Of a stretch of DNA of 64,000 nucleotides, positions 1 to 64,000 are shown in pieces. Under the pieces are notes generated by a model. The model was given only the letters and a program-made list of their open reading frames with translations, was not told the DNA's origin and ran no database searches. Source of the stretch: Acidimicrobiia bacterium. GTDB lineage: Bacteria > Actinomycetota > Acidimicrobiia > IMCC26256 > PALSA-555. How positions within the stretch are numbered: position 1 is the stretch's first letter; every line of letters begins with the position of its first letter. Where the stretch lies: positions 3,736 through 67,735 of the forward strand of contig JBBECS010000015.1 of the NCBI GenBank assembly GCA_040881685.1. Direction: 5' to 3'. The position numbers were made by a program, and so were the translations under genes.

Positions 1-47
1 TCACGCACGAGGTAGCTGTCCTCCGCCACCACCACACGGATGGGCAT
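1..47 (-). CDS. response regulator, N-terminal fragment (partial, continues off the left edge)
   Basis: Minus-strand ATG at 47-45. Translation MPIRVVVAEDSYLVR looks like the start of a NarL/LuxR-type receiver domain. Only 15 codons are visible. Confidence 0.4.
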   Translation of the reverse strand, partial: MPIRVVVAEDSYLVR

Positions 48-54
48 TTCCGGA

Positions 55-150
55 GGCTACCGACCGCGGCGCAGGCACCGTGCGCCGCAGGTAGCCGTTC
101 GCCGAAGTGGAGCGGAGCGGCCCGGCGCGAAGCGCCGAGAGCGGGAAGAG
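55..150 (+). repeat. structured repeat copy D (long hairpin 55-96, then GAGCGG / CGGCGC-GAA-GCGCCG / GAGCGGGAAG)
   Basis: GGCTACC(55-61) pairs with GGTAGCC(90-96), and GCGGCGCA(66-73) pairs with TGCGCCGC(81-88). The 30-nt core 115-144 is identical to 27080-27109. The element ends about 20 nt before the GTG at 173. Confidence 0.75.
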
Positions 151-172
151 TGGGACGCTAGCGTTCACGCCC

Positions 173-2020
173 GTGAAGGCACTTCGTCTCGTCGCGGTCT
201 CGTTCGTCGTCGCCGGCTCGGTGCTCGTCTGTGCCGGGACCGCCAGCGCGGGTTCGAGCGAGGGGATCCGCAACTACGAGGTCGAGATCAAGATCGAACC
301 CACCGGCGCACTGCTGATCACCGAGACGATCGACTACGACTTCGGCGACTTCGCCGTCGACCGTCACGGAATCTTCCGCGACATCCCGGTGCGCTTCGAC
401 TACCCGAAGAAGGACAACACCGACCGGGTCTACGAGATCGAGGTTGTCTCGGTCTCAGGGTCGGAGGGGACACCCGACCAGTACGAGACCTCCGAGTTCA
501 CCGAGGGCAGCGTCGGGTTCTTCGAGATCAAGATCGGCGACGCCAACACGACGATCGAAGGCGAGCACACCTACGAGATCGTGTACCGGGTCAAGGGTGC
601 ACTCAACGGGTTCAGGGACCACGACGAGCTCTACTGGAATGCGATCGGCGACCAGTGGGGGGTGATCGTCGATCACGCCGTGGCCACGGTCGACGCACCC
701 GCCGACATCACGGCGATTCGTTGCTTCCAAGGCGCGTACAGCTCGACGGCGGAGTGCGAGCGGTCCTCCAGCGACGGCTCGACGGCGTCGTTCGCCGAGA
801 CCGACCTGTTCCCGTTCAACGCGATGACCGTGGTGATCGCACTTCCGAAGGGCGCGGTTCCGAACCCGAACAAGCAGCGGATCTTCGAAGAACGGTGGAC
901 GGTCGGGAAGGCGTTCGACCTCACGCCCACCACGGGCGGCCTCGCCGGTGGTCTGTTCCTGGCCGGCGTCGGTGGCTACGTGCTCGCGTTCCAGCGCTTC
1001 GGGCGCGATCGCCGCTACAAGGGCGGCGCCGTCGACCACGCCTTCGGCACCGAGGGCGGTCCCGACGAGGTCACCCCGTTGTTCGGTGCCGACGCGGAGA
1101 CCCCGGTGGAGTTTGTGCCGCTCGACGACCTGGGGCCCGGGCAGGTCGGGACGCTCGTCGACTTCCATGCCAACCCGCTCGACGTCACCGCGACCATCGT
1201 CGACCTCGCGGTGCGCAAGTACCTCCTGATCGAAGAGGTACCCACCGAGTCGAAGTGGCTCAAGAACGACTGGAAGCTCACGCGACTCAAGAAGTCCGAT
1301 GAGGACCTCAAAGACTACGAGAAAGCGCTCCTGCAGGGTCTCTTCCAGGGGCGCGACGACGGCGACGTCGAGCTCTCGGAGCTCAAGTACAAGTTCGCGG
1401 CCCGCATGCAGAAGGTGCAGGCCGCGCTGGACAAGGATGCCAAGGACCAGGGCTGGTTCATCAAGGACCCGAGCAAGGCGTGCGTGAGCATCGGCTGCCT
1501 CGGGATGGTGGTCGAGCTTGTCGGCATCGCGGTCACCGGGGTGCTGGCAGCCTTCACCAACCTGGGGTTGCTCGGGATCCCGATCATCATCCTCGGACTC
1601 ATCATCATGTTCAGTGGCGCCTGGGCACCGGCGCGCAGCGCGAAGGGGTCGGCGATCCTGCGCCGTGTGCACGGCTTCCGTCGGTTCATCGAGGAGTCCG
1701 AGAAGCCGCGCGCAGAGTTCGCCGAGAAGAAAAACCTCTTCTCTGAGTACCTCCCGTACGCCATCGTGTTCGGCGCGGTCGACAAGTGGGCCCGCACGTT
1801 CCAAGCGCTCGCGGGCGAGCCGCCCGACACGTCGTACTGGTACCGGTCGACCACACCCTTCGAGTACGTAGCGTTCTCGAGTGCCATCAACGGGTTCACC
1901 ACGACGACCGCGGGCACGCTCACGTCGAGTCCACCCTCCACATCGGGATCCAGCGGGTTCAGCGGCGGTGGTGGCTTCTCCGGTGGTGGCGGTGGCGGCG
2001 GCGGCGGAGGCTCCTGGTAA
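173..2020 (+). CDS. DUF2207-like membrane protein with Gly-rich C-terminus
   Basis: ORF 107..2020. A GTG at 173 gives MKALRLVAVSFVVAGSVLVCAGTASA, a signal-peptide-like N-terminus. The N-terminal domain reads YEVEIKIEPTGALLITETIDYDF..GIFRDIP. TM helices follow, then the tail SGFSGGGGFSGGGGGGGGGGSW. The start could also be the GTG at 107, which reads through the repeat. Confidence 0.8.
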   Translation: MKALRLVAVSFVVAGSVLVCAGTASAGSSEGIRNYEVEIKIEPTGALLITETIDYDFGDFAVDRHGIFRDIPVRFDYPKKDNTDRVYEIEVVSVSGSEGTPDQYETSEFTEGSVGFFEIKIGDANTTIEGEHTYEIVYRVKGALNGFRDHDELYWNAIGDQWGVIVDHAVATVDAPADITAIRCFQGAYSSTAECERSSSDGSTASFAETDLFPFNAMTVVIALPKGAVPNPNKQRIFEERWTVGKAFDLTPTTGGLAGGLFLAGVGGYVLAFQRFGRDRRYKGGAVDHAFGTEGGPDEVTPLFGADAETPVEFVPLDDLGPGQVGTLVDFHANPLDVTATIVDLAVRKYLLIEEVPTESKWLKNDWKLTRLKKSDEDLKDYEKALLQGLFQGRDDGDVELSELKYKFAARMQKVQAALDKDAKDQGWFIKDPSKACVSIGCLGMVVELVGIAVTGVLAAFTNLGLLGIPIIILGLIIMFSGAWAPARSAKGSAILRRVHGFRRFIEESEKPRAEFAEKKNLFSEYLPYAIVFGAVDKWARTFQALAGEPPDTSYWYRSTTPFEYVAFSSAINGFTTTTAGTLTSSPPSTSGSSGFSGGGGFSGGGGGGGGGGSW

Positions 2021-3165
2021 TGGCCGGTCCGCTCGCGGGAGTGAAGATCGTCGAGCTGGTTGGCATCGGCCCGGGCCCGTTCGCCGCGATGTTGTTGGCC
2101 GACATGGGTGCCGAGGTCGTGCGCGTGCACCGCACGGAGTCGGTGGCGCGGGGCTTCGATCCCGGTGGCGTGCCGGTGCTCGATCGCAATCGCCGCTCTA
2201 TCGGGGTCGACCTGAAGAACCCCGACGGCATCGAGACCGTGCTGCGACTCGTCGAGCAGGCCGACGCGCTCATCGAGGGGTTCCGTCCCGGCGTCACCGA
2301 GCGCCTCGGCGTGGGCCCCGACGATTGCATGGCGCGCAACCCCCGCCTCGTCTACGGCCGCATGACGGGTTGGGGCCAAGACGGCCCGATGGCCAACGCC
2401 GCCGGCCACGACATCAACTACATCTCGCTTGCCGGCGCTCTCGCACACTTCGGCCGTGAGGGCCAGAAGCCCACGCCGCCGATCAACCTCATCGGCGACT
2501 TCGGTGGGGGCGGCATGTTCCTCGCGTTTGGAACCGTCTGTGGAGTGCTGGAGGCGCGCGGGTCAGGCAAGGGTCAGGTGGTGGACGCGGCCATGGTCGA
2601 TGGTTCGGCCGTGCTCATGTCGATGATCTGGGGCTTCCGCGTGATGAACGCGTTCGACGAGGAGAACCGCGGCACCAACGTGCTCGACACCGGCTGCCCG
2701 TTCTACGACTCGTACGAGACCAAGGACGGCAAGCTCATCTCGCTCGGTTCACTCGAACCGCAGTTCTACGCCGAGCTGATGGAGAAGACGGGCCTCGCAT
2801 CCGAGGATCTCGGCGAGCAGATGGACCGCGACAAGTGGCCGAAGCTCCGCGAACGGTTCACCGAGCTGTTCAAGACCAAGACGCGCGACGAGTGGAACGC
2901 GATCCTCGAAGGCAGCGACGCGTGCTACTCGCCAGTGCTCACCATGACGGAGGCTGCGCAGCACCCGCACATCAAGGCGCGCGACACCGTCGTCGACTTC
3001 GAGGGGATCCTCCAGCCCGCACCGGCGCCGCGCTTCTCGCGCACAAAACCCGAGATCACCCGGAGTGCGGCGAAACCCGGGGAGCACACCGACGAGGTGC
3101 TCACCGAGTGGGGCTTCACCGGAGACGAGCTCGCCAAGCTCCGGGACGCCGGGGCGATCGCCTGA
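2020..3165 (+). CDS. mcr: alpha-methylacyl-CoA racemase (family III CoA-transferase)
   Basis: The ATG at 2020 overlaps the upstream TAA. MAGPLAGVKIVELVGIGPGPFAAMLLADMGAEVVRVHR, GHDINYISLAG, GKGQVVDAAMVDG and LEPQFYAELMEKTGL align along the whole length with AMACR/Mcr as I remember them. Confidence 0.85.
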   Translation: MAGPLAGVKIVELVGIGPGPFAAMLLADMGAEVVRVHRTESVARGFDPGGVPVLDRNRRSIGVDLKNPDGIETVLRLVEQADALIEGFRPGVTERLGVGPDDCMARNPRLVYGRMTGWGQDGPMANAAGHDINYISLAGALAHFGREGQKPTPPINLIGDFGGGGMFLAFGTVCGVLEARGSGKGQVVDAAMVDGSAVLMSMIWGFRVMNAFDEENRGTNVLDTGCPFYDSYETKDGKLISLGSLEPQFYAELMEKTGLASEDLGEQMDRDKWPKLRERFTELFKTKTRDEWNAILEGSDACYSPVLTMTEAAQHPHIKARDTVVDFEGILQPAPAPRFSRTKPEITRSAAKPGEHTDEVLTEWGFTGDELAKLRDAGAIA

Positions 3166-3216
3166 ACCGCTCGTCAAGCGCGAGTTCGGTTCAAACTCCT
3201 CTTGACGCTGATCGAA

Positions 3217-3233
3217 AGCGGCGTGTCACGCCG
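3217..3233. terminator. GC hairpin between convergent mcr and the HNH gene
   Basis: GCGGCGTG-T-CACGCCGC is a perfect 8-bp inverted repeat spanning the HNH gene stop codon. There is no U-tract. Confidence 0.3.
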
Positions 3234-4398
3234 CGCTGCTATGGGGTGGCGCCCGTAGGGACCAGGTGCTGTCGGTGTTGTCGATGACCTCGTAGCCGCG
3301 GTGGGTGATGAGGTCGTGGTGTTCGGGGCACACGTCGCCGAGGACCCGGTAGCTGGTGATTCGGTTGTCGGCGTAGCCGAGGGTGTGGTGGCGTTCGGTG
3401 GCGCGAGTGTGGTCGCAGTCGCGGATCTTGCAGACGCCGCCGTCACGTTCGTCGATGGCGATTTTCAACGCCTTGGGGACGTGACGGGTCGTGCTCACGA
3501 CGCTCTGGACGTCGACACCGTCGGTGATCACCAGCTCCAATAAGCCGTGCGACAGCACCTCTCGGGCGTAGTCGACGGGGACGGGCCCGACGCCGGGGAT
3601 CTCGCAGACGTCTTCGACCCCGTCGGCGGGACGGTCGAGGAGCTTGTCGAGGCCGACGCGTACGCGCACCACGGGCTTCGTGCTCGCCGGGACCTGCGCG
3701 CCGCGGGCCAGGGCGACGAGCGCGTCGAATCTGTACGCGGCCAGGGGTTGGTGCTCTCCCGTCTTCCGGGCGGCTTCGAAGGCTGCGCGGGCGAGTGGTT
3801 CGAGTGCTTCGAAGAGATCGGTGACCTCTTCGGTAGGACCCGAGAACGAGCCGTGGGTCGCGAAGCCGCGGGCCCAGCCGGCCAGGTGGCGTTCGTCGCG
3901 GGCGATCTTGCGGAGACGGTCCTCGTCGGACGCTGCCGTCACCACACGTTCCTTTGCTGCTCGAAGCTCCCGGAAGCCACGCTTGGTGGCTCGCAGCATC
4001 CGGCCTTCTGATGCAGGGTCGACCGACGCGGCTGCGGTGACCTGCGCCGCCTGCGCCAATGACACTTCCCCGGCGCGCAGCTTCTCGGCAGTTGTCGGGA
4101 GGTCGACCAGGCGATCGGCGGTGGTGAGCGTCTCGCGGGCGGCGTGCTCCGACGTACCGGTCACGTTGGCGAACCACTGCTCCGGCGACACCGCGTGTGA
4201 TGCGTTGCGCCAGGCGCCGGTGTCGACCGCGCGCTTGGCATGCAGCATCGTAATCGTCTGGGCGATCTTGACGATGTCGGCACTGACCTGCGCACACGAG
4301 ACCGCGTCCGCGCCTGCGTAGCAATCGGCATCAAGTGTCGCCGAGTACTCCTGCAGTCCGTCGCGGATGTCGACCAACGCGCTCATGACGTGCAGCAT
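3226..4398 (-). CDS. DUF222 + HNH endonuclease domain protein (REP13E12-like)
   Basis: The N-terminal helical region reads LHAKRAVDTGAWR..AERLVDLPTTAEKLRAGEVSLAQAAQV. The C-terminal HNH region reads CKIRDCDHTRATERHHTLGYADN...CPEHHDLITH. The alternative start ATG is at 4386. Confidence 0.85.
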   Translation of the reverse strand: MLHVMSALVDIRDGLQEYSATLDADCYAGADAVSCAQVSADIVKIAQTITMLHAKRAVDTGAWRNASHAVSPEQWFANVTGTSEHAARETLTTADRLVDLPTTAEKLRAGEVSLAQAAQVTAAASVDPASEGRMLRATKRGFRELRAAKERVVTAASDEDRLRKIARDERHLAGWARGFATHGSFSGPTEEVTDLFEALEPLARAAFEAARKTGEHQPLAAYRFDALVALARGAQVPASTKPVVRVRVGLDKLLDRPADGVEDVCEIPGVGPVPVDYAREVLSHGLLELVITDGVDVQSVVSTTRHVPKALKIAIDERDGGVCKIRDCDHTRATERHHTLGYADNRITSYRVLGDVCPEHHDLITHRGYEVIDNTDSTWSLRAPPHSSAA

Positions 4399-4429
4399 GG
4401 CAGGGGGGTGTGACAGTCAAGCCGCCTGT

Positions 4430-4478
4430 CAAGGAGAAATCTTGAGAAATCTCGAAAATCTCAAAGAAGATCTTCGAC
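4430..4478. promoter_or_regulatory. AT-rich island with nested inverted repeats upstream of the HNH gene
   Basis: GGAGAAATCTTGAGAAATCTCGAAAATCTCAAAGAAGATCTTCGA contains TTGAGA..TCTCAA and the 10-nt palindrome GAAGATCTTC. It is strikingly low-GC for this window and lies 32-80 nt upstream of the start at 4398. Confidence 0.3.
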
Positions 4479-4542
4479 GTGAGCATTTGCGGCGCGAGCG
4501 TTCACTCTCGGCGTGGACACTCCGGAGCAAGTGCGCGCATCG

Positions 4543-5673
4543 TCAACGCGAACGCGCACCCTCCACGAGCTCCCTCACCGCGAGCAACATCGCGTCGCGC
4601 GCATCGGGAGCGTCCGCGACCACCGTGATGTGTCCCAACTTCCGCCCTGCACGCGGTTTCTTCTGGTAATCGTGGAGCACTGCGGCGCCGACGCGCGCAA
4701 CCGCGGCAGCGTCGGACATCGTGCCGATGCAGTTGACCATCCCCGCGTACCCGCGCGCCTCTGTGGAGCCGAGGGGCATGCCGAGGATGGCGCGAAGGTG
4801 GTTCTCGAATTGGCTGGTGTCGGCGCCTTCGATGGTCCAATGGCCGGAGTTGTGCACTCGGGGCGCCAGCTCGTTCGCCAGGAGTCGACCGTCGTGCTCG
4901 AAGAGCTCGACCGCGAGCACGCCGACATATTCGAGGTCGTCGAGCAGGCGGTGGGCGATCGACTCGCCAGCAGCCTGGAGTGCCGGCGCCAGATCGGGCG
5001 CCGGCGCCCTGCTCTCGCGCAGGATCCCGTCCGCGTGCACGTTCTGGACGAGGGGATAGCACCGCGAGTCGCCGTCGAGGCCGCGCACAGCCAAGACGGA
5101 GAGCTCGCGCGTGAACGGGATGCGCCCTTCGAGGATCAGCGGCACGCCGCCGAGTGAGCCCCATGCCGCATCGACGTCGACCGCGTCGTTCAGTGCAAGT
5201 TGGCCCTTGCCGTCGTAGCCGCCGCGGCGCGTCTTGAGGATCGCCGGGAGGCCGATCTCGCGCACCGCCGCGTCGAGCCCGGCGCGGTCATCGATCGCCG
5301 CGTGCGGCGCCACCTCGATCCCGAGGCGTTCGAAGGTCTGCTTCTCGACCAGCCGGTCCTGGGCCACGTCGAGTGCCCGCGGGTCGGGGCGCACCGGCGC
5401 GTGCTTCGCGGCGGCGCGAGCGGCGTCGGCAGGTACGCCCTCCCACTCGTAGGTGACGACGGTCGCGCCCCGCGCCACCTCATGGACCGCGGCGAGGTCA
5501 CCGAGCTCGCCGACGACGAGGGGGCCGAGCGATCCGGCGGTGGCGTCGGCCGCCGGGTCCAGGAAACGGAAATCGATTCCGATCGGCTGGCCCGCGAGCG
5601 CGAGCATTCGACCCAGCTGTCCGCCTCCGAGCACCGAAACGACCGGGGTTTCCACGGAGGTCGTTGCTATCAT
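4543..5673 (-). CDS. purK: N5-carboxyaminoimidazole ribonucleotide synthase
   Basis: ATP-grasp protein with [15 protein letters not shown], an N-terminal glycine-rich motif of the PurK kind. The C-terminus reads [15 protein letters not shown] chose the start at the internal M ([19 protein letters not shown]) of ORF 4543..5772. Confidence 0.9.
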
Positions 5674-5770
5674 GGGAATCGCGACAGCGCCGTCGCCGAG
5701 GCCCACCCCCGGTCCCATCACGAGCGAGGACGCTGTGCAGCACTCCACCGGCTTCGGCCGGTCCCACACC

Positions 5771-10357
<4,587 letters not shown>

Positions 10358-10365
10358 TCCAAGAC

Positions 10366-11826
10366 ATGGGTGACGTGGCGGGCTTCATCAAGTGGGGCCG
10401 GATCACGCCCATGCGGCGTCGGGTCGACGTGCGACTGAACGATTGGCACGAGGTGTACGAGCCGTTTTCGCCCGAAGAGCTCGCGAAGCAGGCCGGTCGG
10501 TGCATGGACTGCGGTATCCCGTTCTGCAACAACGGGTGCCCGCTCGGCAACCTGATCCCCGACTGGAACGACCTCGTGTACCGCGACCACTGGCGCGACG
10601 CGATCGAGCGGCTGCATGCCACGAACAACTTCCCCGAGTTCACCGGTCGCTTGTGCCCGGCGCCGTGCGAGACGTCGTGCGTGCTCGGGATCAATCAGGA
10701 CCCGGTCACGATCAAGCAGGTCGAGGTGGAGATCGTCGATCGCGCATGGGGCGAGGGCTGGATCGAGCCCGTCACGCCGTCGGTTCGAACCGGCAAGCGC
10801 GTGGCGGTTGTCGGGTCGGGTCCGGCCGGGCTCGCAGCTGCACAGCAGCTGACGCGCGCGGGGCACGACGTGGTGGTGTTCGAGCGCGCCGACCGTGTCG
10901 GCGGGTTGCTCCGCTACGGCATCCCCGAGTTCAAGCTCGAGAAGCGGCACCTCGACCGGCGCCTCGACCAGATGCGAGCCGAGGGCACGGAGTTCCGAGC
11001 CAACGCCAACGTCGGTGCCGATGGTGTGGGCGGAGTGCCGCTGAGCGAGTTGCAGGAGTTCGACGCGACGGTGCTCGCGGGCGGGGCGACGGCCTGGCGC
11101 GACCTGCCGATTCCGGGGCGAGACCTCGGCGGCATCCACCAGGCGATGGAGTTCCTGCCGATCGGCAACCGCGTGCAACAGGGCGACCTCGCCGAGCCCA
11201 CGATCACGGCCGCGGGCAAGCACGCGGTGATCATCGGTGGCGGCGACACCGGTGCCGACTGTCTGGGCACGGTGCACCGTCAGGGTGCGCGCTCAGTGCA
11301 CCAGTTCGAGATCCTGCCGCGCCCACCAGAGACCAGGGCTCCCACCAACCCGTGGCCCACGTGGTCAAACATCTTCCGTGTGTCATCGGCCCATGAAGAG
11401 GGTGGTGACCGCGTCTACAGCGTGAACACAGAGCGGTTCGAGGGCGATGAGCACGGGAACGTGCGCGCGTTGGTGGCGCATGAGGTCGAGATGGTCGACG
11501 GCCGCTTCGACAAGATCGAGGGCACTGACTTCGAGCTTCCGTGCGAGCTGGTGCTCCTGGCGATGGGGTTCGTCGGCCCCGAGCGAGCAGGTCTGCTCGA
11601 TGGTCTCGGCGTCGACCTCGACGAGCGGGGCAATGTGGCCCGCGACGCGTCGTTCATGACGAGCATCTCGGGCGTGTTCGCGTGTGGCGACATGGGCCGC
11701 GGTCAGAGCCTGATCGTTTGGGCAATCGCCGAAGGGCGGTCGTGCGCGGCCGGTGTCGATCGCTTTCTCGCCGGGGAGACCTTGCTGCCGGCGCCGATCG
11801 AGCCGAGCGCGCGTCCGCTCCTATAG
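10366..11826 (+). CDS. gltD: glutamate synthase small subunit (NADPH)
   Basis: The ATG at 10366 is 9 nt after the gltB stop. Motifs are CMDCGIPFC, CPAPCETSCVLGI and VAVVGSGPAGLAAAQQLTRAGH. Confidence 0.95.
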   Translation: MGDVAGFIKWGRITPMRRRVDVRLNDWHEVYEPFSPEELAKQAGRCMDCGIPFCNNGCPLGNLIPDWNDLVYRDHWRDAIERLHATNNFPEFTGRLCPAPCETSCVLGINQDPVTIKQVEVEIVDRAWGEGWIEPVTPSVRTGKRVAVVGSGPAGLAAAQQLTRAGHDVVVFERADRVGGLLRYGIPEFKLEKRHLDRRLDQMRAEGTEFRANANVGADGVGGVPLSELQEFDATVLAGGATAWRDLPIPGRDLGGIHQAMEFLPIGNRVQQGDLAEPTITAAGKHAVIIGGGDTGADCLGTVHRQGARSVHQFEILPRPPETRAPTNPWPTWSNIFRVSSAHEEGGDRVYSVNTERFEGDEHGNVRALVAHEVEMVDGRFDKIEGTDFELPCELVLLAMGFVGPERAGLLDGLGVDLDERGNVARDASFMTSISGVFACGDMGRGQSLIVWAIAEGRSCAAGVDRFLAGETLLPAPIEPSARPLL

Positions 11827-12387
11827 CGCACCGCCGATGACGAGGAGCGGACGGGAGTCGTAGCCGAGGACGGCGGCGACCAGGCGCTTGATCGTCCCCG
11901 ACCGTTCGCGTTCGTACGCGCGAACCGCGCGGTTGTAGCTCTTCTCATCGGCGATGAGATCCTCGGGAAAGGCCGCGTGGAAGGCCAAGACTGCGGCCGT
12001 CACGGTTTCGTTTGCGCTGAGCCGATCCGACCCGTCGATATTGGCTTCCAGTCTGCGGGCCAGCGCTTCGAGCTCGTTCGCCGTCTCGGCTTCCCTCCCG
12101 GCGTCGCTGTGCGCCGGCCCCTTGAGTGCCAGGGTGAACCAGCGGCCGAGGACGGTGTCGAGGTCCTGGGTCACGGCGCGCTCACCGGCGCCAGCGTCGT
12201 CCATCACCGAGGCCAAGGCTCGGAGAGCCTCGTAGCGCGGCTTGAGCGAGGACCGGAGCGGGGTCCAGCGCGCATCCACCTGGTCGCGCGCATCACCGAT
12301 CTTGGGACCGATCAGCGCACCGGCAGCGATCACGGCGAGGACCGCCACGACGGCGACGATCACGAGCCAGCGCACGCGTCGCCTCAT
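11821..12387 (-). CDS. LemA-like membrane protein
   Basis: It has an N-terminal TM helix (WLVIVAVVAVLAVIAAGALIG), a helical body, and the C-terminal YNRAVRAYERE...LGYDSRPLL pattern typical of LemA. It overlaps the gltD end by 6 nt (convergent). Confidence 0.65.
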   Translation of the reverse strand: MRRRVRWLVIVAVVAVLAVIAAGALIGPKIGDARDQVDARWTPLRSSLKPRYEALRALASVMDDAGAGERAVTQDLDTVLGRWFTLALKGPAHSDAGREAETANELEALARRLEANIDGSDRLSANETVTAAVLAFHAAFPEDLIADEKSYNRAVRAYERERSGTIKRLVAAVLGYDSRPLLVIGGAL

Positions 12388-12472
12388 CGGAGGTTCGACC
12401 TTATCGGCGCGGGCGGCGCGATCCGTTGATGCTTACCAACGTGGCGACGCGCGTCGCGCTACGTGGCGTGCG

Positions 12473-13777
12473 TCACCCACCCGATCCTGGCGCAAGTGTG
12501 TACGTGCCCTGATATTCACCTTGAGAGAACGATTTCTCCGCGGTCCCCGACGAGCCGAAGCGACCCGGCAGGTCAGCGGGAGTGAACACCTCCGTCGTGC
12601 CGTCCTGGAACGACTGCGCGGTGCTGGAGCTCGCGCAGTCCGCGACGCCGGCCTCGGTGACCTGGAAGTTGGTCGCGCTGAAGCTTAGGGCAAAGTTGCG
12701 GTTCGGATCGTCGTCGTACCCGGCTGAGCCGGTCGCCGAACCGGAGATCTGGACGGTGAAGGTCGCCGCGGTGCGGTGATCCGCGATCTTTTGTCCACTG
12801 CTCAAGTCATAGCAGCCGCCATCGAACTCGACGGTTCCCGTACCGGTCCCGCTGATCGAGGTGCCATCGACCTTGAACGTCCCCCTCCATTGGACTCTCG
12901 TCGTGCTGTCCTGTGAGCCGCGGACGTTCTGGGCCTGGGCGTCGACGAACAGCTGCCACACCGTCGGTCCCTCGATACCACCGGGCGGGTAGATCGGCGT
13001 CTTGGAAACGACGACCACGATGATCGTGGTCGGGTCGAATCCCGGCCACTTCGGCCCGCGGTAGATGGGATCGCCGATCTTGGTGGGTTCGAGCAATGGG
13101 TTGCCGCACCGGCAGCGGGCCACGAGCTTGCCGTACTCGTCCACGAGCACGGCGGTGCCGGCTTGGAGCACGGATTGCAGGGGAACGGCGCGGCCGTTGA
13201 CGAACGTGTGGTTCGTGACGCGCGTGTCGTACTGGAGCACGGTCGGGATGAGACTCCGGACATACGTAGGGATGTCGCTGACCGAGATCCCGACGACACG
13301 CGCCCACTCGCGTCCCTGCGCCGAGTTGGCGGGATCGACGAGGAACGAGATGAGCTGCTCGCGATCGCACAGCCTGTTGTCGCCGGTGCCTCCGAACGGC
13401 GTGTTCCCCGGTGGCGGCGGCACGATGGTGTTCGGCGGGGTCGCGGCCGAGTCAGGCGAGAGCGGCGGGGTGAACGGGTCGTCGCTCACTGCCGCGATCG
13501 GCTCGAGCTTGATGGTTCGCTCTTTGGTGCCCTGCGCTTCGTCGCCCCCGCCGGACACCAGCACGGCGCCGCCGGCGCCGAGCAGGAGCGCGATGATGGC
13601 GACGATCGCGATCAGCTGGTTGCGGTTCGGTCCCTCATCCGTCGTCGGCCCGCTTCCGGACGGCGGTCCCGACGGTGGACCCTTGGGCGGTCCCCCCGCG
13701 GATGGACCCTTCGGCGGCCCCGAGGGCGGGCCCTTCGGTGGCCCGGACGGCGGCGGCCCACTCGGCGTGGTGCTCAT
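12473..13777 (-). CDS. membrane-anchored protein with Pro/Gly-repeat N-terminus and a Cys-containing extracellular domain
   Basis: The N-terminus reads MSTTPSGPPPSGPPKGPPSGPPKGPSAGGPPKGPPSGPPSG. A TM helix (LIAIVAIIALLLGAGGAVLV) follows. The ectodomain has CDREQLISFL...ARCRCGNPLL and a beta-rich C-terminal half. G/C-ending codons dominate in this frame. Confidence 0.7.
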   Translation of the reverse strand: MSTTPSGPPPSGPPKGPPSGPPKGPSAGGPPKGPPSGPPSGSGPTTDEGPNRNQLIAIVAIIALLLGAGGAVLVSGGGDEAQGTKERTIKLEPIAAVSDDPFTPPLSPDSAATPPNTIVPPPPGNTPFGGTGDNRLCDREQLISFLVDPANSAQGREWARVVGISVSDIPTYVRSLIPTVLQYDTRVTNHTFVNGRAVPLQSVLQAGTAVLVDEYGKLVARCRCGNPLLEPTKIGDPIYRGPKWPGFDPTTIIVVVVSKTPIYPPGGIEGPTVWQLFVDAQAQNVRGSQDSTTRVQWRGTFKVDGTSISGTGTGTVEFDGGCYDLSSGQKIADHRTAATFTVQISGSATGSAGYDDDPNRNFALSFSATNFQVTEAGVADCASSSTAQSFQDGTTEVFTPADLPGRFGSSGTAEKSFSQGEYQGTYTLAPGSGG

Positions 13778-13869
13778 CGCAGTTCCCCGCCCCGTCCGGT
13801 CATCGCCCGCCCCCCGCGCTGTCGGCCGTAGCCTAGAACCCCACCGCTTCGAAGCTCAATCGCTGCCGA

Positions 13870-14766
13870 ATGCTTCGCGGACTCGCTTCAGGGCGTGTTC
13901 GGCGTCGGACGCGTAGTGTCTCGCCCGTGAGCGACGGGGAGTTCACGGCGACGCACCAGGCGCCAGACGCGGGGCTCGAGACGTGGAACGCGCCGGATCC
14001 CGCCCAGAAGCCGGACAATCGGATCGAAGCTGCCCTCCCGGTGCACGTGCTCGAAGAGACAACCGGCTGGGCACACGTCCGGTGCAGCAATGGCTGGGAG
14101 ACCTGGGTCGACGCCGCCAAGCTCGTCGCGCTGGCGACACCAGGCTTCGTGCCCACCCACCAAGTGGTCGCGGCGGGGGTGGATGCGCGCGCGCGGCCCG
14201 ATATGGAGGAACCGGTCGCAGCGCGACTCGACGGCGGGCTGCCCGTGTCGATCGCCAACACCTGGGGCGGCTGGATGAAGGTGCACTTCGAGAACGGCTG
14301 GGAGACTTGGGTCGACCAACGTGGTCTCACCGCCGGTATCGCATCGGCAGTGGCCGGGGTCACCTCGGCGTCGCCGCTCGCGATGTGGCTGCCGATCATT
14401 GGTGCCGCGGTCGCGATCCTGGGCGGGTTCCTCGATTGGTTCCCGCAAACGTCGGCGTGGGACCTCGGGTTCGTCGGTCTGTTCACCCACGAGGGTCAGG
14501 ACCTCGCCAGCAACGACTTCAGCGGCGGACTGGTGCTGCTCCTGAGCGCGGGCGCGGCGCTCCCGCTGCTCACCCGCCGCCCGCTCCCGAGATGGTGGGC
14601 GCTCGCAGTCGCCGGGGTCGCGACCAACGTCGCGTTGATGGGCTTCGTCCTCTACTTCGACGTGAAGGTTCCTGGCCTGAGCATCGGCATCGGAATCTTC
14701 GTCACGTTGCTCGGTGGCATCGCGATGGCGGTCGGGGCGCTGATAGCGCCGCGCCGCGCAGGCTGA
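13870..14766 (+). CDS. membrane protein with two SH3b-like repeats
   Basis: The repeats are GWAHVRCSNGWETWVDAAKL and GGWMKVHFENGWETWVDQRGL, followed by 4-5 predicted TM helices. The start codon is uncertain. Confidence 0.65.
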   Translation: MLRGLASGRVRRRTRSVSPVSDGEFTATHQAPDAGLETWNAPDPAQKPDNRIEAALPVHVLEETTGWAHVRCSNGWETWVDAAKLVALATPGFVPTHQVVAAGVDARARPDMEEPVAARLDGGLPVSIANTWGGWMKVHFENGWETWVDQRGLTAGIASAVAGVTSASPLAMWLPIIGAAVAILGGFLDWFPQTSAWDLGFVGLFTHEGQDLASNDFSGGLVLLLSAGAALPLLTRRPLPRWWALAVAGVATNVALMGFVLYFDVKVPGLSIGIGIFVTLLGGIAMAVGALIAPRRAG

Positions 14767-14791
14767 GAGGCCCGTAGACCTACCCGAATGG

Positions 14792-14806
14792 GTTGCCGCC
14801 GGCAAC
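14792..14806. terminator. hairpin between convergent genes
   Basis: GTTGCCG-C-CGGCAAC lies in the 68-nt gap between the 14766 (+) and 14835 (-) gene ends. There is no U-tract. Confidence 0.3.
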
Positions 14807-14834
14807 GCCGTGCTCACCGGCCTGAGCTCAGGTG

Positions 14835-15611
14835 TCAGGAGCTCTTCGTGCCCCTGAAGCTGTAGATGCAGGTACGGCGTTGAAGGCTGTGGGTTTGGGT
14901 TCCCTTCACCTCGGTCGGTCGCGGAGCCTGATGGGGGAAGAAATCCCCTGTGAGGGTGAAGGTGATGTCTTCCACCGAGGCCGACAGGTCGAACTTCAGG
15001 CGGTTGGAGATGCTGCCGGTGAAGTTGATGCCGTTCACCGTGAGCTCGAGGACCTTGCCCTTGTGGTCGAAGACGACGGTATCCGTGAGGAGCGGATCGC
15101 AGTACTGGGGGTCGGGGAGGCTGGCGCCGCCGGCGTACTGGACGTTGAGGGCGTAGGTCCCCGACACGTCGACTCCGGCCGAGGGTGGCTGGGAGCCATC
15201 AGCCGAGCCGTCGTCCTTGGTCGCACCCGGGTTCGAGCCTTGCCTCCCGGAGTTGTCGTCCTGCTGTTGCAGACGTCCGAGGAGTTCTTTCGGGTCCACG
15301 GCGGTCGCGACCTCACCGTCTGCCGGTTCGTCGTCGGCGAAGAAGGACTGCCAGATCAAGGCGGCAATTGCGACGCCGATCAGCGCGAGCAGGATCAACA
15401 GAAACTCGAAGGCGCTCGTGATCGGATGGTCGTGGTACACCACTCCGAAGGCGCGCTTGCCCAGGGCCTGTTGTGCCGTGTTCAGCTCGTCAGCGGCATC
15501 AAGGGCAGCGCGCTGTGCCTCTGGCTGCTTGCGCTCGTACTCGCTGACCGCTTCCGCGTGGTCGGACGCGCGGATCGCGTCGCCAAGAGGATCCGAATCG
15601 CCAAATCCCAT
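14835..15611 (-). CDS. hypothetical single-pass membrane protein (last gene of a 3-gene unit)
   Basis: It has a charged helical N-terminus, a TM helix (FEFLLILLALIGVAIAALIW), an acidic/Gly linker and a beta-rich C-terminal domain. It starts 9 nt after the upstream stop. Confidence 0.6.
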   Translation of the reverse strand: MGFGDSDPLGDAIRASDHAEAVSEYERKQPEAQRAALDAADELNTAQQALGKRAFGVVYHDHPITSAFEFLLILLALIGVAIAALIWQSFFADDEPADGEVATAVDPKELLGRLQQQDDNSGRQGSNPGATKDDGSADGSQPPSAGVDVSGTYALNVQYAGGASLPDPQYCDPLLTDTVVFDHKGKVLELTVNGINFTGSISNRLKFDLSASVEDITFTLTGDFFPHQAPRPTEVKGTQTHSLQRRTCIYSFRGTKSS

Positions 15612-15620
15612 GTGGCGGCC

Positions 15621-15911
15621 CTAGTCGGGCATGGGTCCCTTGCCCGTGGCGGGCGCCTTCGCGTCGGGCATCGGGCCGGCACCGCTCGAAGGTCCTCCCG
15701 CCGTCGCGGGCGTAGGGTCTCCCTTGCGCTGCCGAACCGGACCGAACATCGCCCACAACACGCCCAGGATCACGAAGACCGCGATGATGATGTAGGGCGT
15801 GTTGGTGCCCATCGTGACCACCGAGTTGAGCACGAGCAGCACCGCCACTCCGAGGCCACCGAGCAGCCCAGCGAACAATCCGCGGATCGGATATCGCTTC
15901 GTTCCGTTCAT
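15621..15911 (-). CDS. small 2-TM membrane protein with Pro/Gly-rich tail
   Basis: MNGTKRYPIRGLFAGLLGGLGVAVLLVLNSVV...IIIAVFVILGVLWAMFG...GPMPDAKAPATGKGPMPD. Its ATG overlaps the upstream TGA by 1 nt (TGATG at 15913-15909). Confidence 0.55.
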   Translation of the reverse strand: MNGTKRYPIRGLFAGLLGGLGVAVLLVLNSVVTMGTNTPYIIIAVFVILGVLWAMFGPVRQRKGDPTPATAGGPSSGAGPMPDAKAPATGKGPMPD

Positions 15912-16474
15912 CAGACCGGCCTCCCCATGGCAGCGAAGAACAGCAACCCCCCGAGACCCACGAAGGCCAGAGAGACGTAGAACGTCGGCGACTTGACCAG
16001 CGAGCCGTTGATCTGGACGACGCCTTTCACGACGCACGACGCGCCACCACCCGACGCCGTGATCTCGATCTTGTACTTGCCGAGCAGCGGAGCCAGCCCG
16101 CTGAACTGGAAGTGCTCCTTCAGCGGCTCGACGCCATTGCCATCCGGGAGCTCCGCACTGCTCTCGATGTCACCGCCGAAAGCGGGGATCGGGCTGTTCA
16201 GGATCTTGACGTCCCACGTTCCGCCGGCGATGCCCGCGTCGACGCCCGCGTAGGTGTACTCGACCCTCCCGTCGACATCGATCTCGAACGGGTCAGCGTC
16301 GGTGCCGCCCGCGCCGGGAGCAGCACCGGTGTCGAGTTGCTTGCCCTCGCTGTCGAACGACGTGCCGTCGCCCGAGCATCCCTTTGCGTCCGCGGCCCCC
16401 GCCGGCCCGACCATCATCAGCCACGTGCTCAGTACGAAGCCAACGAAACCTGCCACCGCCAGAACTCGTCGCAT
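15911..16474 (-). CDS. secreted protein with C-terminal membrane anchor
   Basis: I chose the start at MRRVLAVAGFVGFVLSTWLMMVGPAGAADA (signal peptide). The body is beta-rich and the C-terminal hydrophobic segment is FYVSLAFVGLGGLLFFAAMGRPV. Confidence 0.6.
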   Translation of the reverse strand: MRRVLAVAGFVGFVLSTWLMMVGPAGAADAKGCSGDGTSFDSEGKQLDTGAAPGAGGTDADPFEIDVDGRVEYTYAGVDAGIAGGTWDVKILNSPIPAFGGDIESSAELPDGNGVEPLKEHFQFSGLAPLLGKYKIEITASGGGASCVVKGVVQINGSLVKSPTFYVSLAFVGLGGLLFFAAMGRPV

Positions 16475-16584
16475 GTCGCGTCCTCCCCCAAGGTGGACGG
16501 GAGGGTACGAGATCGCACGGTGTTTCGTCCAGGAGGGATCCCGGCCGAGAGTCATGGTCGCCGGGTGGCGGTGTCGGGGGTGGC

Positions 16585-17085
16585 GTGCGTGTCTCTCGTC
16601 CCGGTGCCGTCATCGCCGTGCTCTCTGCGGCCTCGGTCACGGGATGGTGGCTCGGTGACCAACGAAGCGCGGCCACCCCACAGGTGCGCGTCCTCGAGGT
16701 GATCGACGGCGACACGATCGTCGTCGCATTCGACGACGGGCACACGGACACCGTTCGGATTCTTGGTGTCGATACTCCTGAGACGCACCACCCGACCAAG
16801 GGCGTCGAGTGCTTCGGTCCCGAGGCGGCCGCCTACACGGAGCGTCGGTTGGCGGGAAGGACTATGCGGCTCGAGGGCGATGTAGAACCACGCGACCTGT
16901 ACGACCGTCGGCTCGCGTATGTGACCGTCGATGGTCACCGCTTTGATGACGAGCTGTTGCGCCGCGGCTTCGCGCGACTGCTGGTGATCGAGCCCAACCG
17001 GGCTCACGCTCGTGACTTGCTCGCCGCCGAGCTCGAGGCGCGGCGTGCGCGCCGCGGCCTCTGGGCGGAGTGCGGGAGCGAGTGA
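16585..17085 (+). CDS. thermonuclease (SNase-like) family protein, membrane-anchored or secreted
   Basis: VLEVIDGDTIVV...VRILGVDTPET...YDRRLAYV...LLRRGFAR...RRGLWAEC matches the staphylococcal-nuclease fold motifs. The GTG at 16585 gives an N-terminal hydrophobic segment, but the start is uncertain (ORF track: 16384). Confidence 0.8.
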   Translation: MRVSRPGAVIAVLSAASVTGWWLGDQRSAATPQVRVLEVIDGDTIVVAFDDGHTDTVRILGVDTPETHHPTKGVECFGPEAAAYTERRLAGRTMRLEGDVEPRDLYDRRLAYVTVDGHRFDDELLRRGFARLLVIEPNRAHARDLLAAELEARRARRGLWAECGSE

Positions 17086-17086
17086 C

Positions 17087-19090
17087 TCAGCTCGCGTGGC
17101 GACGGACGAGGTCCAGCACGGCCTCGGCGTGACGTTCGACTTTGACCGGACCGATCCCGGGGACCGCGAGCAATGCGTCGCGCGTGGCCGGTTTCACCGA
17201 TGCCACGGCCTTCAGCGTCGTGTCGTGGAAGATCACGTACGCCGGGACGCCTGATGCGTGCGCGAGGTTGCGTCGCCACTCCACGAGTGCGCCGAAGAGT
17301 TCTCCGTCGGGTTCGAGCTCGGCGTCGTCGGTGACCGCGCGGGCGAGCTGGGCCCGAGCCCGAGCGAGACCGCTCGCACCGTTGGCAATCGGCGCGGGCG
17401 CGCCCCCTGCTGAGCTTGCCGCCTCGATCGGGCTGAGCCACGGGCTCCGCGCTCGGCGGACGGTTCGGAGCCCCATGGTGCGCTCCTTTGCGTACGACAG
17501 GTGCAAGCACTGCTCGGCGCGGGTGAGCGCCACGTACAGCAACCGTCGCTCTTCCGCGCGCTCGGCCGGGGTCTCCGCGTGTGCGATGGGTACGTAGCCA
17601 CGCTCGAGGCCGGTCACGAACACCGTGTGGAACTCGAGGCCCTTGGCTCGGTGGAACGTGAGCAGCTCGACCGTATCGCCGCCGGGCTCGGGTGCTTCAC
17701 CGCGGAGGGCGGCGGCGAGATAGGCGACGAAGCCGTCGACGGCTCCCGGCCCCGCCTCGACGGCCAGGTACTCGTGCGCGAGGCGGACCAGCGCGTCGAC
17801 GTGTTCGCGTTGTTGTTCGGGCGCGTCGACGGCATCGGCCTCAAGGTCGATCACATGCTCCGCGAACGATCGGCTCGGCACGGCTTTGGCCGACTCGCGA
17901 AGGCGCTGGAGTGCGCTTGCGACCTCGGGACGCTCCAGGAACCGGGCGTCGCCGCGCACCTGGAACGGGATGCCGGCACGCGTGAGCGCCTCTTCGAACA
18001 CGGCTGACTGCGCGTTCGTGCGGTAGAGCACCGCCAGCGAGGACCACGCCACGTGTGGACCGTGCGCGGTTCGCAGCGCGTCGGCCACACCTGCGGCCTC
18101 GGCGGCGTCATCGTCGTACGCCGTGACGGTGGGCGCGGGGCCGCGCGGCGAGACGGCGCGGCGTGCCGGGCGCGGCCGGCCGGCATCGGCCAGGAGCGCT
18201 TCTGCCGCGGCGACGATCTCCGGCGAAGAGCGGTAGTTGCAGTCGAGGCGCACCACATGACCCCCGCCGAACCGGCGCGGGAACTCGGTGAGCTGCGTGG
18301 CGTCGGCCCCGGCGAAGGCGTAGATCGCTTGGTCGGGGTCGCCGACCACACACAGATCGTGACGATCGCCGAGCCAGCCGCGCAGGAGCCGGGCCTGCGC
18401 CGGCGTGATGTCCTGGAACTCGTCCACGAAGAGGTGCCGGAACCGCCATTGCTGTGTGGCGGCGAACTCGGTGTCTTGCTCGAGTGCATCGGCGCAACCC
18501 CACACGAGGTCGTCGAAGTCCACGAGGCGCTTCCGGCGCTTCTCGCGCTCGTAGCTCGCGTAGATGTCGGCGACCTCGCTGGCCGGACGCGGCGTGTCAC
18601 GACCCGAACGGGTCGCGGCCTCGACGAAGCCGTCGGGCGTCACCAAGCGCGCCTTGGCCCATTCGATCTCACCGGCGAGGTCGCGGGCGGCCACCGCCGC
18701 GGCCGCGCCGCGCCCACCTACGAGCGGGACGAGCAACCGCGCCTTGCGCGCCAGGACAACCGGCGTGTCACGACCGCGCTCCCCAGCGCGGCGCCGCAAC
18801 TGCGCCAGAGCAACCGCATGGATCGTCCCCGCAGTGACCCCCTCGACTCCCAACGTCCGGAGTCGAGTCTGGAGCACGCCCGCAGCCTTGCGAGTGAACG
18901 TGACCGCAAGCACATGCTCCGGATCGAGCCCGCCGGTCCGCGCCCGCCAAGCAATCCGCCGCGTGAGCACCCGAGTCTTCCCAGCCCCAGCCCCAGCCAA
19001 AATCGCCAAAGGCGCAGCCTCAGAAGTAACCGCCCCCCTCTGCCCCTCATCCAGCCCGTCGAGAAGCGCGGCGCGGTCCGGCACGTCCAT
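17087..19090 (-). CDS. UvrD/Rep-family DNA helicase with C-terminal HRDC domain (UvrD2-like)
   Basis: The Walker A region is ILAGAGAGKTRVLTRRIA. Helicase motifs run throughout (FVDEFQD, TFHRAKGLEF, LLYVALTRA). The C-terminal HRDC-like region reads LFGALVEWRRNLA..GVPAYVIFHDTTLKAVA..LLAVPGIGPVKVERH. Confidence 0.9.
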   Translation of the reverse strand: MDVPDRAALLDGLDEGQRGAVTSEAAPLAILAGAGAGKTRVLTRRIAWRARTGGLDPEHVLAVTFTRKAAGVLQTRLRTLGVEGVTAGTIHAVALAQLRRRAGERGRDTPVVLARKARLLVPLVGGRGAAAAVAARDLAGEIEWAKARLVTPDGFVEAATRSGRDTPRPASEVADIYASYEREKRRKRLVDFDDLVWGCADALEQDTEFAATQQWRFRHLFVDEFQDITPAQARLLRGWLGDRHDLCVVGDPDQAIYAFAGADATQLTEFPRRFGGGHVVRLDCNYRSSPEIVAAAEALLADAGRPRPARRAVSPRGPAPTVTAYDDDAAEAAGVADALRTAHGPHVAWSSLAVLYRTNAQSAVFEEALTRAGIPFQVRGDARFLERPEVASALQRLRESAKAVPSRSFAEHVIDLEADAVDAPEQQREHVDALVRLAHEYLAVEAGPGAVDGFVAYLAAALRGEAPEPGGDTVELLTFHRAKGLEFHTVFVTGLERGYVPIAHAETPAERAEERRLLYVALTRAEQCLHLSYAKERTMGLRTVRRARSPWLSPIEAASSAGGAPAPIANGASGLARARAQLARAVTDDAELEPDGELFGALVEWRRNLAHASGVPAYVIFHDTTLKAVASVKPATRDALLAVPGIGPVKVERHAEAVLDLVRRHAS

Positions 19091-19170
19091 CGGTCGAAGG
19101 TACGACGAGGGTGCGACACCGCCGCGGATGGGCTCTTCGACTCTTCAGCGGGGGCCATGGGATTTGTCCC

Positions 19171-19362
19171 GCCGCATTTGCGGCACCAAAGCCGCCCCGA
19201 GCGAAGCGAGGGAGGCGAGGGGGAGCACGAGGCGGGGCGAACCCCGAGGCCCCGCAACAACGTCCGGCGCGCAACATCCGGCGCGCGGCCTGCCCTTCCC
19301 CGTGAACAAAGTTGGGCCCCGAGTAGCCATTGCGCCGGAGCGCTCCGGACTCCTCGGGGCCC
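19171..19362. repeat. cluster of GC hairpins and repeat-family words in a 650-bp non-coding region
   Basis: The cluster contains GCCGCA-TT-TGCGGC (19171-84), GAGCGAAGCGAGG, GCACGAGGCGGGGC (also present in copy F) and GCGGGGC..GCCCCGC (19232-55). TCCGGCGCGC occurs twice (19263-72 and 19277-86). GGGCCCCGAG (19314-23) pairs with CTCGGGGCCC (19353-62) and encloses the palindrome CCGGAGCGCTCCGG (19335-48). Confidence 0.6.
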
Positions 19363-19646
19363 ATTCCCTTTGCACCAAGTCTCCACGTGGCGTCGCACCC
19401 GGGTGGGCGCGCCCGCCGCCGTTGCCGCCTTCCGGGCGGGACACCCGGTCGCCGGTCTCGACATCGGCACCGGCTCGCCGACCCGAAGGCCAGCTCGCCG
19501 ACCATCGACGCTTCCGACCCGTCTTCCGCTGGGTTCCTCGGGTTGCCCCTCGGAGGTCCGCACCGGTCCCGTGCCGTTCGCGTCGTCGGCATTGGGCACA
19601 GTAGGGACGTCCCGTCAACCGGTCAAGAGGAAATTCGCCCCAGAGA

Positions 19647-19700
19647 GCAGGCGAGCGCCCGGAGGCCCGCCGGGTATCCCGGCGGCGAGCGAGCGCGACC
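19647..19700 (+). repeat. structured repeat copy A
   Basis: GCAGGCGAGCGCCC..CGCCGGG-TAT-CCCGGCG-GCGAGCGAGCGCGACC, with the hairpin at 19668-19684. It lies 40 nt upstream of the next gene start. Confidence 0.7.
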
Positions 19701-19739
19701 AGCAAAGGGACGTCGAGAAGATTTCGAGAACGCGTTACC

Positions 19740-20120
19740 GTGCCGCGCGCCATGGTGAAGGTGTCGCGGCCGCGCTTCGAGGAGCTGGTTGCCGACGCGC
19801 TCGACGGGATCCCGCGGGAGATCTGGCTCGAGATGGAGAACGTTGCCGTGATCGTGGAGGACTGGCCGCGACCGGATCAGGTTGCGACGCCCGGCGGCAC
19901 GTTGCTCGGTCTCTACGAGGGTGTCCCCATGACCAAACGGAGCCCGCTCGGGTACAACGGCGCGATGCCGGACCGGATCACCATCTTTCGCGGGCCACTG
20001 TGTGCGCGCGCACGAGACGAAGACGACCTCGCCGCCCAGGTCCGTGTCACCGTGCTGCACGAGGTTGGGCACTACTTCGGGATGAGCGACGCGCGTCTGC
20101 GCGAGCTCGGGTGGGCTTGA
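19740..20120 (+). CDS. small zinc metallopeptidase family protein (Zincin_1/DUF1025-like)
   Basis: HExxH-type motif VLHEVGHYFGM near the C-terminus. The size and N-terminus (FEELVADALDGIP..VAVIVED) are typical of the family. The start is GTG 19740 or ATG 19752. Confidence 0.8.
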   Translation: MPRAMVKVSRPRFEELVADALDGIPREIWLEMENVAVIVEDWPRPDQVATPGGTLLGLYEGVPMTKRSPLGYNGAMPDRITIFRGPLCARARDEDDLAAQVRVTVLHEVGHYFGMSDARLRELGWA

Positions 20121-20129
20121 GGGAGCGCT

Positions 20130-21431
20130 GTGGCTGACCGGTGGCGCAACTGGGCCCGAAATCAGGAGTGCCGACCCGAGGCGGTCGAGCACCCAGCCTC
20201 CGAGCTCGAGGTGGTCGAGGCGCTGAGTCGCGCTCGGGCTGCAGGTCAGGCCGTGAAGGTCGTGGGCGCTGGCCACTCGTTCACCGATGCCGCGTGCACC
20301 GATGGCCGCTTGCTCTCGCTCGAGCACCTCGATCGCGTGGTGGGGGTCGACGAGGAGGCTGAGACCATCACGGTCGAGGCCGGCATGAGCATCAGCCGGC
20401 TCAACCGGGAGCTCGCCGCGCGGGGTCTCGCGCTCCCGAACCTGGGCGACATCGACAAGCAGTCCATCGCTGGCGCCATCGCAACCGGGACGCACGGAAC
20501 GGGCGGCGGGTTCGGTGCACTCGCCACGTTCGTGAGCGCGATGGAGCTCGTGACGGCTGACGGCGAGGTGCTGCGCTGCTCGGCTTCAGAAGAGCAAGAA
20601 GTGCTGCATTGCGCGCGTGTTGGCCTTGGTGCGCTCGGTGTGATCACCAAGGTGACGCTCCAAGGCGTCCCTGCATTCAACCTCCACCACATCGAGCAGC
20701 CGCGCCCCCTGGCGAGCGTGCTCGCGGAGCTCGAGGAGGCAGTCGCCGCCAACGACTACTTCGAGTTCTACTGGCTGCCTCACACTGATTCTTGCGCGAC
20801 GATCGCCAACAACCGGACCGACGAACCGGTACACGAGAAGAGCGCCTACAAGCGGTGGCGCGCGGAGGTGTTCTTCCCGAACGTGTTCTTCGGCGCGCTC
20901 GTCGCGGCCGGCAAGGTCGCACCGACGCGCATCCCGAAGCTCGCGGAGGTCGTGGCTGGGAACCTCGGCCGCACGGAGCTGGTGAATCGCAGCGACCGCA
21001 TCTTCATCAGCACGCGGCTCATCCGGTTCGTGGAGATGGAGTACTCGATCCCTCGCGACCATGCCGTCGAGGCAGTGCTCGCGATTCGGGACCTCATCGA
21101 AGACGAGGACCTGCTCGTCTCGTTCCCGATCGAGGTTCGCTTCGTCGCCGCCGACGATGTGCCGCTCAGCATGGCAAACGGTCGCGAGTCGTGCTTCATC
21201 GCGGTGCACATGGCGCGCGGTGTGGCGTTCGATGAGTACTTCCGGGGCGTCGAGCGGATCATGACGGGTTTTCGCGGGCGGCCACACTGGGGGAAGCTGC
21301 ATTTCCAGAGCGCGGCGGAGCTCGGGCCGCGCTACCCGGAGTGGGACCGGTTCCTCACGTGCCGCGCGCGCCTCGATCCCGATGGTCGATTCGCCAATGC
21401 GTATCTGGACCGGGTCCTCGGTCCGGTCTAG
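20130..21431 (+). CDS. FAD-linked oxidase, D-arabinono-1,4-lactone / L-gulonolactone oxidase-like
   Basis: WRNWARNQECRPEAVEHPASELEVVEAL...VKVVGAGHSFT is the FAD_binding_4 region. The C-terminal ALO-type region reads GRPHWGKLH. Confidence 0.85.
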   Translation: MADRWRNWARNQECRPEAVEHPASELEVVEALSRARAAGQAVKVVGAGHSFTDAACTDGRLLSLEHLDRVVGVDEEAETITVEAGMSISRLNRELAARGLALPNLGDIDKQSIAGAIATGTHGTGGGFGALATFVSAMELVTADGEVLRCSASEEQEVLHCARVGLGALGVITKVTLQGVPAFNLHHIEQPRPLASVLAELEEAVAANDYFEFYWLPHTDSCATIANNRTDEPVHEKSAYKRWRAEVFFPNVFFGALVAAGKVAPTRIPKLAEVVAGNLGRTELVNRSDRIFISTRLIRFVEMEYSIPRDHAVEAVLAIRDLIEDEDLLVSFPIEVRFVAADDVPLSMANGRESCFIAVHMARGVAFDEYFRGVERIMTGFRGRPHWGKLHFQSAAELGPRYPEWDRFLTCRARLDPDGRFANAYLDRVLGPV

Positions 21432-21470
21432 AGGCGGCGGACCGCGAAGGGGGTCGGTAGAGTCCCGGCC

Positions 21471-22127
21471 ATGGCGTATCCCAAGCACCTCATCAACGAA
21501 GGCGAGTCCGTCGCCCTCGACCTCCGCCCGCACTGGTGGTTCTTCTCGAAGCACATCCTCACGGGCATCCCCCTCGTCATCGGGATCGTGCTCGTGACGC
21601 GGATCAACGACGACGACGTCAAGGATGTCCTCACCTACGTCGTCGGCGGCGCGGCGATTGTCTGGGCGCTCTGGCTCCTCGTGAAGTTCCTCGCGTGGAG
21701 CCGCACTTTCTTCGTGATCACGGACCAACGGGTGATCTTCCGCACCGGCATCCTCACGCGCCACGGCGTGGAGATCCCGCTCGAGCGGATCAACAACATC
21801 AACTTCCACCAAGGGATCTGGGAGCGGATCATCGGAGCCGGTGACCTCGAGATCCAGTCCGCCGGAGAGCAGGGCACGAGCCAGTTCTCCGACATCCGTC
21901 ACCCCGACGGCGTGCAGCAGGAGATCTACCGGCAGATGGAGGGTGACGCGAAGCGCGATGCCGGTCGCGGTGCCGATGCCATCGGCAAGGCAGTCGCCGA
22001 GGCGGTCGCGAAAGGCGGGTCGAGCATCCCCGACCAGATCGAGCAGCTCGCCAAGCTCCGCGACAAGGGCACGATCACCGAAGCGGAGTTCGAGAAGAAG
22101 AAGGCGCAGCTCCTCGACAAGATGTAG
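21471..22127 (+). CDS. bacterial PH domain (bPH_2) membrane protein with C-terminal SHOCT domain
   Basis: INEGESVALDLRPHWW is followed by two TM helices and FFVITDQRVIFRTGILTRHGVEIPLERINNI. The C-terminus IEQLAKLRDKGTITEAEFEKKKAQLL is SHOCT-like. Confidence 0.8.
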   Translation: MAYPKHLINEGESVALDLRPHWWFFSKHILTGIPLVIGIVLVTRINDDDVKDVLTYVVGGAAIVWALWLLVKFLAWSRTFFVITDQRVIFRTGILTRHGVEIPLERINNINFHQGIWERIIGAGDLEIQSAGEQGTSQFSDIRHPDGVQQEIYRQMEGDAKRDAGRGADAIGKAVAEAVAKGGSSIPDQIEQLAKLRDKGTITEAEFEKKKAQLLDKM

Positions 22128-22138
22128 TTGCGCGGGGG

Positions 22139-22678
22139 TTAGGAGCCGAGATCCACCTGGTGGATCAAGCCACGTTCCTTGCCGCCGTCTTCGATCACCG
22201 CGAGGTTGTCGACCGCCAACTCCCAGTCGAATGAGCGGTTCTCCAAGACCTGCATGATCTCGGGCAGGTGCTCACCGGCCCGCGGACCTTGAGCGAGGGT
22301 CACGTGCGGGACCCACGCATCGGGCGCGTAGTACGGCAAGCCAACACCGAATCCCGGTGTGCACCTCGCCCAGATCTGCTCGTGAAGCTCGTTGAGCTCG
22401 TCCGTGCGCGTCACCGACACGAACACGACCGGCTCGGTGCCCGTAAACACGTCGAAGCCCTTCGTCGGCACCTGGAACGGCGTCCGGTTGGCGCTCACGT
22501 CGTCGAGCTCGGGCCCCAGCGCGTCGAGGTCGTACTCATCAGCGACCACGTGGTACGAGAAGTGGATGAAGGGCTTCACGTAGCGAGGCCGCAAGCCGAA
22601 GCGTGCCTCGAGCTCCGACCAGATCGAGCGAACCTCATCGGCGTGCTCGTGGTCGATCAATGAGACGAGCGCGTTCAC
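22139..22678 (-). CDS. 2H phosphoesterase / 2'-5' RNA ligase superfamily protein
   Basis: Two HxS/T motifs are present (FIHFSY and PHVTLA) at the spacing expected for the 2H fold. The GTG start overlaps the galK stop (GTGA). Confidence 0.7.
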   Translation of the reverse strand: MNALVSLIDHEHADEVRSIWSELEARFGLRPRYVKPFIHFSYHVVADEYDLDALGPELDDVSANRTPFQVPTKGFDVFTGTEPVVFVSVTRTDELNELHEQIWARCTPGFGVGLPYYAPDAWVPHVTLAQGPRAGEHLPEIMQVLENRSFDWELAVDNLAVIEDGGKERGLIHQVDLGS

Positions 22679-23745
22679 GGGTCGAGGCTACGCCGCGCGG
22701 CCGCCGAGGCGCGGGCAACGAACGCGCTGGGTTGGAGTCCAGTGCCCTTCTGGTAGCGCTCGACCGTTCGCGCGAGCACGTTGTCGGCGCGGTTTCGCTG
22801 GCACAGCGCCACGACGCAGCCGCCGAAGCCGGCACCGGTGAGCCGGGCGCCGTACGCCCCGTCGTCGACCAGCAGCTCGACGAGCAGATCGAGCTCTGGA
22901 GTCGACACCTCGAAGTCGTCGCGCAAGCTCGCATGGCTGGCCAGGAGGATTGGCCCCAGCGAATTGACGTCGCCGGACCGAAGCGCGTCGGCGAACGCGA
23001 CCACGCGAGTGTTCTCGGTGACCACGTGGCGCGCCCGCGGATCGTCGCGCACCTGCTCGAGCGTCGCGTCGCGGAGGGTCTTGACGCCGAGGTCAGTCGC
23101 GGCGCGCTCGCAGGCAGCGCGTCGCTCTCCGTACTCACTCCTGGCGAGGGTTCGCGGCAACCCGGAGTGCACGACGAGGACCGCGAGCTGCGCAGGGAGC
23201 GGGATCGGCTCGACGTCAAGGCTCCGACAGTCGATGAGAAGCGCGTGACCTAACTCGCCGAACAACGACGCGAGCTGATCCATGAGCCCGCCAGGCACGC
23301 CCGTGGCCCTCACCTCGGCGTCGAGTGCGGCACGGGCCGCGTCGCGCCGGTCGAACTCGAGGCCACCGGCGTCCGCGAGGCCGAGCGTCAGGGCGACCGC
23401 GAGTGCTGAGCTCGACGAGAGCCCAGATCCGGCGGGCACGGTCGACGACACCGAGAGCTCCAGGCCCGGAAGACGTGCGCCACGCTCCGTGACGACCTGG
23501 ACCGCTCCGGCCACGAAGCGGCCCCACGCGGGCTCGATCGTGCTCGGCTCGTCGTGGCCGTCGGCCGCCACGTCGAGCACACCGTCGACGTCGAGCGACT
23601 GCGCGCGGACACGGTCTCCCGGGACGGTCTCGACGCTGAGCACACAGACGCGGTCGATCGCCATCGGGAGCACGAACCCCTCGCAGTAATCCGTATGGTC
23701 GCCGATCAGGTTCACGCGCCCCGGCGCGCGCCACTTCGTGCTCAT
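22675..23745 (-). CDS. galK: galactokinase
   Basis: MSTKWRAPGRVNLIGDHTDYCEGFVLPMAID is the galactokinase signature, and the GHMP motif is PAGSGLSSSSALAVA. I chose the start at ATG 23745 within ORF 22675..23949. Confidence 0.9.
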   Translation of the reverse strand: MSTKWRAPGRVNLIGDHTDYCEGFVLPMAIDRVCVLSVETVPGDRVRAQSLDVDGVLDVAADGHDEPSTIEPAWGRFVAGAVQVVTERGARLPGLELSVSSTVPAGSGLSSSSALAVALTLGLADAGGLEFDRRDAARAALDAEVRATGVPGGLMDQLASLFGELGHALLIDCRSLDVEPIPLPAQLAVLVVHSGLPRTLARSEYGERRAACERAATDLGVKTLRDATLEQVRDDPRARHVVTENTRVVAFADALRSGDVNSLGPILLASHASLRDDFEVSTPELDLLVELLVDDGAYGARLTGAGFGGCVVALCQRNRADNVLARTVERYQKGTGLQPSAFVARASAAARRSLDP

Positions 23746-23761
23746 GGTGCATACTCGCGCC

Positions 23762-24616
23762 ATGCAGAGGATCAAGAACTCCTGGGAGCTCGGCAAGATC
23801 TCATGGTCGGTGCTCAAGTCGGACCGAACGCTCACGTGGTTCCCCGTCCTCTCGGCGGTCGCGGCGCTAATCATCATCGGCGTGTTCGGTGGGCTCGTCG
23901 CGGCAACCGGGGTCGACTCGCGCGATGGCGGCGACAGCCTCGAGGGCATCGCCTACGTCTTCATCTTCGTGGGCTACATCGCGCTCGCGTTCGCCACCAC
24001 ATATTTCATGGGCGCGTTGGTGCACGCCGCGAACGAGCGGCTCGATGGGCGCGAGTCGAACTTCGGCGCGTCGATGAGCGCAGCGTCAGCCAAGATCCAT
24101 CGGATCCTCCCGTGGGCTGTCCTGTCGGCCACGGTGTCCGTCGTGCTCCAAGCCATCGAAGAGCGCCTCGGGTGGTTCGGAGTCTTGATCGCGCGGCTGC
24201 TCGGTGCCGCGTGGGCGGTGGTCACGTTCCTCACCGTTCCGGTGATCATGTTGGAGGATCTGGGACCGATCAGCGCGCTCAAGCGGTCGGGTCAGCTCCT
24301 CAAGAAGTCGTGGGGTGAGAACCTCGCCGCGCAGGCCGGCTTCGGGCTTCTCGGCATCGTGGCGATGCTTCCCGGCCTGATCGTGCTGGGCCTCGGCATC
24401 GCCTCGGGCAGCACCGTGGTCGCAATTGCGCTCGGAATCCCTGCCGTGGCGTGGCTGGTGGCCGTGATGGTCGTGATCTCGGCGATGAGCGGCATCTTCC
24501 GCACCGCGCTCTACCGCTTCGCGGTGGACGGCACCGCGCCTCCTGCCTTCGCAGACGCCGACCTCGGCAACGCGTTCGGTGAGAAGCGCCAGCGCGGCGG
24601 CGGCTGGCTGAACTAG
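23762..24616 (+). CDS. multi-pass membrane protein (DUF6159-like)
   Basis: MQRIKNSWELGKISWSVLKSDRTLTWFPVLS is followed by about 6 hydrophobic helices. The family assignment is from memory of similar N-termini. Confidence 0.65.
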   Translation: MQRIKNSWELGKISWSVLKSDRTLTWFPVLSAVAALIIIGVFGGLVAATGVDSRDGGDSLEGIAYVFIFVGYIALAFATTYFMGALVHAANERLDGRESNFGASMSAASAKIHRILPWAVLSATVSVVLQAIEERLGWFGVLIARLLGAAWAVVTFLTVPVIMLEDLGPISALKRSGQLLKKSWGENLAAQAGFGLLGIVAMLPGLIVLGLGIASGSTVVAIALGIPAVAWLVAVMVVISAMSGIFRTALYRFAVDGTAPPAFADADLGNAFGEKRQRGGGWLN

Positions 24617-24623
24617 CCCGTCG

Positions 24624-25544
24624 TCAGGCGAGCGCGGGCAGCACCTCGGCGGCGAAGCGGTCGAGGCCGTCGAGGTCGAACGGCGCCCGCAGGGCGATCA
24701 TCACCCAATCGGCACCCGCGTCGGCGTACTCGCCGAGCCGGTCCACGATCTCGTTCGTGCTGCCGGTCAGTGCGCTCGGACGGATCCAGTCGGTCATCCC
24801 GCCGAAGCGCTCGCCCAACTCGTCGTCGCTCCAGGCGAGCGTGAGGTTCACCGACTTCTCGATGCTTGCGGGGTCTGTGCCGACGTTCTCGCAGTGGTCG
24901 GTGAGCACCTGCACCTTGTGCCGGTACACGTCGGGGGGGATGAATGGCACGTTCCACCCATCGGCGTGCTGTGCCGCGATGCGCAGCGTCACCTTCTCGC
25001 CGCCGCCTCCGATCCAGAGCGGGAGCCGATCCTGCCGCGGCTTCGGGTCGCAGCGCGCGTCGCGCAACTCGTAGAACTCGCCGGAGAAGGTCGCCGACTC
25101 CTCAGTGAGGAGCAAGCGCATCACCTGGATGGCCTCGTCGGTGCGCCGCAGCCGCACGGGCACGGGTTCGAACTCCATCCCGTACGCGGCGAACTCACCC
25201 TGGTGCCAGCCCCCACCGAGACCCATGGTGATGCGACCGTCCGAGAGGTGGTCAAGTGTTACTGCCGCGTTCGCGAGCACCGCAGGGTGCCGGTACGCGA
25301 CGCAGTACACCAGGCTGCCGCAACGCACGTGCGCCGTCTCGAGCGCGAGTGCCGCGTGCGCCGCGACTGCCTCGAAGCACACCGAACCCGACGATGTTCC
25401 CTCCGCCGTCACGGTTGCGTCGGCCGCATAGAAGTGGTCCCAGATCGAGACCCACCCGAACCCCCGCGCGTCAGCGAGTCGCCACAACGCGCGCAGCTCG
25501 TCGACCGTCGTGTTCTGGAGGCCTGTGTGCACGCCGAACCTCAT
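24624..25544 (-). CDS. LLM-class (luciferase-like) F420-dependent oxidoreductase
   Basis: MRFGVHTGLQNTTVDELRALWRLADARGFGWVSIWDHF matches the LLM TIM-barrel pattern along its length. Confidence 0.8.
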   Translation of the reverse strand: MRFGVHTGLQNTTVDELRALWRLADARGFGWVSIWDHFYAADATVTAEGTSSGSVCFEAVAAHAALALETAHVRCGSLVYCVAYRHPAVLANAAVTLDHLSDGRITMGLGGGWHQGEFAAYGMEFEPVPVRLRRTDEAIQVMRLLLTEESATFSGEFYELRDARCDPKPRQDRLPLWIGGGGEKVTLRIAAQHADGWNVPFIPPDVYRHKVQVLTDHCENVGTDPASIEKSVNLTLAWSDDELGERFGGMTDWIRPSALTGSTNEIVDRLGEYADAGADWVMIALRAPFDLDGLDRFAAEVLPALA

Positions 25545-25574
25545 GCCGGGAGGCTAGAGGTACCGTTGGACGTG

Positions 25575-26393
25575 ATGCTCGAGATCGATTCCTGGCCGGA
25601 CCTGCGCGACCCGATCCTCGTCGCCGCGCTCCGAGGATGGGTGGACGCCGGTGAGGCTGGCGCGCTGGCGGCGGGGATGCTCGCGTCGCAGCTGGACGGC
25701 GCGCGTGTGTTCGGGAGCTACGACCTGAGTGATCTCGTCGACCTGCAACAGACGCGCCCCACTGTGTCCCTCGTCGACGGCGCGACGCGGCACATCACCT
25801 GGCCCGTGGTCGAGCTCACGGCCGGACGCGCCGATCGTGACGTCGTGGTGCTGACCGGCCCGGAGCCGTCATTGCGTTGGCCGTCGTTCGTGGAGGAGCT
25901 CACCGACGTTGCCCGTCGCCTGGGTGTCACGCAGGCCTTCACGCTCGGCGGCATGCCTGCCGTCGCGTCGCACCGGTTGCCGGTGAGCGTGCTCGCCACA
26001 GCCACGAGCCACTCGCTCGCGCAGGAGGTGGGCGCCATCCGGACCGATTACAGCGGCCCGACCGGCGTGCAGACCGTGCTCCAGCAGTCGCTCGGCGAGG
26101 CGGGCATCCCCGCCGTCGGCCTGTGGGCGCAGGTGCCCCACTACGTGTCGGGGAACGCGTCACCGCCCGCGGTGAGGGCGCTGCTCGAGCGGGTCCGCGA
26201 GATCGGCGGTGTGCGCGTCGACCTCACCGAGCTCGACGACCAAGCCGAGTCGTACGCCGAGAAAGTCGAGGAAGGGCTGGCCGACCGACCCGACGTCGCA
26301 GACCTCGTGCGCGCGATCGAAGCGCAGACTGCCGACGAAGTCTCCGGCGACGACATAGCCGCCGAAATAGAACGCTTCCTGCGCGAGCAGTAG
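25575..26393 (+). CDS. PAC2 (proteasome assembly chaperone-like) family protein
   Basis: PILVAALRGWVDAGEAGALAA...VVVLTGPEPSLRW...GGMPAVASHR...VGLWAQVPHYV. I chose the start at ATG 25575 within the long ORF 24894..26393. Confidence 0.75.
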   Translation: MLEIDSWPDLRDPILVAALRGWVDAGEAGALAAGMLASQLDGARVFGSYDLSDLVDLQQTRPTVSLVDGATRHITWPVVELTAGRADRDVVVLTGPEPSLRWPSFVEELTDVARRLGVTQAFTLGGMPAVASHRLPVSVLATATSHSLAQEVGAIRTDYSGPTGVQTVLQQSLGEAGIPAVGLWAQVPHYVSGNASPPAVRALLERVREIGGVRVDLTELDDQAESYAEKVEEGLADRPDVADLVRAIEAQTADEVSGDDIAAEIERFLREQ

Positions 26394-26460
26394 CTCCGAA
26401 TGAGCTGTGGGTTCTTCCTCTCGTCATACAGAAGAAATGGGTGCGCCCAGGGGTCGGCTT

Positions 26461-26535
26461 GAGGGCGGCAGGCCGGCGATGGTGGCGGTGGCCGTGGGCC
26501 GTCAGGCGTTGAAGTGCCGGAGGGCGGCAGGCCGG
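26461..26535 (+). repeat. 16-nt perfect direct repeat pair
   Basis: GAGGGCGGCAGGCCGG occurs at 26461-26476 and again at 26520-26535, inside the 335-bp non-coding gap upstream of the mhuD-like gene. Confidence 0.7.
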
Positions 26536-26729
26536 GGCAGGGACGGCCCACCGCCCATCCGGCGACGACCCGAGTGGCGCGAGCGACGCGTCACCGGGGC
26601 CGAACGCGCGTCGCGCGTCGTGCAGCGGCGCAACGCTCCCTCGTACCCTCCGAGTATGCGCCCGCTCCGGGTGGCCGGTCCAGCCGGACCGGTGGGCATT
26701 GCAGGGTCCCGGACAGGTAAAACCTTGGT

Positions 26730-27134
26730 ATGAGTGTCGTGCGCATCAATGCCATCAGTGTCCCCACCGAACGCGCCGAGGAGCTCGAACGCAGGTTCGC
26801 CGCTCGGGCGGGGGAGGTGTCGGGTTCGCCCGGGTTCGAGGCTTTCGAGCTCCTGCGGCCCAGCGACGAGCGCGATGTGTACCTCGTGTACACCCGCTGG
26901 AGGTCCGAGGAGGACTTCAACGCGTGGGTGAGCAGCCCGGCATTCGAGCACGGTCACCGAGCGCACGCGACCGAGGGGCCGGTCACCAGCCACAGCGAGC
27001 TGTGGTCCTTCGAGGTGATCCAGCACGAGGAGGCGAGCGACCGTGGGACGGGTACCCCGGACCGCAGCGAGCCGGGGCCAGAGCGGCCCGGCGCGAAGCG
27101 CCGAGAGCGGAATCAGGAGTCGGCCGCGGGCTGA
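26730..27134 (+). CDS. heme-degrading monooxygenase-like ABM domain protein (MhuD/IsdG-like) with a repeat-derived C-terminal tail
   Basis: MSVVRINAISVP..ELERRFA.RAG.V..SPGF..FELLRP......YLVYTRW.SEEDF.AW is close to my memory of MhuD. The last roughly 30 residues (..PDRSEPGPERPGAKRRERNQESAAG) are encoded by repeat copy E. Confidence 0.8.
   Translation: MSVVRINAISVPTERAEELERRFAARAGEVSGSPGFEAFELLRPSDERDVYLVYTRWRSEEDFNAWVSSPAFEHGHRAHATEGPVTSHSELWSFEVIQHEEASDRGTGTPDRSEPGPERPGAKRRERNQESAAG
27044..27110 (+). repeat. structured repeat copy E (inside the 3' end of the mhuD-like ORF)
   Basis: GGGACGGG-TAC-CCCGGACC, then GCAGCGAGCCGGGGCCAGAGCGG, CGGCGC-GAA-GCGCCG (27088-27102) and GAGAGCGGA. Positions 27080-27109 are identical to 115-144. 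Confidence 0.75.
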
Positions 27135-27158
27135 GGGTGCACCCGCCCGCCTGCACCC

Positions 27159-27521
27159 ATGAAGACGCTCCGCGACTTCCACGAGATCTGGGCGTACGCA
27201 GCCGTTGGCGCGAACGGCGTCGTGGGGATCGCCGCCCTCGTGGCCTGGCGGGTCGTCGAGGCCCGCGGCCGCTGGCTTTGGATCGCGGTCATCTCGGCCC
27301 AGGCCGCGATGATGGTGCAGGTCGTGATCGGAGTGATCCTTCAGAGCGGCAATGACTACCGCGCCGAGGACTTCCATATGTTCTATGGGTTCCTGGCCTT
27401 CCTGACCGTCGGGTTCGCCTACCAGTACCGCACACAGATGCGCGGTCGGCGCGAGCTGCTGCTCGGGCTCGCCGAGCTCTTCCTCATGGGCCTTGGCGTC
27501 CGGGCCATGCTCCAGACCTGA
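27159..27521 (+). CDS. hypothetical 4-TM membrane protein
   Basis: It has four hydrophobic segments and G/C-ending codons dominate in this frame. No family is recognised. Confidence 0.6.
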   Translation: MKTLRDFHEIWAYAAVGANGVVGIAALVAWRVVEARGRWLWIAVISAQAAMMVQVVIGVILQSGNDYRAEDFHMFYGFLAFLTVGFAYQYRTQMRGRRELLLGLAELFLMGLGVRAMLQT

Positions 27522-27534
27522 TCGTGAGGTTTCG

Positions 27535-28674
27535 ATGAGTGAGCGCGTGCGCGTGCTGTTGCTCTTCGGAGGGCGGTCGGCCGAGCACGACGTGTCGCGA
27601 GCGAGTGCCGTGTCCGTAGCCCGCGCCCTCGACCCAAAGCGCTACGAGGTCGTGCCCGTCGCCATCACGAAGGAGGGGTGCTGGCTGCTCGCGGGTGAAG
27701 CGCGTGCTGCGCTCGAAGGAGCCCGAGACGAGCTGCCCGCAGCCTTCCGCGTCGAGGGACTTCCCGTGGCGGAGATCCCCGACCCGGGCTCGCGCGCCCT
27801 CGTGCCGCTCGATGCGGGCGCGCTCGACGCCGACCAGCCGATGGAGTTCGATGTGGTGCTCGCGCTCTTGCACGGTCCCTACGGCGAAGACGGAACTGTG
27901 CAGGGCCTCTTCGAGCTCGCGGGCGTGCCGTACGTGGGGTCGGGGGTCGTTGGGTCGGCCGTCGCGATGGACAAGGTGATGATGAAGCGCGCGTTCGCAG
28001 CCGTCGGGCTTCCCAGCGCACGTTGGCTCGCGTTCCGCGATGGGCATGATCGCGACACGCTCGCGCGAGAGGTCGAGTCGACGCTTGGGTATCCGTGCTT
28101 CGTGAAGCCGGCGAACCTGGGATCGTCAGTGGGCGTGTCGAAGGCTGGCAACTCCACGGAGCTCCAAGGCGCGCTCGACGTCGCCCTGGGCTTCGACGAG
28201 TGGGCGCTGGTTGAAGAGGCAGTGGTCGGGCGCGAGATCGAGGTGGCCGTGCTCGGCGACGATCCTCCTGAGGCGTCCGTCCCGGGGGAAGTGGTTCCGG
28301 CGGATGACTTCTACTCCTACGCCGACAAGTACGAGGACGACGCAGCCAAGCTGCTCGCGCCGGCACCGCTGGAACCGTCACAGGCTGACGACGTGCGTGC
28401 GCTCGCCGTTCGGGCGTTCGACGCGTGCCGGTGCGAAGCCATGGCCCGCGTCGACTTCTTCCTCGAGGAGGAAGCTCGCGATGGCGGTCCGGGAAGGGGA
28501 TTCCTCGTGAACGAGGTGAACACGATCCCCGGGTTCACGACGATCTCGATGTACCCGCGGCTCTGGCAGGAGTCGGGACTGAGCTACTCGGCACTCCTCG
28601 ACCGACTCATCGACCTCGCATTTGCTCGCCATGAGCGGCGCGTGAACCGCGCCGGTCGACAGCGGGACGACTGA
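27535..28674 (+). CDS. ddl: D-alanine--D-alanine ligase
   Basis: MSERVRVLLLFGGRSAEHDVS, HGPYGEDGTVQGLFELAGVPYVG, FVKPANLGSSVG and FLVNEVNTIPGFT. Confidence 0.95.
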   Translation: MSERVRVLLLFGGRSAEHDVSRASAVSVARALDPKRYEVVPVAITKEGCWLLAGEARAALEGARDELPAAFRVEGLPVAEIPDPGSRALVPLDAGALDADQPMEFDVVLALLHGPYGEDGTVQGLFELAGVPYVGSGVVGSAVAMDKVMMKRAFAAVGLPSARWLAFRDGHDRDTLAREVESTLGYPCFVKPANLGSSVGVSKAGNSTELQGALDVALGFDEWALVEEAVVGREIEVAVLGDDPPEASVPGEVVPADDFYSYADKYEDDAAKLLAPAPLEPSQADDVRALAVRAFDACRCEAMARVDFFLEEEARDGGPGRGFLVNEVNTIPGFTTISMYPRLWQESGLSYSALLDRLIDLAFARHERRVNRAGRQRDD

Positions 28675-28680
28675 AACGCG

Positions 28681-28917
28681 CTACAAGTTGACGACTGGGC
28701 AGGTGAAGGTGCGCGTGATGCCCTCGACGCCCTGGATCTGGGAGACGACGAGCTTGCCGAGGTCGTCGAGGCTTTCCGCCTTGGTGTGCACGATCACGTC
28801 GTACGGGCCGGTGACGTCGTCGGCCGAGACCACGCCTTTGATCTTGCGGACCGACTCGGTCACGTGTGCTGCTTTGCCGACTTCCGTCTGGATCAGCACG
28901 TAGGCCGTGATTCCCAT
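28681..28917 (-). CDS. small Lrp/AsnC ligand-binding (RAM) domain protein
   Basis: The 78-aa protein MGITAYVLIQTEVGKAAHV..IKGV..ADDVTGPYDVIVHTKAESLDDLGKLVVSQIQGVEGITRT is a stand-alone AsnC_trans_reg-like fold. Confidence 0.7.
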   Translation of the reverse strand: MGITAYVLIQTEVGKAAHVTESVRKIKGVVSADDVTGPYDVIVHTKAESLDDLGKLVVSQIQGVEGITRTFTCPVVNL

Positions 28918-28980
28918 GCAGGCTCCCCTCATCTCCGCTCGCGCGTTGACGTTGCGAGCACGCTCGCCGGGAGCGTAGCC

Positions 28981-29622
28981 GTGACCGCGGCGATCGTCTT
29001 CAGCGACCGTGTCGAGGCAGGGCGACGCTTGGGCACCGAGCTCGTTTCCCGGCCCACGCCTGCGGACGCGATCGTGTGTGGCATCCCGCGAGGCGGTGTC
29101 GTGGTGGCTGCGGAGGTGGCGCGAGCCCTCGCCCGACCGCTGCGCGCGGTCGTGGCGCGCAAAGTCGGTGCACCCGGTCACGAGGAGCTGGCGGTCGGCG
29201 CCGTGGGACCAGACGGTGTCGCCGTGCTCGACGAGGACCTCCTGCGCCGACTCGGCGCTGACCGTGGCTGGATCGAGAACGCGCTCGAGCGCGCGCGTGC
29301 AGAAGTCTCAGCTCGCGTTGCCGAGTTTCCTGGCGTCGTGACGGCACCGGCCGTGCGCGGGTGTTCGGTGATCGTCGTGGACGACGGTGTGGCGACCGGT
29401 TCGACCGCGGCCGCAGTGGGCCGATGGCTCGGGCACGCCGGGGCTACGCACCGGTTGCTCGCCTTGCCCGTCGGCCCGCCGGACACCCTTGAGCAGCTGC
29501 GCGCCGACTACGACGAGGTGCTCGCGCTCGCGGCTCCGGCCGCGTTCATGGCCGTCGGCCAGTTCTACCGAAACTTCACCCAGACGACCGACGACGAGGT
29601 CCGGCGACTGTTGGGTGGGTAA
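28981..29622 (+). CDS. phosphoribosyltransferase family protein
   Basis: FSDRVEAGRRLG..L, CGIPRGGVVVAAEVA and the PRPP loop VIVVDDGVATGST. The GTG start at 28981 is uncertain. Confidence 0.75.
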   Translation: MTAAIVFSDRVEAGRRLGTELVSRPTPADAIVCGIPRGGVVVAAEVARALARPLRAVVARKVGAPGHEELAVGAVGPDGVAVLDEDLLRRLGADRGWIENALERARAEVSARVAEFPGVVTAPAVRGCSVIVVDDGVATGSTAAAVGRWLGHAGATHRLLALPVGPPDTLEQLRADYDEVLALAAPAAFMAVGQFYRNFTQTTDDEVRRLLGG

Positions 29623-29648
29623 TGCGGCGCCGGAGGCGCTGGCCAGGG

Positions 29649-29693
29649 AGAGAGCGACCGCGGCGCACGTATCGTGCGTCGCAGTGAGCGACC
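29649..29693 (+). repeat. structured repeat copy M (direct repeat - hairpin - direct repeat)
   Basis: AGAGCGACC, then GCGGCGCACG-TAT-CGTGCGTCGC (29660-29682, one G-T pair), then AGTGAGCGACC. It lies between the convergent PRTase and pckG ends. Confidence 0.75.
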
Positions 29694-29697
29694 GAGT

Positions 29698-31506
29698 TCA
29701 GGTGAGGCGTTCTTCGAGGGCGGCGAGCTCGTCACGCAGCTCGGTGGGGAGCCGGTTGCCGAACGAGGCGAAGTGCTCGTGGATCGTCGGCACCTCCCGA
29801 CGCCACTCGTCGGCGTCCACCTGGAGCGCCTCCGCCACACGGGCTTGATCGGTGCCGGACAGGCCGTCGAGCGCGAGATCCTCCGCCCGCGGCACGGCGC
29901 CGATAGCGGTGTCGGACGCGTCGGCGTCGTCTTCGAGCCGGCGGCAGATCCACTCGAGCACCCGTGAGTTCTCGCCATACCCCGGCCACAGGAACTCACC
30001 GTCGGCGTCCTTGCGGAACCAGTTGACGCCGTAGATACGCGGGAGCTTCGACTCGTCTGCCCGTTCGGGCATCGAGAGCCAGTGCTTGAAGTAGTCACCC
30101 ATGTGGTAGCCGCAGAACGGCAGCATCGCGAACGGGTCACGGCGCAGCTCGCCGAGCGCGCCGAACGCAGCCGCGGTCTGCTCGGAGCCCATGGTTGCGG
30201 CCACGAATACACCGTGTCGCCAATCACGCGACTCGAACACGAGGGGCACGGTGGTTGCCCGGCGGCCTCCGAACAGGAAGGCCGAGATCGGGACGCCTTT
30301 CACGTCGTCGTACTCGGGAGCGACGATCGGGCATTGGTCGATCGGCACGCAGAATCGCGAGTTGGGGTGTGCGGCGGGCGTGTCGGACTCCGGAGTCCAG
30401 TCGTTGCGCTGCCAGTCGGTGAGATGACTCGGCACGGGGCCGTCGATCCCCTCCCACCACACGTCGCCGTCGTCGGTGAGCGCGGTGTTGGTGAACACGG
30501 TGTTGCGCTCGATCGTGCGCATGGCGTTCGGGTTCGTCTCGTGGTTCGTTCCGGGCGCCACGCCGAAGAAGCCGTTCTCGGGGTTGATCGCGTAGAGCCG
30601 ACCGTCGGCGCCGATCTTCATCCATGCGATGTCGTCACCGACGCACTCGGCCTTCCAGCCGGGGACGGTGGGGATGAGCATGGCGAGGTTGGTCTTGCCG
30701 CACGCGGACGGGAACGCAGCGCCGATGTAGAAGGTCCGTCTCTTGGGTGACGTGAGCTTCAGGATCAGCATGTGCTCGGCGAGCCAGCCCTCGTCGCGGG
30801 CGATCACCGATGCGATCCGCAACGCGAAGCACTTCTTCCCGAGCAGCGCGTTGCCTCCGTAGCCCGACCCGTACGACCAGATCTCCCTGGTCTCCGGGAA
30901 GTGCACGATCCACTTGTCGTTGGGGTTACACGGCCAGATGGAATCTTCCTCGCCGGGCTCGAGTGGCGCACCGAGCGAGTGCAAGCAGGGCACGAACGGT
31001 CCGTCTTCGCCCAGCACGTCCAGGGCGGGGGTACCGGCGCGGGTCATCGAGCGCATGCTCACGGCCACGTACGGAGAGTCGGTGAGCTCGACGCCGACGT
31101 ACGACAGTGGCGAGCCCAGCGGGCCCATGCTGAACGGGACCACGTACATCGTCCGTCCCCGCATCGAGCCCTGGAACAGCCCCTGGAGCTTGGCCCGCAT
31201 CTCGGTGGGGTCCATCCAGTTGTTGGTGGGCCCGGCGTCGACCTCGCGCTCCGAGCAGATGAAGGTGCGGTCCTCCACCCGGGCGACGTCGCTCGGGTCG
31301 CTCGTTGCCCAGAACGAACCAGGCCGTTTCTGGGGATCCAGCTCGACGAGCGTGCCCGCCTCGACGAGCTGCTTGCACAGGAGCTCGAACTCCTCGTCGG
31401 AGCCGTCCAGCCAGTGGACCGACGTGGGCTCGCACAGCTCAGCCATCGACTCCACCCAGGCGAGCAGGCGGGGATGGGTGGTCGGAGCGTCGATCAGGAC
31501 CGACAC
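29698..31506 (-). CDS. pckG: phosphoenolpyruvate carboxykinase (GTP)
   Basis: Full-length match to the GTP-PEPCK pattern: [39 protein letters not shown] and [12 protein letters not shown]. Confidence 0.95.
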
Positions 31507-31612
31507 GGCGAGGAGAAGCCTCCTGGGCGAGAAAGGTCCGGGAATCCTACCGGTGTCCCGTCAGGCGGGCCGAAGCCGGTGCCCGGAGCAGACCGGTGGG
31601 TAGGTTGCACCC

Positions 31613-31870
31613 GTGAGCTGGCTGTCGTGGGTGGTGGTGGGGTTCCTCGCCGGCATCGCGGCCAAGGCGGTGACCGGTCAGCACCGGCCCGGATGCCTAG
31701 GCACGATCGTGGTCGGGATCGTGGGCGGGCTGCTCGGCGGCGCCATCTTCAAGGCGGCCGGCGACGAGGGCATCAACGACTTCAGCTTCCGGAGCCTGCT
31801 CGTCGCCTTCGTCGGGGCGAGCATCCTGCTCTTCGTGTGGAGCGCGCTGAGCAGCCGCGACCGCGCGTAG
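31613..31870 (+). CDS. GlsB/YeaQ/YmgE family stress-response membrane protein
   Basis: WVVVGFLAGIAAKAV..G....GCLGTIVVGIVGGLLGG in an 85-aa protein with a GTG start. Confidence 0.8.
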   Translation: MSWLSWVVVGFLAGIAAKAVTGQHRPGCLGTIVVGIVGGLLGGAIFKAAGDEGINDFSFRSLLVAFVGASILLFVWSALSSRDRA

Positions 31871-31882
31871 CGCCGACTGGCC

Positions 31883-32110
31883 TCAGACCTGGGCGGTGGG
31901 GAGGCCCATGTCGGCTTCGGCGCCGATGCGCACGTTGATCACGCGGCCGTCGGCGTCGAGCTCGAAGTTCACGCGCTGGCCCTGGCGCAGCATCCGGAAG
32001 ATCGACCCGGCGAGCGCACCCGACGCGAGCACGAGCTCAGCCCGGTCGGCGTCGCGCACGACGATCCCCTCGCCGGTCTGCGGGTCGTAGGTGCGGACGA
32101 CGCCCTGCAT
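31883..32110 (-). CDS. small cold-shock-domain-like (OB-fold) protein
   Basis: The 75-aa protein MQGVVRTYDPQTGEGIVVRD..AELVLASGAL.GS.FRMLRQGQRVNFEL has the CspA-like layout but lacks the aromatic RNP motifs. It starts 2 nt after the rpmB stop. Confidence 0.55.
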   Translation of the reverse strand: MQGVVRTYDPQTGEGIVVRDADRAELVLASGALAGSIFRMLRQGQRVNFELDADGRVINVRIGAEADMGLPTAQV

Positions 32111-32112
32111 CG

Positions 32113-32301
32113 TCAGGGCTTCTGCACCTTGCCCGCCTTCAGGCAGGAGGTGCAGACGTGCAGGCGCTTCGGGGTGCCGTTCACGACAGCCCGGACCTTC
32201 TGCACGTTCGGGTTCCAGCGCCGCTTCGTGCGCCGGTGGGAGTGGCTGAGGCGCATGCCGAACTGCGGCTTCTTGCCGCACACCTCGCAGACCGACGCCA
32301 T
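32113..32301 (-). CDS. rpmB: 50S ribosomal protein L28
   Basis: [38 protein letters not shown] chose the start at ATG 32301 within ORF 32113..32430. Confidence 0.9.
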
Positions 32302-32331
32302 GACAGATTCCTCGCAAACTCGGGGGACAGG

Positions 32332-32377
32332 AGCGAGCGACCGCGAGTCGGGTATCCCGGCTCGCAGCGAGCGACCC
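32332..32377 (+). repeat. structured repeat copy B (direct repeat - hairpin - direct repeat)
   Basis: AGCGAGCGACC, then GCGAGTCGGG-TAT-CCCGGCTCGC (32343-32365, one T-G pair), then AGCGAGCGACCC. It lies in the divergent rpmB/DAK2 intergenic region. Confidence 0.8.
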
Positions 32378-32404
32378 ATGTGGGGGCGATGGTAGCAAGC
32401 GCTC

Positions 32405-32434
32405 TGGGCCCCGCTCGGTTGGCGCGCCACTACG
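32405..32434 (-). repeat. second repeat type (CCCCGCTCG ... GCGCGCCACTACG)
   Basis: The 13-nt core GCGCGCCACTACG at 32422-32434 is identical to 57814-57826. Both are preceded by CCCCGCTCG (32409-17; 57786-94). The reverse complement carries the family word CGAGCGGGG. Confidence 0.55.
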
Positions 32435-32447
32435 ATTCCGCTGCGAA

Positions 32448-34088
32448 ATGGGGGACACGGGCACGCTGACCGAGTTGGACGGGGCCGCCCTGGCGCGGGT
32501 CGTGGCCACGTACCGCGACGCCTTGCGCAGCCATCAAGAGGAGCTCAACCGGCTCAACGTCTACCCGGTGCCCGATGGCGACACCGGCACGAACATGGCA
32601 CTCACGATCGAGTCGGTGTGCACCGAGGTCGGCAATCGCACCCGGATGGATGACGTGTGCAAGGCGATGGCCCACGGATCGCTCATGGGTGCCCGCGGCA
32701 ACTCGGGCGTGATCCTGTCGCAGATCCTGCGCGGGCTCTCCGAGGTGTTCGCCACACTGCCGGCCGTCACCGCCGAGCATCTGACCGCGGGGCTGCGCCA
32801 GGCCGCCGACGCGGCGTATCAGGCGGTCATGCGGCCGGTGGAGGGCACGATCCTCACCGTCGTGCGCACCTCGGCCGAGGCGGCCGAGGCCGCGCGTGAC
32901 GACGGCGCCAAGGCGTTGTCCGGCCTGCTCGAGCGCGTGACTGCCGCGGCGCACGACGCGGTGGCGCGCACTCCCGACCTGTTGCCGGTGCTCAAGGAAG
33001 CAGGCGTCGTCGACGCAGGCGGCCACGGCTTCGCGTTGATGCTCGACGCGTTCCTGCACATCGTCGACGGTCGCCCGCTGCCGGAGCCGCAGATCGTCAC
33101 GAAGCCCGCGGCGATCGCCGCGCATGAGCGTGGCGTCGACGTGTCGTCCTTGCGGTACGAGGTGATGTTCCTGCTCGAGGCCGACGAAGCGACGATCCCC
33201 GCGCTCAAGGAGACTTGGAGCGGCCTCGGCGACTCGATCGTGGTGACCGGCGGCGACGGTCTCTGGAGCTGCCACGTCCACACCGACGAGATCGGTGCCG
33301 CGATCGAAGCGAGCATCGAGGCGGGCCGACCGTCGAAGATCCGGGTGACCGACCTGATCGACCAAGTCGAGGAGGAACAGTGGGTGCGCGAAGCCCGGGC
33401 CCAGGAACCGCTGGGCGAAGCCGTCGAGCCGGTCACGACTGCGGTCGTGGCCGTCGCGGTCGGTGAGGGGCTGCAACGCCTGCTCCGCAGCGTCGGCGTG
33501 CACGAGGTGGTTGCCGGTGGTCAGTCGATGAACCCGTCGACCGCGCAGATCCTCGAAGCGGTCGATCGGGCCCGGGCCGATGCGGTGGTCGTGCTCCCCA
33601 ACAACAAGAACATCGTCGCGGTGGCCCAACAGGTGGACGACCTCACACAGCGCTCGGTCGCGGTCGTGCCCACGCACGCAGTGGTGGAGGCGCTCGCCGC
33701 GCTGGTGGCGTACGACCCCGACGCACCGCTGAAAGACAACATCTCGGCGATGACCGACGCAGCGGAACGCGTGCAGGCGGGCGAGATCACCCAAGCCGTG
33801 CGCGACAGCGTCGCAGAATGCGGTCCGATCGCCGAGGGCGACTGGATCGCGCTCACGCGCGACGGGATCCAGCTGACGGCTGCGTCGGCGTTCGACGCCG
33901 CGGTCGGGCTCCTCGAGCGACTCGTGAACGAAGAGAGCGAGCTCATCACCGTGCTCGTCGGTGCCGACGCCCGCAGCGCCGACACCACCCGCCTTCGAGA
34001 GCACGTGGGGCTCGAGCACCCGCACGTCGAGCTCGAGGTCCACGCGGGCGACCAACCCCTCTATCCGTACCTGATCGGGGTTGAGTAG
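32448..34088 (+). CDS. DAK2 domain fusion protein (YloV-like)
   Basis: [15 protein letters not shown] and [12 protein letters not shown] mark the Dak2 domain. A C-terminal DegV-like/YloV half follows. It has the conserved position upstream of recG. Confidence 0.9.
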
Positions 34089-34139
34089 AGCGCAGTGGAA
34101 CCGTCCTCGGATGAGCGGGACGGTGAAGCGGAGCGACCC
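34089..34139 (+). repeat. structured repeat copy H (H/I subtype)
   Basis: AGTGGAA, then CCGTCC-TCGGATGAGCG-GGACGG (34101-34123), then TGAAGCGGAGCGACCC. It lies 15 nt upstream of the recG GTG and is near-identical in layout to copy I. Confidence 0.7.
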
Positions 34140-34153
34140 ATAATGGCGACCTT

Positions 34154-36358
34154 GTGAATGAGCGCGTCGCGGCGGGGATCACCTTGCGCGAGCTGCGAGA
34201 CAAGCCTGCGTCCGACCTGCGCGCGGTGGGTTCGAAGTTGGCGACCCGGCTCGAGGCGATGGAACTCATGAGCGTGCTCGACCTGCTCGAGCACTACCCG
34301 CGTCGGTATCACGACCGCACCAAGGTCCAGGACATCGCCGAGCTGGCGATCGGCGAGGAGGCGACGGTCACGGGTGAGGTGAAGAAGGTCTCGGTGCGTC
34401 GACCGCGCAACCGCCGCCCCTTGGTGGAGATGGAGGTGTTCGACGGCACCTCCTACCTGCGGCTCACGTTCTTCAACCAGGAGTACCGGGCGAAAATCAC
34501 GGAAGGCACCGAGATCTCGGTCTTCGGCAAGGTCGACCTGTATCGCGGCCGGCGTCAGATGGTGAACCCCGCGCTCGACGTGCTCGGCAATCCCGGCGAG
34601 CAGACGACCGGCGTCCTGCTCCCCGTGTACCCCCAGTCGGGGAAGGCGGGTGTGCAGACGTGGGAGCTCCGGAAGGTTGCCGCGGAGCTGCTCCAGCGCG
34701 TTCGTGCTCGCGGGTTCGCCGACCCGGTTGATGTGGGCGTGCTTCGAGCGCGCGGCCTCGTCGATCGAACGACCGCCTATTCGGCGATCCACCGCCCTGA
34801 GACCTTGGGCGAAGTCGAGGTCGCCAAGGCGCGCCTCACGTTCGACGAGTTCCTCCGCATGCAGGTGGGCCTGGTCGCGCGCAAGCGTGCGCTCGAGCGC
34901 GATCGAAGTGGCATCGAGCATCAGGTCGACGGTCCGCTCGTCCCGGCGTTCCACGCCGCGCTCCCGTTCCCGTTGACTGACGACCAGCAGCGCGCGATCG
35001 CCGAGATCGGCCAGGACATGGCCGCGCCTGCGCCGATGCACCGGCTGCTCCAAGGCGAGGTGGGATCGGGCAAGACCGTGGTGGCGCTCACCGCGCTCCT
35101 GATGGCCGTGCAAGGCGGCTACCAAGGCGCGTTCATGGCGCCGACGGAGGTGCTCGCCGAGCAGCACGACCTCACGTTGCGATCGCTGCTCGACGGCCTG
35201 CACGTCCCGGCCGAGGGCAGCCTGCTGGGCGACCGGCCCATCGGCGTCGCCCTGCTCACCAACCGCACCGCGGCCGCCGAACGGCGCCGCATCGCCGACG
35301 GCTTGCGCTCGGGAGAGATCGACATCCTCGTCGGCACGCACGCGCTGATCTACGAGGGGGTCGAGTTCGCGCGCCTCGGCGTAGCGGTGGTCGACGAGCA
35401 GCACCGGTTCGGCGTCGAGCAACGCGACCTGCTGCGCGGAAAAGGTCCGCGGCGAGCGTCCCAAGGGGCGGCGCCGGGTATCCCGGCGCCTAGCGAGCCT
35501 GCCGAATACGGGGGATCCGACGTGCTCGTGATGACAGCGACGCCGATCCCACGGACGGCGGCGATGCTCATCTACGGCGACCTGGACCGCTCCGAGCTGC
35601 GCAGTCTCCCGGCCGGCCGTTCGCCGATCACCACCGAGATCGTGGGCCCGATGCCGATGGAGCGCACGCCGGTCTACGAGCGCCTGCGCGCCGAGGTCGA
35701 CGCCGGCCGCCAGGCCTACGTCGTGTGCCCGCTCGTGGAGGGTTCCGAGAAGCTCGAGGCCAAAGCGGCGACCGAGGAACACGCGCGGCTCGCGGCCGAA
35801 GAGCTTGCAGGGTTGCGCCTCGGCCTGCTGCACGGGCAGATGCCGTCGCGAGACAAGGAAGCGATGATGACGCGCTTCCGAGCGCACGAGATCGATGTGC
35901 TCGTCGCCACCACCGTGGTCGAGGTCGGAGTTGATGTGCCGAACGCGACCGTGATGATCGTCGAAGATGCTGATCGCTTCGGGCTCCTCCAGCTCCACCA
36001 GCTGCGCGGTCGCATCGGTCGCGGCGCGCACCGTTCGTGGTGCTATCTGCTCGCCGATCCGGTCACGAACGAAGCCAAGGCGCGACTCCAGGCGATGGTC
36101 AACTCCTCCGACGGCTTCGAGCTCGCGGAGCGCGACCTCGAGATCCGCGGCGAGGGCGCGGTGTTCGGCGAGCGGCAGTCGGGCTGGAGCGACCTCAAGC
36201 TCGGTCGCCTCCCGCGCGACGAGCCGATCGTGATGGAGGCCCGCGCCGTGGCCGAGTCCATCCTCGGCGCCGACCCAGAGCTCGAACGACATCCGCAGCT
36301 GCGTGAAGAGGTCGAGGATCTGCTCGGCGACGCGGTCGAGTTCCTCTTCAAGAGCTGA
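34154..36358 (+). CDS. recG: ATP-dependent DNA helicase RecG (carrying an in-frame repeat insertion)
   Basis: Wedge/OB N-terminus, then LLQGEVGSGKTVVA, VVDEQHRFGV, LVMTATPIPRT, HGQMPSRDKE and LHQLRGRIGRG. About 18-20 extra residues lie between the DEQH box and MTATPIPRT. Confidence 0.95.
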   Translation: MNERVAAGITLRELRDKPASDLRAVGSKLATRLEAMELMSVLDLLEHYPRRYHDRTKVQDIAELAIGEEATVTGEVKKVSVRRPRNRRPLVEMEVFDGTSYLRLTFFNQEYRAKITEGTEISVFGKVDLYRGRRQMVNPALDVLGNPGEQTTGVLLPVYPQSGKAGVQTWELRKVAAELLQRVRARGFADPVDVGVLRARGLVDRTTAYSAIHRPETLGEVEVAKARLTFDEFLRMQVGLVARKRALERDRSGIEHQVDGPLVPAFHAALPFPLTDDQQRAIAEIGQDMAAPAPMHRLLQGEVGSGKTVVALTALLMAVQGGYQGAFMAPTEVLAEQHDLTLRSLLDGLHVPAEGSLLGDRPIGVALLTNRTAAAERRRIADGLRSGEIDILVGTHALIYEGVEFARLGVAVVDEQHRFGVEQRDLLRGKGPRRASQGAAPGIPAPSEPAEYGGSDVLVMTATPIPRTAAMLIYGDLDRSELRSLPAGRSPITTEIVGPMPMERTPVYERLRAEVDAGRQAYVVCPLVEGSEKLEAKAATEEHARLAAEELAGLRLGLLHGQMPSRDKEAMMTRFRAHEIDVLVATTVVEVGVDVPNATVMIVEDADRFGLLQLHQLRGRIGRGAHRSWCYLLADPVTNEAKARLQAMVNSSDGFELAERDLEIRGEGAVFGERQSGWSDLKLGRLPRDEPIVMEARAVAESILGADPELERHPQLREEVEDLLGDAVEFLFKS
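35449..35503 (+). repeat. structured repeat copy C, in frame inside recG
   Basis: GCGGCGAGCGTCCCAAGG, then GGCGCCGGG-TAT-CCCGGCGCC (35470-35490, perfect 9-bp stem), then TAGCGAGCCTGCC. It is translated as RRASQGAAPGIPAPSEPA. Confidence 0.75.
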
Positions 36359-36918
36359 TGAAAGGACGCTTGCGGGTAGTCGCTGGTGAAGCGGGGGGAC
36401 TGCGTCTCGTCGCGCCGCCCAACTCGCGCCCGACCACCGACCGCGTGCGCGAGGCGCTCTTCTCCGCGTTGGGACCGGATCCCGTCCAGGATGCCGTCGT
36501 GCTCGACCTGTTCGCGGGGAGCGGCGCGCTCGCAATCGAAGCGCTCTCGCGTGGCGCACAGCGAGCGGTCCTCGTCGACGTCGATCGTGATGCCGAGGCG
36601 GCATGCGAGCAGAACATCCTGACGACCCGGTTCATGGATCGTGCGCGGGTCGAGCGCACCACCACCGAGCAGTTCCTCAGGCATCCACCCGTCGAATCGC
36701 CCTTCAACCTTGTGCTCTGCGATCCGCCCTACGAGCTGCCGGATGCGGAGGTGGCCACGGTGCTCCACTCGTTGCACGCCCCTGAGTGGCTGATGGGCGA
36801 CGCACTCGTGGTGGTGGAGCGGGCGGCGCCGACCTGGGAGCCGCCCGAGGGGTGGACGACCTCGTGGCAGCGCGGGTACGGCGATACGCTCGTGACGATC
36901 GTGCACGTGTCGTCCTGA
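36358..36918 (+). CDS. rsmD: 16S rRNA (guanine966-N2)-methyltransferase
   Basis: RVVAGEAGGLRL..P....RPTTDRVREALFS.L, DLFAGSGALAIEALSRGA and CDPPY. The ATG overlaps the recG TGA (TGATG). Confidence 0.9.
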   Translation: MKGRLRVVAGEAGGLRLVAPPNSRPTTDRVREALFSALGPDPVQDAVVLDLFAGSGALAIEALSRGAQRAVLVDVDRDAEAACEQNILTTRFMDRARVERTTTEQFLRHPPVESPFNLVLCDPPYELPDAEVATVLHSLHAPEWLMGDALVVVERAAPTWEPPEGWTTSWQRGYGDTLVTIVHVSS

Positions 36919-36939
36919 CCCGACGAAGGAGGGATCGGC

Positions 36940-37437
36940 GTGGCAACGGCGCTCTGCCCGGGCTCCTTCGATCCCGTCACCAACGGGCACCTCGACATCA
37001 TCGAACGCACGGCGCGGCACTTCGACACGGTGATCGTCGCGGTCATCCGCAACCCGCAGAAGTCCCAGTCGCTCTTCACCCTCGAAGAGCGCCAGGAGAT
37101 GCTGCACGAGGTGACCGCCCACCTGTCCAACATCAAGATCGAGTTCTTCAAGGGGTTGCTCGTCGAGTTCGCCAAGGACCACGGCGCGTCGGCCATCGTC
37201 AAGGGGCTGCGGGCCATCTCCGACTTCGACTACGAGCTCCAGATGGCGCAGATGAACCAGAGCCTGTCGGGCATCGACACCTTCTTCATCTCCACGAGCC
37301 CGCAGTACTCGTTCCTCTCGTCGAGCCTCGTGCGCGAGGTGGCGAAGTTCGGTGGCGACGTGTCGAGCATGGTTCCCGCCGTCGTCGCGAAGCGGCTCGA
37401 CGCCCGCTTCGGGGGGCCCAGCCGCGACAAGGCATGA
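36940..37437 (+). CDS. coaD: phosphopantetheine adenylyltransferase
   Basis: ALCPGSFDPVTNGHLDIIERTA and GLRAISDFDYELQMAQMN. Confidence 0.95.
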   Translation: MATALCPGSFDPVTNGHLDIIERTARHFDTVIVAVIRNPQKSQSLFTLEERQEMLHEVTAHLSNIKIEFFKGLLVEFAKDHGASAIVKGLRAISDFDYELQMAQMNQSLSGIDTFFISTSPQYSFLSSSLVREVAKFGGDVSSMVPAVVAKRLDARFGGPSRDKA

Positions 37438-37523
37438 GCCGAGCATTCGCGCCGCAGGTACCCTGCGGCGCACGAGGCGGGGCCTCAGCGGCCCGGCGCG
37501 AAGCGCCAGGAGCGGGAAGGTGA
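37434..37523 (+). repeat. structured repeat copy F, also a 29-codon intercistronic mini-ORF
   Basis: The ATG at 37434 overlaps the coaD TGA (ATGA). The ORF MSRAFAPQVPCGARGGASAARREAPGAGR ends at TGA 37521-23, which overlaps GTG 37520 of the next gene (GTGA). Hairpin 1 is GCGCCGCAGG-TAC-CCTGCGGCGC (37449-71) and hairpin 2 is CGGCGC-GAA-GCGCC (37494-37507). Confidence 0.75.
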
Positions 37524-38071
37524 GTGACCCGGGCCTCGGCCTCCCCCGATCATCGATCGCCGGTGCGCGTGGCCTCGAAGACCTCCTGTACGACCTGCGG
37601 GAGCTGATCGAGACGGCGCGCATGATGCCGATGTCGGCGTCTGTGCTCGTCAACCGCGACGAAGCGCTCACGCTCATGGAAGACGTGGTGGCGTCGCTCC
37701 CTGGTGAGCTGCGCGAAGCCCGCTTCTTGCTCAAGGAGCGCGACGAGTTCCTCGCCGAGGCCCAGCGCGAGGCCGCGGCCCTCATCGACTCGGCGCGGGT
37801 GCAAGCCGAGCGCATGGTCGAGCGGACCGAGATCTCGCGCGAGGCCCACCGCACGGCCGAGGAGATCGTCGCCAACGCCGAAGCCGACGCGCGTCGGTTG
37901 CGCCACGAAGCCGAGGACTACATCGACGCGCGGCTCGCGGCCTTCGAGGCTGGCCTCGAGCGGACGCTCGCGACGATCCGCAAGGGGCGCCAGCGTCTCC
38001 AGGTACCGCTCCCCGCGCCACACAGCGAGGACGACGAGCTCGCTCGCGATGTCTTCGACCAAGACACCTAG
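37520..38071 (+). CDS. coiled-coil protein (DivIVA/ATP-synthase-B-like; actinobacterial Rv2927c-type position)
   Basis: LEDLLYDLRELIETARMMPMSASVLVNRDEALTLMEDVV..LP.ELREARFLLKERDEF is followed by long heptad-like helices. The GTG start at 37520 is inferred, because the open frame runs further upstream through the repeat. Confidence 0.7.
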   Translation: MSDPGLGLPRSSIAGARGLEDLLYDLRELIETARMMPMSASVLVNRDEALTLMEDVVASLPGELREARFLLKERDEFLAEAQREAAALIDSARVQAERMVERTEISREAHRTAEEIVANAEADARRLRHEAEDYIDARLAAFEAGLERTLATIRKGRQRLQVPLPAPHSEDDELARDVFDQDT

Positions 38072-38120
38072 ATGGTCGCGCTCGGCCCGTTGAGCCCGTT
38101 CGGCTGCTCCGACGGTAACT

Positions 38121-38155
38121 GGGAAAATCTGGAAATCGGCGGTCGCTGCTAGGAT
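38121..38155 (+). promoter_or_regulatory. AT-rich patch / candidate promoter upstream of yceD-rpmF-plsX
   Basis: GGGAAAATCTGGAAATCGGCGGTCGCTGCTAGGAT contains TAGGAT as a possible -10 and an AT-rich stretch upstream. There is no experimental support. Confidence 0.25.
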
Positions 38156-38166
38156 CAGATGCCCAC

Positions 38167-38232
38167 CTCGAGCGGGCTCGGTGGAGCCGTCGGACCACCG
38201 ACGGAGGCGTTGCCTCGGCTCCCCCGCTCGAG
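38167..38232 (+). other. 66-nt nested stem-loop in the yceD leader
   Basis: CTCGAGCGGG (38167-76) pairs with CCCGCTCGAG (38223-32) and encloses CCGTCGG-ACCA-CCGACGG. It ends 36 nt before the yceD ATG. Confidence 0.55.
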
Positions 38233-38267
38233 CCACCTACGCACGGCCGCGGGCCGGCCGTCAGGCC

Positions 38268-38732
38268 ATGTCCGGATTCCGCATCGATGTCGCCGACCTG
38301 CTGTCGCACCCCGGTTCGCGGCGCGAGCTCACCCTGGCCGAGCCCGTCGCCGACTTGGTCGGCTCGGCGGCGCGCGTCGAGGGGCCGGTGCGGCTGGATC
38401 TCGCGCTCGAGCGCATCTCCGAGGGCATCGTGGCTCGCGGTATGGTGACCGCCCATTGGCAGGCCGAGTGCAGCCTCTGCCTCGGCGACGTCGAGCGCAG
38501 TCTCGAAGCGCACGTCGACGAGCTCTTCGAGCCCACCCCGGTCGAGGGCGAGACCTACCCGATCCAGGGCCACGAGATCGACCTGGAGCAGCTCGTGCGC
38601 GACGTGGTGCTGCTCGATCTGCCGCTCGCGCCGCATTGCGAACCGGAGTGTGTGGGGGCGTTGCCCGAGATCAACGACGACGACGACCCCACCGATCCCC
38701 GCTGGGCCGCGCTCTCCGAGCTCGAGCTCTGA
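38268..38732 (+). CDS. yceD: YceD/DUF177 family protein
   Basis: MSGFRIDVADLL...G.V.LDL.LERI.EGIVARG.V...W..EC.LCL....R.....V.ELF plus C-terminal cysteines. It has the conserved position upstream of rpmF. Confidence 0.85.
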   Translation: MSGFRIDVADLLSHPGSRRELTLAEPVADLVGSAARVEGPVRLDLALERISEGIVARGMVTAHWQAECSLCLGDVERSLEAHVDELFEPTPVEGETYPIQGHEIDLEQLVRDVVLLDLPLAPHCEPECVGALPEINDDDDPTDPRWAALSELEL

Positions 38733-38772
38733 CACCCGCCGCGAAGACCCGACCCGAGGAGCACACCACGCC

Positions 38773-38952
38773 ATGGCCGTCCCGAAGCGCAAGATCCCGA
38801 GGGCCAAGACCCATTCGCGCCGGTCTGCGAACCGCAAGCTCGACGCGCCCGCGCGCTCCGTCTGCCCGAACTGTCAGACGGTGAAGCAGCCGCACATCGT
38901 GTGCCCGAACTGTGGTTGGTACAAGGGCCGCCAGGCCGTCGAGGTGCAGTAG
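38773..38952 (+). CDS. rpmF: 50S ribosomal protein L32
   Basis: MAVPKRKIPRAKTHSRRSANRKL...CPNCQ...PHIVCPNCGWYKGR. Confidence 0.9.
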   Translation: MAVPKRKIPRAKTHSRRSANRKLDAPARSVCPNCQTVKQPHIVCPNCGWYKGRQAVEVQ

Positions 38953-38956
38953 CTCC

Positions 38957-39952
38957 GTGTCCACCTGCACGGTCGCCGTCGACGCGATGGGTGGCGACCG
39001 AGCCCCGGGCGAGATCGTGGCGGGCGCGTTGCGCGGCGTCGACGAGCTGGGCATCCGAGTGCTGCTCGTCGGCCGCGAAGAAGAGGTCACGCCACTGCTG
39101 TCGAACCCGGCGCCGGCGGGTGTGTCGATCCTCGACGCGCGCGACGTGATCGCGATGGACGACGAACCAGCCGGTGCGGTGCGCAAGAAGAAGAACTCGT
39201 CTCTCGTGCGCTGCGCGCAGGCGGTGCGCGACGGGTTGGCCGACGCGATGGTGAGCGCAGGCAACACCGGCGCCGCGATGGCCGCCGCATTGCTCCGCAT
39301 GGGGCGGGTGAAGGGCGTCTCCCGTCCTGCGATCGCGGTGGTGCTGCCGGTGCCCGGGCACGGCCACCAGATCCTCGTCGACGCCGGTGCCACGACGGAC
39401 GTCTCGCCTGAATGGCTGGTTCAGTTCGCGCTCATGGGCCGTGAATACGCACGGGTGCGGCTCGGTGTGGAGGAACCGACCGTAGGTCTCCTCTCGATCG
39501 GCGAGGAGCCGAGCAAGGGTGACGAGCTGCGCAAGCAGGTGCACCCGCTTCTCTCGGCGATGCCCGGCTTCGTCGGCAACGTAGAGGGCCGCGACTTCAT
39601 GCACGCCGGGACTGACGTGGTGGTCACCGACGGGTTCACCGGCAACGTCGCGCTCAAGAGCCTGGAAGGCGCGCTGCGCTCGCTCGCGAGCCTCGTATTC
39701 GGTGTGTTCGAGTCGTCGCCGGCGGCGAAGGCAGCCGGTGACGTGGTCATGCCGATGTTGCTCGAGGCGGCCGAGGCGTACGACCCCGATCTCACGGGTG
39801 GCGCGGTCCTGCTCGGCGTGAACGGGGTCTGCGTGATCTCGCACGGCGCCTCGTCGGAGACCGCGATCGTCAAGGCGCTCGGTGTCGCGGCCGATTGCGT
39901 TTCCGCAGACGTTCCGCAGCTCGTGCGCAAGGCGGTGGCGAATGCCGGCTGA
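38957..39952 (+). CDS. plsX: phosphate acyltransferase PlsX
   Basis: VAVDAMGGDRAPGEIVAGA, SAGNTGAAMAAA and TDGFTGNVALKSLEG. The GTG start at 38957 is inferred. Confidence 0.9.
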   Translation: MSTCTVAVDAMGGDRAPGEIVAGALRGVDELGIRVLLVGREEEVTPLLSNPAPAGVSILDARDVIAMDDEPAGAVRKKKNSSLVRCAQAVRDGLADAMVSAGNTGAAMAAALLRMGRVKGVSRPAIAVVLPVPGHGHQILVDAGATTDVSPEWLVQFALMGREYARVRLGVEEPTVGLLSIGEEPSKGDELRKQVHPLLSAMPGFVGNVEGRDFMHAGTDVVVTDGFTGNVALKSLEGALRSLASLVFGVFESSPAAKAAGDVVMPMLLEAAEAYDPDLTGGAVLLGVNGVCVISHGASSETAIVKALGVAADCVSADVPQLVRKAVANAG

Positions 39953-40250
39953 GACGCACCTCGAGCGTGGCCCGCTTGGTTCCGAGGAAGTGCTCGCGCT
40001 GATCCGCGATCAGCTTTCCGAGATCCTCGAGATCGACGAGTCGCTCGTCGTGCGCGAGGCGCGCTTCGCCGAGGATCTCGCGGCCGACTCGCTCGCGCTC
40101 ATCGAGTTGGTGGAAGCGCTCGAGCAGGAGCTGGGCGAGCGAACGGTGGGGTTCAGCGTGGACGACGAGGACCTCGCCGACCTCGCGACCGTGGGCGACG
40201 CGGTGGACTACATCGTTGCTCGGCTCGAGACAGGGAGCGCGGCGCCATGA
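39942..40250 (+). CDS. acpP: acyl carrier protein
   Basis: FAEDLAADSLALIELVEALEQELG carries the phosphopantetheine Ser in DSL. The plsX-acp-rnc-smc-ftsY order is the classic one. It has a roughly 20-aa N-terminal extension and overlaps the plsX end by 11 nt. Confidence 0.8.
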   Translation: MPAETHLERGPLGSEEVLALIRDQLSEILEIDESLVVREARFAEDLAADSLALIELVEALEQELGERTVGFSVDDEDLADLATVGDAVDYIVARLETGSAAP

Positions 40251-40996
40251 CGCGCGAGGACGAGCTCGTCCGGCTCGAAGGCGCCCTCGGCTACGAGTTC
40301 GAGGCGCGAGCCCATCTCGAAGCCGCGCTCGTCCATCGCTCGTACTGCGCTGAGCATGCAGAGGCGAGCCCGAACGAGCGGCTCGAGTTCCTCGGCGATG
40401 CCGTGCTCGGCCTGAGTGTCACCGACCACATCTTCGAGGTGTACCCGGAGCTTCCCGAAGGTGAGCTCACGAAGATTCGAGCGTCCGTGGTCAATGCCGA
40501 GGTGCTGGCGATCGTCGCCGCCGAGCTCGATCTCGGCAGCGCGTTGCTCTTGGCCAAGGGCGAAGACGCCTCGGGCGGACGTGCGAAGCCGTCGATCCTC
40601 GCCGACACCATGGAGGCCGTCATCGCCGCCGTGTACCTGGACGGTGGCCGCGAGTCTGCCGACCGCGTCGTGCTGGGGCTGCTCGGCGAGCGAATTCAAG
40701 AGAGTGCCGAAGGCCCTGGTCAGCGCGACGTGAAGACGCGTTTGCAAGAGCTCACCACGCAGCTCCTTGATGTTGTCCCGCGCTACGTCGTCACCGGCGA
40801 TGGGCCTGACCACTCCAGGAACTTCTACGCCAAGGTGATGTTGCGCCGAGACTGCTACGGCGAGGGCGAAGGTCGCACCAAGAAGGAAGCCGAGAAGGCC
40901 GCGGCGCGCGCCGCATGGCAGCGACTGCAAGCGGAACAGTCCGGGGAGATGCCCGCGCTGGCGACCAGCGCAGCGAGAGAAGGAAACGATGCCTGA
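40247..40996 (+). CDS. rnc: ribonuclease III
   Basis: NERLEFLGDAVLGL is the RNase III signature. The C-terminal dsRBD reads DVKTRLQEL...GPDHSRNFYA....GEGEGRTKKEAEKAAA. Confidence 0.95.
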   Translation: MTREDELVRLEGALGYEFEARAHLEAALVHRSYCAEHAEASPNERLEFLGDAVLGLSVTDHIFEVYPELPEGELTKIRASVVNAEVLAIVAAELDLGSALLLAKGEDASGGRAKPSILADTMEAVIAAVYLDGGRESADRVVLGLLGERIQESAEGPGQRDVKTRLQELTTQLLDVVPRYVVTGDGPDHSRNFYAKVMLRRDCYGEGEGRTKKEAEKAAARAAWQRLQAEQSGEMPALATSAAREGNDA

Positions 40997-41825
40997 GCTA
41001 CCGGAAGTCGAGGTCGTTCGACGAGACCTCGAGCGAGAGATCATCGGCAAGCGCGTGAAGGCCGTCGAGGTGGACGGCATGCGCTCCGTTCGCCGCCATC
41101 ACAACCGGAAGCAGTTCATCAGCCGGCTCGAGGGCAAGAGGTTCATCAGCGTCGAGCGGCGCGGCAAGTACCTCCTGTGCCGCATCGAGGGGAACGACGT
41201 GCTCGTCATCCATCTCGGCATGTCGGGCCAGCTGCTCCGGGCAAAGACCGGGCGAGACGCCAAGGCCAAGCACACCCATGTGACGATCACGTTCACCCAG
41301 GGTGGCCAACTGCGCTTCATCGACCCGCGCACGTTCGGTGAGATGTTCGTGACCGAGGTCGACGCGCTCGCGCGGGTCAGCGAGCTGTCCCACCTCGGGA
41401 TCGACCCGCTCGAGAACGCGATGTCCTGGGAGCAGTTCGGCAGCCTCATCACGAACAAGCACGCCAAGCTCAAGCCGCTGCTCATGGACCAGAAGTTCCT
41501 CGCCGGCATCGGCAACATCTACAGCGACGAGATCCTCTGGGGAGCGGGCTTGCGTTGGGATCGCATGAGCGACTCACTCTCCGCGCAGGAGGTGCGCCGC
41601 CTCTACCGGGCGATGGTCGAGACGCTCCAGGACGCCGTGAAGTACCGGGGGTCGTCACTCGCCGACATGCAGTACGTCGACCTGCACGGCAAGCCCGGCG
41701 AGTACCAGCTCCACCACAAGGTGTACGCGCACGACGGCGACTCGTGCCGTCGCTGTCGCCACGCGATCGTGCGCGAGCGCTACGGCGGTCGCTCCACCTA
41801 CTACTGCGAGGCATGCCAGGTCTAG
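40989..41825 (+). CDS. mutM: formamidopyrimidine-DNA glycosylase
   Basis: MPELPEVEVVRRDL at the N-terminus, and a C-terminal zinc finger CRRCRHAIVRERYGGRSTYYCEACQ. Confidence 0.95.
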   Translation: MPELPEVEVVRRDLEREIIGKRVKAVEVDGMRSVRRHHNRKQFISRLEGKRFISVERRGKYLLCRIEGNDVLVIHLGMSGQLLRAKTGRDAKAKHTHVTITFTQGGQLRFIDPRTFGEMFVTEVDALARVSELSHLGIDPLENAMSWEQFGSLITNKHAKLKPLLMDQKFLAGIGNIYSDEILWGAGLRWDRMSDSLSAQEVRRLYRAMVETLQDAVKYRGSSLADMQYVDLHGKPGEYQLHHKVYAHDGDSCRRCRHAIVRERYGGRSTYYCEACQV

Positions 41826-41831
41826 AGCCTT

Positions 41832-41879
41832 GGTCGCACTCGCTCGGCGCCCGGGTTACCCGGTCGCCGCCCTTCGGGC
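41832..41879 (-). repeat. structured repeat copy K (only clear inverted copy)
   Basis: The minus strand reads GCCC-GAA-GGGC, GGCGACCGGG-TAA-CCCGGGCGCC (one A/G mismatch), GAGCGAGTGCGACC. It lies between mutM and acyP. Confidence 0.65.
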
Positions 41880-41890
41880 CGGTCGCCGCG

Positions 41891-42172
41891 TTGACTGAGC
41901 CGGATCGTGTTCGCCGGCACGTCTGGGTCGATGGGCGGGTGCAGAACGTGTGGTTCCGTGACGCGTGCCGACGCGAGGCGTTGGCGCAGGGCGTCGACGG
42001 CTGGGTCCAGAACCTCGGCGACGGCCGTGTGGAGGCCGTGTTCGAGGGGCCACCCGAGGCCGTCGCCGTGCTCGTCGCCTGGTGCCAGGACGGGCCTCCG
42101 CGTGCGCAGGTCAGCCGGGTCGAGGTCCGCGACGAGCTCTTGGGAGCCGAGGACGGGTTCGCGGTGCGCTGA
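41891..42172 (+). CDS. acyP: acylphosphatase
   Basis: VWVDGRVQNVWFRDACRREALAQGVDGWVQNLGDGRVEAVFEGP is the acylphosphatase signature. The TTG start at 41891 is inferred. Confidence 0.8.
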   Translation: MTEPDRVRRHVWVDGRVQNVWFRDACRREALAQGVDGWVQNLGDGRVEAVFEGPPEAVAVLVAWCQDGPPRAQVSRVEVRDELLGAEDGFAVR

Positions 42173-42246
42173 CCTGCCCTGACGCCGGGTGCTCGGCATT
42201 CACGAAGCCCCTCGGTACGATCCGCTCGTGAACGCGATCGCGAGCC

Positions 42247-42329
42247 AGAGCGAGCGCTCGCGTCGCAGGTACCCTGCGGCGCAGCGAGCGGGGCCCGAGC
42301 GGCCCGGCCCGCAGGGCCGAGAGCGGGAC
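42247..42329 (+). repeat. structured repeat copy G, abutting the smc start
   Basis: AGAGCGAGCGCTC, GCGTCGCAGG-TAC-CCTGCGGCGC (42260-82, one T-G pair), AGCGAGCGGGGCCCGAGCGG, CGGCCC-GCA-GGGCCG (42305-19), AGAGCGGGAC. An open frame through it ends at TGA 42330-32, overlapping the smc ATG at 42332. Confidence 0.8.
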
Positions 42330-42331
42330 TG

Positions 42332-45232
42332 ATGTTCCTCAAGTCGCTCACGCTGAAGGGCTTCAAGTCGTTCGCCGAGAAGACGACGCTCGACTTCGAG
42401 CCCGGCGTCACCGTGGTGGTCGGCCCGAACGGATCGGGCAAGTCCAACCTCGTCGACGCCGTGGCGTGGGTGCTCGGCGCCCAGGGCCCGCGCAGCCTTC
42501 GAGGCGGGAAGATGGACGACGTCATCTTCGCGGGCACACCGCAGCGCCAGGCCCTCGGGCGCTGCGAGGTCACGCTCACGATCGACAACACCACCGGCTT
42601 GCTCCCGATCGACTTCTCCGAGGTCACGTTCACGCGCACGCTGTTCCGCACCGGTGAGTCGGAGTACGCGCTCAACGGGGTGCCGTGTCGATTGCTCGAC
42701 TTGCAGGAGCTGCTGTCCGACACCGGAATCGGTCGCCAGCAGCACGTGATCGTCGGTCAAGGACAGCTCGACACGATCTTGAACGCGTCGGCCTTCGACC
42801 GCCGCGGCATCGTCGAAGAAGCCGCGGGCATCCTGAAGTACCGCAAGCGCAAGGAGCGCGCCGAGCGGCGGCTCCTCACCACCGAAGGCAACCTGATCCG
42901 CCTCAATGACCTGCTGCGCGAGGTCAAGCGCCAGCTCACGCCCCTCCAGCGCCAAGCGGAGGCCGCGCAGAAGCACGGGAGCGTCGTCGGGGAGCTGCGG
43001 GCGATCAAGCTCCACTTGGCCGGCCACCAGATCGCTGGTTTCCAGACGCGCCTCGAGCGTCTGAACGACGAGCGGGCTGACCTCGCCACACGAGACGACG
43101 AGCTCCGAAGCCGTCTGCGCCAGCTCGACGACTCGGTGCTGGACGCAGAGCACTCGCTCACGGCACTCGGGGGCGATGGCGTCGCCGACTGGGTGGTGCG
43201 CGTCGAATCGCTGCGCGAGCGCGGGAGAGGTCTCGCGGCACTCGTCGGCGAGAAGCGTCGCGGTGTCCAGCGGGAGCTGACCGCCGCGGCCGACATGGGC
43301 GTCGCGGAGACCCTCGTTGCCGATCAGGTCGGGTTGCGCAACGAGCTCGAGACGCTCGACGCGCAGGTCGATGGGCTCACGCTGCCCGGCACCGATGCGC
43401 AGATCGCGGCAGACACGGCCGAGGAGACGCTGAGCGCGGCCGAGGATCGCTGGCGCGTCGCCGAAGGAGATGCGGCGCGCGCCCGCGCCCGCGCCGACGC
43501 CATGGAGCAGCAGCTGCGAGCGGCGCGCGCCGATGCCGCCACGGCGGAGCTGGACGCGATCGACGGTGTCGTTGGCCCGGTGATCGATCACCTCGAGATC
43601 GAGTCGGGTGCCGAGGCCGCCGTTGCCGCCGCGCTCGGCGAGGCGATGCGCGCCGTGGTCGTGCGCGCCGGCGACGCGGCGAGGTCGGCGGTCGAACGGC
43701 TGCATTCGGGCGACGCGCGCGCGCTCGTGCTCGTGGTCGATCCCGACCGCACGCCGTCCCTGCGCAGCGTTGATGCGCCGCCAGGCGCGCGCCCGGTGGT
43801 CGACCTCGTCCGCACGCAGGTTCCTGGTCTCGCCGAGGCGCTCGCGCGTCTGCTGGCCCGGTCGGTGCTCGTGGGAGACTGGCGCACCGCGCTTGACCTC
43901 GTGCTGGCTCGGCCCGATCTCGTCGCGGTGACCACCGACGGCGACCGGCTCGGTGGTGACGGCGTCTGGAACGTTGGAGGCGCGGCGGCCCCGGTCATTA
44001 CCCAAGCCGCGCTCGACGAGGCGCTCGCGCGGGCCGCGGCGGCCGACGTCACGCGGGCCGAGGCCCAGCGAACGGTCGAGTCGGCCCGGGCCGCCCTGGC
44101 TGCGGCGCGCGCGGCGGAGCTGCGGCGGGCCGCGGTCGAAGAGCGCCGCGCCGTGCTCGCGGCGCGCCTCGGCGAGGTCGAGGCGAGGCTGGCGGCCCGC
44201 GACCCCGAGACCAACGCGGTGGCCGAGCGCCAGCGCGTGTCGCTGCTCGAGCGCGACGCCTCGTTCGCAACGCTGACGCGCCGGCTGGCCGACCATCGCG
44301 CCGCTGTGGACGCGCTCCACGATCGTGTGCGCGAACGGCGACGCCGGCAGGCCGACGCGGCACGCTCGTCGGCGGAGCAACTCGACTCCCTGCGCACCGA
44401 GCGTGCCGAGCTCGAGCGTGGGCTCGGCGAGGTCCGTGAGCGCCAGTCGCGCGCCGAGATCGATGACGCCGAGACGCGGATCAAGCTGGAGAGCTCGGTG
44501 GATGTGCTGCGCACCGAGTTCGACGTGGAGCCTGCCGCCGCGCTCGATGCGCCCGCGCCCGCGGTGCCGGAGGGCACCACGCTCGCGGGCCGTGCTCGCG
44601 AGCTCGAGCGCGAGGTGCGCTTGATGGGCCCGATCAACCCGCTCGCGCTGGAGGAGCACCGCGCTCTCGAAGAGCGCCACGAGTTCCTCTCCGGGCAGCT
44701 CGAAGACGTGCGCTCGAGTCGCAAGGAGCTCACGCGCGTCGTGCGTGCCGTGGACGCTGAGATCGTGAAGGTCTTCGAGCAGGCGTTCGCCGACGTGTCG
44801 GAGCACTACATGCGGCTCTTCGCCACGCTGTTCCCCGGCGGCCAGGGTCGACTCCTGCTCACTGATCCCGAGAACCTCCTCGAGACCGGGATCGAGATCG
44901 ACGCCCGTCCGTTGGGCAAGAACGTCCGGCGGCTGTCGCTGCTGTCGGGTGGCGAGCGTTCACTTGCGGCGCTCGCGTTCCTGTTCGCGGTGTTCCGCGC
45001 CCGCCCGTCGCCCTTCTACCTGCTCGACGAGGTCGAGGCCGCGCTCGACGACGTGAACCTGCACCGGTTCCTCGATCTCGTCGACGAGTTTCGCGACGAA
45101 GCGCAGCTGGTGATCGTCACGCACCAGAAGCGCACGATGGAGGCTGGCGACATCCTCTATGGCGTCTCGATGCCGCCGGGCGGGTCGACCCGCGTCGTCT
45201 CGCAGCGCGTCAGCGACGTCGTCGAAGCCTGA
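42332..45232 (+). CDS. smc: chromosome segregation protein SMC
   Basis: MFLKSLTLKGFKSFA...GPNGSGKSN, long coiled coils, hinge (IDGVVGPVIDHLEIE..AVAAALG), and the C-terminal LSGGERSLAALAFLFA and FYLLDEVEAALD. Confidence 0.95.
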   Translation: MFLKSLTLKGFKSFAEKTTLDFEPGVTVVVGPNGSGKSNLVDAVAWVLGAQGPRSLRGGKMDDVIFAGTPQRQALGRCEVTLTIDNTTGLLPIDFSEVTFTRTLFRTGESEYALNGVPCRLLDLQELLSDTGIGRQQHVIVGQGQLDTILNASAFDRRGIVEEAAGILKYRKRKERAERRLLTTEGNLIRLNDLLREVKRQLTPLQRQAEAAQKHGSVVGELRAIKLHLAGHQIAGFQTRLERLNDERADLATRDDELRSRLRQLDDSVLDAEHSLTALGGDGVADWVVRVESLRERGRGLAALVGEKRRGVQRELTAAADMGVAETLVADQVGLRNELETLDAQVDGLTLPGTDAQIAADTAEETLSAAEDRWRVAEGDAARARARADAMEQQLRAARADAATAELDAIDGVVGPVIDHLEIESGAEAAVAAALGEAMRAVVVRAGDAARSAVERLHSGDARALVLVVDPDRTPSLRSVDAPPGARPVVDLVRTQVPGLAEALARLLARSVLVGDWRTALDLVLARPDLVAVTTDGDRLGGDGVWNVGGAAAPVITQAALDEALARAAAADVTRAEAQRTVESARAALAAARAAELRRAAVEERRAVLAARLGEVEARLAARDPETNAVAERQRVSLLERDASFATLTRRLADHRAAVDALHDRVRERRRRQADAARSSAEQLDSLRTERAELERGLGEVRERQSRAEIDDAETRIKLESSVDVLRTEFDVEPAAALDAPAPAVPEGTTLAGRARELEREVRLMGPINPLALEEHRALEERHEFLSGQLEDVRSSRKELTRVVRAVDAEIVKVFEQAFADVSEHYMRLFATLFPGGQGRLLLTDPENLLETGIEIDARPLGKNVRRLSLLSGGERSLAALAFLFAVFRARPSPFYLLDEVEAALDDVNLHRFLDLVDEFRDEAQLVIVTHQKRTMEAGDILYGVSMPPGGSTRVVSQRVSDVVEA

Positions 45233-45234
45233 GC

Positions 45235-46158
45235 GTGTTGCTGGGTGCGCTCCTCACGCAGGCCGCGGGGGAGAAGGTTGCGGCGTGCGGTCCCACCGCT
45301 GACCAGTCGTGGCTCTGCTCGACGGTCTACGAGATCACGGGCAACCGCGATGCCGCGGAGCTGGCCGACACGTTGGCGAGCCCGATCCGCATCGTCTTCA
45401 TCGTCGGGCTCGCGGTGCTTGCAACCTGGTTCTCCCGCCGACTGATCCGGCGGCTCGCGCGGCGGGTGACGACGGCACCGCAGATCGGGCCCCTGTCCGG
45501 CGCCCGCCGCGCGCAACGTATCGAGACCATGACGCATGTGACGAGCAGCATCGTCACCGTCCTCATCTCCCTGATCGCGTTGTTCGTCGTGCTCGGCGAG
45601 ATCGGCGTGGACATTGCGCCGCTGATTGCTGGTGCCGGCGTGATGGGCGTTGCGCTCGGGTTCGGAGCGCAGAGCATCGTGCGGGACTTCCTCTCCGGCT
45701 TGTTCATGGTGGGCGAGGACCAGTTCGGCGTGGGTGACGTGATCGATGTCGGCGGCGTCGTCGGGACGGTCGAGGGCTTCACGCTGCGGGTCACGCGGCT
45801 GCGCGACATCGAGGGGAGCGTCTGGCACGTGCCGAACGGCGAGATCAAGCGGGTGGGCAACCAGTCCCAGCAGTGGGCGCGCGCCGTGCTCGACCTCGCG
45901 GTCGCCTACGACACCGACATCCCGCAGGCCACCACGTTGATCGAAGAGGTGGTCGGCGCGATGTGGCATGACCCCGAGTGGACTCCGCAGATGCTGTCGG
46001 AACCTGAGGTGTGGGGTGTCGAGGCGTTCGTGCCCGAGGGTCCCGTCATCCGCACCGTGGTGAAGACCAAGCCGCACGAGCAGTGGAGGATCGCGCGCGA
46101 GATGCGCGCTCGCATCCTGGCGGCGTTCGACGAGGCCGGCATCCAGATCCGCCGGTAA
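45235..46158 (+). CDS. mechanosensitive ion channel (MscS) family protein
   Basis: Three TM helices, then LSGLFMVGEDQFGVGDVIDVGGVVGTVEGFTLRVTRLRDIEGSVWHVPNG. Confidence 0.85.
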   Translation: MLLGALLTQAAGEKVAACGPTADQSWLCSTVYEITGNRDAAELADTLASPIRIVFIVGLAVLATWFSRRLIRRLARRVTTAPQIGPLSGARRAQRIETMTHVTSSIVTVLISLIALFVVLGEIGVDIAPLIAGAGVMGVALGFGAQSIVRDFLSGLFMVGEDQFGVGDVIDVGGVVGTVEGFTLRVTRLRDIEGSVWHVPNGEIKRVGNQSQQWARAVLDLAVAYDTDIPQATTLIEEVVGAMWHDPEWTPQMLSEPEVWGVEAFVPEGPVIRTVVKTKPHEQWRIAREMRARILAAFDEAGIQIRR

Positions 46159-46211
46159 GGAGCGGAGCGGAGCCGTGCTCGGATGAGCGGGACGGCGGAG
46201 CGAAGCGACCC
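46158..46211 (+). repeat. structured repeat copy I (H/I subtype)
   Basis: AGGAGCGGAGCGGAG, then CCGTGC-TCGGATGAGCG-GGACGG (46173-95), then CGGAGCGAAGCGACCC. It starts at the mscS stop codon and is in frame with ftsY. Confidence 0.7.
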
Positions 46212-46233
46212 GGGAATTAGGATCAAACCAGCG

Positions 46234-47172
46234 ATGAAGCGCGGACGTGAACGCAAGAGCCGTCCGAAGCTGCGCGACCGCATGTCTCGCACGCGCGCTG
46301 GATTCGGGCGGCTGCGCGGCCGCGGGGCACTCAGCGATGAGCTGTGGGAAGACCTCGAGGAGACGTTGCTCCTCGCCGACGTCGGTCTCCCGACCACCGC
46401 CGTGCTCCTCGAGCAGGTGAAGGCGCGCGCCGCGGCCGACAAGGTTCGCGACGCGGATGCGCTCCCGGCGCTGCTGGAGCACGAGATCACCGCGGTCATG
46501 AGCCCCGACGCTGACCGCACGCTGCATCGCGCCCCGACCGGGCCGAGCGCTTGGCTCCTCGTGGGGGTCAACGGGGTGGGGAAGACGACGACGATCGCCA
46601 AGCTCGCGGCGCAGGAGATCGAGGACGGCAATCGAGTCGTGCTCGCGGCTGCCGACACCTTCCGCGCCGCGGCGGCAGACCAGCTCGCGCATTGGGCCGA
46701 CGAGCTCGGTGTTCACCTCGTGCGCGCGCAGGAAGGTGCTGACCCTGGGTCGGTCGCGTTCGATGCCGTGGAGGCTGCGGCATCGCGTGGTGCCGACGTG
46801 GTTCTTGTGGACACCGCCGGCCGCCTCCACACCAAGGCCAACTTGATGGCCGAGCTCGGGAAGATCGTGCGCGTGGTCGAACGGACGCCTAGTGGGCTGC
46901 ACGAGGTGCTGCTGGTGTTGGACGCGACGACCGGCCAGAACGGGTTGACGCAGGCGCGCGACTTCACCGAAGCGGTGGGCATCACGGGCGTAGTGCTGAC
47001 CAAGCTCGACGGCACCGCCAAAGGCGGCATCGTGATCGCGATCGAGCACGAGCTCGGCGTGCCGGTGAAGCTCGTGGGCATCGGCGAAACGCCCGACGAT
47101 CTCGTGCCGTTCGACCCTGCCGAGTTCGCCGCCGCGCTCGTGCGTGATGACACCGACTCGGGCGGGGAGTGA
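46234..47172 (+). CDS. ftsY: signal recognition particle receptor FtsY
   Basis: VGVNGVGKTTTIAKLA, DTAGRLH and TKLDGTAKGG. The start ATG 46234 (MKRGRERKS..) is preferred over ATG 46183, which lies inside repeat copy I. Confidence 0.9.
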   Translation: MKRGRERKSRPKLRDRMSRTRAGFGRLRGRGALSDELWEDLEETLLLADVGLPTTAVLLEQVKARAAADKVRDADALPALLEHEITAVMSPDADRTLHRAPTGPSAWLLVGVNGVGKTTTIAKLAAQEIEDGNRVVLAAADTFRAAAADQLAHWADELGVHLVRAQEGADPGSVAFDAVEAAASRGADVVLVDTAGRLHTKANLMAELGKIVRVVERTPSGLHEVLLVLDATTGQNGLTQARDFTEAVGITGVVLTKLDGTAKGGIVIAIEHELGVPVKLVGIGETPDDLVPFDPAEFAAALVRDDTDSGGE

Positions 47173-48518
47173 TGTTCGACACCCTCGCCGATCGCTTCGA
47201 GGGCATCTTCCGCCAGTTGCGCGGCAAGGGTCGCCTCTCGGATGCCGACGTCGACGCGGTGGCACGCGAGATCCGCCTCGCGCTTCTCGAAGCCGACGTG
47301 CACGTGAGCGTGGTCAAGCAGTTCGTTCGTCGCGTGAAGGAGCGCGCCGTTGGCGAAGATGTCACGAAGAGCCTCAGCCCCGGGCAGCAGGTGATCAAGA
47401 TCGTCCACGAGGAGCTCACCGCGACCCTGGGTGGCGCCGCCGGCAAGCTCCAGGGCGGTTCGCGTTCGCCGTCGGTCGTGATGCTCGCCGGGCTCCAAGG
47501 GTCGGGGAAGACCACCGCCGCAGCGAAGCTCGCCCGTCATCTGGAGCGTGACGGTAAGAAGGTGTTGCTCGTGGCGGCCGACCTCCAGCGGCCGGCGGCC
47601 GTCGAGCAGCTGCGTGTGTTGGGTGAGCGCGTCGGAGTTCCGGTCTTCGCGGAGCCGACCGACCCGGTGTCCGTCGCTCAGGCTGGTGTGGAGGAGGCGC
47701 GTCGCCTGGGATGCGGTGTCGTGGTCCTCGACACGGCCGGTCGCATCCAGGTCGACAGCGAGCTCATGGACGAGCTCGCGCGCATGCGGGACGCGGTCGA
47801 TCCCGACGACGCGCTGCTCGTGCTCGACGCGATGACCGGCCAGGAAGCCGTGAACGTGGCCGAGACGTTCGCCGCAACGATCGCGCTCACCGGTGTGATC
47901 TTGACGAAGCTCGACGGCGACGCGCGTGGCGGGGCTGCGCTCTCGGTGAAGGAGGTGACCGGGCTCCCGATCGTGTTTGCCGGCGTCGGCGAGAAGCTCG
48001 ACGCCTTCGAGCCGTTTCATCCCGACCGGATGGCGAGCCGCATCCTCGGCATGGGCGACGTGCTCACGCTCATCGAGAAGGCCGAGGCCACGTTCGACGC
48101 GGAAGAGGCGGCCAAGACCGAAGAGAAGCTGCGCAAGGGCGAGCTCACGCTCGAGGACTTCCTCGATCAGATGCGCCAGATGAAGAAGATGGGGCCGATT
48201 CAGAACATCATCGGGATGCTCCCTGGCATGCCCAAGGAGCTACGCGACGCCGACATCGACGAAGGCGAGCTCGGTCGGGTCGAAGCGATCATCTGCTCGA
48301 TGACCCCGGCCGAGCGGCGAGACCCGTCGCTCATCAACGGATCACGCCGGAAGCGCATCGCCACCGGCAGCGGCACGACCACCGCGCAGGTCAACGCGGT
48401 GCTCAAGCAGTTCAAGGCCGTGCAGCAGATGATGAAGCAGTTCACGCGGCCGGGGAAGAAGGGCCGCCGGGGTGGCATGGCGATGCCAGGAATGCCAGGG
48501 ATACCCCAGGGACTCTGA
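47172..48518 (+). CDS. ffh: signal recognition particle protein Ffh
   Basis: MFDTLADRFEGIF, LAGLQGSGKTTAAAKLA, DTAGR, TKLDGDARGGAALS, and a Met-rich M domain. Confidence 0.95.
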   Translation: MFDTLADRFEGIFRQLRGKGRLSDADVDAVAREIRLALLEADVHVSVVKQFVRRVKERAVGEDVTKSLSPGQQVIKIVHEELTATLGGAAGKLQGGSRSPSVVMLAGLQGSGKTTAAAKLARHLERDGKKVLLVAADLQRPAAVEQLRVLGERVGVPVFAEPTDPVSVAQAGVEEARRLGCGVVVLDTAGRIQVDSELMDELARMRDAVDPDDALLVLDAMTGQEAVNVAETFAATIALTGVILTKLDGDARGGAALSVKEVTGLPIVFAGVGEKLDAFEPFHPDRMASRILGMGDVLTLIEKAEATFDAEEAAKTEEKLRKGELTLEDFLDQMRQMKKMGPIQNIIGMLPGMPKELRDADIDEGELGRVEAIICSMTPAERRDPSLINGSRRKRIATGSGTTTAQVNAVLKQFKAVQQMMKQFTRPGKKGRRGGMAMPGMPGIPQGL

Positions 48519-48536
48519 ATCGCGTATCGTTCAGCG

Positions 48537-48734
48537 ATGCTGATGCTGAGGTTCGCGCTGCGGGTCGTGCTCTTCTTCTTGGCCTTGGGGATCGTCATCG
48601 GGATCGCGACACCGGAGACGGGGCCGACCGAAAAGATCGTGCTCGTGTTCATGCTCGTCGGCGTGTTGGCCGCCGGCATCCCCGCCGGCCGCATCGGTGT
48701 TCGTCACACGCAGTGGGGCGGGCTCGCCGACTGA
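48537..48734 (+). CDS. small hypothetical 2-TM membrane protein
   Basis: The 65-aa ORF has two hydrophobic segments and plausible codon usage. No family is recognised. Confidence 0.4.
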   Translation: MLMLRFALRVVLFFLALGIVIGIATPETGPTEKIVLVFMLVGVLAAGIPAGRIGVRHTQWGGLAD

Positions 48735-48859
48735 GTCGCGACCGGCTGGGAGGCGATCCGGCCATCTTCGCTAGGCTGCCCTCTCTGCGCACACGTGCCT
48801 GACGTCTGCGCCTTGATCGATCGAATCCTGTTGGACGTTTTGGAGAGGAAACACCGCTC

Positions 48860-49411
48860 GTGGCCGTGAAGATCCGCTTGATGCGGGTAGGGAAGACCAA
48901 GCAGCCCACCTATCGCGTGGTCGTGGCCGACGAGCGGTCGCCCCGCGATGGGCGGATCATCGAGACGATCGGCCACTACGGCCCCCGGGAAGACCCGTCG
49001 TACTTCGACCTCGACAACGAGAAGGCCCTGAAGTGGCTGCGCCAGGGTGCGCAGCCGAGCGAGCAGGTGCAGAAGCTGCTCACCGTCCACGGCGTGTGGG
49101 CCACCTTCGAGGCCGAGAAGGGCCGCAAGCCCGACACCAAGCTGAACCGCCGGGGTTTCCTCACCGGCAAGAACGTGACGCCGAAGCGCAAGAAGAAGGA
49201 AGTCCCGGAAGCCGCGGCACCTGCGGCCGACGCGCCCGCAGCCGAGGCGCCCGCCGCAGAAGCACCGGAGGCAGAAGCCGCGCCCGTAACCGAAGCCGCG
49301 CCAGCTACGGAAGCAGCGCCCAAAGCGGAAGCTGCAGCGCCCGAGCCGGAGGCGGCTGCCGAAGCGCCGGCCGCCGCGGCCGACGAGAGCGCGGAGGACG
49401 CGAGCGAATGA
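48860..49411 (+). CDS. rpsP: 30S ribosomal protein S16 with Ala/Pro/Glu-rich C-terminal extension
   Basis: (M)AVKIRLMRVGKTKQPTYRVVVADERSPRDGRIIE.IG.Y.P, followed by the low-complexity tail AAPAADAPAAEAPAAEAPEAEAAP.... Confidence 0.9.
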   Translation: MAVKIRLMRVGKTKQPTYRVVVADERSPRDGRIIETIGHYGPREDPSYFDLDNEKALKWLRQGAQPSEQVQKLLTVHGVWATFEAEKGRKPDTKLNRRGFLTGKNVTPKRKKKEVPEAAAPAADAPAAEAPAAEAPEAEAAPVTEAAPATEAAPKAEAAAPEPEAAAEAPAAAADESAEDASE

Positions 49412-49764
49412 TCGACGAAGACGACGACAACATCGGCAACCGGATCGACGACAACGAGTTCGAGGACGACGACGACGACCTCGACGACGACGTCGAGATC
49501 GGCGCCGAAGGTAACCGCATCACCGGCACGCGCGCACGCGCGGTCGTCGAGCACGTGGCCCGCTCGTTGGCGGACGACCCCGACGCGATTGAGGTCGACC
49601 TCTCGGAGCGCCGCGGCGAGGTCATGTTGCTCGTGCACGCCAACCCTGACGACATGGGCAGGCTCATCGGCCGTCGGGGACGGGTCATCCAGGCGATGCG
49701 CCAGGTGGCGCGCGCCGCGGGCGCGGCCGAAGGCATCAAGGCGACGGTCGACGTCGCGGAGTAG
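49408..49764 (+). CDS. KH-domain RNA-binding protein (YlqC-like) with an acidic N-terminal extension
   Basis: The C-terminal LLVHANPDDMGRLIGRRGRVIQAMRQVARAA is a KH GXXG motif. The first roughly 35 residues are almost all D/E/N. The ATG overlaps the rpsP TGA (ATGA). Confidence 0.85.
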   Translation: MIDEDDDNIGNRIDDNEFEDDDDDLDDDVEIGAEGNRITGTRARAVVEHVARSLADDPDAIEVDLSERRGEVMLLVHANPDDMGRLIGRRGRVIQAMRQVARAAGAAEGIKATVDVAE

Positions 49765-49777
49765 CGCCGCAACGGGC

Positions 49778-50248
49778 ATGCCCGACGAGGCGCCGGAACG
49801 GTTGGAGGTCGGGCGAATCGGCCGACCGCGCGGCTTGCGGGGCGACGTGACGGTCATGCTCGTCACCGACCGCAATGAGCGCATGGAACCGGGCGCGCAT
49901 CTCTTTGCCGGTGATTACACGATCGTCGTCGAATCATCCCGGCGCCATCGCGCCGGATGGGTCGTGCACTTCGCCGGGGTCGACGACCTCGCTGGCGCGG
50001 AAGCACTGCGGGGCCTGGTGCTCTCGGCCGAGCCACTCGACGCCGGTGACGACCCCTGGGTGCACGACCTCATCGGCTGCGAGGTGCGAGACACGGCCGG
50101 GCGCGCGCTCGGGACCGTGACCGCGGTGGAGGCCAATCCCGCCCACGACCTGCTGGTGCTCGAGGGCGGAGCGCTCATTCCGATGCCGTTCGTAGTCGAG
50201 CACACCCCCGGCCTGGTCGTCATCGATCCGCCCGAAGGTTTGCTCTGA
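49778..50248 (+). CDS. rimM: ribosome maturation factor RimM
   Basis: LEVGRIGRPRGLRGDVTV, a PRC barrel in the C-terminal half, and the conserved position between the KH gene and trmD. Confidence 0.9.
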   Translation: MPDEAPERLEVGRIGRPRGLRGDVTVMLVTDRNERMEPGAHLFAGDYTIVVESSRRHRAGWVVHFAGVDDLAGAEALRGLVLSAEPLDAGDDPWVHDLIGCEVRDTAGRALGTVTAVEANPAHDLLVLEGGALIPMPFVVEHTPGLVVIDPPEGLL

Positions 50249-50979
50249 TGCGCATCGACGTCTACACGGTGTTCCCCGAGTACCTCGACGGCGCGCTCGC
50301 GGCGTCACTGCTCGGCAAGGCGCGTGCCGCGGGCGTCCTCGACGTTCGCTTGCACGACCCGCGCGACTGGGCGACCGACGCGCACCGCAGCGTGGACGAC
50401 ACGCCGTTCGGCGGTGGAGCGGGCATGGTCATGACACCCGAGCCGCTGTTCGCCGCGGTGGAGGCGACCGAGCCGGAGCGGCCGCTGTTCCTGCTCTCGC
50501 CGAGCGGTCGTCGCTTCGATCAGCCGTTGGCGCGCAGCCTCGCCGGCGGTGCGGGTTTCTCGCTCGTGTGCGGGCGCTACGAAGGCGTCGACCAGCGCGT
50601 CGCCGATCATCTGTGCGACGACGAGCTCTCGGTCGGTGACTATGTGCTCGCCGGCGGCGAAGCCGCGGCGCTCGTCGTGATCGAAGCCGCCGCGCGTCTC
50701 GTACCCGGCGTCATTGGGAACGACGAGTCGGCCGAGCACGAGTCGTTCGGTGAACACCAGGGCCTGCTCGAGGAGCCGCAGTACACGCGCCCAGCGGAGT
50801 TCCGGGGCTGGTCGGTGCCCGAGGTCCTGCGGTCCGGCGATCACGCGCGGATCGACCGGTGGCGTCATGCCCAGGCCTTGCACCGGACCAAGGCCCGCCG
50901 CCCCGACCGCTTCCCCGCGGTGCTCACCCCCGAGGACGAGGCCGCGCTCGAGGAGTTCCCCCAGGAAGACGGCGCCTGA
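50248..50979 (+). CDS. trmD: tRNA (guanine37-N1)-methyltransferase
   Basis: MRIDVYTVFPEY, VDDTPFGGGAGMVM, CGRYEGVDQRV, SVGDYVLAGGE and GDHARIDRWR. Confidence 0.95.
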   Translation: MRIDVYTVFPEYLDGALAASLLGKARAAGVLDVRLHDPRDWATDAHRSVDDTPFGGGAGMVMTPEPLFAAVEATEPERPLFLLSPSGRRFDQPLARSLAGGAGFSLVCGRYEGVDQRVADHLCDDELSVGDYVLAGGEAAALVVIEAAARLVPGVIGNDESAEHESFGEHQGLLEEPQYTRPAEFRGWSVPEVLRSGDHARIDRWRHAQALHRTKARRPDRFPAVLTPEDEAALEEFPQEDGA

Positions 50980-51036
50980 ACCCACGGCGCCAAGCGAGCA
51001 GGCCCCCGCTACGATGGGTTCCCCGTCCGGCGAGTC

Positions 51037-51393
51037 TTGGAGATGTCGATGAATGCCACCGACCTGGTCGATGCCGCCCGGGTCCGCACCGACATCCCCG
51101 ACTTCGCGCCCGGCGACACCCTCAAGGTGAGCGTGCGAGTGGTGGAAGGTAACCGCGAGCGGATCCAGGTGTTCCAGGGTGTGGTGACGCGGCGCAAGGG
51201 AAGCGGAGTCCGTGAGACGTTCACGGTTCGCAAGATCAGCTTCGGGGTGGGCGTCGAGCGCACCTTCCCGGTCCACTCGCCGATCCTCGCCAAGATCGAG
51301 GTGGCAAACCGCGGCGACGTGCGGCGAGCGAAGCTCTACTACCTGCGCGACCGGATCGGGAAGGCCGCCAAGGTCAAGGAAAAGCGCGTTTGA
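51037..51393 (+). CDS. rplS: 50S ribosomal protein L19
   Basis: [32 protein letters not shown] and [21 protein letters not shown]. The start may instead be ATG 51049. Confidence 0.9.
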
Positions 51394-51412
51394 CCCGAGG
51401 ACCCGCGTCGTC

Positions 51413-51706
51413 GTGAGCTCCGAAGACCTGGAGCGCTACGAGACCGAGATCGAGCTCCAGCTGTACCGGGAGTATCGCGACGTTCTCCCGATGTTCGCGT
51501 ACGTCGTCGAGACGGAGCGGCGCTTCTATCTCGCCAACGGCGTCGAGGTGCACACCGAGAACGAGGGTGGTCAGCCGTACTTTTGCATCGAGCTGACCGA
51601 CGCGTGGGTGTGGGACATGTACCGGCCCGCTCGCTTCGTGGCCAATGTGCGCGTGCTCAGCTTCAAAGACGTGAACATCGAGGAGCTCGCGGGCAAGGAC
51701 CTCTAG
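51413..51706 (+). CDS. DUF2469 family protein
   Basis: (M)SSEDLERYETEIELQLYREYRDVLPMFAYVVETERRFYLAN is the typical N-terminus of this actinobacterial family. GTG start. Confidence 0.85.
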   Translation: MSSEDLERYETEIELQLYREYRDVLPMFAYVVETERRFYLANGVEVHTENEGGQPYFCIELTDAWVWDMYRPARFVANVRVLSFKDVNIEELAGKDL

Positions 51707-51710
51707 CCGG

Positions 51711-52073
51711 GTGAGCCGCGATCCTCGCCGGGCGCTCGGTGCGTCGGGAGAGGACCTCGCGGCCCGGTGGTATGCCAAACGTGGCTACCTGCTGCTCGAC
51801 CGGAACTGGCGCTGCCGCGAGGGTGAGCTCGATCTGGTGCTCTCGGCCAAACGGACCGTTGTGTTCTGCGAGGTCAAGACGCGTCGCAGTGACGCATTCG
51901 GTGCGCCGTTCGAGGCGGTCACGCCGACCAAGCAGCGGCGCTTGCGGGGGCTCGCGGCCCGCTGGCTCGACGAGCACCCGCAGCGAGGCGTCGATCTCCG
52001 CTTCGACGTGGCGTCGGTGTACGCGCCCCGTGGTGAGGCGCCGCGCGTCGAGGTGATCGAAGCGGCCTTCTAA
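51711..52073 (+). CDS. yraN: YraN family endonuclease-like protein (UPF0102)
   Basis: GEDLAARWYAKRGYLLLDRNWRCREGELDLV....TVVFCEVKTR. Confidence 0.85.
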   Translation: MSRDPRRALGASGEDLAARWYAKRGYLLLDRNWRCREGELDLVLSAKRTVVFCEVKTRRSDAFGAPFEAVTPTKQRRLRGLAARWLDEHPQRGVDLRFDVASVYAPRGEAPRVEVIEAAF

Positions 52074-52288
52074 CGCCGTTTCGTGCGAGCCGAGCGTTGC
52101 CAGCACGACGTGTGCCAGTGTCGGCGATCGTCGGGTGCGCGGCGTGGAACCACAACGGTGTGCCCTTCGCCGGGTCGGATCTCGTGGTCGCACCCGGGGC
52201 AGCGGTAAGCCTTGACCGCTTCGTACGGTTGCACGCGGCGGACGTCGACGCCGTCATCGGCGTCATCGGGGAACTCGTGGTCCGCCAC
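52070..52288 (-). CDS. small zinc-ribbon protein
   Basis: The 72-aa protein has CPGC...H..C ligand spacing (YRCPGCDHEI...HWHTSCW) and G/C-ending codons dominate. GTG start. Its stop overlaps the yraN stop. Confidence 0.55.
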   Translation of the reverse strand: MADHEFPDDADDGVDVRRVQPYEAVKAYRCPGCDHEIRPGEGHTVVVPRRAPDDRRHWHTSCWQRSARTKRR

Positions 52289-52296
52289 CTCGGCGA

Positions 52297-52380
52297 CTAT
52301 CCGAAGAACGCCCAGGCCAACAGCGCGGCGATCACCAACAGCCCGGCGGCGACGATCGCCGCGTCACCGGAGTGCTTCAC
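52297..52380 (-). CDS. candidate 27-aa hydrophobic micro-protein (below the ORF-track cutoff)
   Basis: GTG AAG CAC ... GGA TAG reads (M)KHSGDAAIVAAGLLVIAALLAWAFFG. 25 of 27 codons end in G/C. It ends 8 nt before the zinc-ribbon gene start. Confidence 0.35.
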   Translation of the reverse strand: MKHSGDAAIVAAGLLVIAALLAWAFFG

Positions 52381-52484
52381 GCGCGCCCGGAACGGGTTGT
52401 AGCCCACGGCGGTACGGTAGCGGCACGGAGATGCAACGGAGGCGTGGCCGGACGGCCGGGACGCCGGAGTGGAATCGACCCGAG

Positions 52485-53297
52485 ATGAAGTCGCTGAAGA
52501 CCTTGCTCGTCGATCGTGACGACCACGGCGTGGTCACGATCACGATGAACCGTCCCGAGAAGAAGAACGCGATGAGCCCGGAGATGACGACGGAGCTCAC
52601 GCACCTGCTCGACGAGATTGCCGACTCGCGCGATGACCGGGTGCTCGTGCTCACCGGCGCCGGCGACGCGTTCACGTCGGGTGCCGACCTCACGCCTGGC
52701 AAGGGCAGCGACAAGGAAAAGGGTTTCGGCACCGGTGGTGCGGGCACCGCACTGCACGGCATGCGCCGACTGGGCCGGTTGGTCCTGCGCCTGCACGACC
52801 TGCCGAAGCCGACGATTGCCGCGGTCAACGGGGCCGCAGTCGGTGCGGGGTGCAACCTGGCGCTCGGCTGCGACCTCATCATCGCGTCCGACGCCGCACG
52901 CTTCTCCGAGATCTTCGCCCGCCGCGGACTGTCGCTCGACGGCGGCGGCTCGTGGTTGTTGCCGCGACTCATCGGCCTGCACAAGGCGAAGGAGCTTGCC
53001 TTTCTGGCCGAGATCATCTCGGCCGAGGAAGCCGAGCGCTACGGCATCGTGAACCGTGTCGTCCCCGCTGGCGATCTCGAGGAGGTGGTCACCGAGTTGG
53101 CCCGCAAGATCGCCGCGCAACCGCCGATCCAGATCTCCATCACCAAGAAGCTGCTCAACCAGTCGTCGTCGGTGTCGATGGCCGAGGCCGTCGAGTTCGA
53201 GGACGTCGCCCAGACCCTCGCCTTCTCGTCACGCGACACCGCCGAAGCGATGGCGGCTTTCATCGAGAAGCGCGACCCCACGTTCATCGGGGAGTAG
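52485..53297 (+). CDS. enoyl-CoA hydratase/isomerase family protein
   Basis: VVTITMNRPEKKNAM, LTGAGDAFTSGADL, IAAVNGAAVGAGCNLALGCDL and F.EKR.P.F. Confidence 0.9.
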   Translation: MKSLKTLLVDRDDHGVVTITMNRPEKKNAMSPEMTTELTHLLDEIADSRDDRVLVLTGAGDAFTSGADLTPGKGSDKEKGFGTGGAGTALHGMRRLGRLVLRLHDLPKPTIAAVNGAAVGAGCNLALGCDLIIASDAARFSEIFARRGLSLDGGGSWLLPRLIGLHKAKELAFLAEIISAEEAERYGIVNRVVPAGDLEEVVTELARKIAAQPPIQISITKKLLNQSSSVSMAEAVEFEDVAQTLAFSSRDTAEAMAAFIEKRDPTFIGE

Positions 53298-53301
53298 CTC
53301 G

Positions 53302-54417
53302 TCAGCGCGGCCAGATCGCGCCTTGGGCGCGGTCGATCCAGCCGGTGCGCTCGAGCTCGAACAACGCGACGGCGACGCGTTCTGGAGTGAGAGCCGCGCG
53401 ACTCGCGAGCTGGTCTGGGGTTGCCGCGTCGCCCCCGAGTGCGCGGAGCAACGCGGCGCCGTCGGACCCTGGTGTAGGGCGCGCCGGCGCCCGGAGCGCG
53501 GGGGCACTCCCGTCCGAAAGGCCGAGCGCGACGAGCAGGTCACTCCACTCGAGGAGCGGTTGGGCGCCATCGGCGATGAGCTCGTTCGTGCCGTGCGCGG
53601 CGGGGTTGCGTCGGGATCCCGGCACCGCGAGCACCGTGCGGCCGTACTCGAGCCCGTACTGCGCGGTGATGCGCGCGCCGCCCTTCAGGGTGGCCTCGAC
53701 GACGACGACCACCTCGGCGAGCGCGGCGATGATGCGGTTGCGCACTGGGAAGCGCCAACGCTCCGGACGAGCACCGAACGCGGCTTCACCGACGACGATC
53801 CCGGCGGCGCGCACCCGCTCGTACAGCGATCGGTGGCGACGCGGGTATTCGATGTCAACCCCGGTCGCGACGACACCCACCGTGAGCCCGCCGGCGGCGA
53901 GTGCTCCTTCGTGCGCCGCCGCGTCGATGCCGATGGCCATGCCGCTCACGACCGTGATGCCGACCGCGCCCAGATAAGCACCGAGCTCGCGCGCGTCCGT
54001 CAGGCCGTGAGGCGAAGCCGCGCGAGTGCCCACGATTGCCACGCGGCGCGCCGCGAGCGCATCCGGCCGTGCCCCCTCGGCGAGGAGCACCGAAGGACGG
54101 TCGGGAACGGGATCATCGATCGGATAGTCGGGAGCGCCATCGACCCACACGAACGTCCCGCGCCGTGCAAGTCGCAACGCCATGCCATCCGCGTCGACCG
54201 AGCTCCGCCAGTCGCGAGCAAGAGCGATGCGGCTCGACATCATCGGGGTGCCGCGTTCCGCCGAGAGCTCGGCATCGGCTGCGCGACCCTCACGGACTGC
54301 GACGAGGGCCTGCCGAACGCTCCCGAAATGATCAACAAGTGCGCGCAGGCGGCCCGGTGTCATCTTCGGAAGGCACGCCAGCGTGGCCGCGGCCACCTCT
54401 CGGCTTGGTTCGGTCAT
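53302..54417 (-). CDS. dprA: DNA-processing protein DprA
   Basis: VAIVGTRAASPHG...VVSGMAIGIDAAAHEGAL...TVGVVATGVD..YP, with a C-terminal winged-helix-like tail. The ATG overlaps the comM stop (ATGA). Confidence 0.9.
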   Translation of the reverse strand: MTEPSREVAAATLACLPKMTPGRLRALVDHFGSVRQALVAVREGRAADAELSAERGTPMMSSRIALARDWRSSVDADGMALRLARRGTFVWVDGAPDYPIDDPVPDRPSVLLAEGARPDALAARRVAIVGTRAASPHGLTDARELGAYLGAVGITVVSGMAIGIDAAAHEGALAAGGLTVGVVATGVDIEYPRRHRSLYERVRAAGIVVGEAAFGARPERWRFPVRNRIIAALAEVVVVVEATLKGGARITAQYGLEYGRTVLAVPGSRRNPAAHGTNELIADGAQPLLEWSDLLVALGLSDGSAPALRAPARPTPGSDGAALLRALGGDAATPDQLASRAALTPERVAVALFELERTGWIDRAQGAIWPR

Positions 54418-55928
54418 GGCACGTCTTCGCGCAGCAGGGCGGCCCAGAGCACGTGGGCTTCCCGGACATCAGGTGAGTCGTCGAGGTCGGCCAGCGTGCG
54501 CGCCACGCGACGGATACGCGCCGCACCGCGACCAGTCATGCCTCGAAGCTCCGCCTGCGCCCGCCATGCGGCGAGCGCCTCCGGACTGAGAGGGACGAGC
54601 CGCTCGAGTGCTCCCGCCGGAATGTGGCCATTGGTTCGCCACGGCGTGCCCGTGAGACGCGCGTGCTGACGAGCTACCGCGCCCGTCACGCGCTCGCGAA
54701 CCGCTTGGGAGGACTCACCGGTCGAGTCGACGGCTTCGGGAGGACGCACGGCGAGCCGGAGATCGAAGCGGTCGAGCAATGGAGCCGAGAGTCGGCGCCG
54801 GTAGCGAGCCCGTTCACGCTCGCCGCATGCACATCCGGGCGGGCCGAGGCCACACGGGCACGGATTCGTGCACGCGACGAGCAGGAAGTCCGCGGGAAAC
54901 GTGAGTGTGATCGGCTGGCGCGCGATCCGCACGACCCGCTCTTCGAGGGGCTGCCGGAGCGCGTCGAGTGCACTCGGGGGGAACTCGCCCAGCTCGTCGA
55001 GGAAGAGCACGCCACGGTGGGCGAGCGTGACCTCGCCCGGGTTCGGGCGACCGGCCCCACCCCCGACGAGCGCGGGCACCGACGCCGTGTGATGCGGCGC
55101 GCGCACGGGTGGTCGGCGCATGAGCCCGCGAGGGGCGCGGCCAGCGACGGAGTGGATGCGGGTGGCTTCGAAGGCTTCGTTGTCGCCCAAGGCGGGCAGG
55201 ATCGTGGCGAGCCGACGGGCCAGCATCGTCTTGCCGGCGCCGGGCGGTCCGGTGAGGAGCAGGTGGTGGTGGCCAGCAGCGGCGACCTCGAGCGCGCGTC
55301 GCGCCCAGGCCAGACCACGCACGTCGGCCAGGTCAAGCGGTTCGGCATCGAAGGGCTCGTCATCGTCGCCACGCGCGGGAGGCGGCGGGGGATCGGGCCA
55401 GGCCGCTTCACCCTTGAGGCAGGCGCGCAGCTCCCTGAGCGAACGCGCGACCCGAACCTGTACACCGCGCGCGAGCGCAGCCTCTGCGGCATCGGCGTCG
55501 GGGACGATGACCGTGGCAACGCCGATGTGCACGAGTGCATCCACGAACGCGAGCGTGCCGGGGACCGATCGGACCGACCCGTCGAGTCCGAGCTCGCCGA
55601 CGACGCCGACGCCGTCGAGCACACCAGCAGGCAGCTCGTCGGCACCGAGCAGCAACCCGAGCGCGACCGCGAGCTCGAGGCCGGCGCCCGTCTTGCGTAC
55701 ACCGCCTGGCGCGAGGTTGACGGTGATGCGTTGCTGGGGCCACGGCAAGTCCGAAGACAGCAGGGCGGCGCGCACTCGCTCGCGTGATTCGCGAACCGCC
55801 GTATCGGGGAGCCCGACCAGGTGATACGCGGGCAGCCCCGCGGACACGTGGACCTCGACCGTGACGATCTGCCCCTCGACACCGAGCAGCGTGGCGCTGA
55901 CCACCGACGCGAGCACCGCGACCTCCAA
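54414..55928 (-). CDS. comM: Mg-chelatase-like ATPase YifB/ComM
   Basis: Lon-protease-like N-terminal domain, then LLLTGPPGAGKTMLARRL, GVLFLDELGEF, and Cys-rich CPCG...C.CG. The start is TTG 55928 or GTG 55919. Confidence 0.9.
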   Translation of the reverse strand: MEVAVLASVVSATLLGVEGQIVTVEVHVSAGLPAYHLVGLPDTAVRESRERVRAALLSSDLPWPQQRITVNLAPGGVRKTGAGLELAVALGLLLGADELPAGVLDGVGVVGELGLDGSVRSVPGTLAFVDALVHIGVATVIVPDADAAEAALARGVQVRVARSLRELRACLKGEAAWPDPPPPPARGDDDEPFDAEPLDLADVRGLAWARRALEVAAAGHHHLLLTGPPGAGKTMLARRLATILPALGDNEAFEATRIHSVAGRAPRGLMRRPPVRAPHHTASVPALVGGGAGRPNPGEVTLAHRGVLFLDELGEFPPSALDALRQPLEERVVRIARQPITLTFPADFLLVACTNPCPCGLGPPGCACGERERARYRRRLSAPLLDRFDLRLAVRPPEAVDSTGESSQAVRERVTGAVARQHARLTGTPWRTNGHIPAGALERLVPLSPEALAAWRAQAELRGMTGRGAARIRRVARTLADLDDSPDVREAHVLWAALLREDVP

Positions 55929-56089
55929 CGGAGAGCCGGTGCGAGCGCACCGGACCGGGCTGGCAGGTCGTCAACCGCGACCGCGACGGGTGGAAGGCAC
56001 CGTATGAGCCGGGTGTGACAGCACCGATCTCGGGCGCAGCGAGGCAGGTGGTGGTGTGGGAGGCCACGTTGAGTGGCTACCGTTTGCGG

Positions 56090-57001
56090 ATGCCCTGGGA
56101 TGTTGATGGCTATCTGGCCACGCTGGGCGGCAGGAGCCCCCACACCCAACGGGCCTACGAGCACGACGTTCGTGAGTTCGTGGGCTGGGCCGAGCGGGGT
56201 GGCTGCCCCGAGCCGGTGAACGCCGACCGCCGAGCACTGCGCCGATACCTCGCCTTTCTGGGCACTCGGGGTTTCGCCCGTCGCTCGGTCTCGCGCAAGG
56301 CGGCCGCGGTCCGGGCCTACCTCCGGCACCTCCACCGCCAGGGCGTGTTGCCCACGGATCCGGGCCGCGCCCTGCGCGCGCCGCGTGGCGACGCCCGGCT
56401 GCCGCGGGTCCTGCGGGCCGAGGAGGCCGCCGCGCTCCTCGACGGTGCCGGCGCGCGGGTCGACCTGCCCGACACGCTCGACGATCCGCTCGCCGCCGCG
56501 CTCGCGCGCCGTGACGTCGCCGTCCTCGAGGTCCTCTACGGCGCCGGGCTGCGCGTGAGCGAGTGCTGCGGTCTGAAGATCGAGGACTGCGATCTCCGGG
56601 CCGGGCTCGTCACCGTGCTCGGGAAGGGTGGCCGCGTCCGGCGCGTCCCGATCGGCGAGCCCGCGCGCGACGCAGTCACTGACTGGCTCAGTCGCGGCCG
56701 AGCCGTGCTGGCAACACCCGACTCACCGCCCGACGCGGTGTTCCTCGCGCGCCGAGGCGGTGCACTCTCCACGCGTGAGTCGCATCGCATCGTCGCCGCG
56801 CAGCCCACAGGCACGCGCGGCAAGCTCCATCCCCATGCACTTCGGCACGCGTATGCGACGCACCTCCTCGAGGGCGGCGCCGACCTGCGTGCGGTGCAGG
56901 AGCTGCTTGGTCATGCCGACCTGGCCACCACGCAGATCTACACGCACGTGACCCGCGACCGCCTCCGCGCCGTCTACGACGAAAGCCATCCCCGTGCCTG
57001 A
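56090..57001 (+). CDS. xerC: tyrosine recombinase XerC
   Basis: SPHTQRAYEHDVREF, LYGAGLRVSE, GKGGRVRRVP, HALRHAYATHLLEGGADLRAVQELLGHADLATTQIYTHV. Confidence 0.9.
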   Translation: MPWDVDGYLATLGGRSPHTQRAYEHDVREFVGWAERGGCPEPVNADRRALRRYLAFLGTRGFARRSVSRKAAAVRAYLRHLHRQGVLPTDPGRALRAPRGDARLPRVLRAEEAAALLDGAGARVDLPDTLDDPLAAALARRDVAVLEVLYGAGLRVSECCGLKIEDCDLRAGLVTVLGKGGRVRRVPIGEPARDAVTDWLSRGRAVLATPDSPPDAVFLARRGGALSTRESHRIVAAQPTGTRGKLHPHALRHAYATHLLEGGADLRAVQELLGHADLATTQIYTHVTRDRLRAVYDESHPRA

Positions 57002-57773
57002 CGATCCGGAGACGACCGCGCTCGTCAACGACCTCTGGCAGGTCTACAAGAAGGGCGGCACGACCGCGGCTCGCGAGCGCCTGATCATCCACTACTCGCC
57101 GCTCGTGAAGTTCGTCGCCGGCCGCGTTGCCTCCGGGCTCCCACAGAACATCGAGCAGACCGACCTCGTGAGCTACGGGATCTTCGGGCTCATCGACGCC
57201 ATCGACAAGTTCGAGCCCGAGCGCGGCTTCAAGTTCGAGACGTACGCGATCGCTCGCATCAAGGGCGCGATCATCGACGAGCTCCGCTCCATCGACTGGG
57301 TGCCGCGCTCGGTGCGGGCTAAGGCCCGTGCGGTGGAGCGCGCCTACTCCGAGCTCGAGAACGAGCTGCGCCGGAACCCGCAGGACTCCGAGGTGGCCGC
57401 GAAGCTCGGGCTCTCCGAAGACGAGTTCGGCCAGACGCTGTCGCAGATCTCGTTCACCGGTCTGGTCGCGCTCGACGAGCTGATCGGTGGCGGTAGTGGC
57501 GATGGCGGGGGTGGTTCCACGCTGGGCGACACGATCTCGGACGGTGGCCACAACCCGGTCGAGGCGTTTGAAGTCGACGAGATGAAGCACCTGCTCGCCG
57601 ACCTGATCAACCGGATGCCCGACCGCGAACGTCTCGTCCTCACCCTCTACTACTACGAGGCGCTCACCCTGGCGGAGATCGGCCAGGTGCTCGGTGTCAC
57701 CGAGAGCCGCGTGTGCCAGATCCACACCAAGGCGATCCTCCAGCTGCGCGCCCGTCTGGCCGACCCCGCGTAG
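56994..57773 (+). CDS. whiG: FliA/WhiG-family RNA polymerase sigma factor
   Basis: DLVSYGIFGLIDAIDKFEPERGFKFETYAIARIKGAIIDELRSIDWVPRSVR is the region 2 to region 3 stretch typical of the sigma-28/WhiG group. Region 4 reads LTLAEIGQVLGVTESRVCQIHTKA. The GTG overlaps the xerC end. Confidence 0.9.
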   Translation: MPDDPETTALVNDLWQVYKKGGTTAARERLIIHYSPLVKFVAGRVASGLPQNIEQTDLVSYGIFGLIDAIDKFEPERGFKFETYAIARIKGAIIDELRSIDWVPRSVRAKARAVERAYSELENELRRNPQDSEVAAKLGLSEDEFGQTLSQISFTGLVALDELIGGGSGDGGGGSTLGDTISDGGHNPVEAFEVDEMKHLLADLINRMPDRERLVLTLYYYEALTLAEIGQVLGVTESRVCQIHTKAILQLRARLADPA

Positions 57774-57785
57774 GCGCCCAGAAAA

Positions 57786-57836
57786 CCCCGCTCGACCTCT
57801 TCCCATTCGTCGCGCGCGCCACTACGGTGCGCTCGC
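57786..57836 (-). repeat. second-type repeat copy in the whiG to M23 gene spacer
   Basis: It carries CCCCGCTCG (57786-94) and GCGCGCCACTACG (57814-26, identical to 32422-34). CGGTGCGCTCGCAC is the inverted counterpart of CGGTGCGAGCGCAC at 55938-51. Confidence 0.5.
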
Positions 57837-57882
57837 ACTTCCTTTGGCTTCCCCGCCCGTGCTCTAGCTCCGGGGGAGGCCG

Positions 57883-59715
57883 ATGCCACCGCCTCGTTCG
57901 TTGGGTTGGCGCGTGCGGTGGCTCGCCTTCGCCACCCTCGTCGCAGTCGTTGCCACCGCACTGCCAGACGCGCCGGCCGGCGCTGACAGCTCGACTTGGG
58001 CTCCGCCGGTGCCTGGCGCCGTTGTTCGTCCGTATGTCGAGCCGCTCGCTCGTTTTGCGTCGGGCCATCGAGGCGTCGACTTCGCCGCCCCGGCCGGCAC
58101 CGAAGTTCGCGCCGCGAACGACGGCCGCGTCACGTTCGCTGGCACTGTCTCGGGCTCGCTCCATGTCGTGGTCGAGCACGCGGGCGGCATTCGCACGTCG
58201 TACTCGTTCCTCGCTCGCATCGAAGTCGACGAAGGAGCCGCGGTGCGCCGCGGCGAGACGCTCGGGATCGCCGGTGGGAGCGGGGGCGGTCACCGCCCCG
58301 GCGCCTTGCACTTCGGTACCCGGATTGGTGATCGCTACTTCGACCCGATGCTCCTCTTCGGACCGACGGATCTCACCGAGCTGGTGCGTCTCGTTCCTTC
58401 TGGGGTGCGTGTTCCATCCGACGAGACGTTCATCTGGCGCGAGCTCCAGGACGACGGCGACGACTGCGCGGGCGGCATCCCGCTGGTGGAACAGCTGTGC
58501 GACGCGGGGGAGGCGGTCGTTGGGGTCGTCGGCGAACGTGCCCGAGAGCTGTGGGAGCAGGTCGAGGACTTGGTCGACCTGGGGCTTGCCGCGCTGCGGA
58601 CGGTCGTGGAGGCGACCCGTGAGCTGGTCGAGCGGGTCGAGCGCGTCGCGCGCGACGTCCTCCAGACGCTGCGCGATGTGGCCAACAAGGTTGAACGCGC
58701 CGTCGAGGAGCTGGCCACCAAGATCGCCAACGGCGCGATCGCGGTCTTCAACGCCGTCGTCGAGGCAGGACGGAAGCTGTACGAACAGCTCACGTCGTGT
58801 CCACAGCCACCGCCGCGAGCGCACTCGAAGGGTTCGGGAAACGTCGCCGTCGCGGTTGGTGGTCTCGGCAGCTGGAGGCGGCGTCAGCAGCCGGACGCGC
58901 ATGGCGATGCATACGACGAGAAGTTCCAGACCCGCTGGCGGATGCTCGGCTACGACCGCGACGAGGTCGAGTACTTCTCCTACCGGCCCGGGTCACGGAC
59001 GTATGGCCCGAAGGACACCTTGAGCGATCTTCACGCGCAGGCGCGGTCGCTCGGGCGTCAGATCCAGGAGCAGGCACGTGCACATCCGGGCACGGCCATC
59101 GACCTTGTGGGCCACTCGCAGGGCGGGCTCGTCATCGACCTGTTTCTGACCGACGTCTACGGCGGCCACGAGGATGAATACCCACCAATCGACAACGTCG
59201 TGACGTTCGGTTCACCGCACGAAGGCACGCCCATCGCCGATCTCGGGCAGCAGATCAGCGATCACATGTTTGCCGGACCGATCGTGAGGTTGCTCGACCC
59301 GACCGACATCATCGGCGCGGAGTCCGTCGAGCAGATGACGTCGGACTCGGAGACGATCAAGAAGCTCTGGGACGCCGGCGAGGCTCCGGAGGACATTCGA
59401 TTCATCTCGATCATCGGTTCCGAGGATCCGATCGTGCCGTCCAACCGTGCCGACGTGCCGGGTGCGACGAAGGTCGTCGTACCGGCCGGCGCCCCGCTGT
59501 GGCCTGATGACCATTCGGCAGTGCTTCGCGATGACGACGCGATCAGCGCCGCGCAGGCACATCTGAGCGGACGCGCACCGGCCGACTCCTGCGGCTTGTT
59601 CACCGATGTCGGCGGCTGGCTCTACACGGAGCTCGTCGACAAGGTCAACGAGAGGATCTCGTTGACGCCCGGCGGCACCGCACATCCCTACAACCCGGAG
59701 TACTGGCGATCATGA
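57883..59715 (+). CDS. secreted M23 peptidase domain / coiled-coil / alpha-beta hydrolase (lipase-like) fusion protein
   Basis: Signal-like N-terminus WLAFATLVAVVATALPDAPAGA. The M23 region is GHRGVDFAAPAGTEVRAANDGRVTFAG...ALHFGTRIGDRYFDP. A helical linker of about 120 aa follows. The C-terminal domain has the nucleophile elbow GHSQGG and candidate Asp (GSEDPIVP) and His (PDDHSAV). The SD-like GGGGGAGG lies just upstream. Confidence 0.85.
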   Translation: MPPPRSLGWRVRWLAFATLVAVVATALPDAPAGADSSTWAPPVPGAVVRPYVEPLARFASGHRGVDFAAPAGTEVRAANDGRVTFAGTVSGSLHVVVEHAGGIRTSYSFLARIEVDEGAAVRRGETLGIAGGSGGGHRPGALHFGTRIGDRYFDPMLLFGPTDLTELVRLVPSGVRVPSDETFIWRELQDDGDDCAGGIPLVEQLCDAGEAVVGVVGERARELWEQVEDLVDLGLAALRTVVEATRELVERVERVARDVLQTLRDVANKVERAVEELATKIANGAIAVFNAVVEAGRKLYEQLTSCPQPPPRAHSKGSGNVAVAVGGLGSWRRRQQPDAHGDAYDEKFQTRWRMLGYDRDEVEYFSYRPGSRTYGPKDTLSDLHAQARSLGRQIQEQARAHPGTAIDLVGHSQGGLVIDLFLTDVYGGHEDEYPPIDNVVTFGSPHEGTPIADLGQQISDHMFAGPIVRLLDPTDIIGAESVEQMTSDSETIKKLWDAGEAPEDIRFISIIGSEDPIVPSNRADVPGATKVVVPAGAPLWPDDHSAVLRDDDAISAAQAHLSGRAPADSCGLFTDVGGWLYTELVDKVNERISLTPGGTAHPYNPEYWRS

Positions 59716-60863
59716 GCGCTCACCTTCACCGATTTGGCACGTTCCTCACGCTGTTCGTGGTGGTCGTCGTGCTCGCGGGACACCCCGCGGCACGCGCCGC
59801 GGAGCCGACGCTCGATGAAGGTTGGCAATCTTCCGGACCTATCGAACCGCAGTCGCTCGCGGCCGACGCGCAGGGCGCGGTGGCGCTCGGACGCACAGGT
59901 GAAGTCGTCGTCGTCGACGCCGCTGGCCTCGAGCGATGGCGGCGGACCATCGTGGCTGACGTCGACTTCGGCCCAGTTGCTATCGGCGCCGACCTCGTGG
60001 TCGTCACCGTCGACGACGAAGGACTGATCGCGTTCGAGCGGGCGTCGTCGGAGGGCCGGTGGGAGCACCTGGCTGCGGGTGCGCGCGACGTCGCCGTCGG
60101 CGCCACCTCCGACGGCACGAGCGCGGTTGCGGTCGTGAGTGACCTCGGAGTCCTCGAACTCGTGGATGGTGCGACGGGGACCGTGCGCTGGACGGCTGCG
60201 TTCCCGATCGCCGACGCGATCATTGCCGCGCGCACGTGGGTCGTCGGCGAACGCGTTGTGCTCTTCTGGACCGACGATGCCGGTGCTCATGTGCGGGCGT
60301 TCACCTCAGACGGCGGTAGTGAGAGCTGGGGGAGTGATTTCCCAGAGTCCTCGTCGATGGCCGCGGTCAGCGACGAGTCGGTCACGATCGCGGAGAACTT
60401 GCGGATTGACCGGCGCGAGCGGGTCGTGACCGAGATCCGCCACTTGGCAGTCCTGGATGGGAGCGAGCTCTGGGCGCGTCGCTCGCGCAGCAGGTCCCCG
60501 TACTCGAGCGGACTGGAAACCGTGGCGGCTCCACAGGGGATCGCGTTGGTGGACCTGGCTGGGAAGGTGACGGTGCTCGACCCGAGCACGGGGAAGGTGC
60601 GCTGGAAGATGGCGACCGGCCTCGTGCAATTCGAGGCCGAACCCCACGTCGTCGGCGAGGTGTTCGCCATGACGACCTACGGCACAGGGATCATGTTGGC
60701 CAACATGGCCGACGGCGACGCGATCTCCACCGATGCGCTCGACCCGACCCAGACCGCAGCGACCATCGAGGCGAGCGCCGCGGCCGGCGATCACCTTTAT
60801 CTCCTCGTCTCGCGGTTGTGGGGCGACCCTGAGATCTGGATGCTGCAGGCCGGCCCCGCCTGA
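59712..60863 (+). CDS. PQQ-like beta-propeller repeat protein, secreted
   Basis: Signal-like [20 protein letters not shown]. The repeated motif x-D-x-x-t-G-x-x-x-W appears as [44 protein letters not shown] and [12 protein letters not shown]. The ATG overlaps the upstream TGA (ATGA). Confidence 0.75.
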
Positions 60864-61005
60864 GAACCGGCTCGAGACCCCCACTACACTGACTCCTCGA
60901 CTCGGACCTTGGTCCGGGATCTCACACGCTCGCAGCAACTCTCAGGTCGTCGTCGCCCTCGGGCCTCGGCGCCAGCGGGCGGATGTACAACTTGAGGAGT
61001 CCCTC

Positions 61006-61962
61006 GTGGCTGTCGTCACCATGAAGCAGCTTCTGGAGGCCGGGGTCCACTTCGGTCACCAGACGCGCCGTTGGAACCCGAAGATGCGTCGCTTCATCTT
61101 CGGTGAGCGCAACGGCATCTACATCATCGATCTCCAGCAGACGCTCGAGCGCATCGACACTGCCTTCCGCTTCATCCGCAAGACGGTGGAGGACGGCGGC
61201 ACGGTGCTGTTCGTGGGCACGAAGAAGCAGGCCCAGGAGCCCGTGCAGAGCCAGGCCGACCGGTGCGGCATGCCGTACGTGAACTACCGGTGGCTCGGCG
61301 GCATGCTCACGAACTTCCAGACCGTGCACGCCCGCGTGTCCAAGCTCCACGAGCTCGACCGCATGGTGACGTCGGGCGAGACCGAGCAGATGATCAAGAA
61401 GGAAGGCCTGAAGGTCAAGCGCGAGCGAGACAAGCTCCAGCGCAACCTCGGCGGCATCACCCGCATGGAGAAGCTCCCCGACGCGGTGTTCGTGATCGAC
61501 ACCAAGAAGGAGCACATCGCGGTCACCGAGGCGAACCGGCTCGGCATCCCCGTCATCGCGGTGGTGGACACCAACTGTGATCCCGACATCATCGACTTCG
61601 TGATCCCCGGCAACGACGACGCGATCCGTTCAGCCACGCTCATGAGCCGCATCGTCGCCGACGCGGCCGACGAGGGCCGCCTGCTCGCGCAGCGCAAGGC
61701 CGGCCCGGCCAAGCCGGCGAAGGCCGACACGCCCAAGGCGCCGCCACCAAAACCCCTTGACCCCGAAGAGGCGGCGCGCAAGGCCGAGGAGCAGAAGCAG
61801 GCGCGTGATGCGGCCGCGGCTGCGCAGGCCGAGCGCGAGGCGAAGCTCAAGGCATCCAAGAAGGACGCGCCGCCCGACGACGCGCCGGCGGAAGCCGCAG
61901 CGGAGCCCGAGGCGGCAGTGGCTGACGAACCAGCTCCTGACGAGACGGCGGCGGCCACCTGA
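61006..61962 (+). CDS. rpsB: 30S ribosomal protein S2 with Ala/Pro/Lys/Glu-rich C-terminal extension
   Basis: (M)[45 protein letters not shown]. The GTG start at 61006 gives the canonical actinobacterial MAVVTM N-terminus. Confidence 0.95.
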
Positions 61963-62801
61963 TGGCCGAGTTCACTGCCGCGGACGTCGCGGCGCTGCGC
62001 AAGGCGACGGGTGCCGGGATGATGGACTGCAAGACGGCGCTCACCGAGAGCAACGGCGACATGGACGCAGCCAAGGACTGGCTGCGTACCAAGGGCCTGT
62101 CCGGATCCGGGCGAGCGCGCGCGGCCAACGACGGGGCGGTCGAGGTGATCGTCGATGGCAACGTGGGCGCGCTCGTCGAGCTCACGGCGGAGACCGACTT
62201 CGTGGCCAAGGGCTCCGTGTTCACGGACACGGTCACCAAGCTGGCGCGCCTCGCGGTCGAAGAGGCCAAAGAGGAGATCGCCAAGCTCGACTTCGAAGAC
62301 GCGACGGTCGAGGAGCACATCACCCAGCTCGCAGCCAAGCTCGGCGAGAACATCGGTCTTGGGCGCGTCGTGGTGTACGAGTCCGCCGACGGTCTCATCG
62401 ACGGCTACAAGCACATCCAGACCGGGCGCGGCACGATCGGCGTGCTCATGGAGCTCGCCGGCGTCGATCCCACTGACGCCAAGGCCAAGGAAGTCGCCCA
62501 CGACATCGCGCTGCACGTGGCCTCGGCCGCGCCGCGCTGGACGACCCGCGACGAGGTGCCGGCCGACGTGGTCGAGAAGGAGCGGGCGGTGCTCGAGGAG
62601 CTCACCCGCAACGAGGGCAAGCCCGACGCTGCGATCCCGAAGATCGTGGAGGGCCGCATCGGCGGCTTCTACAAGGAGAACGTGCTGCTCGAGCAGGCCT
62701 TCGTGCGTGACTCCAAGACGACGATCGGCAAGCTGGTGGAGGGTCTGGGCAAGGACGCCACCGTGCGCCGATTCGCGCGAGTGAAGGTCGGCGAGGACTG
62801 A
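61962..62801 (+). CDS. tsf: translation elongation factor Ts
   Basis: FTAADVAALRKATGAGMMDCKTALTESNGDMDAAKDWLRTKG. The ATG overlaps the rpsB TGA. Confidence 0.95.
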   Translation: MAEFTAADVAALRKATGAGMMDCKTALTESNGDMDAAKDWLRTKGLSGSGRARAANDGAVEVIVDGNVGALVELTAETDFVAKGSVFTDTVTKLARLAVEEAKEEIAKLDFEDATVEEHITQLAAKLGENIGLGRVVVYESADGLIDGYKHIQTGRGTIGVLMELAGVDPTDAKAKEVAHDIALHVASAAPRWTTRDEVPADVVEKERAVLEELTRNEGKPDAAIPKIVEGRIGGFYKENVLLEQAFVRDSKTTIGKLVEGLGKDATVRRFARVKVGED

Positions 62802-62804
62802 TCC

Positions 62805-63542
62805 GTGGCGCCCAAGAGCCAGTACCGACGAGTGGTGCTGAAGCTCTCGGGTGAGGCGTTCGCCGACACCACCATCGGCTACGGCATCGACGCCAAGGTC
62901 GTGCAGCGCATCGCCGACGAGGTGGCCAGCGCGCGCAGCGATCTCGGGGTGGACATCGCCGTCGTCGTGGGTGGCGGCAACATCTTCCGCGGCATGAGCG
63001 GGGCCAAGCGAGGGATGGACCGGGCCCGCGCCGACTACATGGGCATGCTCGCCACGGTCATCAACGCGCTCGCACTCCAGGACGCGCTCGAGGCGGCAGA
63101 TCAGCCCACGCGGGTGCAGACCGCCATCGCGATGGCCCAGGTGGCCGAGCCGTTCATCCCGCTGCGTGCGATCCGTCACATGGAGAAGGGGCGCGTGGTC
63201 GTCTTTGCCGCCGGCACCGGCAACCCCTACTTCACCACCGACACCACCGCAGCCCTGCGCGCCGCGGAGATCGGCGCCGAGGCGATCCTGAAGGGCACCC
63301 ACTCGGGTGTTGACGGCATCTACACGGCCGACCCCCGGAGCGATCCCAAAGCAGTGAAGCTGACCGAGGTGAGCCACTTCGAGGTCCTGAACCAACGGCT
63401 CGAGGTGATGGACTCGACCGCGATCACGTTTTGCATGGACAACGCGCTCCCGATCATCGTGTTCGACGTGATGGAGCCGGGAAACATCGCACGGGCGCTC
63501 CTCGGCGAGCCGATCGGCACGATCGTGCACACTGCGGTCTGA
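62805..63542 (+). CDS. pyrH: UMP kinase
   Basis: [41 protein letters not shown] and [14 protein letters not shown]. Confidence 0.95.
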
Positions 63543-63561
63543 GACGCGGGAGACTCGCCCC

Positions 63562-64000
63562 ATGGCCGACAACGAGCTCACCGACATGGTCGTGGAGGAT
63601 TGCCACGACAAGATGCGCAAGGCGATCGAGCACCTCAAGGGGGAGTTCGGCGCGGTGCGCACCGGGCGCGCCAGCGCGGCGCTCGTGGAGAAGCTGATGG
63701 TGGACTCCTACGGCGCGATGGTGCCGCTCCAGCAGCTCGCCGGGTTCAGCGTGCCCGAACCGCGCCTGCTGGTGATCTCGCCGTACGACAAGAACAACAT
63801 CAAGGGCATCGAGAAGGCGATCAACACCAGCGACCTCGGGGTGAACCCCAGCAACGACGGCGCGGTGATCCGCCTCTCGTTCCCGCAGCTCACCGAGGAG
63901 CGCCGCAAGGAGCTCGTGAAGGTGGTGAAGAACCGGGCCGAGGAGGGCCGGGTGGCGGTGCGCAACATCCGCCGGGAGGCTCGCAAGGATCTGGAGGCAC
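63562..64000 (+). CDS. frr: ribosome recycling factor (partial, runs off the right edge)
   Basis: The ATG at 63562 gives [60 protein letters not shown]...[17 protein letters not shown]. It is absent from the ORF track because no stop codon lies within the window. Confidence 0.9.

Follow-up and report, generated by a model that had tools for sequence, protein, structure and literature searches.

Rickettsia palindromic elements (RPE; Ogata et al. 2000) are reportedly palindromic repeats located in frame within Rickettsia protein-coding genes. These elements are ~100 to 150 nt long and are not known outside Rickettsia. The Acidimicrobiia, a class that abounds in soil, freshwater and the ocean, are almost entirely uncultured, and to our knowledge nothing is known of their repeat content or post-transcriptional organization. 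[quoted passage not shown] 1997, summarized in PMC12548453 and PMC6286618), and an ORF in the unit overlaps the downstream gene by 4 nt, which couples the two (PMC12548453). In REP elements, the palindrome is preceded 5′ by a conserved GT(A/G)G head (PMC2817692). Enterobacterial RU elements, which are small and non-autonomous, are transcribed together with their neighbors, can contain ORFs and occasionally lie within genes (PMC2759123). A 64-kb stretch of Acidimicrobiia DNA, termed the window, contains a dispersed family of hairpin-forming repeats that shares features with each of these systems.

The original prediction listed 11 clear copies of a short structured repeat in the window, all of which were found at, or a few bases from, the positions given for them (Table 1). 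Nine M1, four M2 and two M3 modules were present. The M1 unit, of ~51 to 54 nt, consists of a GCGAGCG-type flank (GCGAGCGNCC in subfamily alignments), a 10-bp G+C-rich stem closed by a TAY triloop (UAU or UAC) and a AGCGAGCG-type flank. This unit can be extended 3′ by M2 or M3, and some subfamilies have extra 5′ modules. M2, the second hairpin already described for D, E, F and G, is a small hairpin module ending in GAGAGCGGGAA and was invariably located directly 3′ of M1 in the window (four of four copies). A TAY hairpin had been proposed as common to the family; H and I consist of a separate module, M3, without such a hairpin. Flank words in common with the other copies, and a locus (L018) in which M3 is fused directly 3′ of an M1, link H and I to the family; the two also have an identical 18-nt stretch. 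The reported 30-nt identity between D (115 to 144) and E was also observed, with the E copy of the 30-mer lying at 27081 to 27110, one base off the 27080 to 27109 originally given. The flanks of the D M1 unit form an outer inverted repeat (GGCTACC/GGTAGCC), and its loop is CAC. Copy B has perfect 11-nt direct flanks (AGCGAGCGACC) and ends in ...GACCCATG.

Table 1. Repeat copies in the window, with supporting evidence and genetic context
Copy	Module	Position	Strand	Evidence	Context
D	M1	52..102	+	R1 50.9 bits	
D	M2 (GAGCGGCCCGGCGCGAAGCGCCGAGAGCGGGAA)	115..147	+	Pattern match; identical 30-mer with E	Upstream of DUF2207 gene (Pfam)
A	M1, "...AGCGAGCGCGACCA" subfamily	19651..19701	+	R1 47.0 bits; subfamily alignment	Divergent spacer, upstream of gene starting at 19740
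E	M1 + M2	27029..27110	+	R1 54.5 bits	In frame, 3′ end of ABM-domain ORF (26730-27134)
M	M1	29646..29696	+	R1 54.0 bits	Between convergent phosphoribosyltransferase and PEPCK genes
B	M1	32329..32384	+	R1 62.1 bits; folding z-score -3.96	Divergent spacer, rpmB / Dak2/FakA-like gene
H	M3	34089..34139	+	Sequence	Occupies spacer from Dak2/FakA-like stop to recG start
C	M1	35455..35505	+	R1 47.2 bits	In frame inside recG, encodes ...RRASQGAAPGIPAPSEP...
F	M1 + M2	37434..37523	+	R1 52.0 bits	ATGA at coaD stop to GTGA at next gene's start
K	Degenerate M1	41831..41883	-	R1 22.1 bits, E = 0.047; alignment	Antisense, 6 nt past fpg stop
G	M1 + M2	42246..42331	+	R1 60.4 bits	Terminal TGA overlaps smc ATG (TGATG)
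I	M3	46158..46211	+	Sequence	Between stop of mscS-like gene and ftsY

A repeat search performed without a prior model retrieved the window copies as families D6, D7 and D12 to D14. Two degenerate patterns each had four matches in the window and none in dinucleotide shuffles. There were six + strand hairpins of 8 or more paired bases with a TAT or TAC triloop, while no window hairpin with this amount of pairing had the reverse loop (ATA or GTA). The covariance model, R1, was built from eight window copies; in the window it matched these eight source copies plus K on the - strand (22 bits) and nothing else, indicating that there are no hidden copies. The 10-bp stem of M1 was found to covary, with 92.5% of cells paired, changes on both sides in 7 of 10 pairs and a covariation score that was reached by 0 of 500 shuffles. 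The M2 hairpin covaried as well (98.8% paired, double changes in three of five pairs). Pairing in these stems is maintained by selection or homogenization.

Five looser relatives had also been proposed, but these were not supported: none had an R1 match, and the short words GCGAGCG and GAGCGG abound on either strand (GCGAGCG occurs 43 and 47 times). Such words, of which the looser relatives appear to be examples, would be in keeping with an artefact of chance or of composition, given a 69% G+C genome with many GAGCG-type words. This explanation can be given practically no credence and is refuted for the 11 clear copies by the lack of pattern matches in the shuffles, by the covarying stems and by the relatives, in which there were at least 146 model matches compared with none in 20 off-target loci.

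Related genomes were scanned for copies, orientation and distance to start and stop codons, as had been suggested, and both copies and a gene-sense bias were found. A pattern scan of species-representative genomes, with a sample skewed to subfamilies fitting the search pattern, produced at least 120 loci, of which at least 100 carry at least 146 M1 matches (R1, E < 0.01). By hand tally, the copy-bearing loci came from at least ~44 assemblies, nearly all labeled Acidimicrobiia, Actinomycetes or Actinomycetota, and there were no R1 matches in the 20 listed loci from other phyla. No match to Rfam 15 was detected at the gathering threshold, none of relevance at E <= 10 in focused scans and none with lax filters. 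Plasmid and viral searches and sequence-string literature searches were likewise negative for this family, which the original prediction had not recognized as a described one. The repeats are apparently an undescribed, class-wide family spread through many Acidimicrobiia genomes, probably with hundreds of copies per genome.

The most conserved part of M1 was the loop and the loop-proximal pairs, with covariation being located in the lower stem. Identical 23-nt hairpins were present in different species at unrelated loci. The orthologue of copy G in L128 differs from the window copy by a compensated A-U to G-C stem change; L129 has a degenerate copy and L131 none. These features, together with an orientation that tracks transcription (see below), are those expected of a cis-acting RNA motif kept for regulation, and not as selfish DNA, through a dedicated trans-acting partner, namely, an RNA-binding protein or ribonuclease reading the GGGUAUCCC or AGGUACCU hairpin tip plus the GCGAGCG flanks. 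A regulatory motif of this type nevertheless seems unlikely. The neighboring genes are functionally unrelated (recG, smc, ftsY, coaD, the DUF2207 gene, PEPCK and others), copies appear and vanish between close relatives with no visible cost, Rfam matches none of the copies, and arrays of up to ~8 units and in-frame copies in enzymes are indicative of repeat proliferation rather than of a regulon. The wobble pairs (13 G-U versus 10 A-C) gave no strand signal, so that the hairpin may also form at the DNA level.

Copies had been predicted to have the orientation of the adjacent genes, and this was borne out in the loci of relatives: among the matches listed, sense copies were present in 50 co-directional spacers and antisense copies in 10 (p = 1.6e-7). 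At L022, L028, L017 and L094, both genes of a divergent pair have a copy in their own direction, indicating that the bias tracks transcription and not replication. Of the adjacent copies <=300 nt apart among the matches listed, 23 pairs had a head-to-tail and 2 an inverted arrangement. Head-to-tail arrays of up to ~8 units were found in L071, L108, L098, L121, L025, L031 and elsewhere, including an array with a 55-nt period in L071 (7324-7751) and an M2-only array in L121. The claim that the copies do not form an array was, therefore, correct for the window, where there are none, but not for other genomes. A CRISPR array was rejected as the 42- to 63-nt periods are repeat units throughout, with no unique spacers. 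The repeats account for contig breaks and N gaps in Acidimicrobiia MAGs.

The family resembles REP/BIME elements (PMC2817692) in being composed of short, G+C-rich, imperfect palindromes of high copy number whose pairing is kept by complementary mutations, in having dimorphic or subfamily variants and mosaic composites and in being located at gene ends inside transcription units. Such properties, and a wobble count that gives RNA-level constraint no support, might be explained by a REP/RAYT-type system in which the hairpins are copied, as single-stranded DNA, by a domesticated tyrosine transposase of the IS200/IS605-like type whose gene lies at another place in the genome. This origin was judged to be quite improbable. 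The GT(A/G)G head is absent 5′ of the palindrome, clusters are direct and head-to-tail (23 versus 2) with no alternating or inverted doublets, and orientation is set by local transcription, divergent neighbors included. Furthermore, no Y1-transposase family was detected among the Pfam-annotated genes of the window, L001, L007 and L128 to L131, and there was no RAYT among those of the window and the syntenic loci. The window had been described as lacking a transposase, which held for genes with Pfam calls; genes at ~19.7 to 26.7 kb were judged from translations alone. Identity with REP/BIME elements was rejected on the basis of the missing GTAG/GTGG head and the non-alternating clusters, and this family also differs from them in lying mostly immediately upstream of start codons, with some copies within ORFs.

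The proposed location at gene boundaries was confirmed for most copies but not for C and E, which are inside the recG and ABM-domain ORFs, respectively. Many copies fill the interval between the stop codon of one gene and the start codon of the next (genes in L008 to L127 were called by a GC3-based caller made for this analysis). In at least 12 copies, the called start codon is exactly 5 nt past the end of the model, with the short-spacer copies as printed typically ending in ...AGCGAGCGAGGCAATAGAG directly followed by ATG, and in at least 13 the upstream stop codon overlaps the first bases of the model. This closeness is partly trivial, since an element of 55 to 110 nt in a spacer of 0 to 20 nt must touch both genes. 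Copy F and the M1 + M2 copies of L028 and L083 contain a mini-ORF of 29 to 30 codons (29 in F) that runs from an NTGA on the upstream stop to an NTGA on the downstream start; L106 probably has the same architecture, with the contig ending before the downstream ORF. Overlapping mini-ORFs (TAATG, then GTGA) are also present downstream of H. The frame from the upstream stop reached the downstream start in 11 of 19 overlaps, compared to an expected one-third (p = 0.024), against a high chance background at 69% G+C. In a genome of this composition, chance alone often yields long open frames and NTGA junctions, and the enrichment in mini-ORFs was modest.

As with MIRU, copies of this family occupy the operon spacers of an actinobacterial lineage, share the orientation of the flanking genes, occur in head-to-tail arrays whose copy number varies and are located at start codons; in F, L028, L083 and, likely, L106, a short ORF through the unit overlaps the stop and start codons of the neighbors. 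Motifs A and B of MIRU (PMC6286618), however, have no meaningful similarity to these repeats (mean local score of 18.7 versus 16.0 for shuffles). Further differences from MIRU are the mosaic of modules, the strong, covarying hairpin of 10 bp with its conserved triloop, the occurrence in Acidimicrobiia and not in mycobacteria and the additional copies in frame inside genes. The likening of the copies to MIRU and REP/BIME elements in the original prediction, which concerned their behavior, survived these comparisons.

Terminators without a U-tract have been proposed for high-G+C actinobacteria. A function as U-tract-less terminators or attenuators, setting the expression ratio of neighboring genes, would be consistent with the occurrence of stable stems directly past stop codons. 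Copy M is located between convergent genes exactly at the site where L128 has, in place of the repeat, a canonical A-tract/hairpin/T-tract terminator, and the antisense copies K, L129 3923 and L128 19560 are all just past the stop of the upstream gene. Very little probability attaches to this function as, conversely, a terminator scan reported 0 of the copies between 27 and 47 kb, none of which has a T tail, many copies end 0 to 10 nt ahead of the start codon of a downstream gene that is essential and part of a conserved operon, and several are inside ORFs, where termination would be lethal.

Presence or absence of a copy differed between the window and its syntenic relatives at almost every site. 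E, H, C and F were missing from relatives with a RecG identity of 83 to 89%; at rpmF-plsX, at ddl-asnC and in the spacer that follows acyP, these relatives had copies where the window has none. The H junction in L128 is 5 nt only; copy B was missing from L128 and L131; and copy F was missing from L128, with only a remnant in L129. Internally deleted remnants were detected in L129, indicating that "empty" sites could be deletions as opposed to never-occupied sites. Pairs of filled and empty sites contained no clean insertion with a target duplication. Enterobacterial RU/ERIC-type and Neisseria Correia-type MITEs are, like this family, small non-autonomous repeats occasionally found inside genes, and the arms of the stem could be read as terminal inverted repeats and the AGCGAGCG... 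word as a flanking direct repeat. In the RU, ERIC and Correia elements, however, the terminal inverted repeats are long and the target site is duplicated (TA for Correia), whereas the sole inverted repeat of this family is the 10-bp stem and the same flanking direct-repeat word is present in every copy. Spread could be due to gene conversion or slippage between GCGAGCG words, and the mechanism might differ from those of RAYT-driven REPs and classical MITEs alike. The family is a ready marker of strain-level variation, comparable to the MIRU-VNTR loci in mycobacteria.

The recG insert is a family copy at the DNA level (R1 match) and was absent from most homologues, including the nearest; several lineages, with some distant homologues among them, have it, one of them in two copies. 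Other in-frame copies were found in hflX, a response-regulator receiver domain, an acyl-CoA dehydrogenase N domain, an EncFtn-like linker and a SnoaL-like protein. The domains on both sides of the insertion were intact in recG, hflX, the response regulator, the acyl-CoA dehydrogenase and EncFtn. As in RPE, a short in-frame peptide is placed in loops or tails without destroying the protein (recG, hflX, response regulator, acyl-CoA dehydrogenase, EncFtn linker and ABM tail); this family is set apart from RPE by being shorter, mostly intergenic, from Acidimicrobiia and, presumably, unrelated in sequence. Copies have been gained, lost and amplified into head-to-tail arrays over genus-level divergence and survive almost only where gene expression is unbroken, that is, in short spacers in the sense orientation and in protein loops or tails in frame.

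We consider it probable that these elements are non-autonomous modular repeats that are gained and lost, transcribed with host operons and tolerated through preservation of the frame and of stop, Shine-Dalgarno-like and start signals. The family would consist of miniature repeats native to Acidimicrobiia genomes, with no mobility functions of their own, and the copies would form part of host mRNA. Tolerance may result from a sense strand with no stop codon in any frame and from a unit length divisible by three (54 nt, or 87 to 90 nt for M1 + M2). A stop codon (TGAGGCGAGCG...) would be contributed by the 5′ end, and GGAG or GAGG at the 3′ end would serve as a Shine-Dalgarno-like sequence ahead of a start codon; the upstream stop and the downstream start would thus be bridged by a short ORF spanning the element, a MIRU-like arrangement. 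The hairpin probably acts at the RNA level in a REP-like manner, either as an exonuclease barrier or as an intercistronic structure for processing or insulation. The behavior is best read as MIRU- and RPE-like with REP-like hairpins, without membership in any of those families. The repeats provide a second independent case for asking whether selfish repeats can colonize compact operons by means of mini-ORF coupling and intercistronic hairpins.

A more tentative possibility is that the family is an active, class-wide intercistronic cassette, aimed at stop/start junctions and tolerant in-frame sites and independent of a RAYT or of classical terminal inverted repeats plus target duplication. Besides a hairpin, this mobile unit would bring along a stop codon, a Shine-Dalgarno-like sequence and a coupled mini-ORF of its own, and homing or template switching at GCGAGCG-like words would be a candidate mechanism. 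If this were true, translational coupling and mRNA segment stability would have been rewired in hundreds of Acidimicrobiia operons by a hairpin-bearing functional analogue of MIRU in a second actinobacterial class.

The repeats also generate annotation artefacts. The ABM protein has 134 amino acids in the window and 105 in L128 and L131, with the DNA of the window being longer by 87 nt (copy E) and the ORF by 29 codons. Odd inserts in RecG are a second example. A third is the uncertain start of ftsY, as an ATG at 46183, within copy I, is in frame with this gene (ORF 46183-47172).

The eleven clear copies of the original prediction (A to I, K and M) were all present in the window at the positions assigned to them, and an unbiased repeat search of the window recovered the copies as families D6, D7 and D12-D14. 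Degenerate patterns, one for each hairpin module, gave four matches each in the window and none in dinucleotide shuffles. Triloop hairpins of at least eight pairs included six with a TAT or TAC loop, all on the + strand, and none with the reverse-complement loop. Alignment on the loop showed the core module, M1, to consist of the flank GCGAGCGNCC, the two arms of a 10-bp stem around a TAY triloop and the flank AGCGAGCG... The stem covaried, with 92.5% of cells paired and both sides changed in 7 of the 10 pairs; this covariation score was reached by none of 500 shuffles, and slid controls fell to 35-49% paired. The hairpin of M2, GAGCGGCCCGGC-NCG-NAG-NGCC-GAGAGCGG, was located directly 3′ of M1 every time in the window and also covaried (98.8% paired across 17 copies). 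An 18-nt core, CTCGGATGAGCGGGACGG, and a tail, GAGCGACCC, were common to copies H and I and formed a third module, M3, which was fused directly to M1 in a locus from another genome (L018). The family is a structured, modular repeat.

The covariance model proposed as a check was built from eight window copies of M1 (R1) and matched, within the window, only these seed copies and, on the − strand, K. Five looser relatives put forward with the clear copies lacked support, having no R1 match, and short family words were abundant on both strands. The 30-nt identity reported between copies D and E was exact, with the start in E moved from 27080 to 27081.

No described family had been recognized in the prediction, and searches of Rfam, the literature and plasmids likewise yielded no match. 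With Rfam 15, there was no match at the gathering threshold in the window and nothing relevant at E ≤ 1 across the entire window or, in focused stretches including a tandem array, at E ≤ 10. Exact hairpin strings were found in full texts only as unrelated mammalian primers, topic searches returned no paper on Acidimicrobiia repeats, and distant blastn against plasmids gave no match. Viral contigs gave four pattern matches, none of which was confirmed by R1, indicating that these were chance matches. The family belongs to the short interspersed bacterial repeats, and no description of it was found in the sources searched.

The distribution was examined by scanning species-representative genomes with the M1 pattern, which gave at least 120 loci; R1 confirmed at least 146 copies in at least 100 of the loci listed. 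A hand tally of record titles gave ∼44 assemblies among the matches listed, nearly all labelled Acidimicrobiia, Actinomycetes or Actinomycetota. Twenty listed loci from clearly different phyla had no R1 match and are expected chance matches of the pattern. High-scoring copies were also present in metagenome-assembled genomes (MAGs) labelled Bifidobacteriaceae, Bifidobacterium breve, Gemmatimonadales and Eisenbacteria, with a G+C content of 70-84% (L020, L022, L025, L033, L048, L051, L058, L065, L079, L083, L090, L098, L121 and L127; L044 and L049; L077); wrong labels or misbinned contigs probably account for these. In MAGs, copies and arrays were often located at contig ends or beside runs of N (L009 1-48, L023 1-42, L098 ∼640-750, L121 7045-7200 and L130 1195-1297), the repeats being an apparent cause of breaks in short-read assemblies of Acidimicrobiia.

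Discrete hairpin subfamilies recurred across species, including GCGGCGCAGG-TAC-CCTGCGCCGC and GCGAGCCGGG-TAT-CCCGGCTCGC, and a third variant, GCGAGCCGGG-TAT-CCCGGCGAGC, had tandem G.A/A.G mismatches in place of two base pairs. Longer alignments detected additional conserved 5′ modules and distinct 3′ termini (...GCGCGACCAGAAA, ...GAGGCAATAGAG, ...GACCCATG, and ...CCGGGGCC followed by M2), indicating that the family is a mosaic, a build common to BIMEs and BOX elements.

Orientation and position were analyzed in the fetched loci, a sample biased to pattern-matching subfamilies, in which genes were called roughly with a GC3-based caller. Among the matches listed, spacers between co-directional genes contained sense copies in 50 cases and antisense copies in 10 (p = 1.6e-7). 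Where oppositely oriented copies occurred within one 8-kb locus (L022, L028, L017 and L094), each followed its own neighbouring gene, indicating that the orientation bias tracks transcription and not replication. The antisense copies covered by record gene calls (K, L129 3923, L128 19560 and L129 8168) were located just past the stop codon of the upstream gene. Among the matches listed, the called start codon was exactly 5 nt past the end of the R1 model in 12 copies, and in 13 the upstream stop fell within the model's opening bases (TGAGGCGAGCGACC...). Copies in short spacers typically ended in ...AGCGAGCGAGGCAATAGAG directly before the ATG, with GAGG ∼8 nt before the start, while the M2 3′ end was GAGAGCGGGAA with a start codon 0-8 nt on. 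This closeness to gene boundaries is partly trivial, since a 55-110-nt element that enters a spacer originally 0-20 nt long inevitably reaches both genes. The boundary placement in the prediction was also amended for two window copies, C being within recG and E within the tail of the ABM-domain open reading frame (ORF).

The family can amplify in tandem. An array of 8-9 units of 55 nt started right after a stop codon in L071, and an array in L121 contained only M2 with a 42-nt period. Two defining features of REPs are a GTAG head and, within clusters, copies of alternating orientation (PMC2817692). The family shares a covarying hairpin and a mosaic build with REPs. However, it has no GTAG head, and, of the adjacent copies among the matches listed, 23 pairs were head to tail and 2 were inverted; hence, a REP/RAYT-type system, with palindromic repeats associated with RAYT transposases, is a very unlikely explanation.

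Gain and loss were investigated in relatives syntenic around recG, identified through RecG homologues with identities of 89% (L129), 83% (L128), 71% (L130) and 70% (L131). No junction compared was occupied in all of the genomes where it was examinable (see the table). The family is class-wide and gene-oriented, and its copies have been gained and lost.

Occupancy of junctions by repeat copies in the window and in four syntenic relatives
Site	Window	L128	L129	L130	L131
ABM 3′ end	E (134-aa ORF, +87 nt in frame)	absent (105 aa)			absent (105 aa)
Dak2/FakA-like gene to recG	H	stop-start distance 5 nt
Inside recG	C	absent	absent	two tandem copies	one copy
coaD to next gene	F	absent	3310-3332, only ATGAGCCGAGGATTCGCGCC before ATG		absent
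acyP to smc	G	present	present		absent
rpmF to plsX	none	copy	internally deleted remnant		copy
ddl to asnC	none	copy			copy
Just after acyP	none	inverted copy	inverted copy

Copy G of the window and its orthologue in L128 were distinguished by a compensated change, A-U to G-C, and by G-U wobbles at shifted positions. Comparison of filled and empty sites gave no clean case of target-site duplication. At recG, the sequence of the "empty" site, AGCGAACCC, is similar to the flank word of the element itself, which fits either a preferred target or the footprint of a deletion between flanking direct repeats. L129 contained internally deleted M1-plus-M2 remnants, ATGAGGCGAGCGCCC joined to GCCGAGAGCGGG (4815-4853) and ATGAGCCGAGGATTCGCGCC joined to ATG (3310-3332), indicating that "empty" sites can be deletion products.

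At the convergent phosphoribosyltransferase/PEPCK junction, L128 has a textbook bidirectional terminator (5400-5465; A tract, 12-bp stem, T tract), in place of which the corresponding window stretch (29623-29697) has copy M. This replacement of a canonical terminator would fit a reading of the hairpins as transcription terminators. However, a T tail was present in none of the scanned copies, and many copies directly precede the start codons of essential genes or lie within ORFs, making termination a most improbable function.

The family is also compatible with coding sequence, the clearest case being RecG. Most homologues read LRGKG-xEP-DVLVMTATP at a site where the window protein carries PRRASQGAAPGIPAPSEPAEYGGS, and related inserts were present in several lineages at 69-75% identity, one lineage having two. 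At the DNA level, these inserts were R1 matches with intact hairpins and with stems that differed between lineages. In-frame copies of ∼18 codons each were also detected in hflX (between the G domain and HflX_C), a response-regulator receiver domain, the N domain of an acyl-CoA dehydrogenase, an EncFtn-like protein (in the linker before the C-terminal peptide) and a SnoaL-like protein. All of the in-gene copies were sense oriented; a small number called as antisense within ORFs seem to be errors of gene calling. Stop codons do not account for this bias, as they are missing from all six frames of the family consensus. Such in-frame insertions are a likeness to the Rickettsia palindromic elements.

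Several copies formed mini-ORFs coupled to both neighbours. At copy F, an ATG shares bases with the coaD stop (ATGA), and a 29-codon frame crosses M1 and M2 and ends at a TGA overlapping the GTG of the next gene (GTGA). Similar NTGA...NTGA units of 29-30 codons were present at unrelated loci in L028 and L083 and probably in L106, whose contig ends too early for the downstream ORF to be confirmed. At the smc start, copy G terminates in TGATG, and past copy H successive overlaps, TAATG and then GTGA, continue into recG. For upstream-stop/start overlaps among the matches listed, the frame opened at the overlap ended on the start of a long ORF in 11 of 19 versus an expected one-third (p = 0.024). 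Statistical support for the mini-ORFs was modest, since DNA of such composition is rich in open frames and NTGA junctions. A stop/start-coupled mini-ORF architecture is reported for mycobacterial MIRUs (PMC12548453), and units of the copy F type match it. The family also resembles MIRUs in position, orientation and arrays; resemblance to MIRU motifs was at word level only, and homology was rejected. By sequence or by defining features, the family is best placed outside MIRUs, REPs and Rickettsia palindromic elements.

These features suggest that copies would be transcribed together with their host genes and would persist where the reading frame is kept and stop, Shine-Dalgarno-like and start signals are carried, translational coupling presumably surviving for this reason. 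The maintained hairpin may then act on the mRNA in a REP-like manner, either as an exonuclease barrier or as a processing or insulating structure. Wobble pairs in the stems (13 G-U versus 10 A-C) gave no strand signal and were uninformative on pairing at the RNA or DNA level. A demonstrated route of spread or role in translational coupling would, if true, make the family matter more. Two other functions were rejected. A SECIS-like recoding signal (UGA with a hairpin 11 nt downstream) is not consistent with host genes that are unrelated housekeeping genes, with the many copies that follow TAG or no stop, or with hairpins far from any stop. TACCCT in the loop could be read as the −10 box of a promoter, but scanning yielded no sigma-70-like sites, and most of the loops, being TAT, do not conform.

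The window (G+C content, 68.6%) is identical, in reverse, to part of a 368-kb contig, JBBDJN010000012.1, of the MAG GCA_040879835.1, whose gene calls and Pfam matches were utilized; its RecG is attributed by NCBI to an Acidimicrobiia bacterium. The gene calls and Pfam matches indicated a conserved housekeeping region with the order gltBD ... ddl, PEPCK, rpmB, the Dak2/FakA-like gene, recG, rsmD and coaD, followed by yceD-rpmF-plsX-acpP-rnc-fpg, smc, ftsY-ffh and rpsP ... rpsB-tsf-pyrH-frr. A non-coding stretch upstream of yceD-rpmF (38100-38267; CTGGGAAAATCTGGAAATC ... GCTGCTAGGATCAGATGCCCACCTCG...) is conserved in L129 (3960-4130), had no match in an Rfam search and may be the promoter and leader of the yceD-rpmF-plsX operon. 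The ∼560-nt spacer between a UvrD-like helicase gene and copy A (19091-19650) contains several G+C-rich hairpins, such as GCCGCATTTGCGGC and GGGGCGAACCCC, and purine-rich GAGCGA/GAGGCG words, and matched neither R1 nor Rfam.

A 390-aa ORF with a Cys/His-rich, HNH-like C-terminal region (3226-4398, − strand) had no significant Pfam match and may be a mobile-element remnant; it is within a region of weaker coding signal, with no gene called at 2020-3226. The true ftsY start may lie upstream of the annotated one (46234), as an in-frame ATG within copy I (46183) would add 17 codons; relatives carry ACG at the equivalent M3 position, and this ATG was, therefore, rejected as a conserved start codon. 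Between recG and rsmD, which abut in the window and in L131, L128 carries, on the opposite strand, three fragmentary ORFs with a HerA_C domain (12166-13682), representing a lineage-specific insertion or a decaying gene.

Follow-up and report, generated by a model that had tools for sequence, protein, structure and literature searches.

Along a 64,000-nucleotide stretch of DNA from an Acidimicrobiia bacterium (the window), short GC-rich hairpins recur whose arms differ in sequence while remaining paired, raising the question of what these hairpins are and what keeps them paired. Every hairpin quoted in a preliminary description of this DNA is present exactly where it was reported, with 0 matches expected by chance, and the window as a whole holds eight copies of a single modular family, all on the + strand. 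The hairpins appear to form the central parts of short dispersed repeats of Acidimicrobiia, in a family that seems not to have been described before and that resembles REP and MIRU elements. Taken as a whole, modular, non-coding dispersed repeats of about 45-95 nt at gene junctions form the explanation that we consider best, with confidence somewhat above even.

Across copies, the unit is 45-95 nt long and is assembled from the following parts:

Module 1: (often a stop codon) G(G)C, then GAGCGACC, a 10-bp stem with a TAY triloop, and AGCGAGC.
Module 2, optional: GGGGCCnGAGCGGCC, a 6-7-bp stem with a 3-nt loop, and AGAGCGGGAA, with a start codon a few nt on.

The second hairpin module is present in four of the eight window copies (D, E, F and G, the long form), with no cargo ORF between modules 1 and 2. 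The copies are as follows, with bit scores and E-values from a covariance model search:

Copy D, 55..148, + strand: long form (32 bits, E=2.8e-4) in a divergent intergenic region, 5′ of a + strand gene; the GCGAGC/GCGAGC flanks usual in the family give way to an outer Watson-Crick helix, GGCTACC (55-61) with GGTAGCC (90-96); hairpin 1 at 66-88, GCGGCGCAGG-CAC-CGTGCGCCGC, in which either pair 9 is G·G or the loop measures 7 nt; hairpin 2 at 123-137, CGGCGC-GAA-GCGCCG.
Copy A, 19651..19696, + strand: short form (E=1e-3), 5′ of a + strand gene (19740-20120); hairpin 1 at 19668-19684, CGCCGGG-TAT-CCCGGCG, identical in copy C, with a 7-nt spacer separating the stem from the left flank GAGCGCCC; no hairpin 2.
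Copy E, 27035..27119, + strand: long form, inserted in frame at the 3′ end of an ABM-domain gene (26730-27134); hairpin 1 at 27043-27065, GTGGGACGGG-TAC-CCCGGACCGC, containing a T·G and a tandem G·A/A·G; hairpin 2 at 27089-27103.
Copy M, 29650..29691, + strand: short form (56.7 bits) between convergent phosphoribosyltransferase (+) and PEPCK (-) genes; hairpin 1 at 29660-29682 with one G·T (pair 4); no hairpin 2.
Copy B, 32330..32377, + strand: short form (65.8 bits) between divergent rpmB (-) and a DAK2/FakA-like gene (+); hairpin 1 at 32343-32365, 23 nt, with T·G at pair 6; direct repeat AGCGAGCGACC on either side of the hairpin (32332-32342 and 32366-32376); no hairpin 2.
Copy C, 35452..35500, + strand: 63-nt in-frame insert within recG (34154-36358), encoding ...PRRASQGAAPGIPAPSEPAEYGG... 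in RecG; hairpin 1 at 35470-35490; no hairpin 2.
Copy F, 37439..37520, + strand: long form, between the coaD stop (37435-37437) and the GTG start (37521) of a gene for a 183-aa hypothetical protein; hairpin 1 at 37449-37471, perfectly paired; hairpin 2 at 37494-37508, with C·A as its outermost pair; GAGCATTC, which looks like a left flank, belongs to the native sequence.
Copy G, 42250..42330, + strand: long form (58.9 bits), ending at CTGATG with the smc start at 42332; hairpin 1 at 42260-42282 with T·G at pair 4; hairpin 2 at 42305-42319, CGGCCC-GCA-GGGCCG.

Copy D falls outside the range covered by the preliminary description (19668-42319). The product of the ABM-domain gene that contains copy E is 134 aa long in the window versus 103-105 aa in relatives.

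To place these copies in a wider setting, we searched public genomes and metagenomes with a pattern of the flanks only, so that the stem played no part in retrieval. This survey yielded 227 non-redundant copies, and the pattern was found in 120 metagenome contigs and in MAGs of at least 27 species that carry the label Acidimicrobiia or Actinomycetota. Chance matches in other phyla were non-palindromic, and the number of pairs was bimodal (1-6 versus 7-10). Among 177 hairpins retrieved without flank constraint, 131 carried the flanks GAGCGACC and AGCGAGC, and a CTACC/GGTAG foot was seen in two, both of the D subfamily. The conserved flanks are direct repeats (GAGCG...) rather than inverted ones. 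At gathering thresholds, no Rfam family matched anywhere in the window, and E-value mode on copy G gave only noise; literature and plasmids likewise yielded no match.

Two familiar structures were also considered. Intrinsic terminators do not fit, as the GC-rich hairpins lack a following U run: AGCGAGC follows hairpin 1, AGAGCGGGAA follows hairpin 2, and copies lie between cistrons. A MITE with terminal inverted repeats does not fit either, as the ends are direct GAGCG-type repeats, for example AGCGAGCGACC flanking copy B.

Pairing statistics revealed that the stems vary with pairing kept, as first described, far beyond chance. In 146 distinct cores, taken without reference to the stem, 91.1% of hairpin 1 stem cells are paired versus 73.0% after shuffling (0/500 shuffles), and pairing drops to 35-48% when the partner arm is slid. 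Double changes occur at nine of the ten pairs, in 230 cells, and arm sequence varies freely at pairs 4-6 and 8. Perfect stems comprise 23 distinct variants among the 227 copies, and 54 of 124 copies are perfectly paired; tandem G·A/A·G at pairs 3-4 persists in 58/227 copies, combined with several different inner stems. Hairpin 2 displays 20 distinct 5′ arms, with 198 of 227 cells Watson-Crick. RNAalifold recovers the identical hairpin, and at pair 8 both bases differ between the orthologous smc-leader copies of the window and of L236 (A-T to G-C). The 3-nt loop is likewise kept (TAT 140, TAC 86, TCC 1 in 227 copies), although these counts are partly constrained because the seed pattern demanded TAY; a relaxed regular expression that left the loop unconstrained returned TAT 65, TAC 44 and two others among well-paired matches. 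Compensatory substitutions maintain both stems, the loop and the single-stranded flanks stay constant, and the statistics of both hairpins agree with the original proposal that structure, not arm sequence, is conserved.

The same description held that all imperfections read as G-T on the + strand. This is true of the cited copies M, B and G and fails for D, E and F: hairpin 1 of E has tandem G·A/A·G, hairpin 1 of D has G·G or an enlarged loop, and hairpin 2 of F has C·A. Family-wide, hairpin 1 contains 44 G·T and 23 A·C (p=0.014) alongside 167 other mismatches, or 37:21 when distinct hairpins are counted (p=0.048), and the baseline in unpaired flanks is symmetric (G>A 15/1362 versus C>T 13/1135). 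Hairpin 2 shows the opposite, with 2 G·T versus 10 A·C. The wobble claim is upheld only weakly: hairpin 1 has a modest G·T excess, which hairpin 2 lacks or reverses. By nearest-neighbour folding, the + strand has no advantage (sense -28.7 versus other strand -29.8 kcal/mol). Coding strand and the leading strand inferred from GC skew coincide in the window, with all eight copies on the latter, and in one antisense copy the G·T still falls on the strand of the element itself. The weak excess at 44:23, its absence at 2:10, the folding energy, which is no better for the sense strand, and the confounding of coding with leading strand all count against the repeat-family explanation.

A strand-specific feature is nevertheless borne out, its main evidence being gene orientation rather than the wobble count. 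Between co-directional genes, 118 copies (of the 227) are sense and 9 antisense (p=2e-25), with strand calls correct for 42 of 44 called genes. Non-seed copies give 13:2; the small unbiased syntenic sample shows a weaker sense bias, at 8:3, which also counts against the repeat-family explanation. Copies at gene junctions lie directly 3′ of a stop and directly 5′ of a start: a stop triplet stands at -6 or -5 from the core in 72/217 copies (33%) over a background of 1.7% per position, and candidate starts cluster downstream at +5 to +12 in the short form and +40 to +45 in the long form. At the 3′ edge, stop and start overlap as [A/G]TGA in 58/109 copies, a frequency not clearly above base composition. 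Most loci hold a single copy. Further copies occur within ORFs, in 3′ regions, between convergent genes and in tandem arrays of 2-3 units with periods of 57, 60, 72 and 87 nt (L010, L015, L024, L052, L055, L171), and an inverted pair is found at one site only, acyP-smc in L236 and L238.

Comparison of loci revealed that copies are insertion-polymorphic, with occupancy differing among close relatives. Two junctions of the window are empty sites:

50246..50250, + strand: TGATG stop/start overlap 5′ of trmD; in L081 an 89-nt long-form copy lies exactly there (CTC-TGA-CATGAGCGAGCGACC...GCGGGAA-TGATG).
47170..47174, + strand: TGATG junction 5′ of ffh; filled in L081 by a long form.

The site of copy F is unoccupied in each of the five relatives examined (L236, L238, L240, L242 and L243), and among the relatives compared, copies E and F are found in the window only. 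The recG insert (copy C) is missing from the closest aligned RecG relatives, P0002-P0006 and P0009 (79-89% identity), and is duplicated in P0044. Copy number in arrays varies between orthologous sites. Orthologous copies are retained in the smc leader (copy G) of L236 and between rpmB and DAK (copy B) of L239, and 22 kb from each of three relatives contained zero copies. The hairpins had been taken for leaders specific to smc and to the gene after coaD. This proposal is not borne out, because copies also lie in ORFs, 3′ regions and arrays and are absent from the same leaders in relatives; they belong to a dispersed, insertion-polymorphic repeat. The E, C, F and L171 sites show no consistent target-site duplication (at trmD, TGA is repeated as TGA-element...TGA-TG without true duplication), and no mobilising gene was found in the element-bearing loci; both results weigh against the repeat-family explanation.

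Other processes could in principle produce such hairpins. It is possible, though rather unlikely, that an HUH/Y1 transposase acts on them as single-stranded DNA, in the manner of REP/RAYT or miniature IS200/IS605-type elements. The hairpins and conserved 5′ feet would then be recognised on the lagging-strand template and inserted 3′ of a TGA-like target, and sense orientation would arise because only insertions after a same-strand stop are harmless. Such a process would suit the conserved structure with variable arms and conserved hairpin-foot flanks, the hairpin near each end of the long form, the filled trmD site without true duplication, the position of all eight window copies on the GC-skew leading strand, which is the lagging-strand template, and the antisense copy, whose G·T lies on the element strand and not the mRNA strand. 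However, the 118:9 orientation exceeds the expectation from a gene-strand bias of 75-80%, the in-ORF inserts E and C lack TGA at the left, short forms miss the second end, inverted REPIN-like pairs are rare, the REP-typical GTAG/CTAC foot is confined to the D subfamily, the modules enclose no cargo ORF, and an approximate IS608 TnpA probe, run on 1.67 Mb of element-bearing loci, found no Y1 transposase. Improbable in our judgement is a cis-regulatory RNA motif of the host, which would instead be a site for a global RNA-binding protein or RNase in many operons, not selfish but conserved for controlling translation initiation or processing. The invariant loop and single-stranded flanks around variable stems, as in protein-RNA recognition, the short and fairly fixed distance from the 3′ edge to start codons, the sense orientation, the smc-leader and rpmB-dak copies kept in a second species and the class-wide conservation of the core are consistent with it; against it, the same leaders are empty in related species, three relatives are copy-free over 22 kb, copies also occupy ORFs, convergent intergenic regions and tandem arrays, and the downstream genes are unrelated in function.

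Stems that need no selection would arise if, in the course of replication or repair, the template switched within the palindrome and one arm was copied onto the other; the hairpin would be a by-product of copy generation, with mutations quickly made 'compensatory'. The numerous distinct perfect variants, the share of perfect copies and the scarcity of half-compensated intermediates fit this account. We give it little credence, since self-correction should erase the persistent G·A/A·G at pairs 3-4 and symmetric correction would not give an excess of G·T over A·C. Least credible, to the point of near-dismissal, is an operator, in which a dimeric protein would bind the palindrome as double-stranded DNA. 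The stem does form an inverted repeat around a fixed central TAY, but a simple dimeric DNA site, already judged unlikely in the preliminary description, is disfavoured because the arms vary freely (pairs 4-6 and 8) and the conserved flanks are direct repeats; the strong orientation bias and the location of copies in ORFs and between cistrons, not at promoters, argue likewise.

Among known repeats, a close likeness to the family is offered by MIRUs, which a summary of Supply et al. 1997 (PMC12548453) presents as intergenic operon units oriented with the genes and bearing stop and start codons at their edges. On the points covered by that summary, both are found in actinobacterial lineages as units of 40-100 nt between operon genes, in the same orientation as the genes and at start codons, form tandem arrays of variable copy number and appear mobile. 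This comparison by description, with no kinship in sequence expected, sets Mycobacterium against Acidimicrobiia; the family described here is defined by one or two GC-rich hairpins kept by compensatory changes, is modular and mostly single-copy rather than arrayed, and shows the -4 coupling of an internal mini-ORF in some copies only, not statistically established.

REP/BIME/REPIN elements are likewise short, GC-rich, imperfect palindromes, mosaic or modular in build, lying in transcription units after stops. In enterobacteria and pseudomonads they reach hundreds of copies per genome, are associated with RAYT transposases and are thought to stabilise upstream mRNA. With a 23-nt hairpin and eight copies in 64 kb, the present family falls within the REP description of a 20-40 nt imperfect palindrome in many copies. 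Whereas REPs take either orientation and usually form inverted pairs, its copies are 93% sense and mostly single, have no GTAG/CTAC foot outside the D subfamily and no RAYT by the approximate probe, and also lie directly 5′ of starts and in frame within ORFs. The in-frame inserts C (recG) and E (ABM gene), which add peptide, recall Rickettsia palindromic elements, but those are about 100-150 nt, AT-rich and mainly intragenic, whereas the copies here are far shorter, GC-rich and intragenic in a minority. BOX, ERIC and Correia (NEMIS) elements share the modular build (BOX A/B/C) and the presence that varies between strains, and are co-transcribed as RNA hairpins, as the copies here probably are; compensatory changes have been reported in ERIC stems. 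They belong to other phyla and other sizes (127-150 nt and more), Correia has terminal inverted repeats and a TA duplication, and none matches the present copies in their strictly sense orientation and their placement at stops and starts. Miniature IS200/IS605 elements (PATEs) are also strand-specific, with a subterminal hairpin near each end (as in the long form) and a short conserved sequence 5′ of the left end, and they lack target duplication; in the present family, no consistent duplication and no TnpA/TnpB partner were found, short forms have a single hairpin, and the left flank offers no fixed tetra- or pentanucleotide, with TGA often 5-6 nt to the left.

If the repeat-family explanation is correct, copies would be co-transcribed within operon mRNAs, and selection on the stems would act on a folded single strand, most probably the transcript. 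With a stop at its left edge and a start at its right, a copy may be tolerated between coupled cistrons at little cost, an arrangement that has been suggested for MIRUs in mycobacteria. By analogy, the likeliest effect on the host would be modulatory: the GC-rich hairpins may act as 3′-exonuclease barriers or processing points, and perhaps as spacers in termination-reinitiation, as REP elements do in operons of enterobacteria; we consider a dedicated regulatory switch less likely. Translated by hand, L115, L013 and some other copies read as ATGA...ATGA mini-ORFs.

Alignment of the surroundings of the hairpins revealed that they are not independent structures but parts of one modular repeat, with eight copies (A, M, B, C, F, G, D and E) in the window, about one per 8 kb at gene junctions, in DNA of 67-71% G+C. 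Module 1 comprises GAGCGACC, a 10-bp stem with a TAY loop, and AGCGAGC. Module 2, present in the four long-form copies (D, E, F and G), comprises GGGGCCnGAGCGGCC, a 6-bp stem with a 3-nt loop, and AGAGCGGGAA. The six forms of hairpin 1 and the forms of hairpin 2 quoted in the preliminary description were all recovered at their window positions, with 0 expected in shuffled sequence:

19668-19684, + strand: hairpin 1 of copy A, sequence match
29660-29682, + strand: hairpin 1 of copy M, sequence match
32343-32365, + strand: hairpin 1 of copy B, sequence match
35470-35490, + strand: hairpin 1 of copy C, sequence match
37449-37471 and 37494-37508, + strand: hairpins 1 and 2 of copy F, sequence match
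42260-42282 and 42305-42319, + strand: hairpins 1 and 2 of copy G, sequence match
123-137, + strand: hairpin 2 of copy D, outside the range first described
27089-27103, + strand: hairpin 2 of copy E, sequence match

A profile HMM agreed with a covariance model run with filters off: each recovered these eight copies, every one on the + strand. The best − strand match of the covariance model (37931-37971, E = 0.026) was rejected as a ninth copy, there being no hairpin at that site. The 8-mer AGCGAGCG alone showed no enrichment in the window (9 matches versus 11.5 expected).

Public collections were scanned with only the flanks and loop fixed (GAGCGACC-N10-TAY-N10-AGCGAGC), yielding 112 loci in species-representative genomes and at least 120 further loci on metagenome contigs. 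Distribution of the repeat is class-wide: at least 27 MAG species under an Acidimicrobiia or Actinomycetota label contributed hairpin-forming matches. The pattern also matched sequences in Bacteroidota, Proteobacteria and further phyla; these are non-palindromic and constitute a negative control inherent to the scan, counts of paired positions per match being bimodal (1-6 versus 7-10). An HMM was then passed over every locus and duplicates were removed, which left 227 copies among the matches listed. Typical copies of this Acidimicrobiia repeat also occur in MAGs labelled "uncultured Bifidobacteriaceae" (loci L015, L022, L034, L036, L039, L044, L046 and L067), which suggests that these taxonomic labels are wrong.

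Both stems are maintained by compensatory change. Among the matches listed, 2036 of the 2270 stem cells of hairpin 1 (227 copies) are Watson-Crick, and the 111 distinct hairpins include 23 distinct stems that pair perfectly. Across 146 distinct cores, 91.1% of cells are paired versus 73.0% after shuffling, a value that none of 500 shuffles reached, and sliding the partner by 1-3 columns reduces pairing to 35-48%. Changes on both sides occur at 9 of the 10 pairs (230 cells, 146 distinct cores), counts that are inflated by lineage effects because the copies are paralogous. Pairs 4, 5, 6 and 8 switch freely among G-C, C-G and A-T; at pair 5, G-C (n = 104) and C-G (n = 98) vastly outnumber G·G or C·C (n = 6). 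The effect persists in an orthologous comparison: the smc-leader copy of the window and that of the relative's locus L236 differ at pair 8 by a double change (A-T to G-C). Hairpin 2 has 20 distinct 5′ arms in 56 copies, with 198 of 227 cells Watson-Crick. RNAalifold, proposed as a check in the preliminary description, predicts the same hairpin 1. The initial observation that stem sequence varies while pairing is kept is confirmed.

The wobble argument proved less robust. It had been claimed that all imperfections are G-T on the + strand, pointing to a strand-specific RNA or ssDNA; three G·U pairs are too few for a strand assignment, and in the same window copies E (T·G plus G·A/A·G) and D (G·G) and hairpin 2 of copy F (C·A) depart from the rule. 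Counted on the element strand (the strand reading left flank, stem, TAY loop, AGCGAGC), hairpin 1 does carry more G·T than A·C (44 versus 23, binomial p = 0.014; 37:21, p = 0.048, with each distinct hairpin counted once), the unpaired flanks have no strand bias (C>T 13/1135 versus G>A 15/1362), and orthologous copies in near relatives of the window have imperfections of the G·T type only. Hairpin 2 is reversed (2 G·T versus 10 A·C, most of the latter being the same outermost C·A pair as in copy F). A further 167 mismatches occur in hairpin 1, of which 116 are tandem G·A/A·G at pairs 3-4, in 58 copies. G·U and tandem G·A pairs were expected to favour the sense-strand fold; the antisense fold is predicted to be marginally the more stable under RNA and DNA parameters alike, and this argument was dropped. 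The G·T asymmetry is suggestive, not decisive, and as an argument for strand it is weak.

Strand specificity itself is borne out by orientation. The coding strand was called from codon-position GC periodicity over 300 nt on each side, a procedure that was correct for 42 of 44 called genes. Between co-directional genes, 118 copies are sense and 9 antisense among the matches listed (p = 2e-25), with 19 further copies between convergent and 21 between divergent genes. The sense:antisense ratio is 13:2 for copies outside the search pattern's selection and 8:3 in a small unbiased syntenic sample. Placement at stop/start junctions is also evident: in 72 of 217 copies a stop triplet precedes GAGCGACC by exactly 6 or 5 nt (per-position background 1.7%), and the downstream ORF has candidate starts concentrated 5-12 nt after AGCGAGC in the short form and 40-45 nt after it in the long form. 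At the 3′ edge, [A/G]TGA is suggestive of a mini-ORF in single copies; its frequency does not clearly exceed expectation from base composition. Translation through the element finds no sign in sense stop depletion, the cores containing 25 sense versus 1 antisense stop triplets.

Loci L236 (19565-19606, − strand) and L238 (8173-8214, − strand), from two relatives, carry an extra antisense copy immediately after the acylphosphatase stop, forming an inverted pair with the sense copy before smc; the window (42173-42249) is without it. The single G·T of the L236 antisense copy lies on the element strand, not the mRNA strand.

The repeat is insertion-polymorphic between genomes. In relative L081, long-form copies precede trmD and ffh; the corresponding window junctions are a bare TGATG (at 50246 and 47170, respectively). 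The insert before trmD spans 89 nt, with the sequence TGA-...-TGA-TG. Other sites are likewise filled in relatives and empty in the window, copy F is missing from all five relatives examined, and tandem arrays and copy-number differences are present. The whole 22-kb loci L240, L241 and L242, from three species with the same gene order around recG, contain no detectable copies, so that repeat load differs sharply between lineages of the class. At the gltB-gltD junction the window has a 12-nt gap (10353-10375) and metagenome contig L156 a copy of ~110 nt with an extra GAGCG-rich module upstream. In element-free relatives, the junction downstream of coaD (window 37435-37448; L238/L236 site) shows TGAGCCGAGGATTCGCGCC, TGAGGCGACG and the start GTGAGCGAYCC; this native junction resembles the element's left end, TGAGGCGAGCGACC, which hints at microhomology-guided insertion or footprints of earlier copies.

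Copies also lie within ORFs. Copy E is in frame in the gene of an ABM-domain protein (26730-27134), which is read through to a new stop and has 134 residues versus 103-105 in relatives, a gain of 29 codons over five related genomes. Copy C is a 63-nt in-frame insert (~35452-35515) in recG (34154-36358), adding ~21 residues to RecG between ...LLRGKG and xEP-DVLVMTATPIPRT. The insert is missing from the closest homologues aligned (P0002-P0006 and P0009, 79-89% identity); several homologues of 69-75% identity have an element-derived peptide of ~20-24 residues at the same spot, and RecG P0044 contains two tandem copies. Recurrent insertion at a hot spot could explain this pattern, as could repeated precise loss of an old insertion. 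recG and rsmD abut in the window (~36358), and opposite-strand HerA-like ATPase genes lie between them in L236 (12166-13682) and L240 (12293-13873).

Acidimicrobiia are abundant, mostly uncultured actinobacteria of soil and water. In their MAGs the repeat affects gene calling, as the ABM-domain and RecG extensions illustrate, and gene callers will list such element-extended proteins as real. The copies also provide insertion-polymorphic markers of variable copy number for strain tracking.

The best-supported interpretation is that these small dispersed repeats form a new family, of the REP/MIRU kind. Elements of this kind are well known; Rfam returned no family at gathering thresholds for the whole window and only noise in E-value mode for copy G, and a tRNA scan was empty. 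No match emerged from viral contigs scanned for module 2 or from a plasmid database searched with copy G. Literature searches on Acidimicrobiia repeats and on the core sequence gave nothing relevant, the sequence matches being mammalian PCR primers. In REP elements, the hairpins form barriers to exonucleases or serve as processing points. The present copies are probably co-transcribed with the flanking genes, the selected fold is probably that of the transcript, and the hairpins may by analogy serve as barriers or processing points of this sort. According to a passage in PMC12548453, citing Supply et al. 1997, MIRU edges were proposed to permit insertion between coupled cistrons; the edges of the present element might make insertion tolerable in the same way. 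The likeness to MIRUs, in another taxon, is one of habit, a sense-oriented life between stop and start codon. With a second MIRU-like system at hand, comparing the two could reveal by what mechanism such elements move, and whether translational coupling or mRNA stability is tuned by them.

The main rival holds that the hairpins are ssDNA substrates of an HUH-type transposase aimed at stop codons. It too would yield strand specificity, and it stands because coding and leading strands coincide in the window; an approximate probe found no Y1 transposase in 1.67 Mb of element-bearing loci, and no consistent target-site duplication was seen at the sites compared. A dedicated host regulatory motif is unlikely, since orthologous leaders are empty and copies occur within ORFs. 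A duplex operator is very unlikely. Compensatory variation among paralogous repeat copies speaks strongly for a folded single strand; taken alone, it does not point to a dedicated regulatory RNA. The observation in the preliminary description is confirmed in part and its interpretation supported in part: structure conservation and strand specificity persist, and its leader RNA becomes a dispersed, sense-oriented junction repeat.

The flanks GCGAGC...GCGAGC are able to pair mutually through tandem G·A pairs, and copy D and one copy elsewhere have in their place a perfect helix, GGCTACC/GGTAGCC. Positions −3 and +1 are strongly associated (G-C 79, A·G 111, off-diagonal 24 copies; Fisher p = 2e-35), which may simply mark two subfamilies. 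The energy model gives no reward for GCGAGC:GCGAGC pairing; the fold may rely on these helices, closed by tandem G·A and possible on one strand only. A speculative and rather improbable extension is a strand-specific mobile element homing to stop/start junctions, through ssDNA (with an unrecognised HUH-type enzyme) or its own transcript. To our knowledge MIRU mobility has never been explained, and such a homing element would be an independent, tractable counterpart.

An autonomous element was considered and rejected: in 57 of 63 cases module 2 directly adjoins module 1, the genes enclosed by the two long-distance pairs are ordinary ones, and no cargo gene was found between the modules. In the long-form copy of locus L183, module 2 includes ~70 extra hairpin-rich nt, ~80 nt downstream of the core, which may represent a nested insertion or a further module.

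Follow-up and report, generated by a model that had tools for sequence, protein, structure and literature searches.

Palindromic repeats inserted into genes are already known, both as REPs and as Rickettsia palindromic elements (RPEs). Intragenic REPs have been documented in frame inside open reading frames, where they code for about 8-30 residues (Di Nocera et al. 2013, PMC3733652); their targets are often replication and repair genes, such as uvrABCD, recBCD, polA and dnaE2, and recB of two Xanthomonas species carries a REP at about the same site (PMC3733652). We describe an insertion of this type in the recG gene of a member of the Acidimicrobiia, within a 64-kb stretch of DNA (the window, by which we mean the whole stretch that was analysed). 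Very probably, one unit of a dispersed REP-like palindromic element integrated in this gene and is translated there as a predicted disordered loop that leaves the helicase intact. What is new is the repeated filling of the same recG codon.

Like intragenic REPs, the elements of this family are short GC-rich stem-loops that are mainly extragenic, often lie just 3' of genes and occasionally fall in frame, and they occur singly, in tandem groups and as inverted dimers. What characterizes REPs, a short GC-rich palindrome repeated many times and mostly outside genes, is found here (8 copies in 64 kb; 48 in related loci). The REP tag GTAG/CGTC at the foot of the stem is absent from the alignments as a conserved feature and occurs sporadically in variable stems or flanks; unlike REPs, this family conserves direct flanks of the GCGAGCG type and the centre of the loop, while the stem varies. 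The host also differs from those of the surveyed REPs, being a member of the Acidimicrobiia: the word 'Actinobacteria' is absent from the main text of the REP survey, and recG has 0 occurrences in its text and supplements, which hold the target lists (PMC3733652).

RPEs (Ogata et al. 2000 and 2002, as cited in PMC3733652) are likewise palindromic repeats found in frame in genes that stay intact, as does the 734-aa RecG studied here. They are rich in A+T, fall into unrelated sequence families and reside in the reduced genomes of intracellular bacteria, in which they hit many genes; in the regions that we examined, by contrast, recG is the sole internal target, besides the C-terminal case of an ABM-like gene. 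RPEs are about 100-150 bp in size, and the peptide segments derived from them are believed to be located at the surface of the proteins. The recG family departs from RPEs in size and sequence, with a unit of 63-74 nt at ~80% G+C, and in its host.

REPIN/RAYT systems (Bertels and Rainey 2011, PMC3116915) share with this family a population of hairpin repeats, vertical persistence, some inverted pairs and copy turnover between close relatives. Unlike REPINs, however, the copies are mostly singletons or tandem direct units rather than inverted doublets, and all eight window copies are in one orientation. In-frame MITEs in bacterial genes have been reviewed (PMC10969869 and PMC2229807), and they resemble our element in being small, non-autonomous and capable of being read through in coding sequence. 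Its flanks are nevertheless direct (GCGAGCG ... AGCGAGC) in place of terminal inverted repeats of 15-30 bp, its unit of 63-74 nt does not exceed the minimum size of MITEs, and comparison of filled with empty recG sites revealed no consistent target-site duplication.

The insert in recG and its product

The recG gene (34154..36358, plus strand) is an open reading frame for an ATP-dependent DNA helicase RecG of 734 aa. The protein is 100% identical to the RecG of an NCBI Acidimicrobiia MAG, in which the Pfam domains RecG_wedge, DEAD, Helicase_C and RecG_dom3_C are found, and it has the features of its class: the wedge, SF2 motifs I-VI, including DEQH and TATPIPRT, and the RecG C-terminal domain. 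It matches the RecG of T. maritima (PDB 1GM5) with E = 6.7e-131 (phmmer), and 1gm5_A is also its best match in Foldseek. The first-pass annotation of this DNA had considered the frame intact, and this is borne out by an uninterrupted 734-aa open reading frame that keeps every helicase motif despite the insert.

The same annotation had placed an in-frame repeat copy between DEQH and MTATPIPRT, which both the orthologs and a covariance model confirm, and had rightly recognized extra residues; its estimate of 18-20 has to be corrected to 21, since the spacing from DEQHRFGV to MTATPIPRT is 38 residues in the window RecG versus 17 in most relatives. The excess of 21 codons, or 63 nt, lies at about 35447-35509. 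Codon-level comparison with the nearest ortholog (protein P0002, locus L001) and with other orthologs delimits the inserted unit to 35447..35509 on the plus strand, encoding the peptide PRRASQGAAPGIPAPSEPAEY; it is also delimited by a BLASTN gap against L001 and L002, and 1GM5 aligns to the window RecG with a 21-residue gap precisely at the insert. The boundaries are uncertain by at most 9 nt, because a diverged stretch of 72 nt (35447-35518) stands where the nearest ortholog has 9 nt (CAC GAA CCC).

Within the insert, family alignments identify a left flank motif, GCGAGCG (35452..35458, plus strand), which the metagenome copies also contain and which is part of the long-subfamily signature GCGGCGAGCGTCCC, and a right flank motif, AGCGAGC (35492..35498, plus strand). 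Between them, a palindrome scan finds the main hairpin (35470..35490, plus strand), with a perfect 9-bp stem, a 3-nt loop and the centre GGGTATCCC. It reads GGCGCCGGG-TAT-CCCGGCGCC and encodes APGIPAP; this stem and the GCGAGCG motif read back exactly as they had been described. As RNA, the hairpin has an energy of -19.4 kcal/mol. Perfect palindromes with a stem of at least 8 bp and a loop of 3-5 nt number only about a dozen in the 64 kb, and a search for the recG palindrome with 3 mismatches returns 3 matches versus 0.01 expected. The 75-nt insert region as a whole folds no better than GC-matched shuffles (z = -1.35 for RNA, -0.85 for DNA); the structural argument therefore rests on the exact palindrome and on covariation in the family. 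The codon usage, which had been called off, is indeed so: 8 of the 25 codons at 35444-35518 end in A or T, versus 11.8% in the remainder of recG (binomial P = 0.0065), and an equal density is reached at only one other place in the gene.

As the unit is a multiple of three without a stop codon, it is read through as a 21-residue peptide, rich in Pro, Gly, Ala and Ser. The insert follows the Gly-Lys-Gly that closes the helix after motif II (DEQH) and takes the place of a turn of three residues where the strand toward motif III (TATPIPRT) begins. In the AlphaFold2 model, residues 433-452 are coil with pLDDT <50, and the insert sits between helix 421-428 and strand 456-461. The inserted residues are predicted to form a disordered loop, and the low model confidence together with the surrounding secondary structure suggests that this loop is surface-exposed. 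The idea of a tolerated surface loop put forward in the first-pass annotation is supported by predicted low-confidence coil; the loop lies not between the two lobes but within RecA-like domain 1, where it falls between motif II and motif III. The insertion appears to be tolerated and is probably essentially neutral for RecG.

The repeat family

The recG insert is one unit of a REP-like family that is otherwise extragenic and apparently undescribed; at the gathering threshold, Rfam gives 0 matches in the whole window. A unit of about 63-66 and up to 74 nt (~80% G+C) is built from GGCGAGCGTCCC, a small stem, a second stem of 9-11 bp around a GGGTAYCCC centre, and AGCGAGC. We built a covariance model (R1) from seven window copies, leaving out the recG copy. 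R1 matches recG at 35449..35502 (plus strand) with 35.9 bits, which corresponds to E = 3.4e-4 over 166 kb and 1.3e-4 over the window with filters off; the best background score is 16.4 bits, ~20 bits lower. That a model never trained on the recG copy scores it in this way supports the earlier claim that the insert belongs to a local repeat family. The copy contains both flanks, the GCGGCGAGCGTCCC signature, the small stem and the GGGTAYCCC hairpin in the correct order at 35452-35498, and it is identical at 44/50 positions (88%) to a tandem unit on an unrelated metagenome contig, L090 (alignment score 65 versus a shuffle maximum of 29).

Like that in recG, the other seven copies in the window are all on the plus strand. 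A short-subfamily copy is extragenic at 53..99 (R1, 54.0 bits), and a copy of long-subfamily type, also recognized by alignment, occupies a divergent intergenic region at 19648..19698 (42.6 bits). The copy at 27030..27076 (59.1 bits) is in frame near the 3' end of the ABM-like gene, as judged from the open reading frame and ortholog comparison. An extragenic copy at 29647..29693 (59.4 bits) adjoins the 3' end of a minus-strand PEPCK gene, and another at 32330..32376 (62.8 bits), between the divergent rpmB and DAK2/FakA-like genes, has an orthologous copy in L002 by synteny. Finally, one copy directly follows the coaD stop codon (37436..37482, 54.2 bits) and one lies upstream of smc (42247..42293, 61.7 bits). 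The copy downstream of coaD is found in L011, and only a remnant of it in the nearer L001; such differences between close relatives indicate copy turnover at extragenic sites.

Seven of the eight copies in the 64 kb are therefore outside genes or at gene ends, as are at least 29 of 33 exact matches on metagenome contigs. Most copies are singletons or tandem direct units, and inverted pairs ~100-140 nt apart occur at 7661(+)/7767(-) in L020 and 19563(-)/19701(+) in L010. An alignment of 48 copies from related loci has 95.6% of its stem cells paired; sliding the 3' stem partners by 1-3 columns cuts pairing to 31-50%, and changes on both sides are seen at 9 of the 10 family stem pairs. The family, with its flank, variable stem, GGGTAYCCC and second flank, is widespread in uncultured Acidimicrobiia, and it will inflate or distort open reading frame calls in their MAGs.

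Filled and empty recG genes

Orthologs differ in the length of the linker between DEQHRFGV and MTATPIPRT (17-59 aa); ~70% of them (120 + 80) have 17 aa, including the closest, P0002 (89% identity), P0003 and P0004 (both 83%), as does 1GM5. The window RecG (P0001) and P0002 are sisters with 100% bootstrap. From these comparisons, the recG insert is derived, not ancestral. Orthologs with a loop of the same length but without the nucleotide signature would have spoken against the first-pass annotation; no such sharing is seen, and the long-loop orthologs that bear on this point have the same repeat in their DNA. The insert had also been taken as lineage-specific, which is correct insofar as it is missing from the closest orthologs, but this genome is not the only one with such an event. 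The same codon is filled in at least four further lineages of recG, with the element at this position in L003, L004, L005, L006, L007 and L008. In L005 there are two tandem 63-nt units, and in L009 the element is reverse-complemented (score of the reverse complement 46 versus a shuffle maximum of 30). For L056, which has a 40-aa linker, the alignment score against the element is not above shuffles.

Filled and empty recG genes form sister pairs with 82-100% bootstrap. The filled gene of L004 and the empty gene of L121 are 94.6% identical, with eleven synonymous mismatches within about 32 nt around the indel; for filled versus empty alleles in general, divergence of the flanking codons is not significantly raised (P = 0.17). 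An insert-less protein in the 90% cluster of P0001, P0121, was considered as a within-species empty allele and rejected, as it belongs to the P0002/P0010 lineage (97.9% and 99.7% identity). Once in place, the element persists in frame over 15-20% nucleotide divergence (L003 versus L004; L007 versus L008). The window, L003 and L004 have the common register CNG CGG CGA GCG TCC, and the left junction in L006, L007 and L008 is offset from theirs by 1 nt. No local rise in identity is seen around the insert between the window recG and filled orthologs, and this flat profile rules against import of the window insert by recombination.

In several of the recG copies the stems are perfect or nearly so (-13 to -20 kcal/mol), and in L006 the stem is weakened. 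Near-perfect stems of this kind could mean a constraint on the hairpin, not neutrality.

Origin and recurrence of the insertion

Because repeats can misassemble in metagenome-assembled genomes, we considered whether the insert is an artefact of assembly or binning, a chimeric join at the repeat. This is scarcely credible: an independent Logan assembly of SRR27977663 and a 368-kb NCBI MAG contig contain the same recG DNA with 0 differences, which refutes the idea, the exact protein is recorded on six contigs under several MAG accessions, and the frame is continuous, with recG sequence collinear with orthologs on both sides of the insert. Highly improbable, too, is a loop that is ancestral or was born locally by slippage or template switching in recG and resembles the repeat by chance. 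Many lineages do vary this loop with G/D/P-rich inserts that have no repeat signature, and GC-rich coding DNA readily yields GAGCG-like strings, many of which a flank PWM finds in recG. Such a likeness is effectively refuted by the covariance score, 20 bits over background, and by the identity to L090 over 50 nt; the flanks, small stem and hairpin in their right order and the absence of the insert from the nearest orthologs likewise argue against it. The contexts of the extragenic copies exclude that these are recG fragments.

A single ancient insertion into recG, its distribution made patchy by repeated loss or by exchange of filled and empty alleles through homologous recombination, is unlikely but has several observations in its favour. 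The forward recG copies are all of the long subfamily, the register of the window is that of L003 and L004, and the mismatch cluster at the L004/L121 indel points to the exchange of a short tract or to old alleles; moreover, extragenic copies also get lost, as downstream of coaD (present in L011, a remnant in L001), and one clade has scar-like intermediate linkers, for example GGGQSAQGEP and GRGASAGGAREP. Against this, dozens of 17-aa orthologs with a conserved xEP turn surround the window lineage, so that a single insertion would need many exact restorations, and simple excision does not regenerate the empty allele, since a GAC codon that it keeps is missing from the filled ones. The opposite orientation in L009 implies at least two integrations, and the 1-nt junction shift that sets L006, L007 and L008 apart also disagrees with one event. 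The window gene is ~75% identical to filled orthologs, without a local rise at the insert, and homologous recombination is unlikely at ~75% identity. We find it improbable that the insertion is functional, the RNA or DNA hairpin or the peptide having been recruited for tuning recG translation, mRNA stability or RecG activity. Such recruitment would fit the refilling of one codon in several lineages with the frame kept across 15-20% divergence, the near-perfect stems (-13 to -20 kcal/mol), the position of recG as the only gene with an internal copy among the neighbourhoods examined, and the excess of intragenic REPs in repair genes noted in the literature (PMC3733652). Most close relatives, however, do well without the insert; the peptide is predicted to be disordered and varies by lineage, with two registers and one reverse orientation; some lineages have decayed copies (the weakened stem of L006, the doubtful L056); and the 75-nt region, at z = -1.35, folds no better than shuffles.

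Integration of a REP-like unit thus remains the reading that we favour, and the case of recG is clean and sharply delimited: non-coding DNA, selfish or structural, has here become part of the protein sequence of an essential-class repair helicase. Natural controls come with it in the form of filled and empty alleles as close as 94.6% in DNA identity, a tandem duplication, a reverse copy and decayed copies. The system can be used to study how proteins absorb insertions and how REP-like elements choose targets and survive, and it could test whether the literature's impression of a preference for repair genes is real.

In the proposed mechanism, the REP-like unit would integrate in frame after the Gly-Lys-Gly of recG, moved in trans by a REP-type transposase, perhaps RAYT or an IS200/IS605-like single-strand transposase. 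It is doubtful that the turn after Gly-Lys-Gly is a true integration hot spot, used in both orientations, with an association that is functional rather than accidental. If it were, RecG might, for instance, act on the hairpin or on a cruciform of the element's DNA, and the loop or mRNA hairpin could tune RecG so as to help the element to be maintained or to spread; the excess of intragenic REPs reported for repair genes would then have a mechanistic explanation. The empty recG site (GGCAAGGGC|GACGAGCCC) and other empty sites resembled, by eye, the flanks of the element or the junction of tandem units, and target mimicry was therefore considered. It is not supported, as a flank PWM made without recG copies ranks the empty site ~28th-53rd of ~2190 positions in 60 empty recG genes, a rank equal to chance for a 41-nt zone. 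Across 89 neighbourhoods, each of at most about 22 kb, recG alone has an internal copy, and a selection filter leaves this restriction unexplained. Recurrence at the same codon may nonetheless reflect mainly such a filter, possibly with some target preference in addition, because RecG has only two loops of variable length, of which the insert site is one; the other indel-prone spot is near residues 147-150.

An in-frame insertion in the RecG linker

The recG gene (34154..36358, + strand) encodes a 734-aa protein that is identical to the RecG of several Acidimicrobiia MAGs. The stretch separating motif II (VVDEQHRFGV) from motif III (MTATPIPRT) is translated as EQRDLLRGKG-PRRASQGAAPGIPAPSEPAEYGGS-DVLV, confirming the linker as it had been read in the first-pass annotation. 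In most of the 120 closest RecG proteins the linker, counted from DEQHRFGV to MTATPIPRT, is exactly 17 residues long (EQRDLLRGKGxEPDVLV), versus 38 in the window protein (P0001), and the same pattern is found in 80 recG loci of GTDB species representatives. The nearest relatives, P0002 (89% identity) and P0003 and P0004 (83%), also have 17 residues, as does Thermotoga maritima RecG (1GM5), which shows a 21-residue alignment gap precisely at the insert; the linker of E. coli RecG (9WM0) has 21. At the DNA level, 72 nt of the window (35447-35518) correspond to 9 nt (CAC GAA CCC) in L001, the locus carrying P0002, so that the window gene is longer by 63 nt (21 codons). When 118 RecG proteins were compared by neighbour joining after masking of the linker, P0001 and P0002 came out as sisters (100% bootstrap), nested among 17-residue sequences, which argues against an ancestral loop of equal length lacking the repeat signature. 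An assembly artefact is ruled out by identical recG DNA in a 368-kb NCBI MAG contig and in an independent Logan read-set assembly. The insertion in recG is confirmed, and its interpretation as a repeat-derived loop is supported.

The insert carries GCGAGCG (35452-35458), a perfect 9-bp stem with a 3-nt loop (35470-35490) and AGCGAGC (35492-35498), all on the + strand. In a palindrome scan of the whole window, perfect palindromes of this size were scarce (about a dozen loci), and the recG palindrome at three or fewer mismatches occurs three times, against 0.01 expected. The unusual codon usage that had been remarked on also holds up: 8 of 25 codons end in A/T, compared with 11.8% elsewhere in recG (P = 0.0065).

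An AlphaFold2 model of the window RecG (mean pLDDT 79.7; best structural match 1gm5_A) places the insert inside RecA-like domain 1, at the N-terminus of a beta strand. A helix (residues 421-428) precedes it, coil with pLDDT values under 50 spans residues 433-452, and the strand that follows (456-461) leads into motif III. Presumably the insert is at the opposite edge of the sheet from the nucleotide-binding motifs. Within the group, no part of RecG varies more in length than the linker (17 to 59 residues); indels are otherwise tolerated at a single internal spot, near residues 147-150. Tolerance of the insert as a disordered loop, placed in a turn that permits it, is well supported.

The hairpin repeat family and its placement

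Repeat finding and inspection identified further family copies at 53-99, 19648-19698, 27030-27076, 29647-29693, 32330-32376, 37436-37482 and 42247-42293, all on the + strand. R1, a covariance model trained on these seven non-recG copies only, recovers the recG insert, itself a copy of the family, at 35449-35502 (+ strand, 35.9 bits). With filters off, all eight family members in the window score at least 35.9 bits with R1, and nothing else there exceeds 16.4 bits. The 10-bp stem of R1 has 92.9% of cells paired, with changes on both sides in six pairs. In a set of 48 copies, drawn from the window and related loci, pairing extends to 95.6% of stem cells, versus 31-50% when the partners are slid, and double changes occur in 9 of 10 stem pairs; the stem sequence therefore varies between copies while its two sides remain complementary. 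The flanks and the GGGTAYCCC centre do not vary.

The short subfamily (47 nt) consists of GGAGCGAGCGNCC, the hairpin and AGCGAGCGACC, often followed directly in the window by a second module, GGGGCCnGAGCGGCCCGGCGCGAAGCGCCGAGAGCGGGA. The long subfamily (63-74 nt) consists of GGAGCGGCGAGCGTCCC-GNAG-GGCG, the hairpin and GAGCGAGCGCGACCATCAAGAGGAGC, and also occurs as tandem pairs (66 nt in L090, 70 nt in L107, 74 nt in L103). The recG insert is a single long-subfamily unit, with 44 of 50 positions identical to a unit of L090, an unrelated contig (score 65 versus a shuffle maximum of 29).

The second module, GGGGCCnGAGCGGCCCGGCGCGAAGCGCCGAGAGCGG(G/A)A, has its own small hairpin (GGCGC-GAA-GCGCC) and lies at 102-144, 27068-27110, 37473-37515 and 42284-42326, invariably immediately 3' of a short-subfamily hairpin, a composite, BIME-like arrangement. 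Whole-unit tandem duplications in related loci have periods of 63 (L005/L021, 4720-4896; in L005 both units lie within recG), 66 (L090, 1577-1690), 70 (L107, 1909-2028), 74 (L103, 5588-5709), 117 (L048, 17579-17751) and 131 nt (L004, 5921-6098). In L093 and L097 the long-unit 3' tail (..ATGAAGAGGAGC / ..ATCAAGAGGAGC) lies a few bases upstream of an ATG and resembles a ribosome-binding site. The generic direct-repeat families D1-D3 are dominated by a GAC/GAG codon run at 49417-49510, which encodes a low-complexity stretch rich in Asp and Glu and is unrelated to the hairpin family.

Most copies lie outside genes: 7 of the 8 in the window are extragenic or at gene ends, and 33 exact-pattern matches were obtained on 29 metagenome contigs, two of these matches being the known recG copies of L003 and L004 and the others intergenic or just upstream or downstream of genes. 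Across 89 neighbourhoods of recG, each ~22 kb at most, no convincing internal copy was found in any gene but recG, where all hits fall at one linker. The copy directly behind the coaD stop codon (37436-37517) recurs in L011 (5331-5411), which is more distant than L001; the nearer L001 retains only a remnant (3313-3340, GCCGAGGATTCGCGCC) comprising the left flank and first stem bases. Gain and loss are thus as patchy among extragenic copies as they are for the one in recG.

The window contains a second translated copy (~29 codons), in a 134-aa ABM-like (antibiotic biosynthesis monooxygenase-type) ORF (26730..27134, + strand), which ends ..HEE-ASDRGTGTPDRSEPGPERPGAKRRERNQE-SAAG*; an in-frame short-subfamily hairpin and second module (27029-27115) stop five codons ahead of its stop. 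The orthologous ORFs of L010, L013 and L033 lack both and end ..HEEARAG* or ..HEEAPAAE*. All eight window copies are on the + strand whatever the direction of the neighbouring gene (two-sided chance ~0.008). Cumulative GC skew climbs steadily along the window, suggesting that it lies in a single replichore. Single-strand (IS200/IS605-type) transposition typically leaves an orientation bias with respect to replication, but minus-strand copies and inverted pairs do occur in related loci.

An Rfam scan of the window gave no match, our literature search found no published description of such a repeat in Acidimicrobiia, and the family is apparently undescribed so far. In-frame palindromic repeats within genes are already known, as Rickettsia palindromic elements and as intragenic REPs of the GTAG and CGTC superfamilies (PMC3733652). 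Like REPs, the element is short, GC-rich and mainly extragenic, and its copies are single, in tandem or, in some cases, paired in inverted orientation; it differs in lacking the defining GTAG/CGTC tag and in having variable stems with conserved direct flanks. It is not a MITE, since it has neither terminal inverted repeats nor a clear target duplication. The recG insert is therefore best described as an in-frame intragenic REP-like insertion, apparently of an undescribed family.

Recurrence at one recG codon

While the phenomenon is known, what stands out is its recurrence at one recG codon: the element occupies the same codon in other lineages (L003-L008 and L009). Net gains are +66 nt in L003/L022 (P0040) and L004 (P0042), +69 nt in L006 (P0070), where the stem is weakened, and +63 nt in L007 (P0077) and L008/L026 (P0103); L005/L021 (P0044) has two tandem 63-nt units and a 59-aa linker. 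The filled genes (those with a unit in the linker) of L003-L008 share one hairpin reading frame, PG[IT]P...SEPA, and the left flank is offset by one base between the window, L003 and L004 (RRAS) and L006-L008 (GERP). In L009 (P0119) the element is reverse-complemented (score 46 versus a shuffle maximum of 30), so that at least two integrations into the site are certain. Filled proteins also have empty sisters: P0042 with P0051 (100% bootstrap), P0044 with P0045 and P0047 (99%), P0070 with P0114 (82%), and P0077 with P0111 and P0116 (100%). Identity to filled orthologs shows no local rise around the window insert, and we therefore count it as an independent, fairly recent gain. The metagenome recG genes of L004 (filled) and L121 (empty) are 94.6% identical and differ by a 66-nt indel (L004 region 3750-3866), with 11 synonymous mismatches within ~32 nt around it and a GAC codon in the empty allele that is absent from the filled one. 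This looks like old alleles exchanged over a short tract, or long-lived alleles, rather than clean excision. The site, found with the element in either orientation, with a tandem pair and as filled and empty alleles that are nearly identical, offers a useful natural experiment.

Target mimicry as the reason why one codon is hit repeatedly is not supported: empty recG sites resemble the element flanks by eye, but a PWM of the flanks, built without the recG copies, ranks the empty site about 28th-53rd of ~2190 positions in 60 genes, as chance predicts, and the flanking codons of filled alleles are not more diverged (P = 0.17). The parsimonious reading is a selection filter, in which insertions elsewhere in RecG would be lethal or deleterious and the three-residue turn would be the most permissive position. 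However, such a filter leaves unexplained the absence of internal copies in other nearby genes, for example that of the 1000-aa SMC. Some target preference is possible, as is a link to repair genes of the kind suggested for REPs (PMC3733652). Many intragenic REPs lie in uvrABCD, recBCD, polA and dnaE2; in recB of two Xanthomonas species an intragenic REP occupies about the same site, and recG is absent from the targets listed there.

Two observations concern annotation. The N-terminal extensions annotated for P0040, P0074, P0082 and P0103 (e.g. VAAREGAERASERPRPR) resemble translated GAGCGAGCG-type repeat DNA from upstream of the true RecG start; the family probably distorts start-codon calls in these MAGs. 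Several GTDB representative MAGs with clearly Acidimicrobiia-like recG loci (L012, L016, L020, L022, L042, L083, L085 and L088) have Bifidobacterium breve, Bifidobacteriaceae or Burkholderiales in their record titles, and are probably mislabelled or mis-binned.

Follow-up and report, generated by a model that had tools for sequence, protein, structure and literature searches.

The window analysed here, a stretch of 64,000 nucleotides with a GC content of 69%, carries on its + strand a run of genes in the order recG (34154-36358), rsmD (36358-36918), coaD (36940-37437), an 82-nt spacer and a gene for a 183-aa protein (37520-38071), followed on the same strand by yceD, rpmF, plsX and acpP. The upstream cistron at the junction of interest, coaD, encodes phosphopantetheine adenylyltransferase (Pfam CTP_transf_like, E = 3e-27). 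Its tblastn alignment to relatives extends to the C-terminus, and its 3' end reads GCA TGA, with the TGA at 37435-37. The downstream cistron encodes a conserved coiled-coil protein with weak similarity to ATP-synt_B, which our sources name either ATP synthase b or DivIVA-like.

The spacer between the two genes is occupied by a repeat element, copy F, which lies on the + strand at 37438-37519. It measures 82 nt, or 86 nt with the duplicated tetranucleotide described below, a length of the form 3k-1. Its limits were set by comparing filled and empty sites, and nhmmer matches the copy at 37433-37520 (E = 1.4e-16). On its left, the tetranucleotide ATGA (37434-37437, + strand) holds both the coaD stop and the ATG (37434-36) of a 29-codon mini-ORF, MSRAFAPQVPCGARGGASAARREAPGAGR plus TGA (37521-23), a putative translational relay spanning 37434-37523 on the + strand. 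On its right, GTGA (37520-37523, + strand) joins the start of the downstream gene, GTG 37520-22, to the stop of the mini-ORF. A Shine-Dalgarno-like AGGAG (37508-37512, + strand), contributed by the 3' end of the element, stands 7 nt before GTG 37520. A preliminary description of this DNA had reported the ATGA and GTGA overlaps and the frame that bridges them, and direct reading of the sequence found every coordinate to be exact. A scan of the element for promoters and terminators returned no promoter-like site and no T-tract terminator, and a scan of 36900-38200 against Rfam 15 (E <= 10) gave chance-level matches only (E >= 1.4).

The openness of the mini-ORF was discarded as evidence, since a stop is missing by chance from 72% of all 28-codon stretches of the window. 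The frame is already open from 36786, and all forward frames of the element are stop-free. What is not random is the pair of overlaps together with the 86-nt distance from ATG to GTG, and both features follow from insertion into an ATGA overlap and from a preference for 3k-1 length that runs through the whole family.

Four lines of evidence bear out the proposal that the downstream gene starts at GTG 37520. This codon is the sole ATG, GTG or TTG in the frame of the downstream gene between 37352 and 37622, and it is preceded by the AGGAG. The deposited annotation agrees, as an identical (100%) protein of 183 aa is held at NCBI in a record entitled 'MAG: ATP synthase F0 subunit B [Acidimicrobiia bacterium]' (P0001). 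Finally, in an alignment of homologs reaching down to 57% identity, all 28 of 28 begin with M/V-S/T-D/E at the column of GTG 37520. As judged from these sequence comparisons, GTG 37520 is the true start of the coiled-coil gene. In annotation, relay mini-ORFs are not called as genes, and gene callers sometimes stretch the downstream protein into the element (P0002).

We fetched the orthologous coaD junctions from relatives and analysed 81 of them, distant relatives included. This comparison with orthologous loci, which the preliminary description had proposed, shows that the element is an insertion. At the empty site, found in two close relatives, L206 (88% protein identity; ...GGCATGACCGAGCACGG) and L212, a single ATGA is present, and the coaD TGA overlaps the ATG of the next gene directly. 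At the filled site, found in the window and in L005 (...GCCATGA + 82 nt + GTGACGGAGCACGG), the layout is ATGA, 82 nt and GTGA. Copy F is 89% identical to its L005 counterpart, matching the 88% identity of the flanking coaD DNA. In L001 the element comes with a duplication of 12 nt and a nested insertion of 72 nt, which bring the spacer to 166 nt, and remnants of the element persist at the coaD junction as 16 nt in L002, 10 nt in L210 and 7 nt in L003. Frame and overlaps are conserved, as all of these spacers (82, 82, 166, 16, 10 and 7 nt) hold an intact bridging ORF; in L001, L002, L003, L005 and L210 an RTG sits on the coaD stop and the frame ends on a TGA that overlaps the real start.

Among the 81 junctions, distant relatives included, direct ATGA overlap occurs more often than any other state and is therefore taken to be ancestral. 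The two stop/start overlaps at the ends of the element are, on this comparison, the two copies of a target tetranucleotide duplicated on insertion. This target is defined by one filled/empty comparison at a single junction, and the duplication could be only 3 nt (TGA), with the R supplied by the element. To fit the phylogeny, one must assume that L206 lost the element precisely or, alternatively, that the site received two insertions. A duplicated ancestral ATGA as the source of both overlaps had been missed in the preliminary description.

Spacer length modulo 3 was discounted as evidence at the coaD junction, because shifts of the stop or start by point mutation keep the length class; it was replaced by an explicit chain test, complemented by a context-dependent test across the family. 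By the chain test, the coaD stop and the downstream start are kept linked in 72 of 81 relatives: in 38 the two overlap directly or the stop carries an in-frame start, in 33 one relay ORF joins them and in 1 three relays do. Spacers bridged by one relay include 1, 4, 7, 10, 13, 16, 19, 25, 31, 82, 85 and 166 nt, and across relatives the relay ORFs here are between 2 and 57 codons long. Just 1 of the 81 junctions has frame offset 0, the class for which no link can be made, and where the chain is broken the coaD stop is mostly TAG or TAA.

Copy F had been presented as one member of a repeat family, a view upheld by the six + strand copies that nhmmer finds in the window and, in other genomes, by at least 120 stretches. 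The window holds four full copies and at least two partial ones, all on the + strand. Besides copy F (37433-37520 in the nhmmer match), the full copies are copy A (49-148, nhmmer E = 1.8e-11), which has both modules and lies upstream of a + strand gene; copy C (27030-27113, nhmmer), which has no TGA at its 5' end and forms, by read-through, the C-terminal tail of an ABM-domain ORF (26730-27134); and copy G (42247-42333, nhmmer), which ends in GAGAGCGGGACTGATG, has an orthologous copy in L031 and carries a TGA that overlaps the smc ATG at 42332 by 1 nt. We considered copy G as a second perfect bridge and rejected it, because 75 nt separate the element from the end of the upstream acylphosphatase gene. 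Two partial copies (29648-29690 and 32328-32373, + strand, nhmmer) consist of the hairpin-1 module only. The RecG protein encoded in the window carries a 21-aa in-frame insertion derived from the repeat.

The wider family was collected by searching species-representative genomes with a pattern built from the conserved half of the element, which returned the stretches counted above; among the matches listed, nearly all come from Acidimicrobiia or Actinomycetota MAGs. Family members typically begin with (A/G/C)TGAG(C)GAGCG, followed by a variable hairpin whose loop region is often GGTAYCC, and by ...CAGCGAGCGGGGCC...; their 3' part comprises a mini-hairpin GGC(G/C)C-GNA-G(C/G)GCC, then (A/G)GGAGCGG, about 5-6 nt and ATGA. 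Head-to-tail tandem arrays of 2-3 units, 86-93 nt each, occur in L010, L020, L062, L115 and others; copy F is single. Blastn of the element against plasmid and phage collections gave no match, and a limited search of the searchable literature found no description of an Acidimicrobiia repeat of this kind; looking there for fragments of MIRU sequence likewise yielded nothing relevant.

Family copies follow the direction of the genes around them. Gene calls in the fetched loci come from a GC3 heuristic in place of annotation, and by these calls the downstream gene is co-oriented with the element for 84 copies versus 11, and the upstream gene for 59 versus 14. The stop of the upstream gene falls within the 5' NTGAG of the element in about 40 of 60 copies. 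At the other end, an in-frame start lies 0-7 nt past GAGCGG in 44 of the 81 copies with a co-oriented downstream gene, of the 77 copies with an RTGA within about 16 nt, 47 have it 5-6 nt past GAGCGG, and the GGAG sits 5-7 nt before the next start. About one third of the copies have no start within 15 nt, and some precede convergent genes; the family is therefore not exclusively intercistronic.

Unit length, measured from left RTGA to right RTGA, has modes at 86, 89 and 92 nt, which are whole codons apart, while lengths of 84, 85, 87 and 88 are rare. After orthologs were collapsed, 29 of 44 sites have a 3k-1 length (binomial p = 1e-5 against one third), and every one of these 29 has an intact relay ORF ending on the right TGA. 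Such statistics are partly confounded by descent from few master copies, the ratio being about 8:8:4 when distinct lengths are counted. The length bias depends on context, with a 3k-1 length in 16 of 18 copies placed strictly stop-to-start versus 6 of 17 without a flanking gene (Fisher p = 0.0016). A founder effect would ignore context, which makes a pure founder effect an unlikely source of the bias. We take this difference to show context-dependent selection on the predicted 3k-1 relay frame. Relay chains also occur at other loci (L040, L062 and L087).

The two hairpins described earlier inside the element are both present on folding. Hairpin 1 (37449-37471, + strand) reads GCGCCGCAGG-TAC-CCTGCGGCGC, with a 10-bp stem and, in RNA, a UAC loop. 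Folded as DNA it reaches -14.8 kcal/mol (z = -5.3). Across the family, double-sided changes are seen in 8 of its 10 pairs, and 91% of cells are paired versus 32-47% when the partners are slid; these sequences were chosen for having the hairpin, which biases the inner pairs, though not the variety of pair types. Hairpin 2 (37494-37506, + strand) reads GGCGC-GAA-GCGCC, a GNA triloop closed by C-G, and likewise shows covariation in the family. Its loop is G-N-A in all 143 family copies, and its variable stem pair is C-G in 88, G-C in 51, A-T in 3 and a mismatch in 1. As DNA, mini-hairpins of the GCGAAGC type, in which C-G closes a GNA triloop, are unusually stable. It had further been suggested that the downstream start may be structurally occluded until the relay is translated. 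In the minimum-energy fold of the window, GTG 37520 is partly paired through a helix between 37473-87 and the GTG region, but this helix is absent from the folds of L005, L001 and L136, and we treat occlusion as unsupported.

We favour, with a probability of about 0.7, the reading that copy F is an 82-nt mobile, non-coding repeat which inserted into an ATGA overlap and there forms a translational relay cassette, harmless inside operons. The repeat would have entered the ancestral 4-nt overlap of coaD and the next gene, duplicating ATGA. The left copy would still end coaD, leaving an orphan ATG as the vestige of the ancestral downstream start; the right copy, now GTGA, would still open the downstream gene, leaving an orphan TGA. 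Because the 86-nt (3k-1) unit has no stop in any frame, the orphan ATG reads through to the orphan TGA. A ribosome ending coaD could then re-initiate at ATG 37434, translate the 29-codon relay, melting both hairpins en route, stop at TGA 37521-23 and re-initiate at the overlapping GTG 37520. Coupling would thus survive the insertion, and the AGGAG supplied by the element, 7 nt before GTG 37520, may offer a second route. We infer that the relay is translated and contributes to downstream expression, and the codon-length selection backs this indirectly. With its own AGGAG, the downstream gene could also initiate unaided, and the relay would then be dispensable.

That last possibility can be extended to a reading in which the relay has no role at all: a mobile insertion duplicated ATGA, the mini-ORF is unused, initiation proceeds independently from the AGGAG of the element, and the open frame reflects high GC. 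Much of the junction itself accords with it, as open frames of this length are common in the window, the element is stop-free in all forward frames, the Shine-Dalgarno sequence at 37508-12 is a good one, and target duplication yields the overlaps automatically; even the length bias could descend from successful master copies. We nevertheless consider such a by-product unlikely, because 3k-1 length prevails where both flanks are genes and not where neither is, because the modal lengths are spaced by whole codons with the intermediate lengths rare, because frame offset 0 is confined to a single coaD junction, and because the remnants of 7, 10 and 16 nt, which lack the GGAG of the element, still hold the relay frame. 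The mini-ORF might conversely encode a functional 29-aa micropeptide, for which its ATG start and a conserved L005 counterpart, MSRGRAPQVPCGARGGAQAARREAPGAER, could be cited. We find this barely credible. Among the relay ORFs, conserved module 2 occurs in each of the three frames (18:11:8), on which ground we rejected a conserved peptide; peptides are unrelated across the family, the relay ORFs at this junction vary widely in size in relatives, and the product is of low complexity, with an abundance of Ala, Arg and Gly such as GC-rich DNA predicts.

The hairpins suggest a different emphasis, with copy F as a REP-, BIME- or PATE-like element in which they are functional and the ORF is irrelevant. 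As DNA, they might serve a transposase, or a different DNA-binding protein, as recognition sites; as RNA, they might lend stability to the mRNA segment upstream, or cause attenuation or processing of the transcript between coaD and the next gene. Strong covariation in both hairpins, the unusual stability of the C-G-closed GNA triloop and the copies that follow genes with no start after them all fit such a role. Gene co-orientation (84 versus 11) is unlike the alternating arrangement of REP and BIME, the element holds neither a T-tract terminator nor a promoter-like site, and the 3k-1 bias, the exact stop-to-start placement and the spacing of the 3' GGAG are left unexplained, so that we regard irrelevance of the ORF as improbable. 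A role for the hairpins is compatible with the relay cassette, as they may serve mobility or mRNA fate with the relay limiting harm.

A bolder version of the relay reading, which we offer tentatively and hold to be doubtful as a whole, is that copy F belongs to a widespread Acidimicrobiia family of translational relay transposable elements that target TGA/ATGA junctions, have GNA-triloop and GGTAYCC-loop hairpins recognised by an enzyme (possibly of HUH/Y1 type), are selected as a cassette of stop, relay, Shine-Dalgarno sequence and start, arose independently of MIRUs and were repeatedly co-opted. Co-option, if true, would provide tunable intercistronic valves, tandem VNTR arrays and in-frame protein insertions such as that in RecG. 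At the junction studied here, the relay reading describes a natural replicate in which a selfish repeat colonises the tightest spot of an operon, a 4-nt overlap, with its own relay ORF and ribosome-binding site. For termination-reinitiation coupling, the context dependence of 3k-1 length and 81 versions of one junction supply clean sequence evidence of selection. Tandem copies could serve as VNTR markers in uncultured Acidimicrobiia, and the 86-nt cassette of stop, relay, hairpins, Shine-Dalgarno sequence and start is a ready-made natural part for bicistronic design.

Among known systems, the termination-reinitiation coupling at NUGA sequences, with its 'ribosome-delivering' short upstream ORFs (PMC12548453), resembles this junction in the consecutive -4 overlaps, here ATGA and GTGA, and the role proposed for the short ORF is shared, namely that it only hands the ribosome on. 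The short ORF at the coaD junction differs in its origin, having arrived with a mobile repeat instead of evolving on the spot. Rickettsia palindromic elements (RPEs; PMC3184786) are likewise stop-free hairpin repeats inside reading frames, comparable to the copies in RecG and the ABM-domain ORF; unlike them, copy F lies between two cistrons and forms a relay ORF of its own.

With REP/BIME and IS200/IS605-derived palindromic elements, the family shares short, GC-rich, extragenic hairpin repeats in many copies per genome. Unlike REP/BIME, it keeps one orientation with transcription, forms head-to-tail tandems, is placed exactly stop-to-start, carries a Shine-Dalgarno sequence and start context, shows codon-length selection and lacks terminal inverted repeats. 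The hairpins are imperfect palindromes, as a REP/BIME assignment calls for; that assignment fails on orientation. Assignment as a MITE with terminal inverted repeats was also rejected, because the 5' end, GCCGAGCATTCGCG, mismatches the reverse complement of the 3' end, CTTCCCGCTCCTGG; the two ends share direct GAGCG motifs.

The closest resemblance in description is to the mycobacterial MIRUs, whose hallmark of stop/start overlaps at both ends, named in the preliminary description, agrees with PMC12548453 and PMC3184786. As those two papers summarise the original account (Supply et al. 1997), MIRUs insert at start codons, and the MIRU ORF is coupled at a -4 spacing (PMC12548453); filled sites show tetranucleotide direct repeats, the ORFs overlap the adjacent genes and GC-rich internal inverted repeats are present (PMC3184786). 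Delihas (2011) describes elements of 40-100 bp in 40-50 copies, transcribed within polycistrons (PMC3184786). The Acidimicrobiia repeats are similarly short (40-100 bp), interspersed, sometimes tandem, oriented with the genes and located in operon intergenic regions. They enter start codons or stop/start overlaps and leave a tetranucleotide direct repeat (seen at one junction here), and their small ORF, intact in 29 of 44 site clusters, begins on the upstream stop and ends on the downstream start, each time at a -4 spacing. They too have GC-rich internal inverted repeats, and their hosts belong to the same phylum, Actinomycetota. They differ from MIRUs in their host class, Acidimicrobiia (uncultured MAGs) rather than Mycobacterium, in having two prominent and strongly covarying hairpins, one of them a GNA-triloop mini-hairpin, and in copies absorbed into coding sequence, as in the ABM protein tail and the RecG insertion. 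The features were compared by description, and the in silico evidence supports a family that is MIRU-like in function, with membership of the mycobacterial family not claimed. The principle is already known from MIRUs; what is added is an independent case outside Mycobacterium.

Where the coaD stop codon is TAG, as in L137, L138, L147 and L162 of the loci fetched from relatives, the downstream start is unlinked, and the coaD-junction spacer of two close relatives differs by a 1-nt indel (10 versus 11 nt). The frame at coaD junctions that lack the overlap appears free to drift, so these junctions serve as a useful internal control.

Copy F, the family member between coaD and the gene for a coiled-coil protein, has an enlarged ortholog in the relative locus L001 (2871-3036), with a 12-nt duplication and a structured 72-nt insertion nested inside hairpin 2. 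Because the added length totals 84 nt, the relay ORF, the small predicted frame that bridges the upstream stop and the downstream start through overlaps, is intact at 57 codons. In the record of the downstream protein from this locus (P0002; L001 3001-3036), the gene caller added 12 residues (MEARSAESGEGD) that reach into the repeat; family elements can give wrong N-termini in annotations.

Family units also occur head-to-tail, two or three per array, with periods of 86, 88, 92 or 93 nt (L010, L017, L020, L046, L055, L062, L080, L092, L101, L104 and L115). In arrays with a 3k-1 period (86 or 92 nt), the length that lets a relay frame end on a TGA overlapping the next start, the ATGA of each unit does double duty, ending one relay and opening the one that follows. 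Such head-to-tail arrays are potential VNTR loci.

Two further full copies in the window differ in their relation to flanking genes. Copy G (42247-42333) lies upstream of smc and ends in GAGAGCGGGACTGATG, whose TGA shares one base with the smc start ATG at 42332, an arrangement conserved in another species (L031). A gap of 75 nt separates the element from the end of the acylphosphatase gene upstream, so copy G is an incomplete bridge. Copy C (27030-27113) lies within an ABM-domain ORF (26730-27134), which reads through the entire element because GGAGGCGAGCG replaces TGAGGCGAGCG at the 5' edge; the ORF thereby gains a C-terminal tail of about 35 residues, with its stop at 27132-34.

Hairpin 2 carries a G-N-A triloop with a C-G closing pair (GCGAAGC or CCGCAGG), both at 37494-37506 and in 143 copies from L006-L125. 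A GNA triloop closed by C-G forms an exceptionally stable DNA mini-hairpin, and this stability hints at a possible single-stranded DNA role in element mobility.

Family matches were also found in MAGs labelled Bifidobacteriaceae or Bifidobacterium breve (L007, L014, L021, L045, L063, L064, L067, L079 and L084). The high GC content of these sequences and their likeness to the Acidimicrobiia copies suggest that the bins are mislabelled or contaminated.

Lastly, RecG (recG, 34154-36358) carries an in-frame 21-residue insertion, PRRASQGAAPGIPAPS..AEYGGS, between helicase motifs (35440-35502). Within it lies a family-like hairpin, GGCGCCGGGTATCCCGGCGCC and then TAGCGAGCC. The RecG proteins of three close relatives (L001, L002 and L005) lack the insertion. 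It resembles the in-frame palindromic-element insertions known in Rickettsia.
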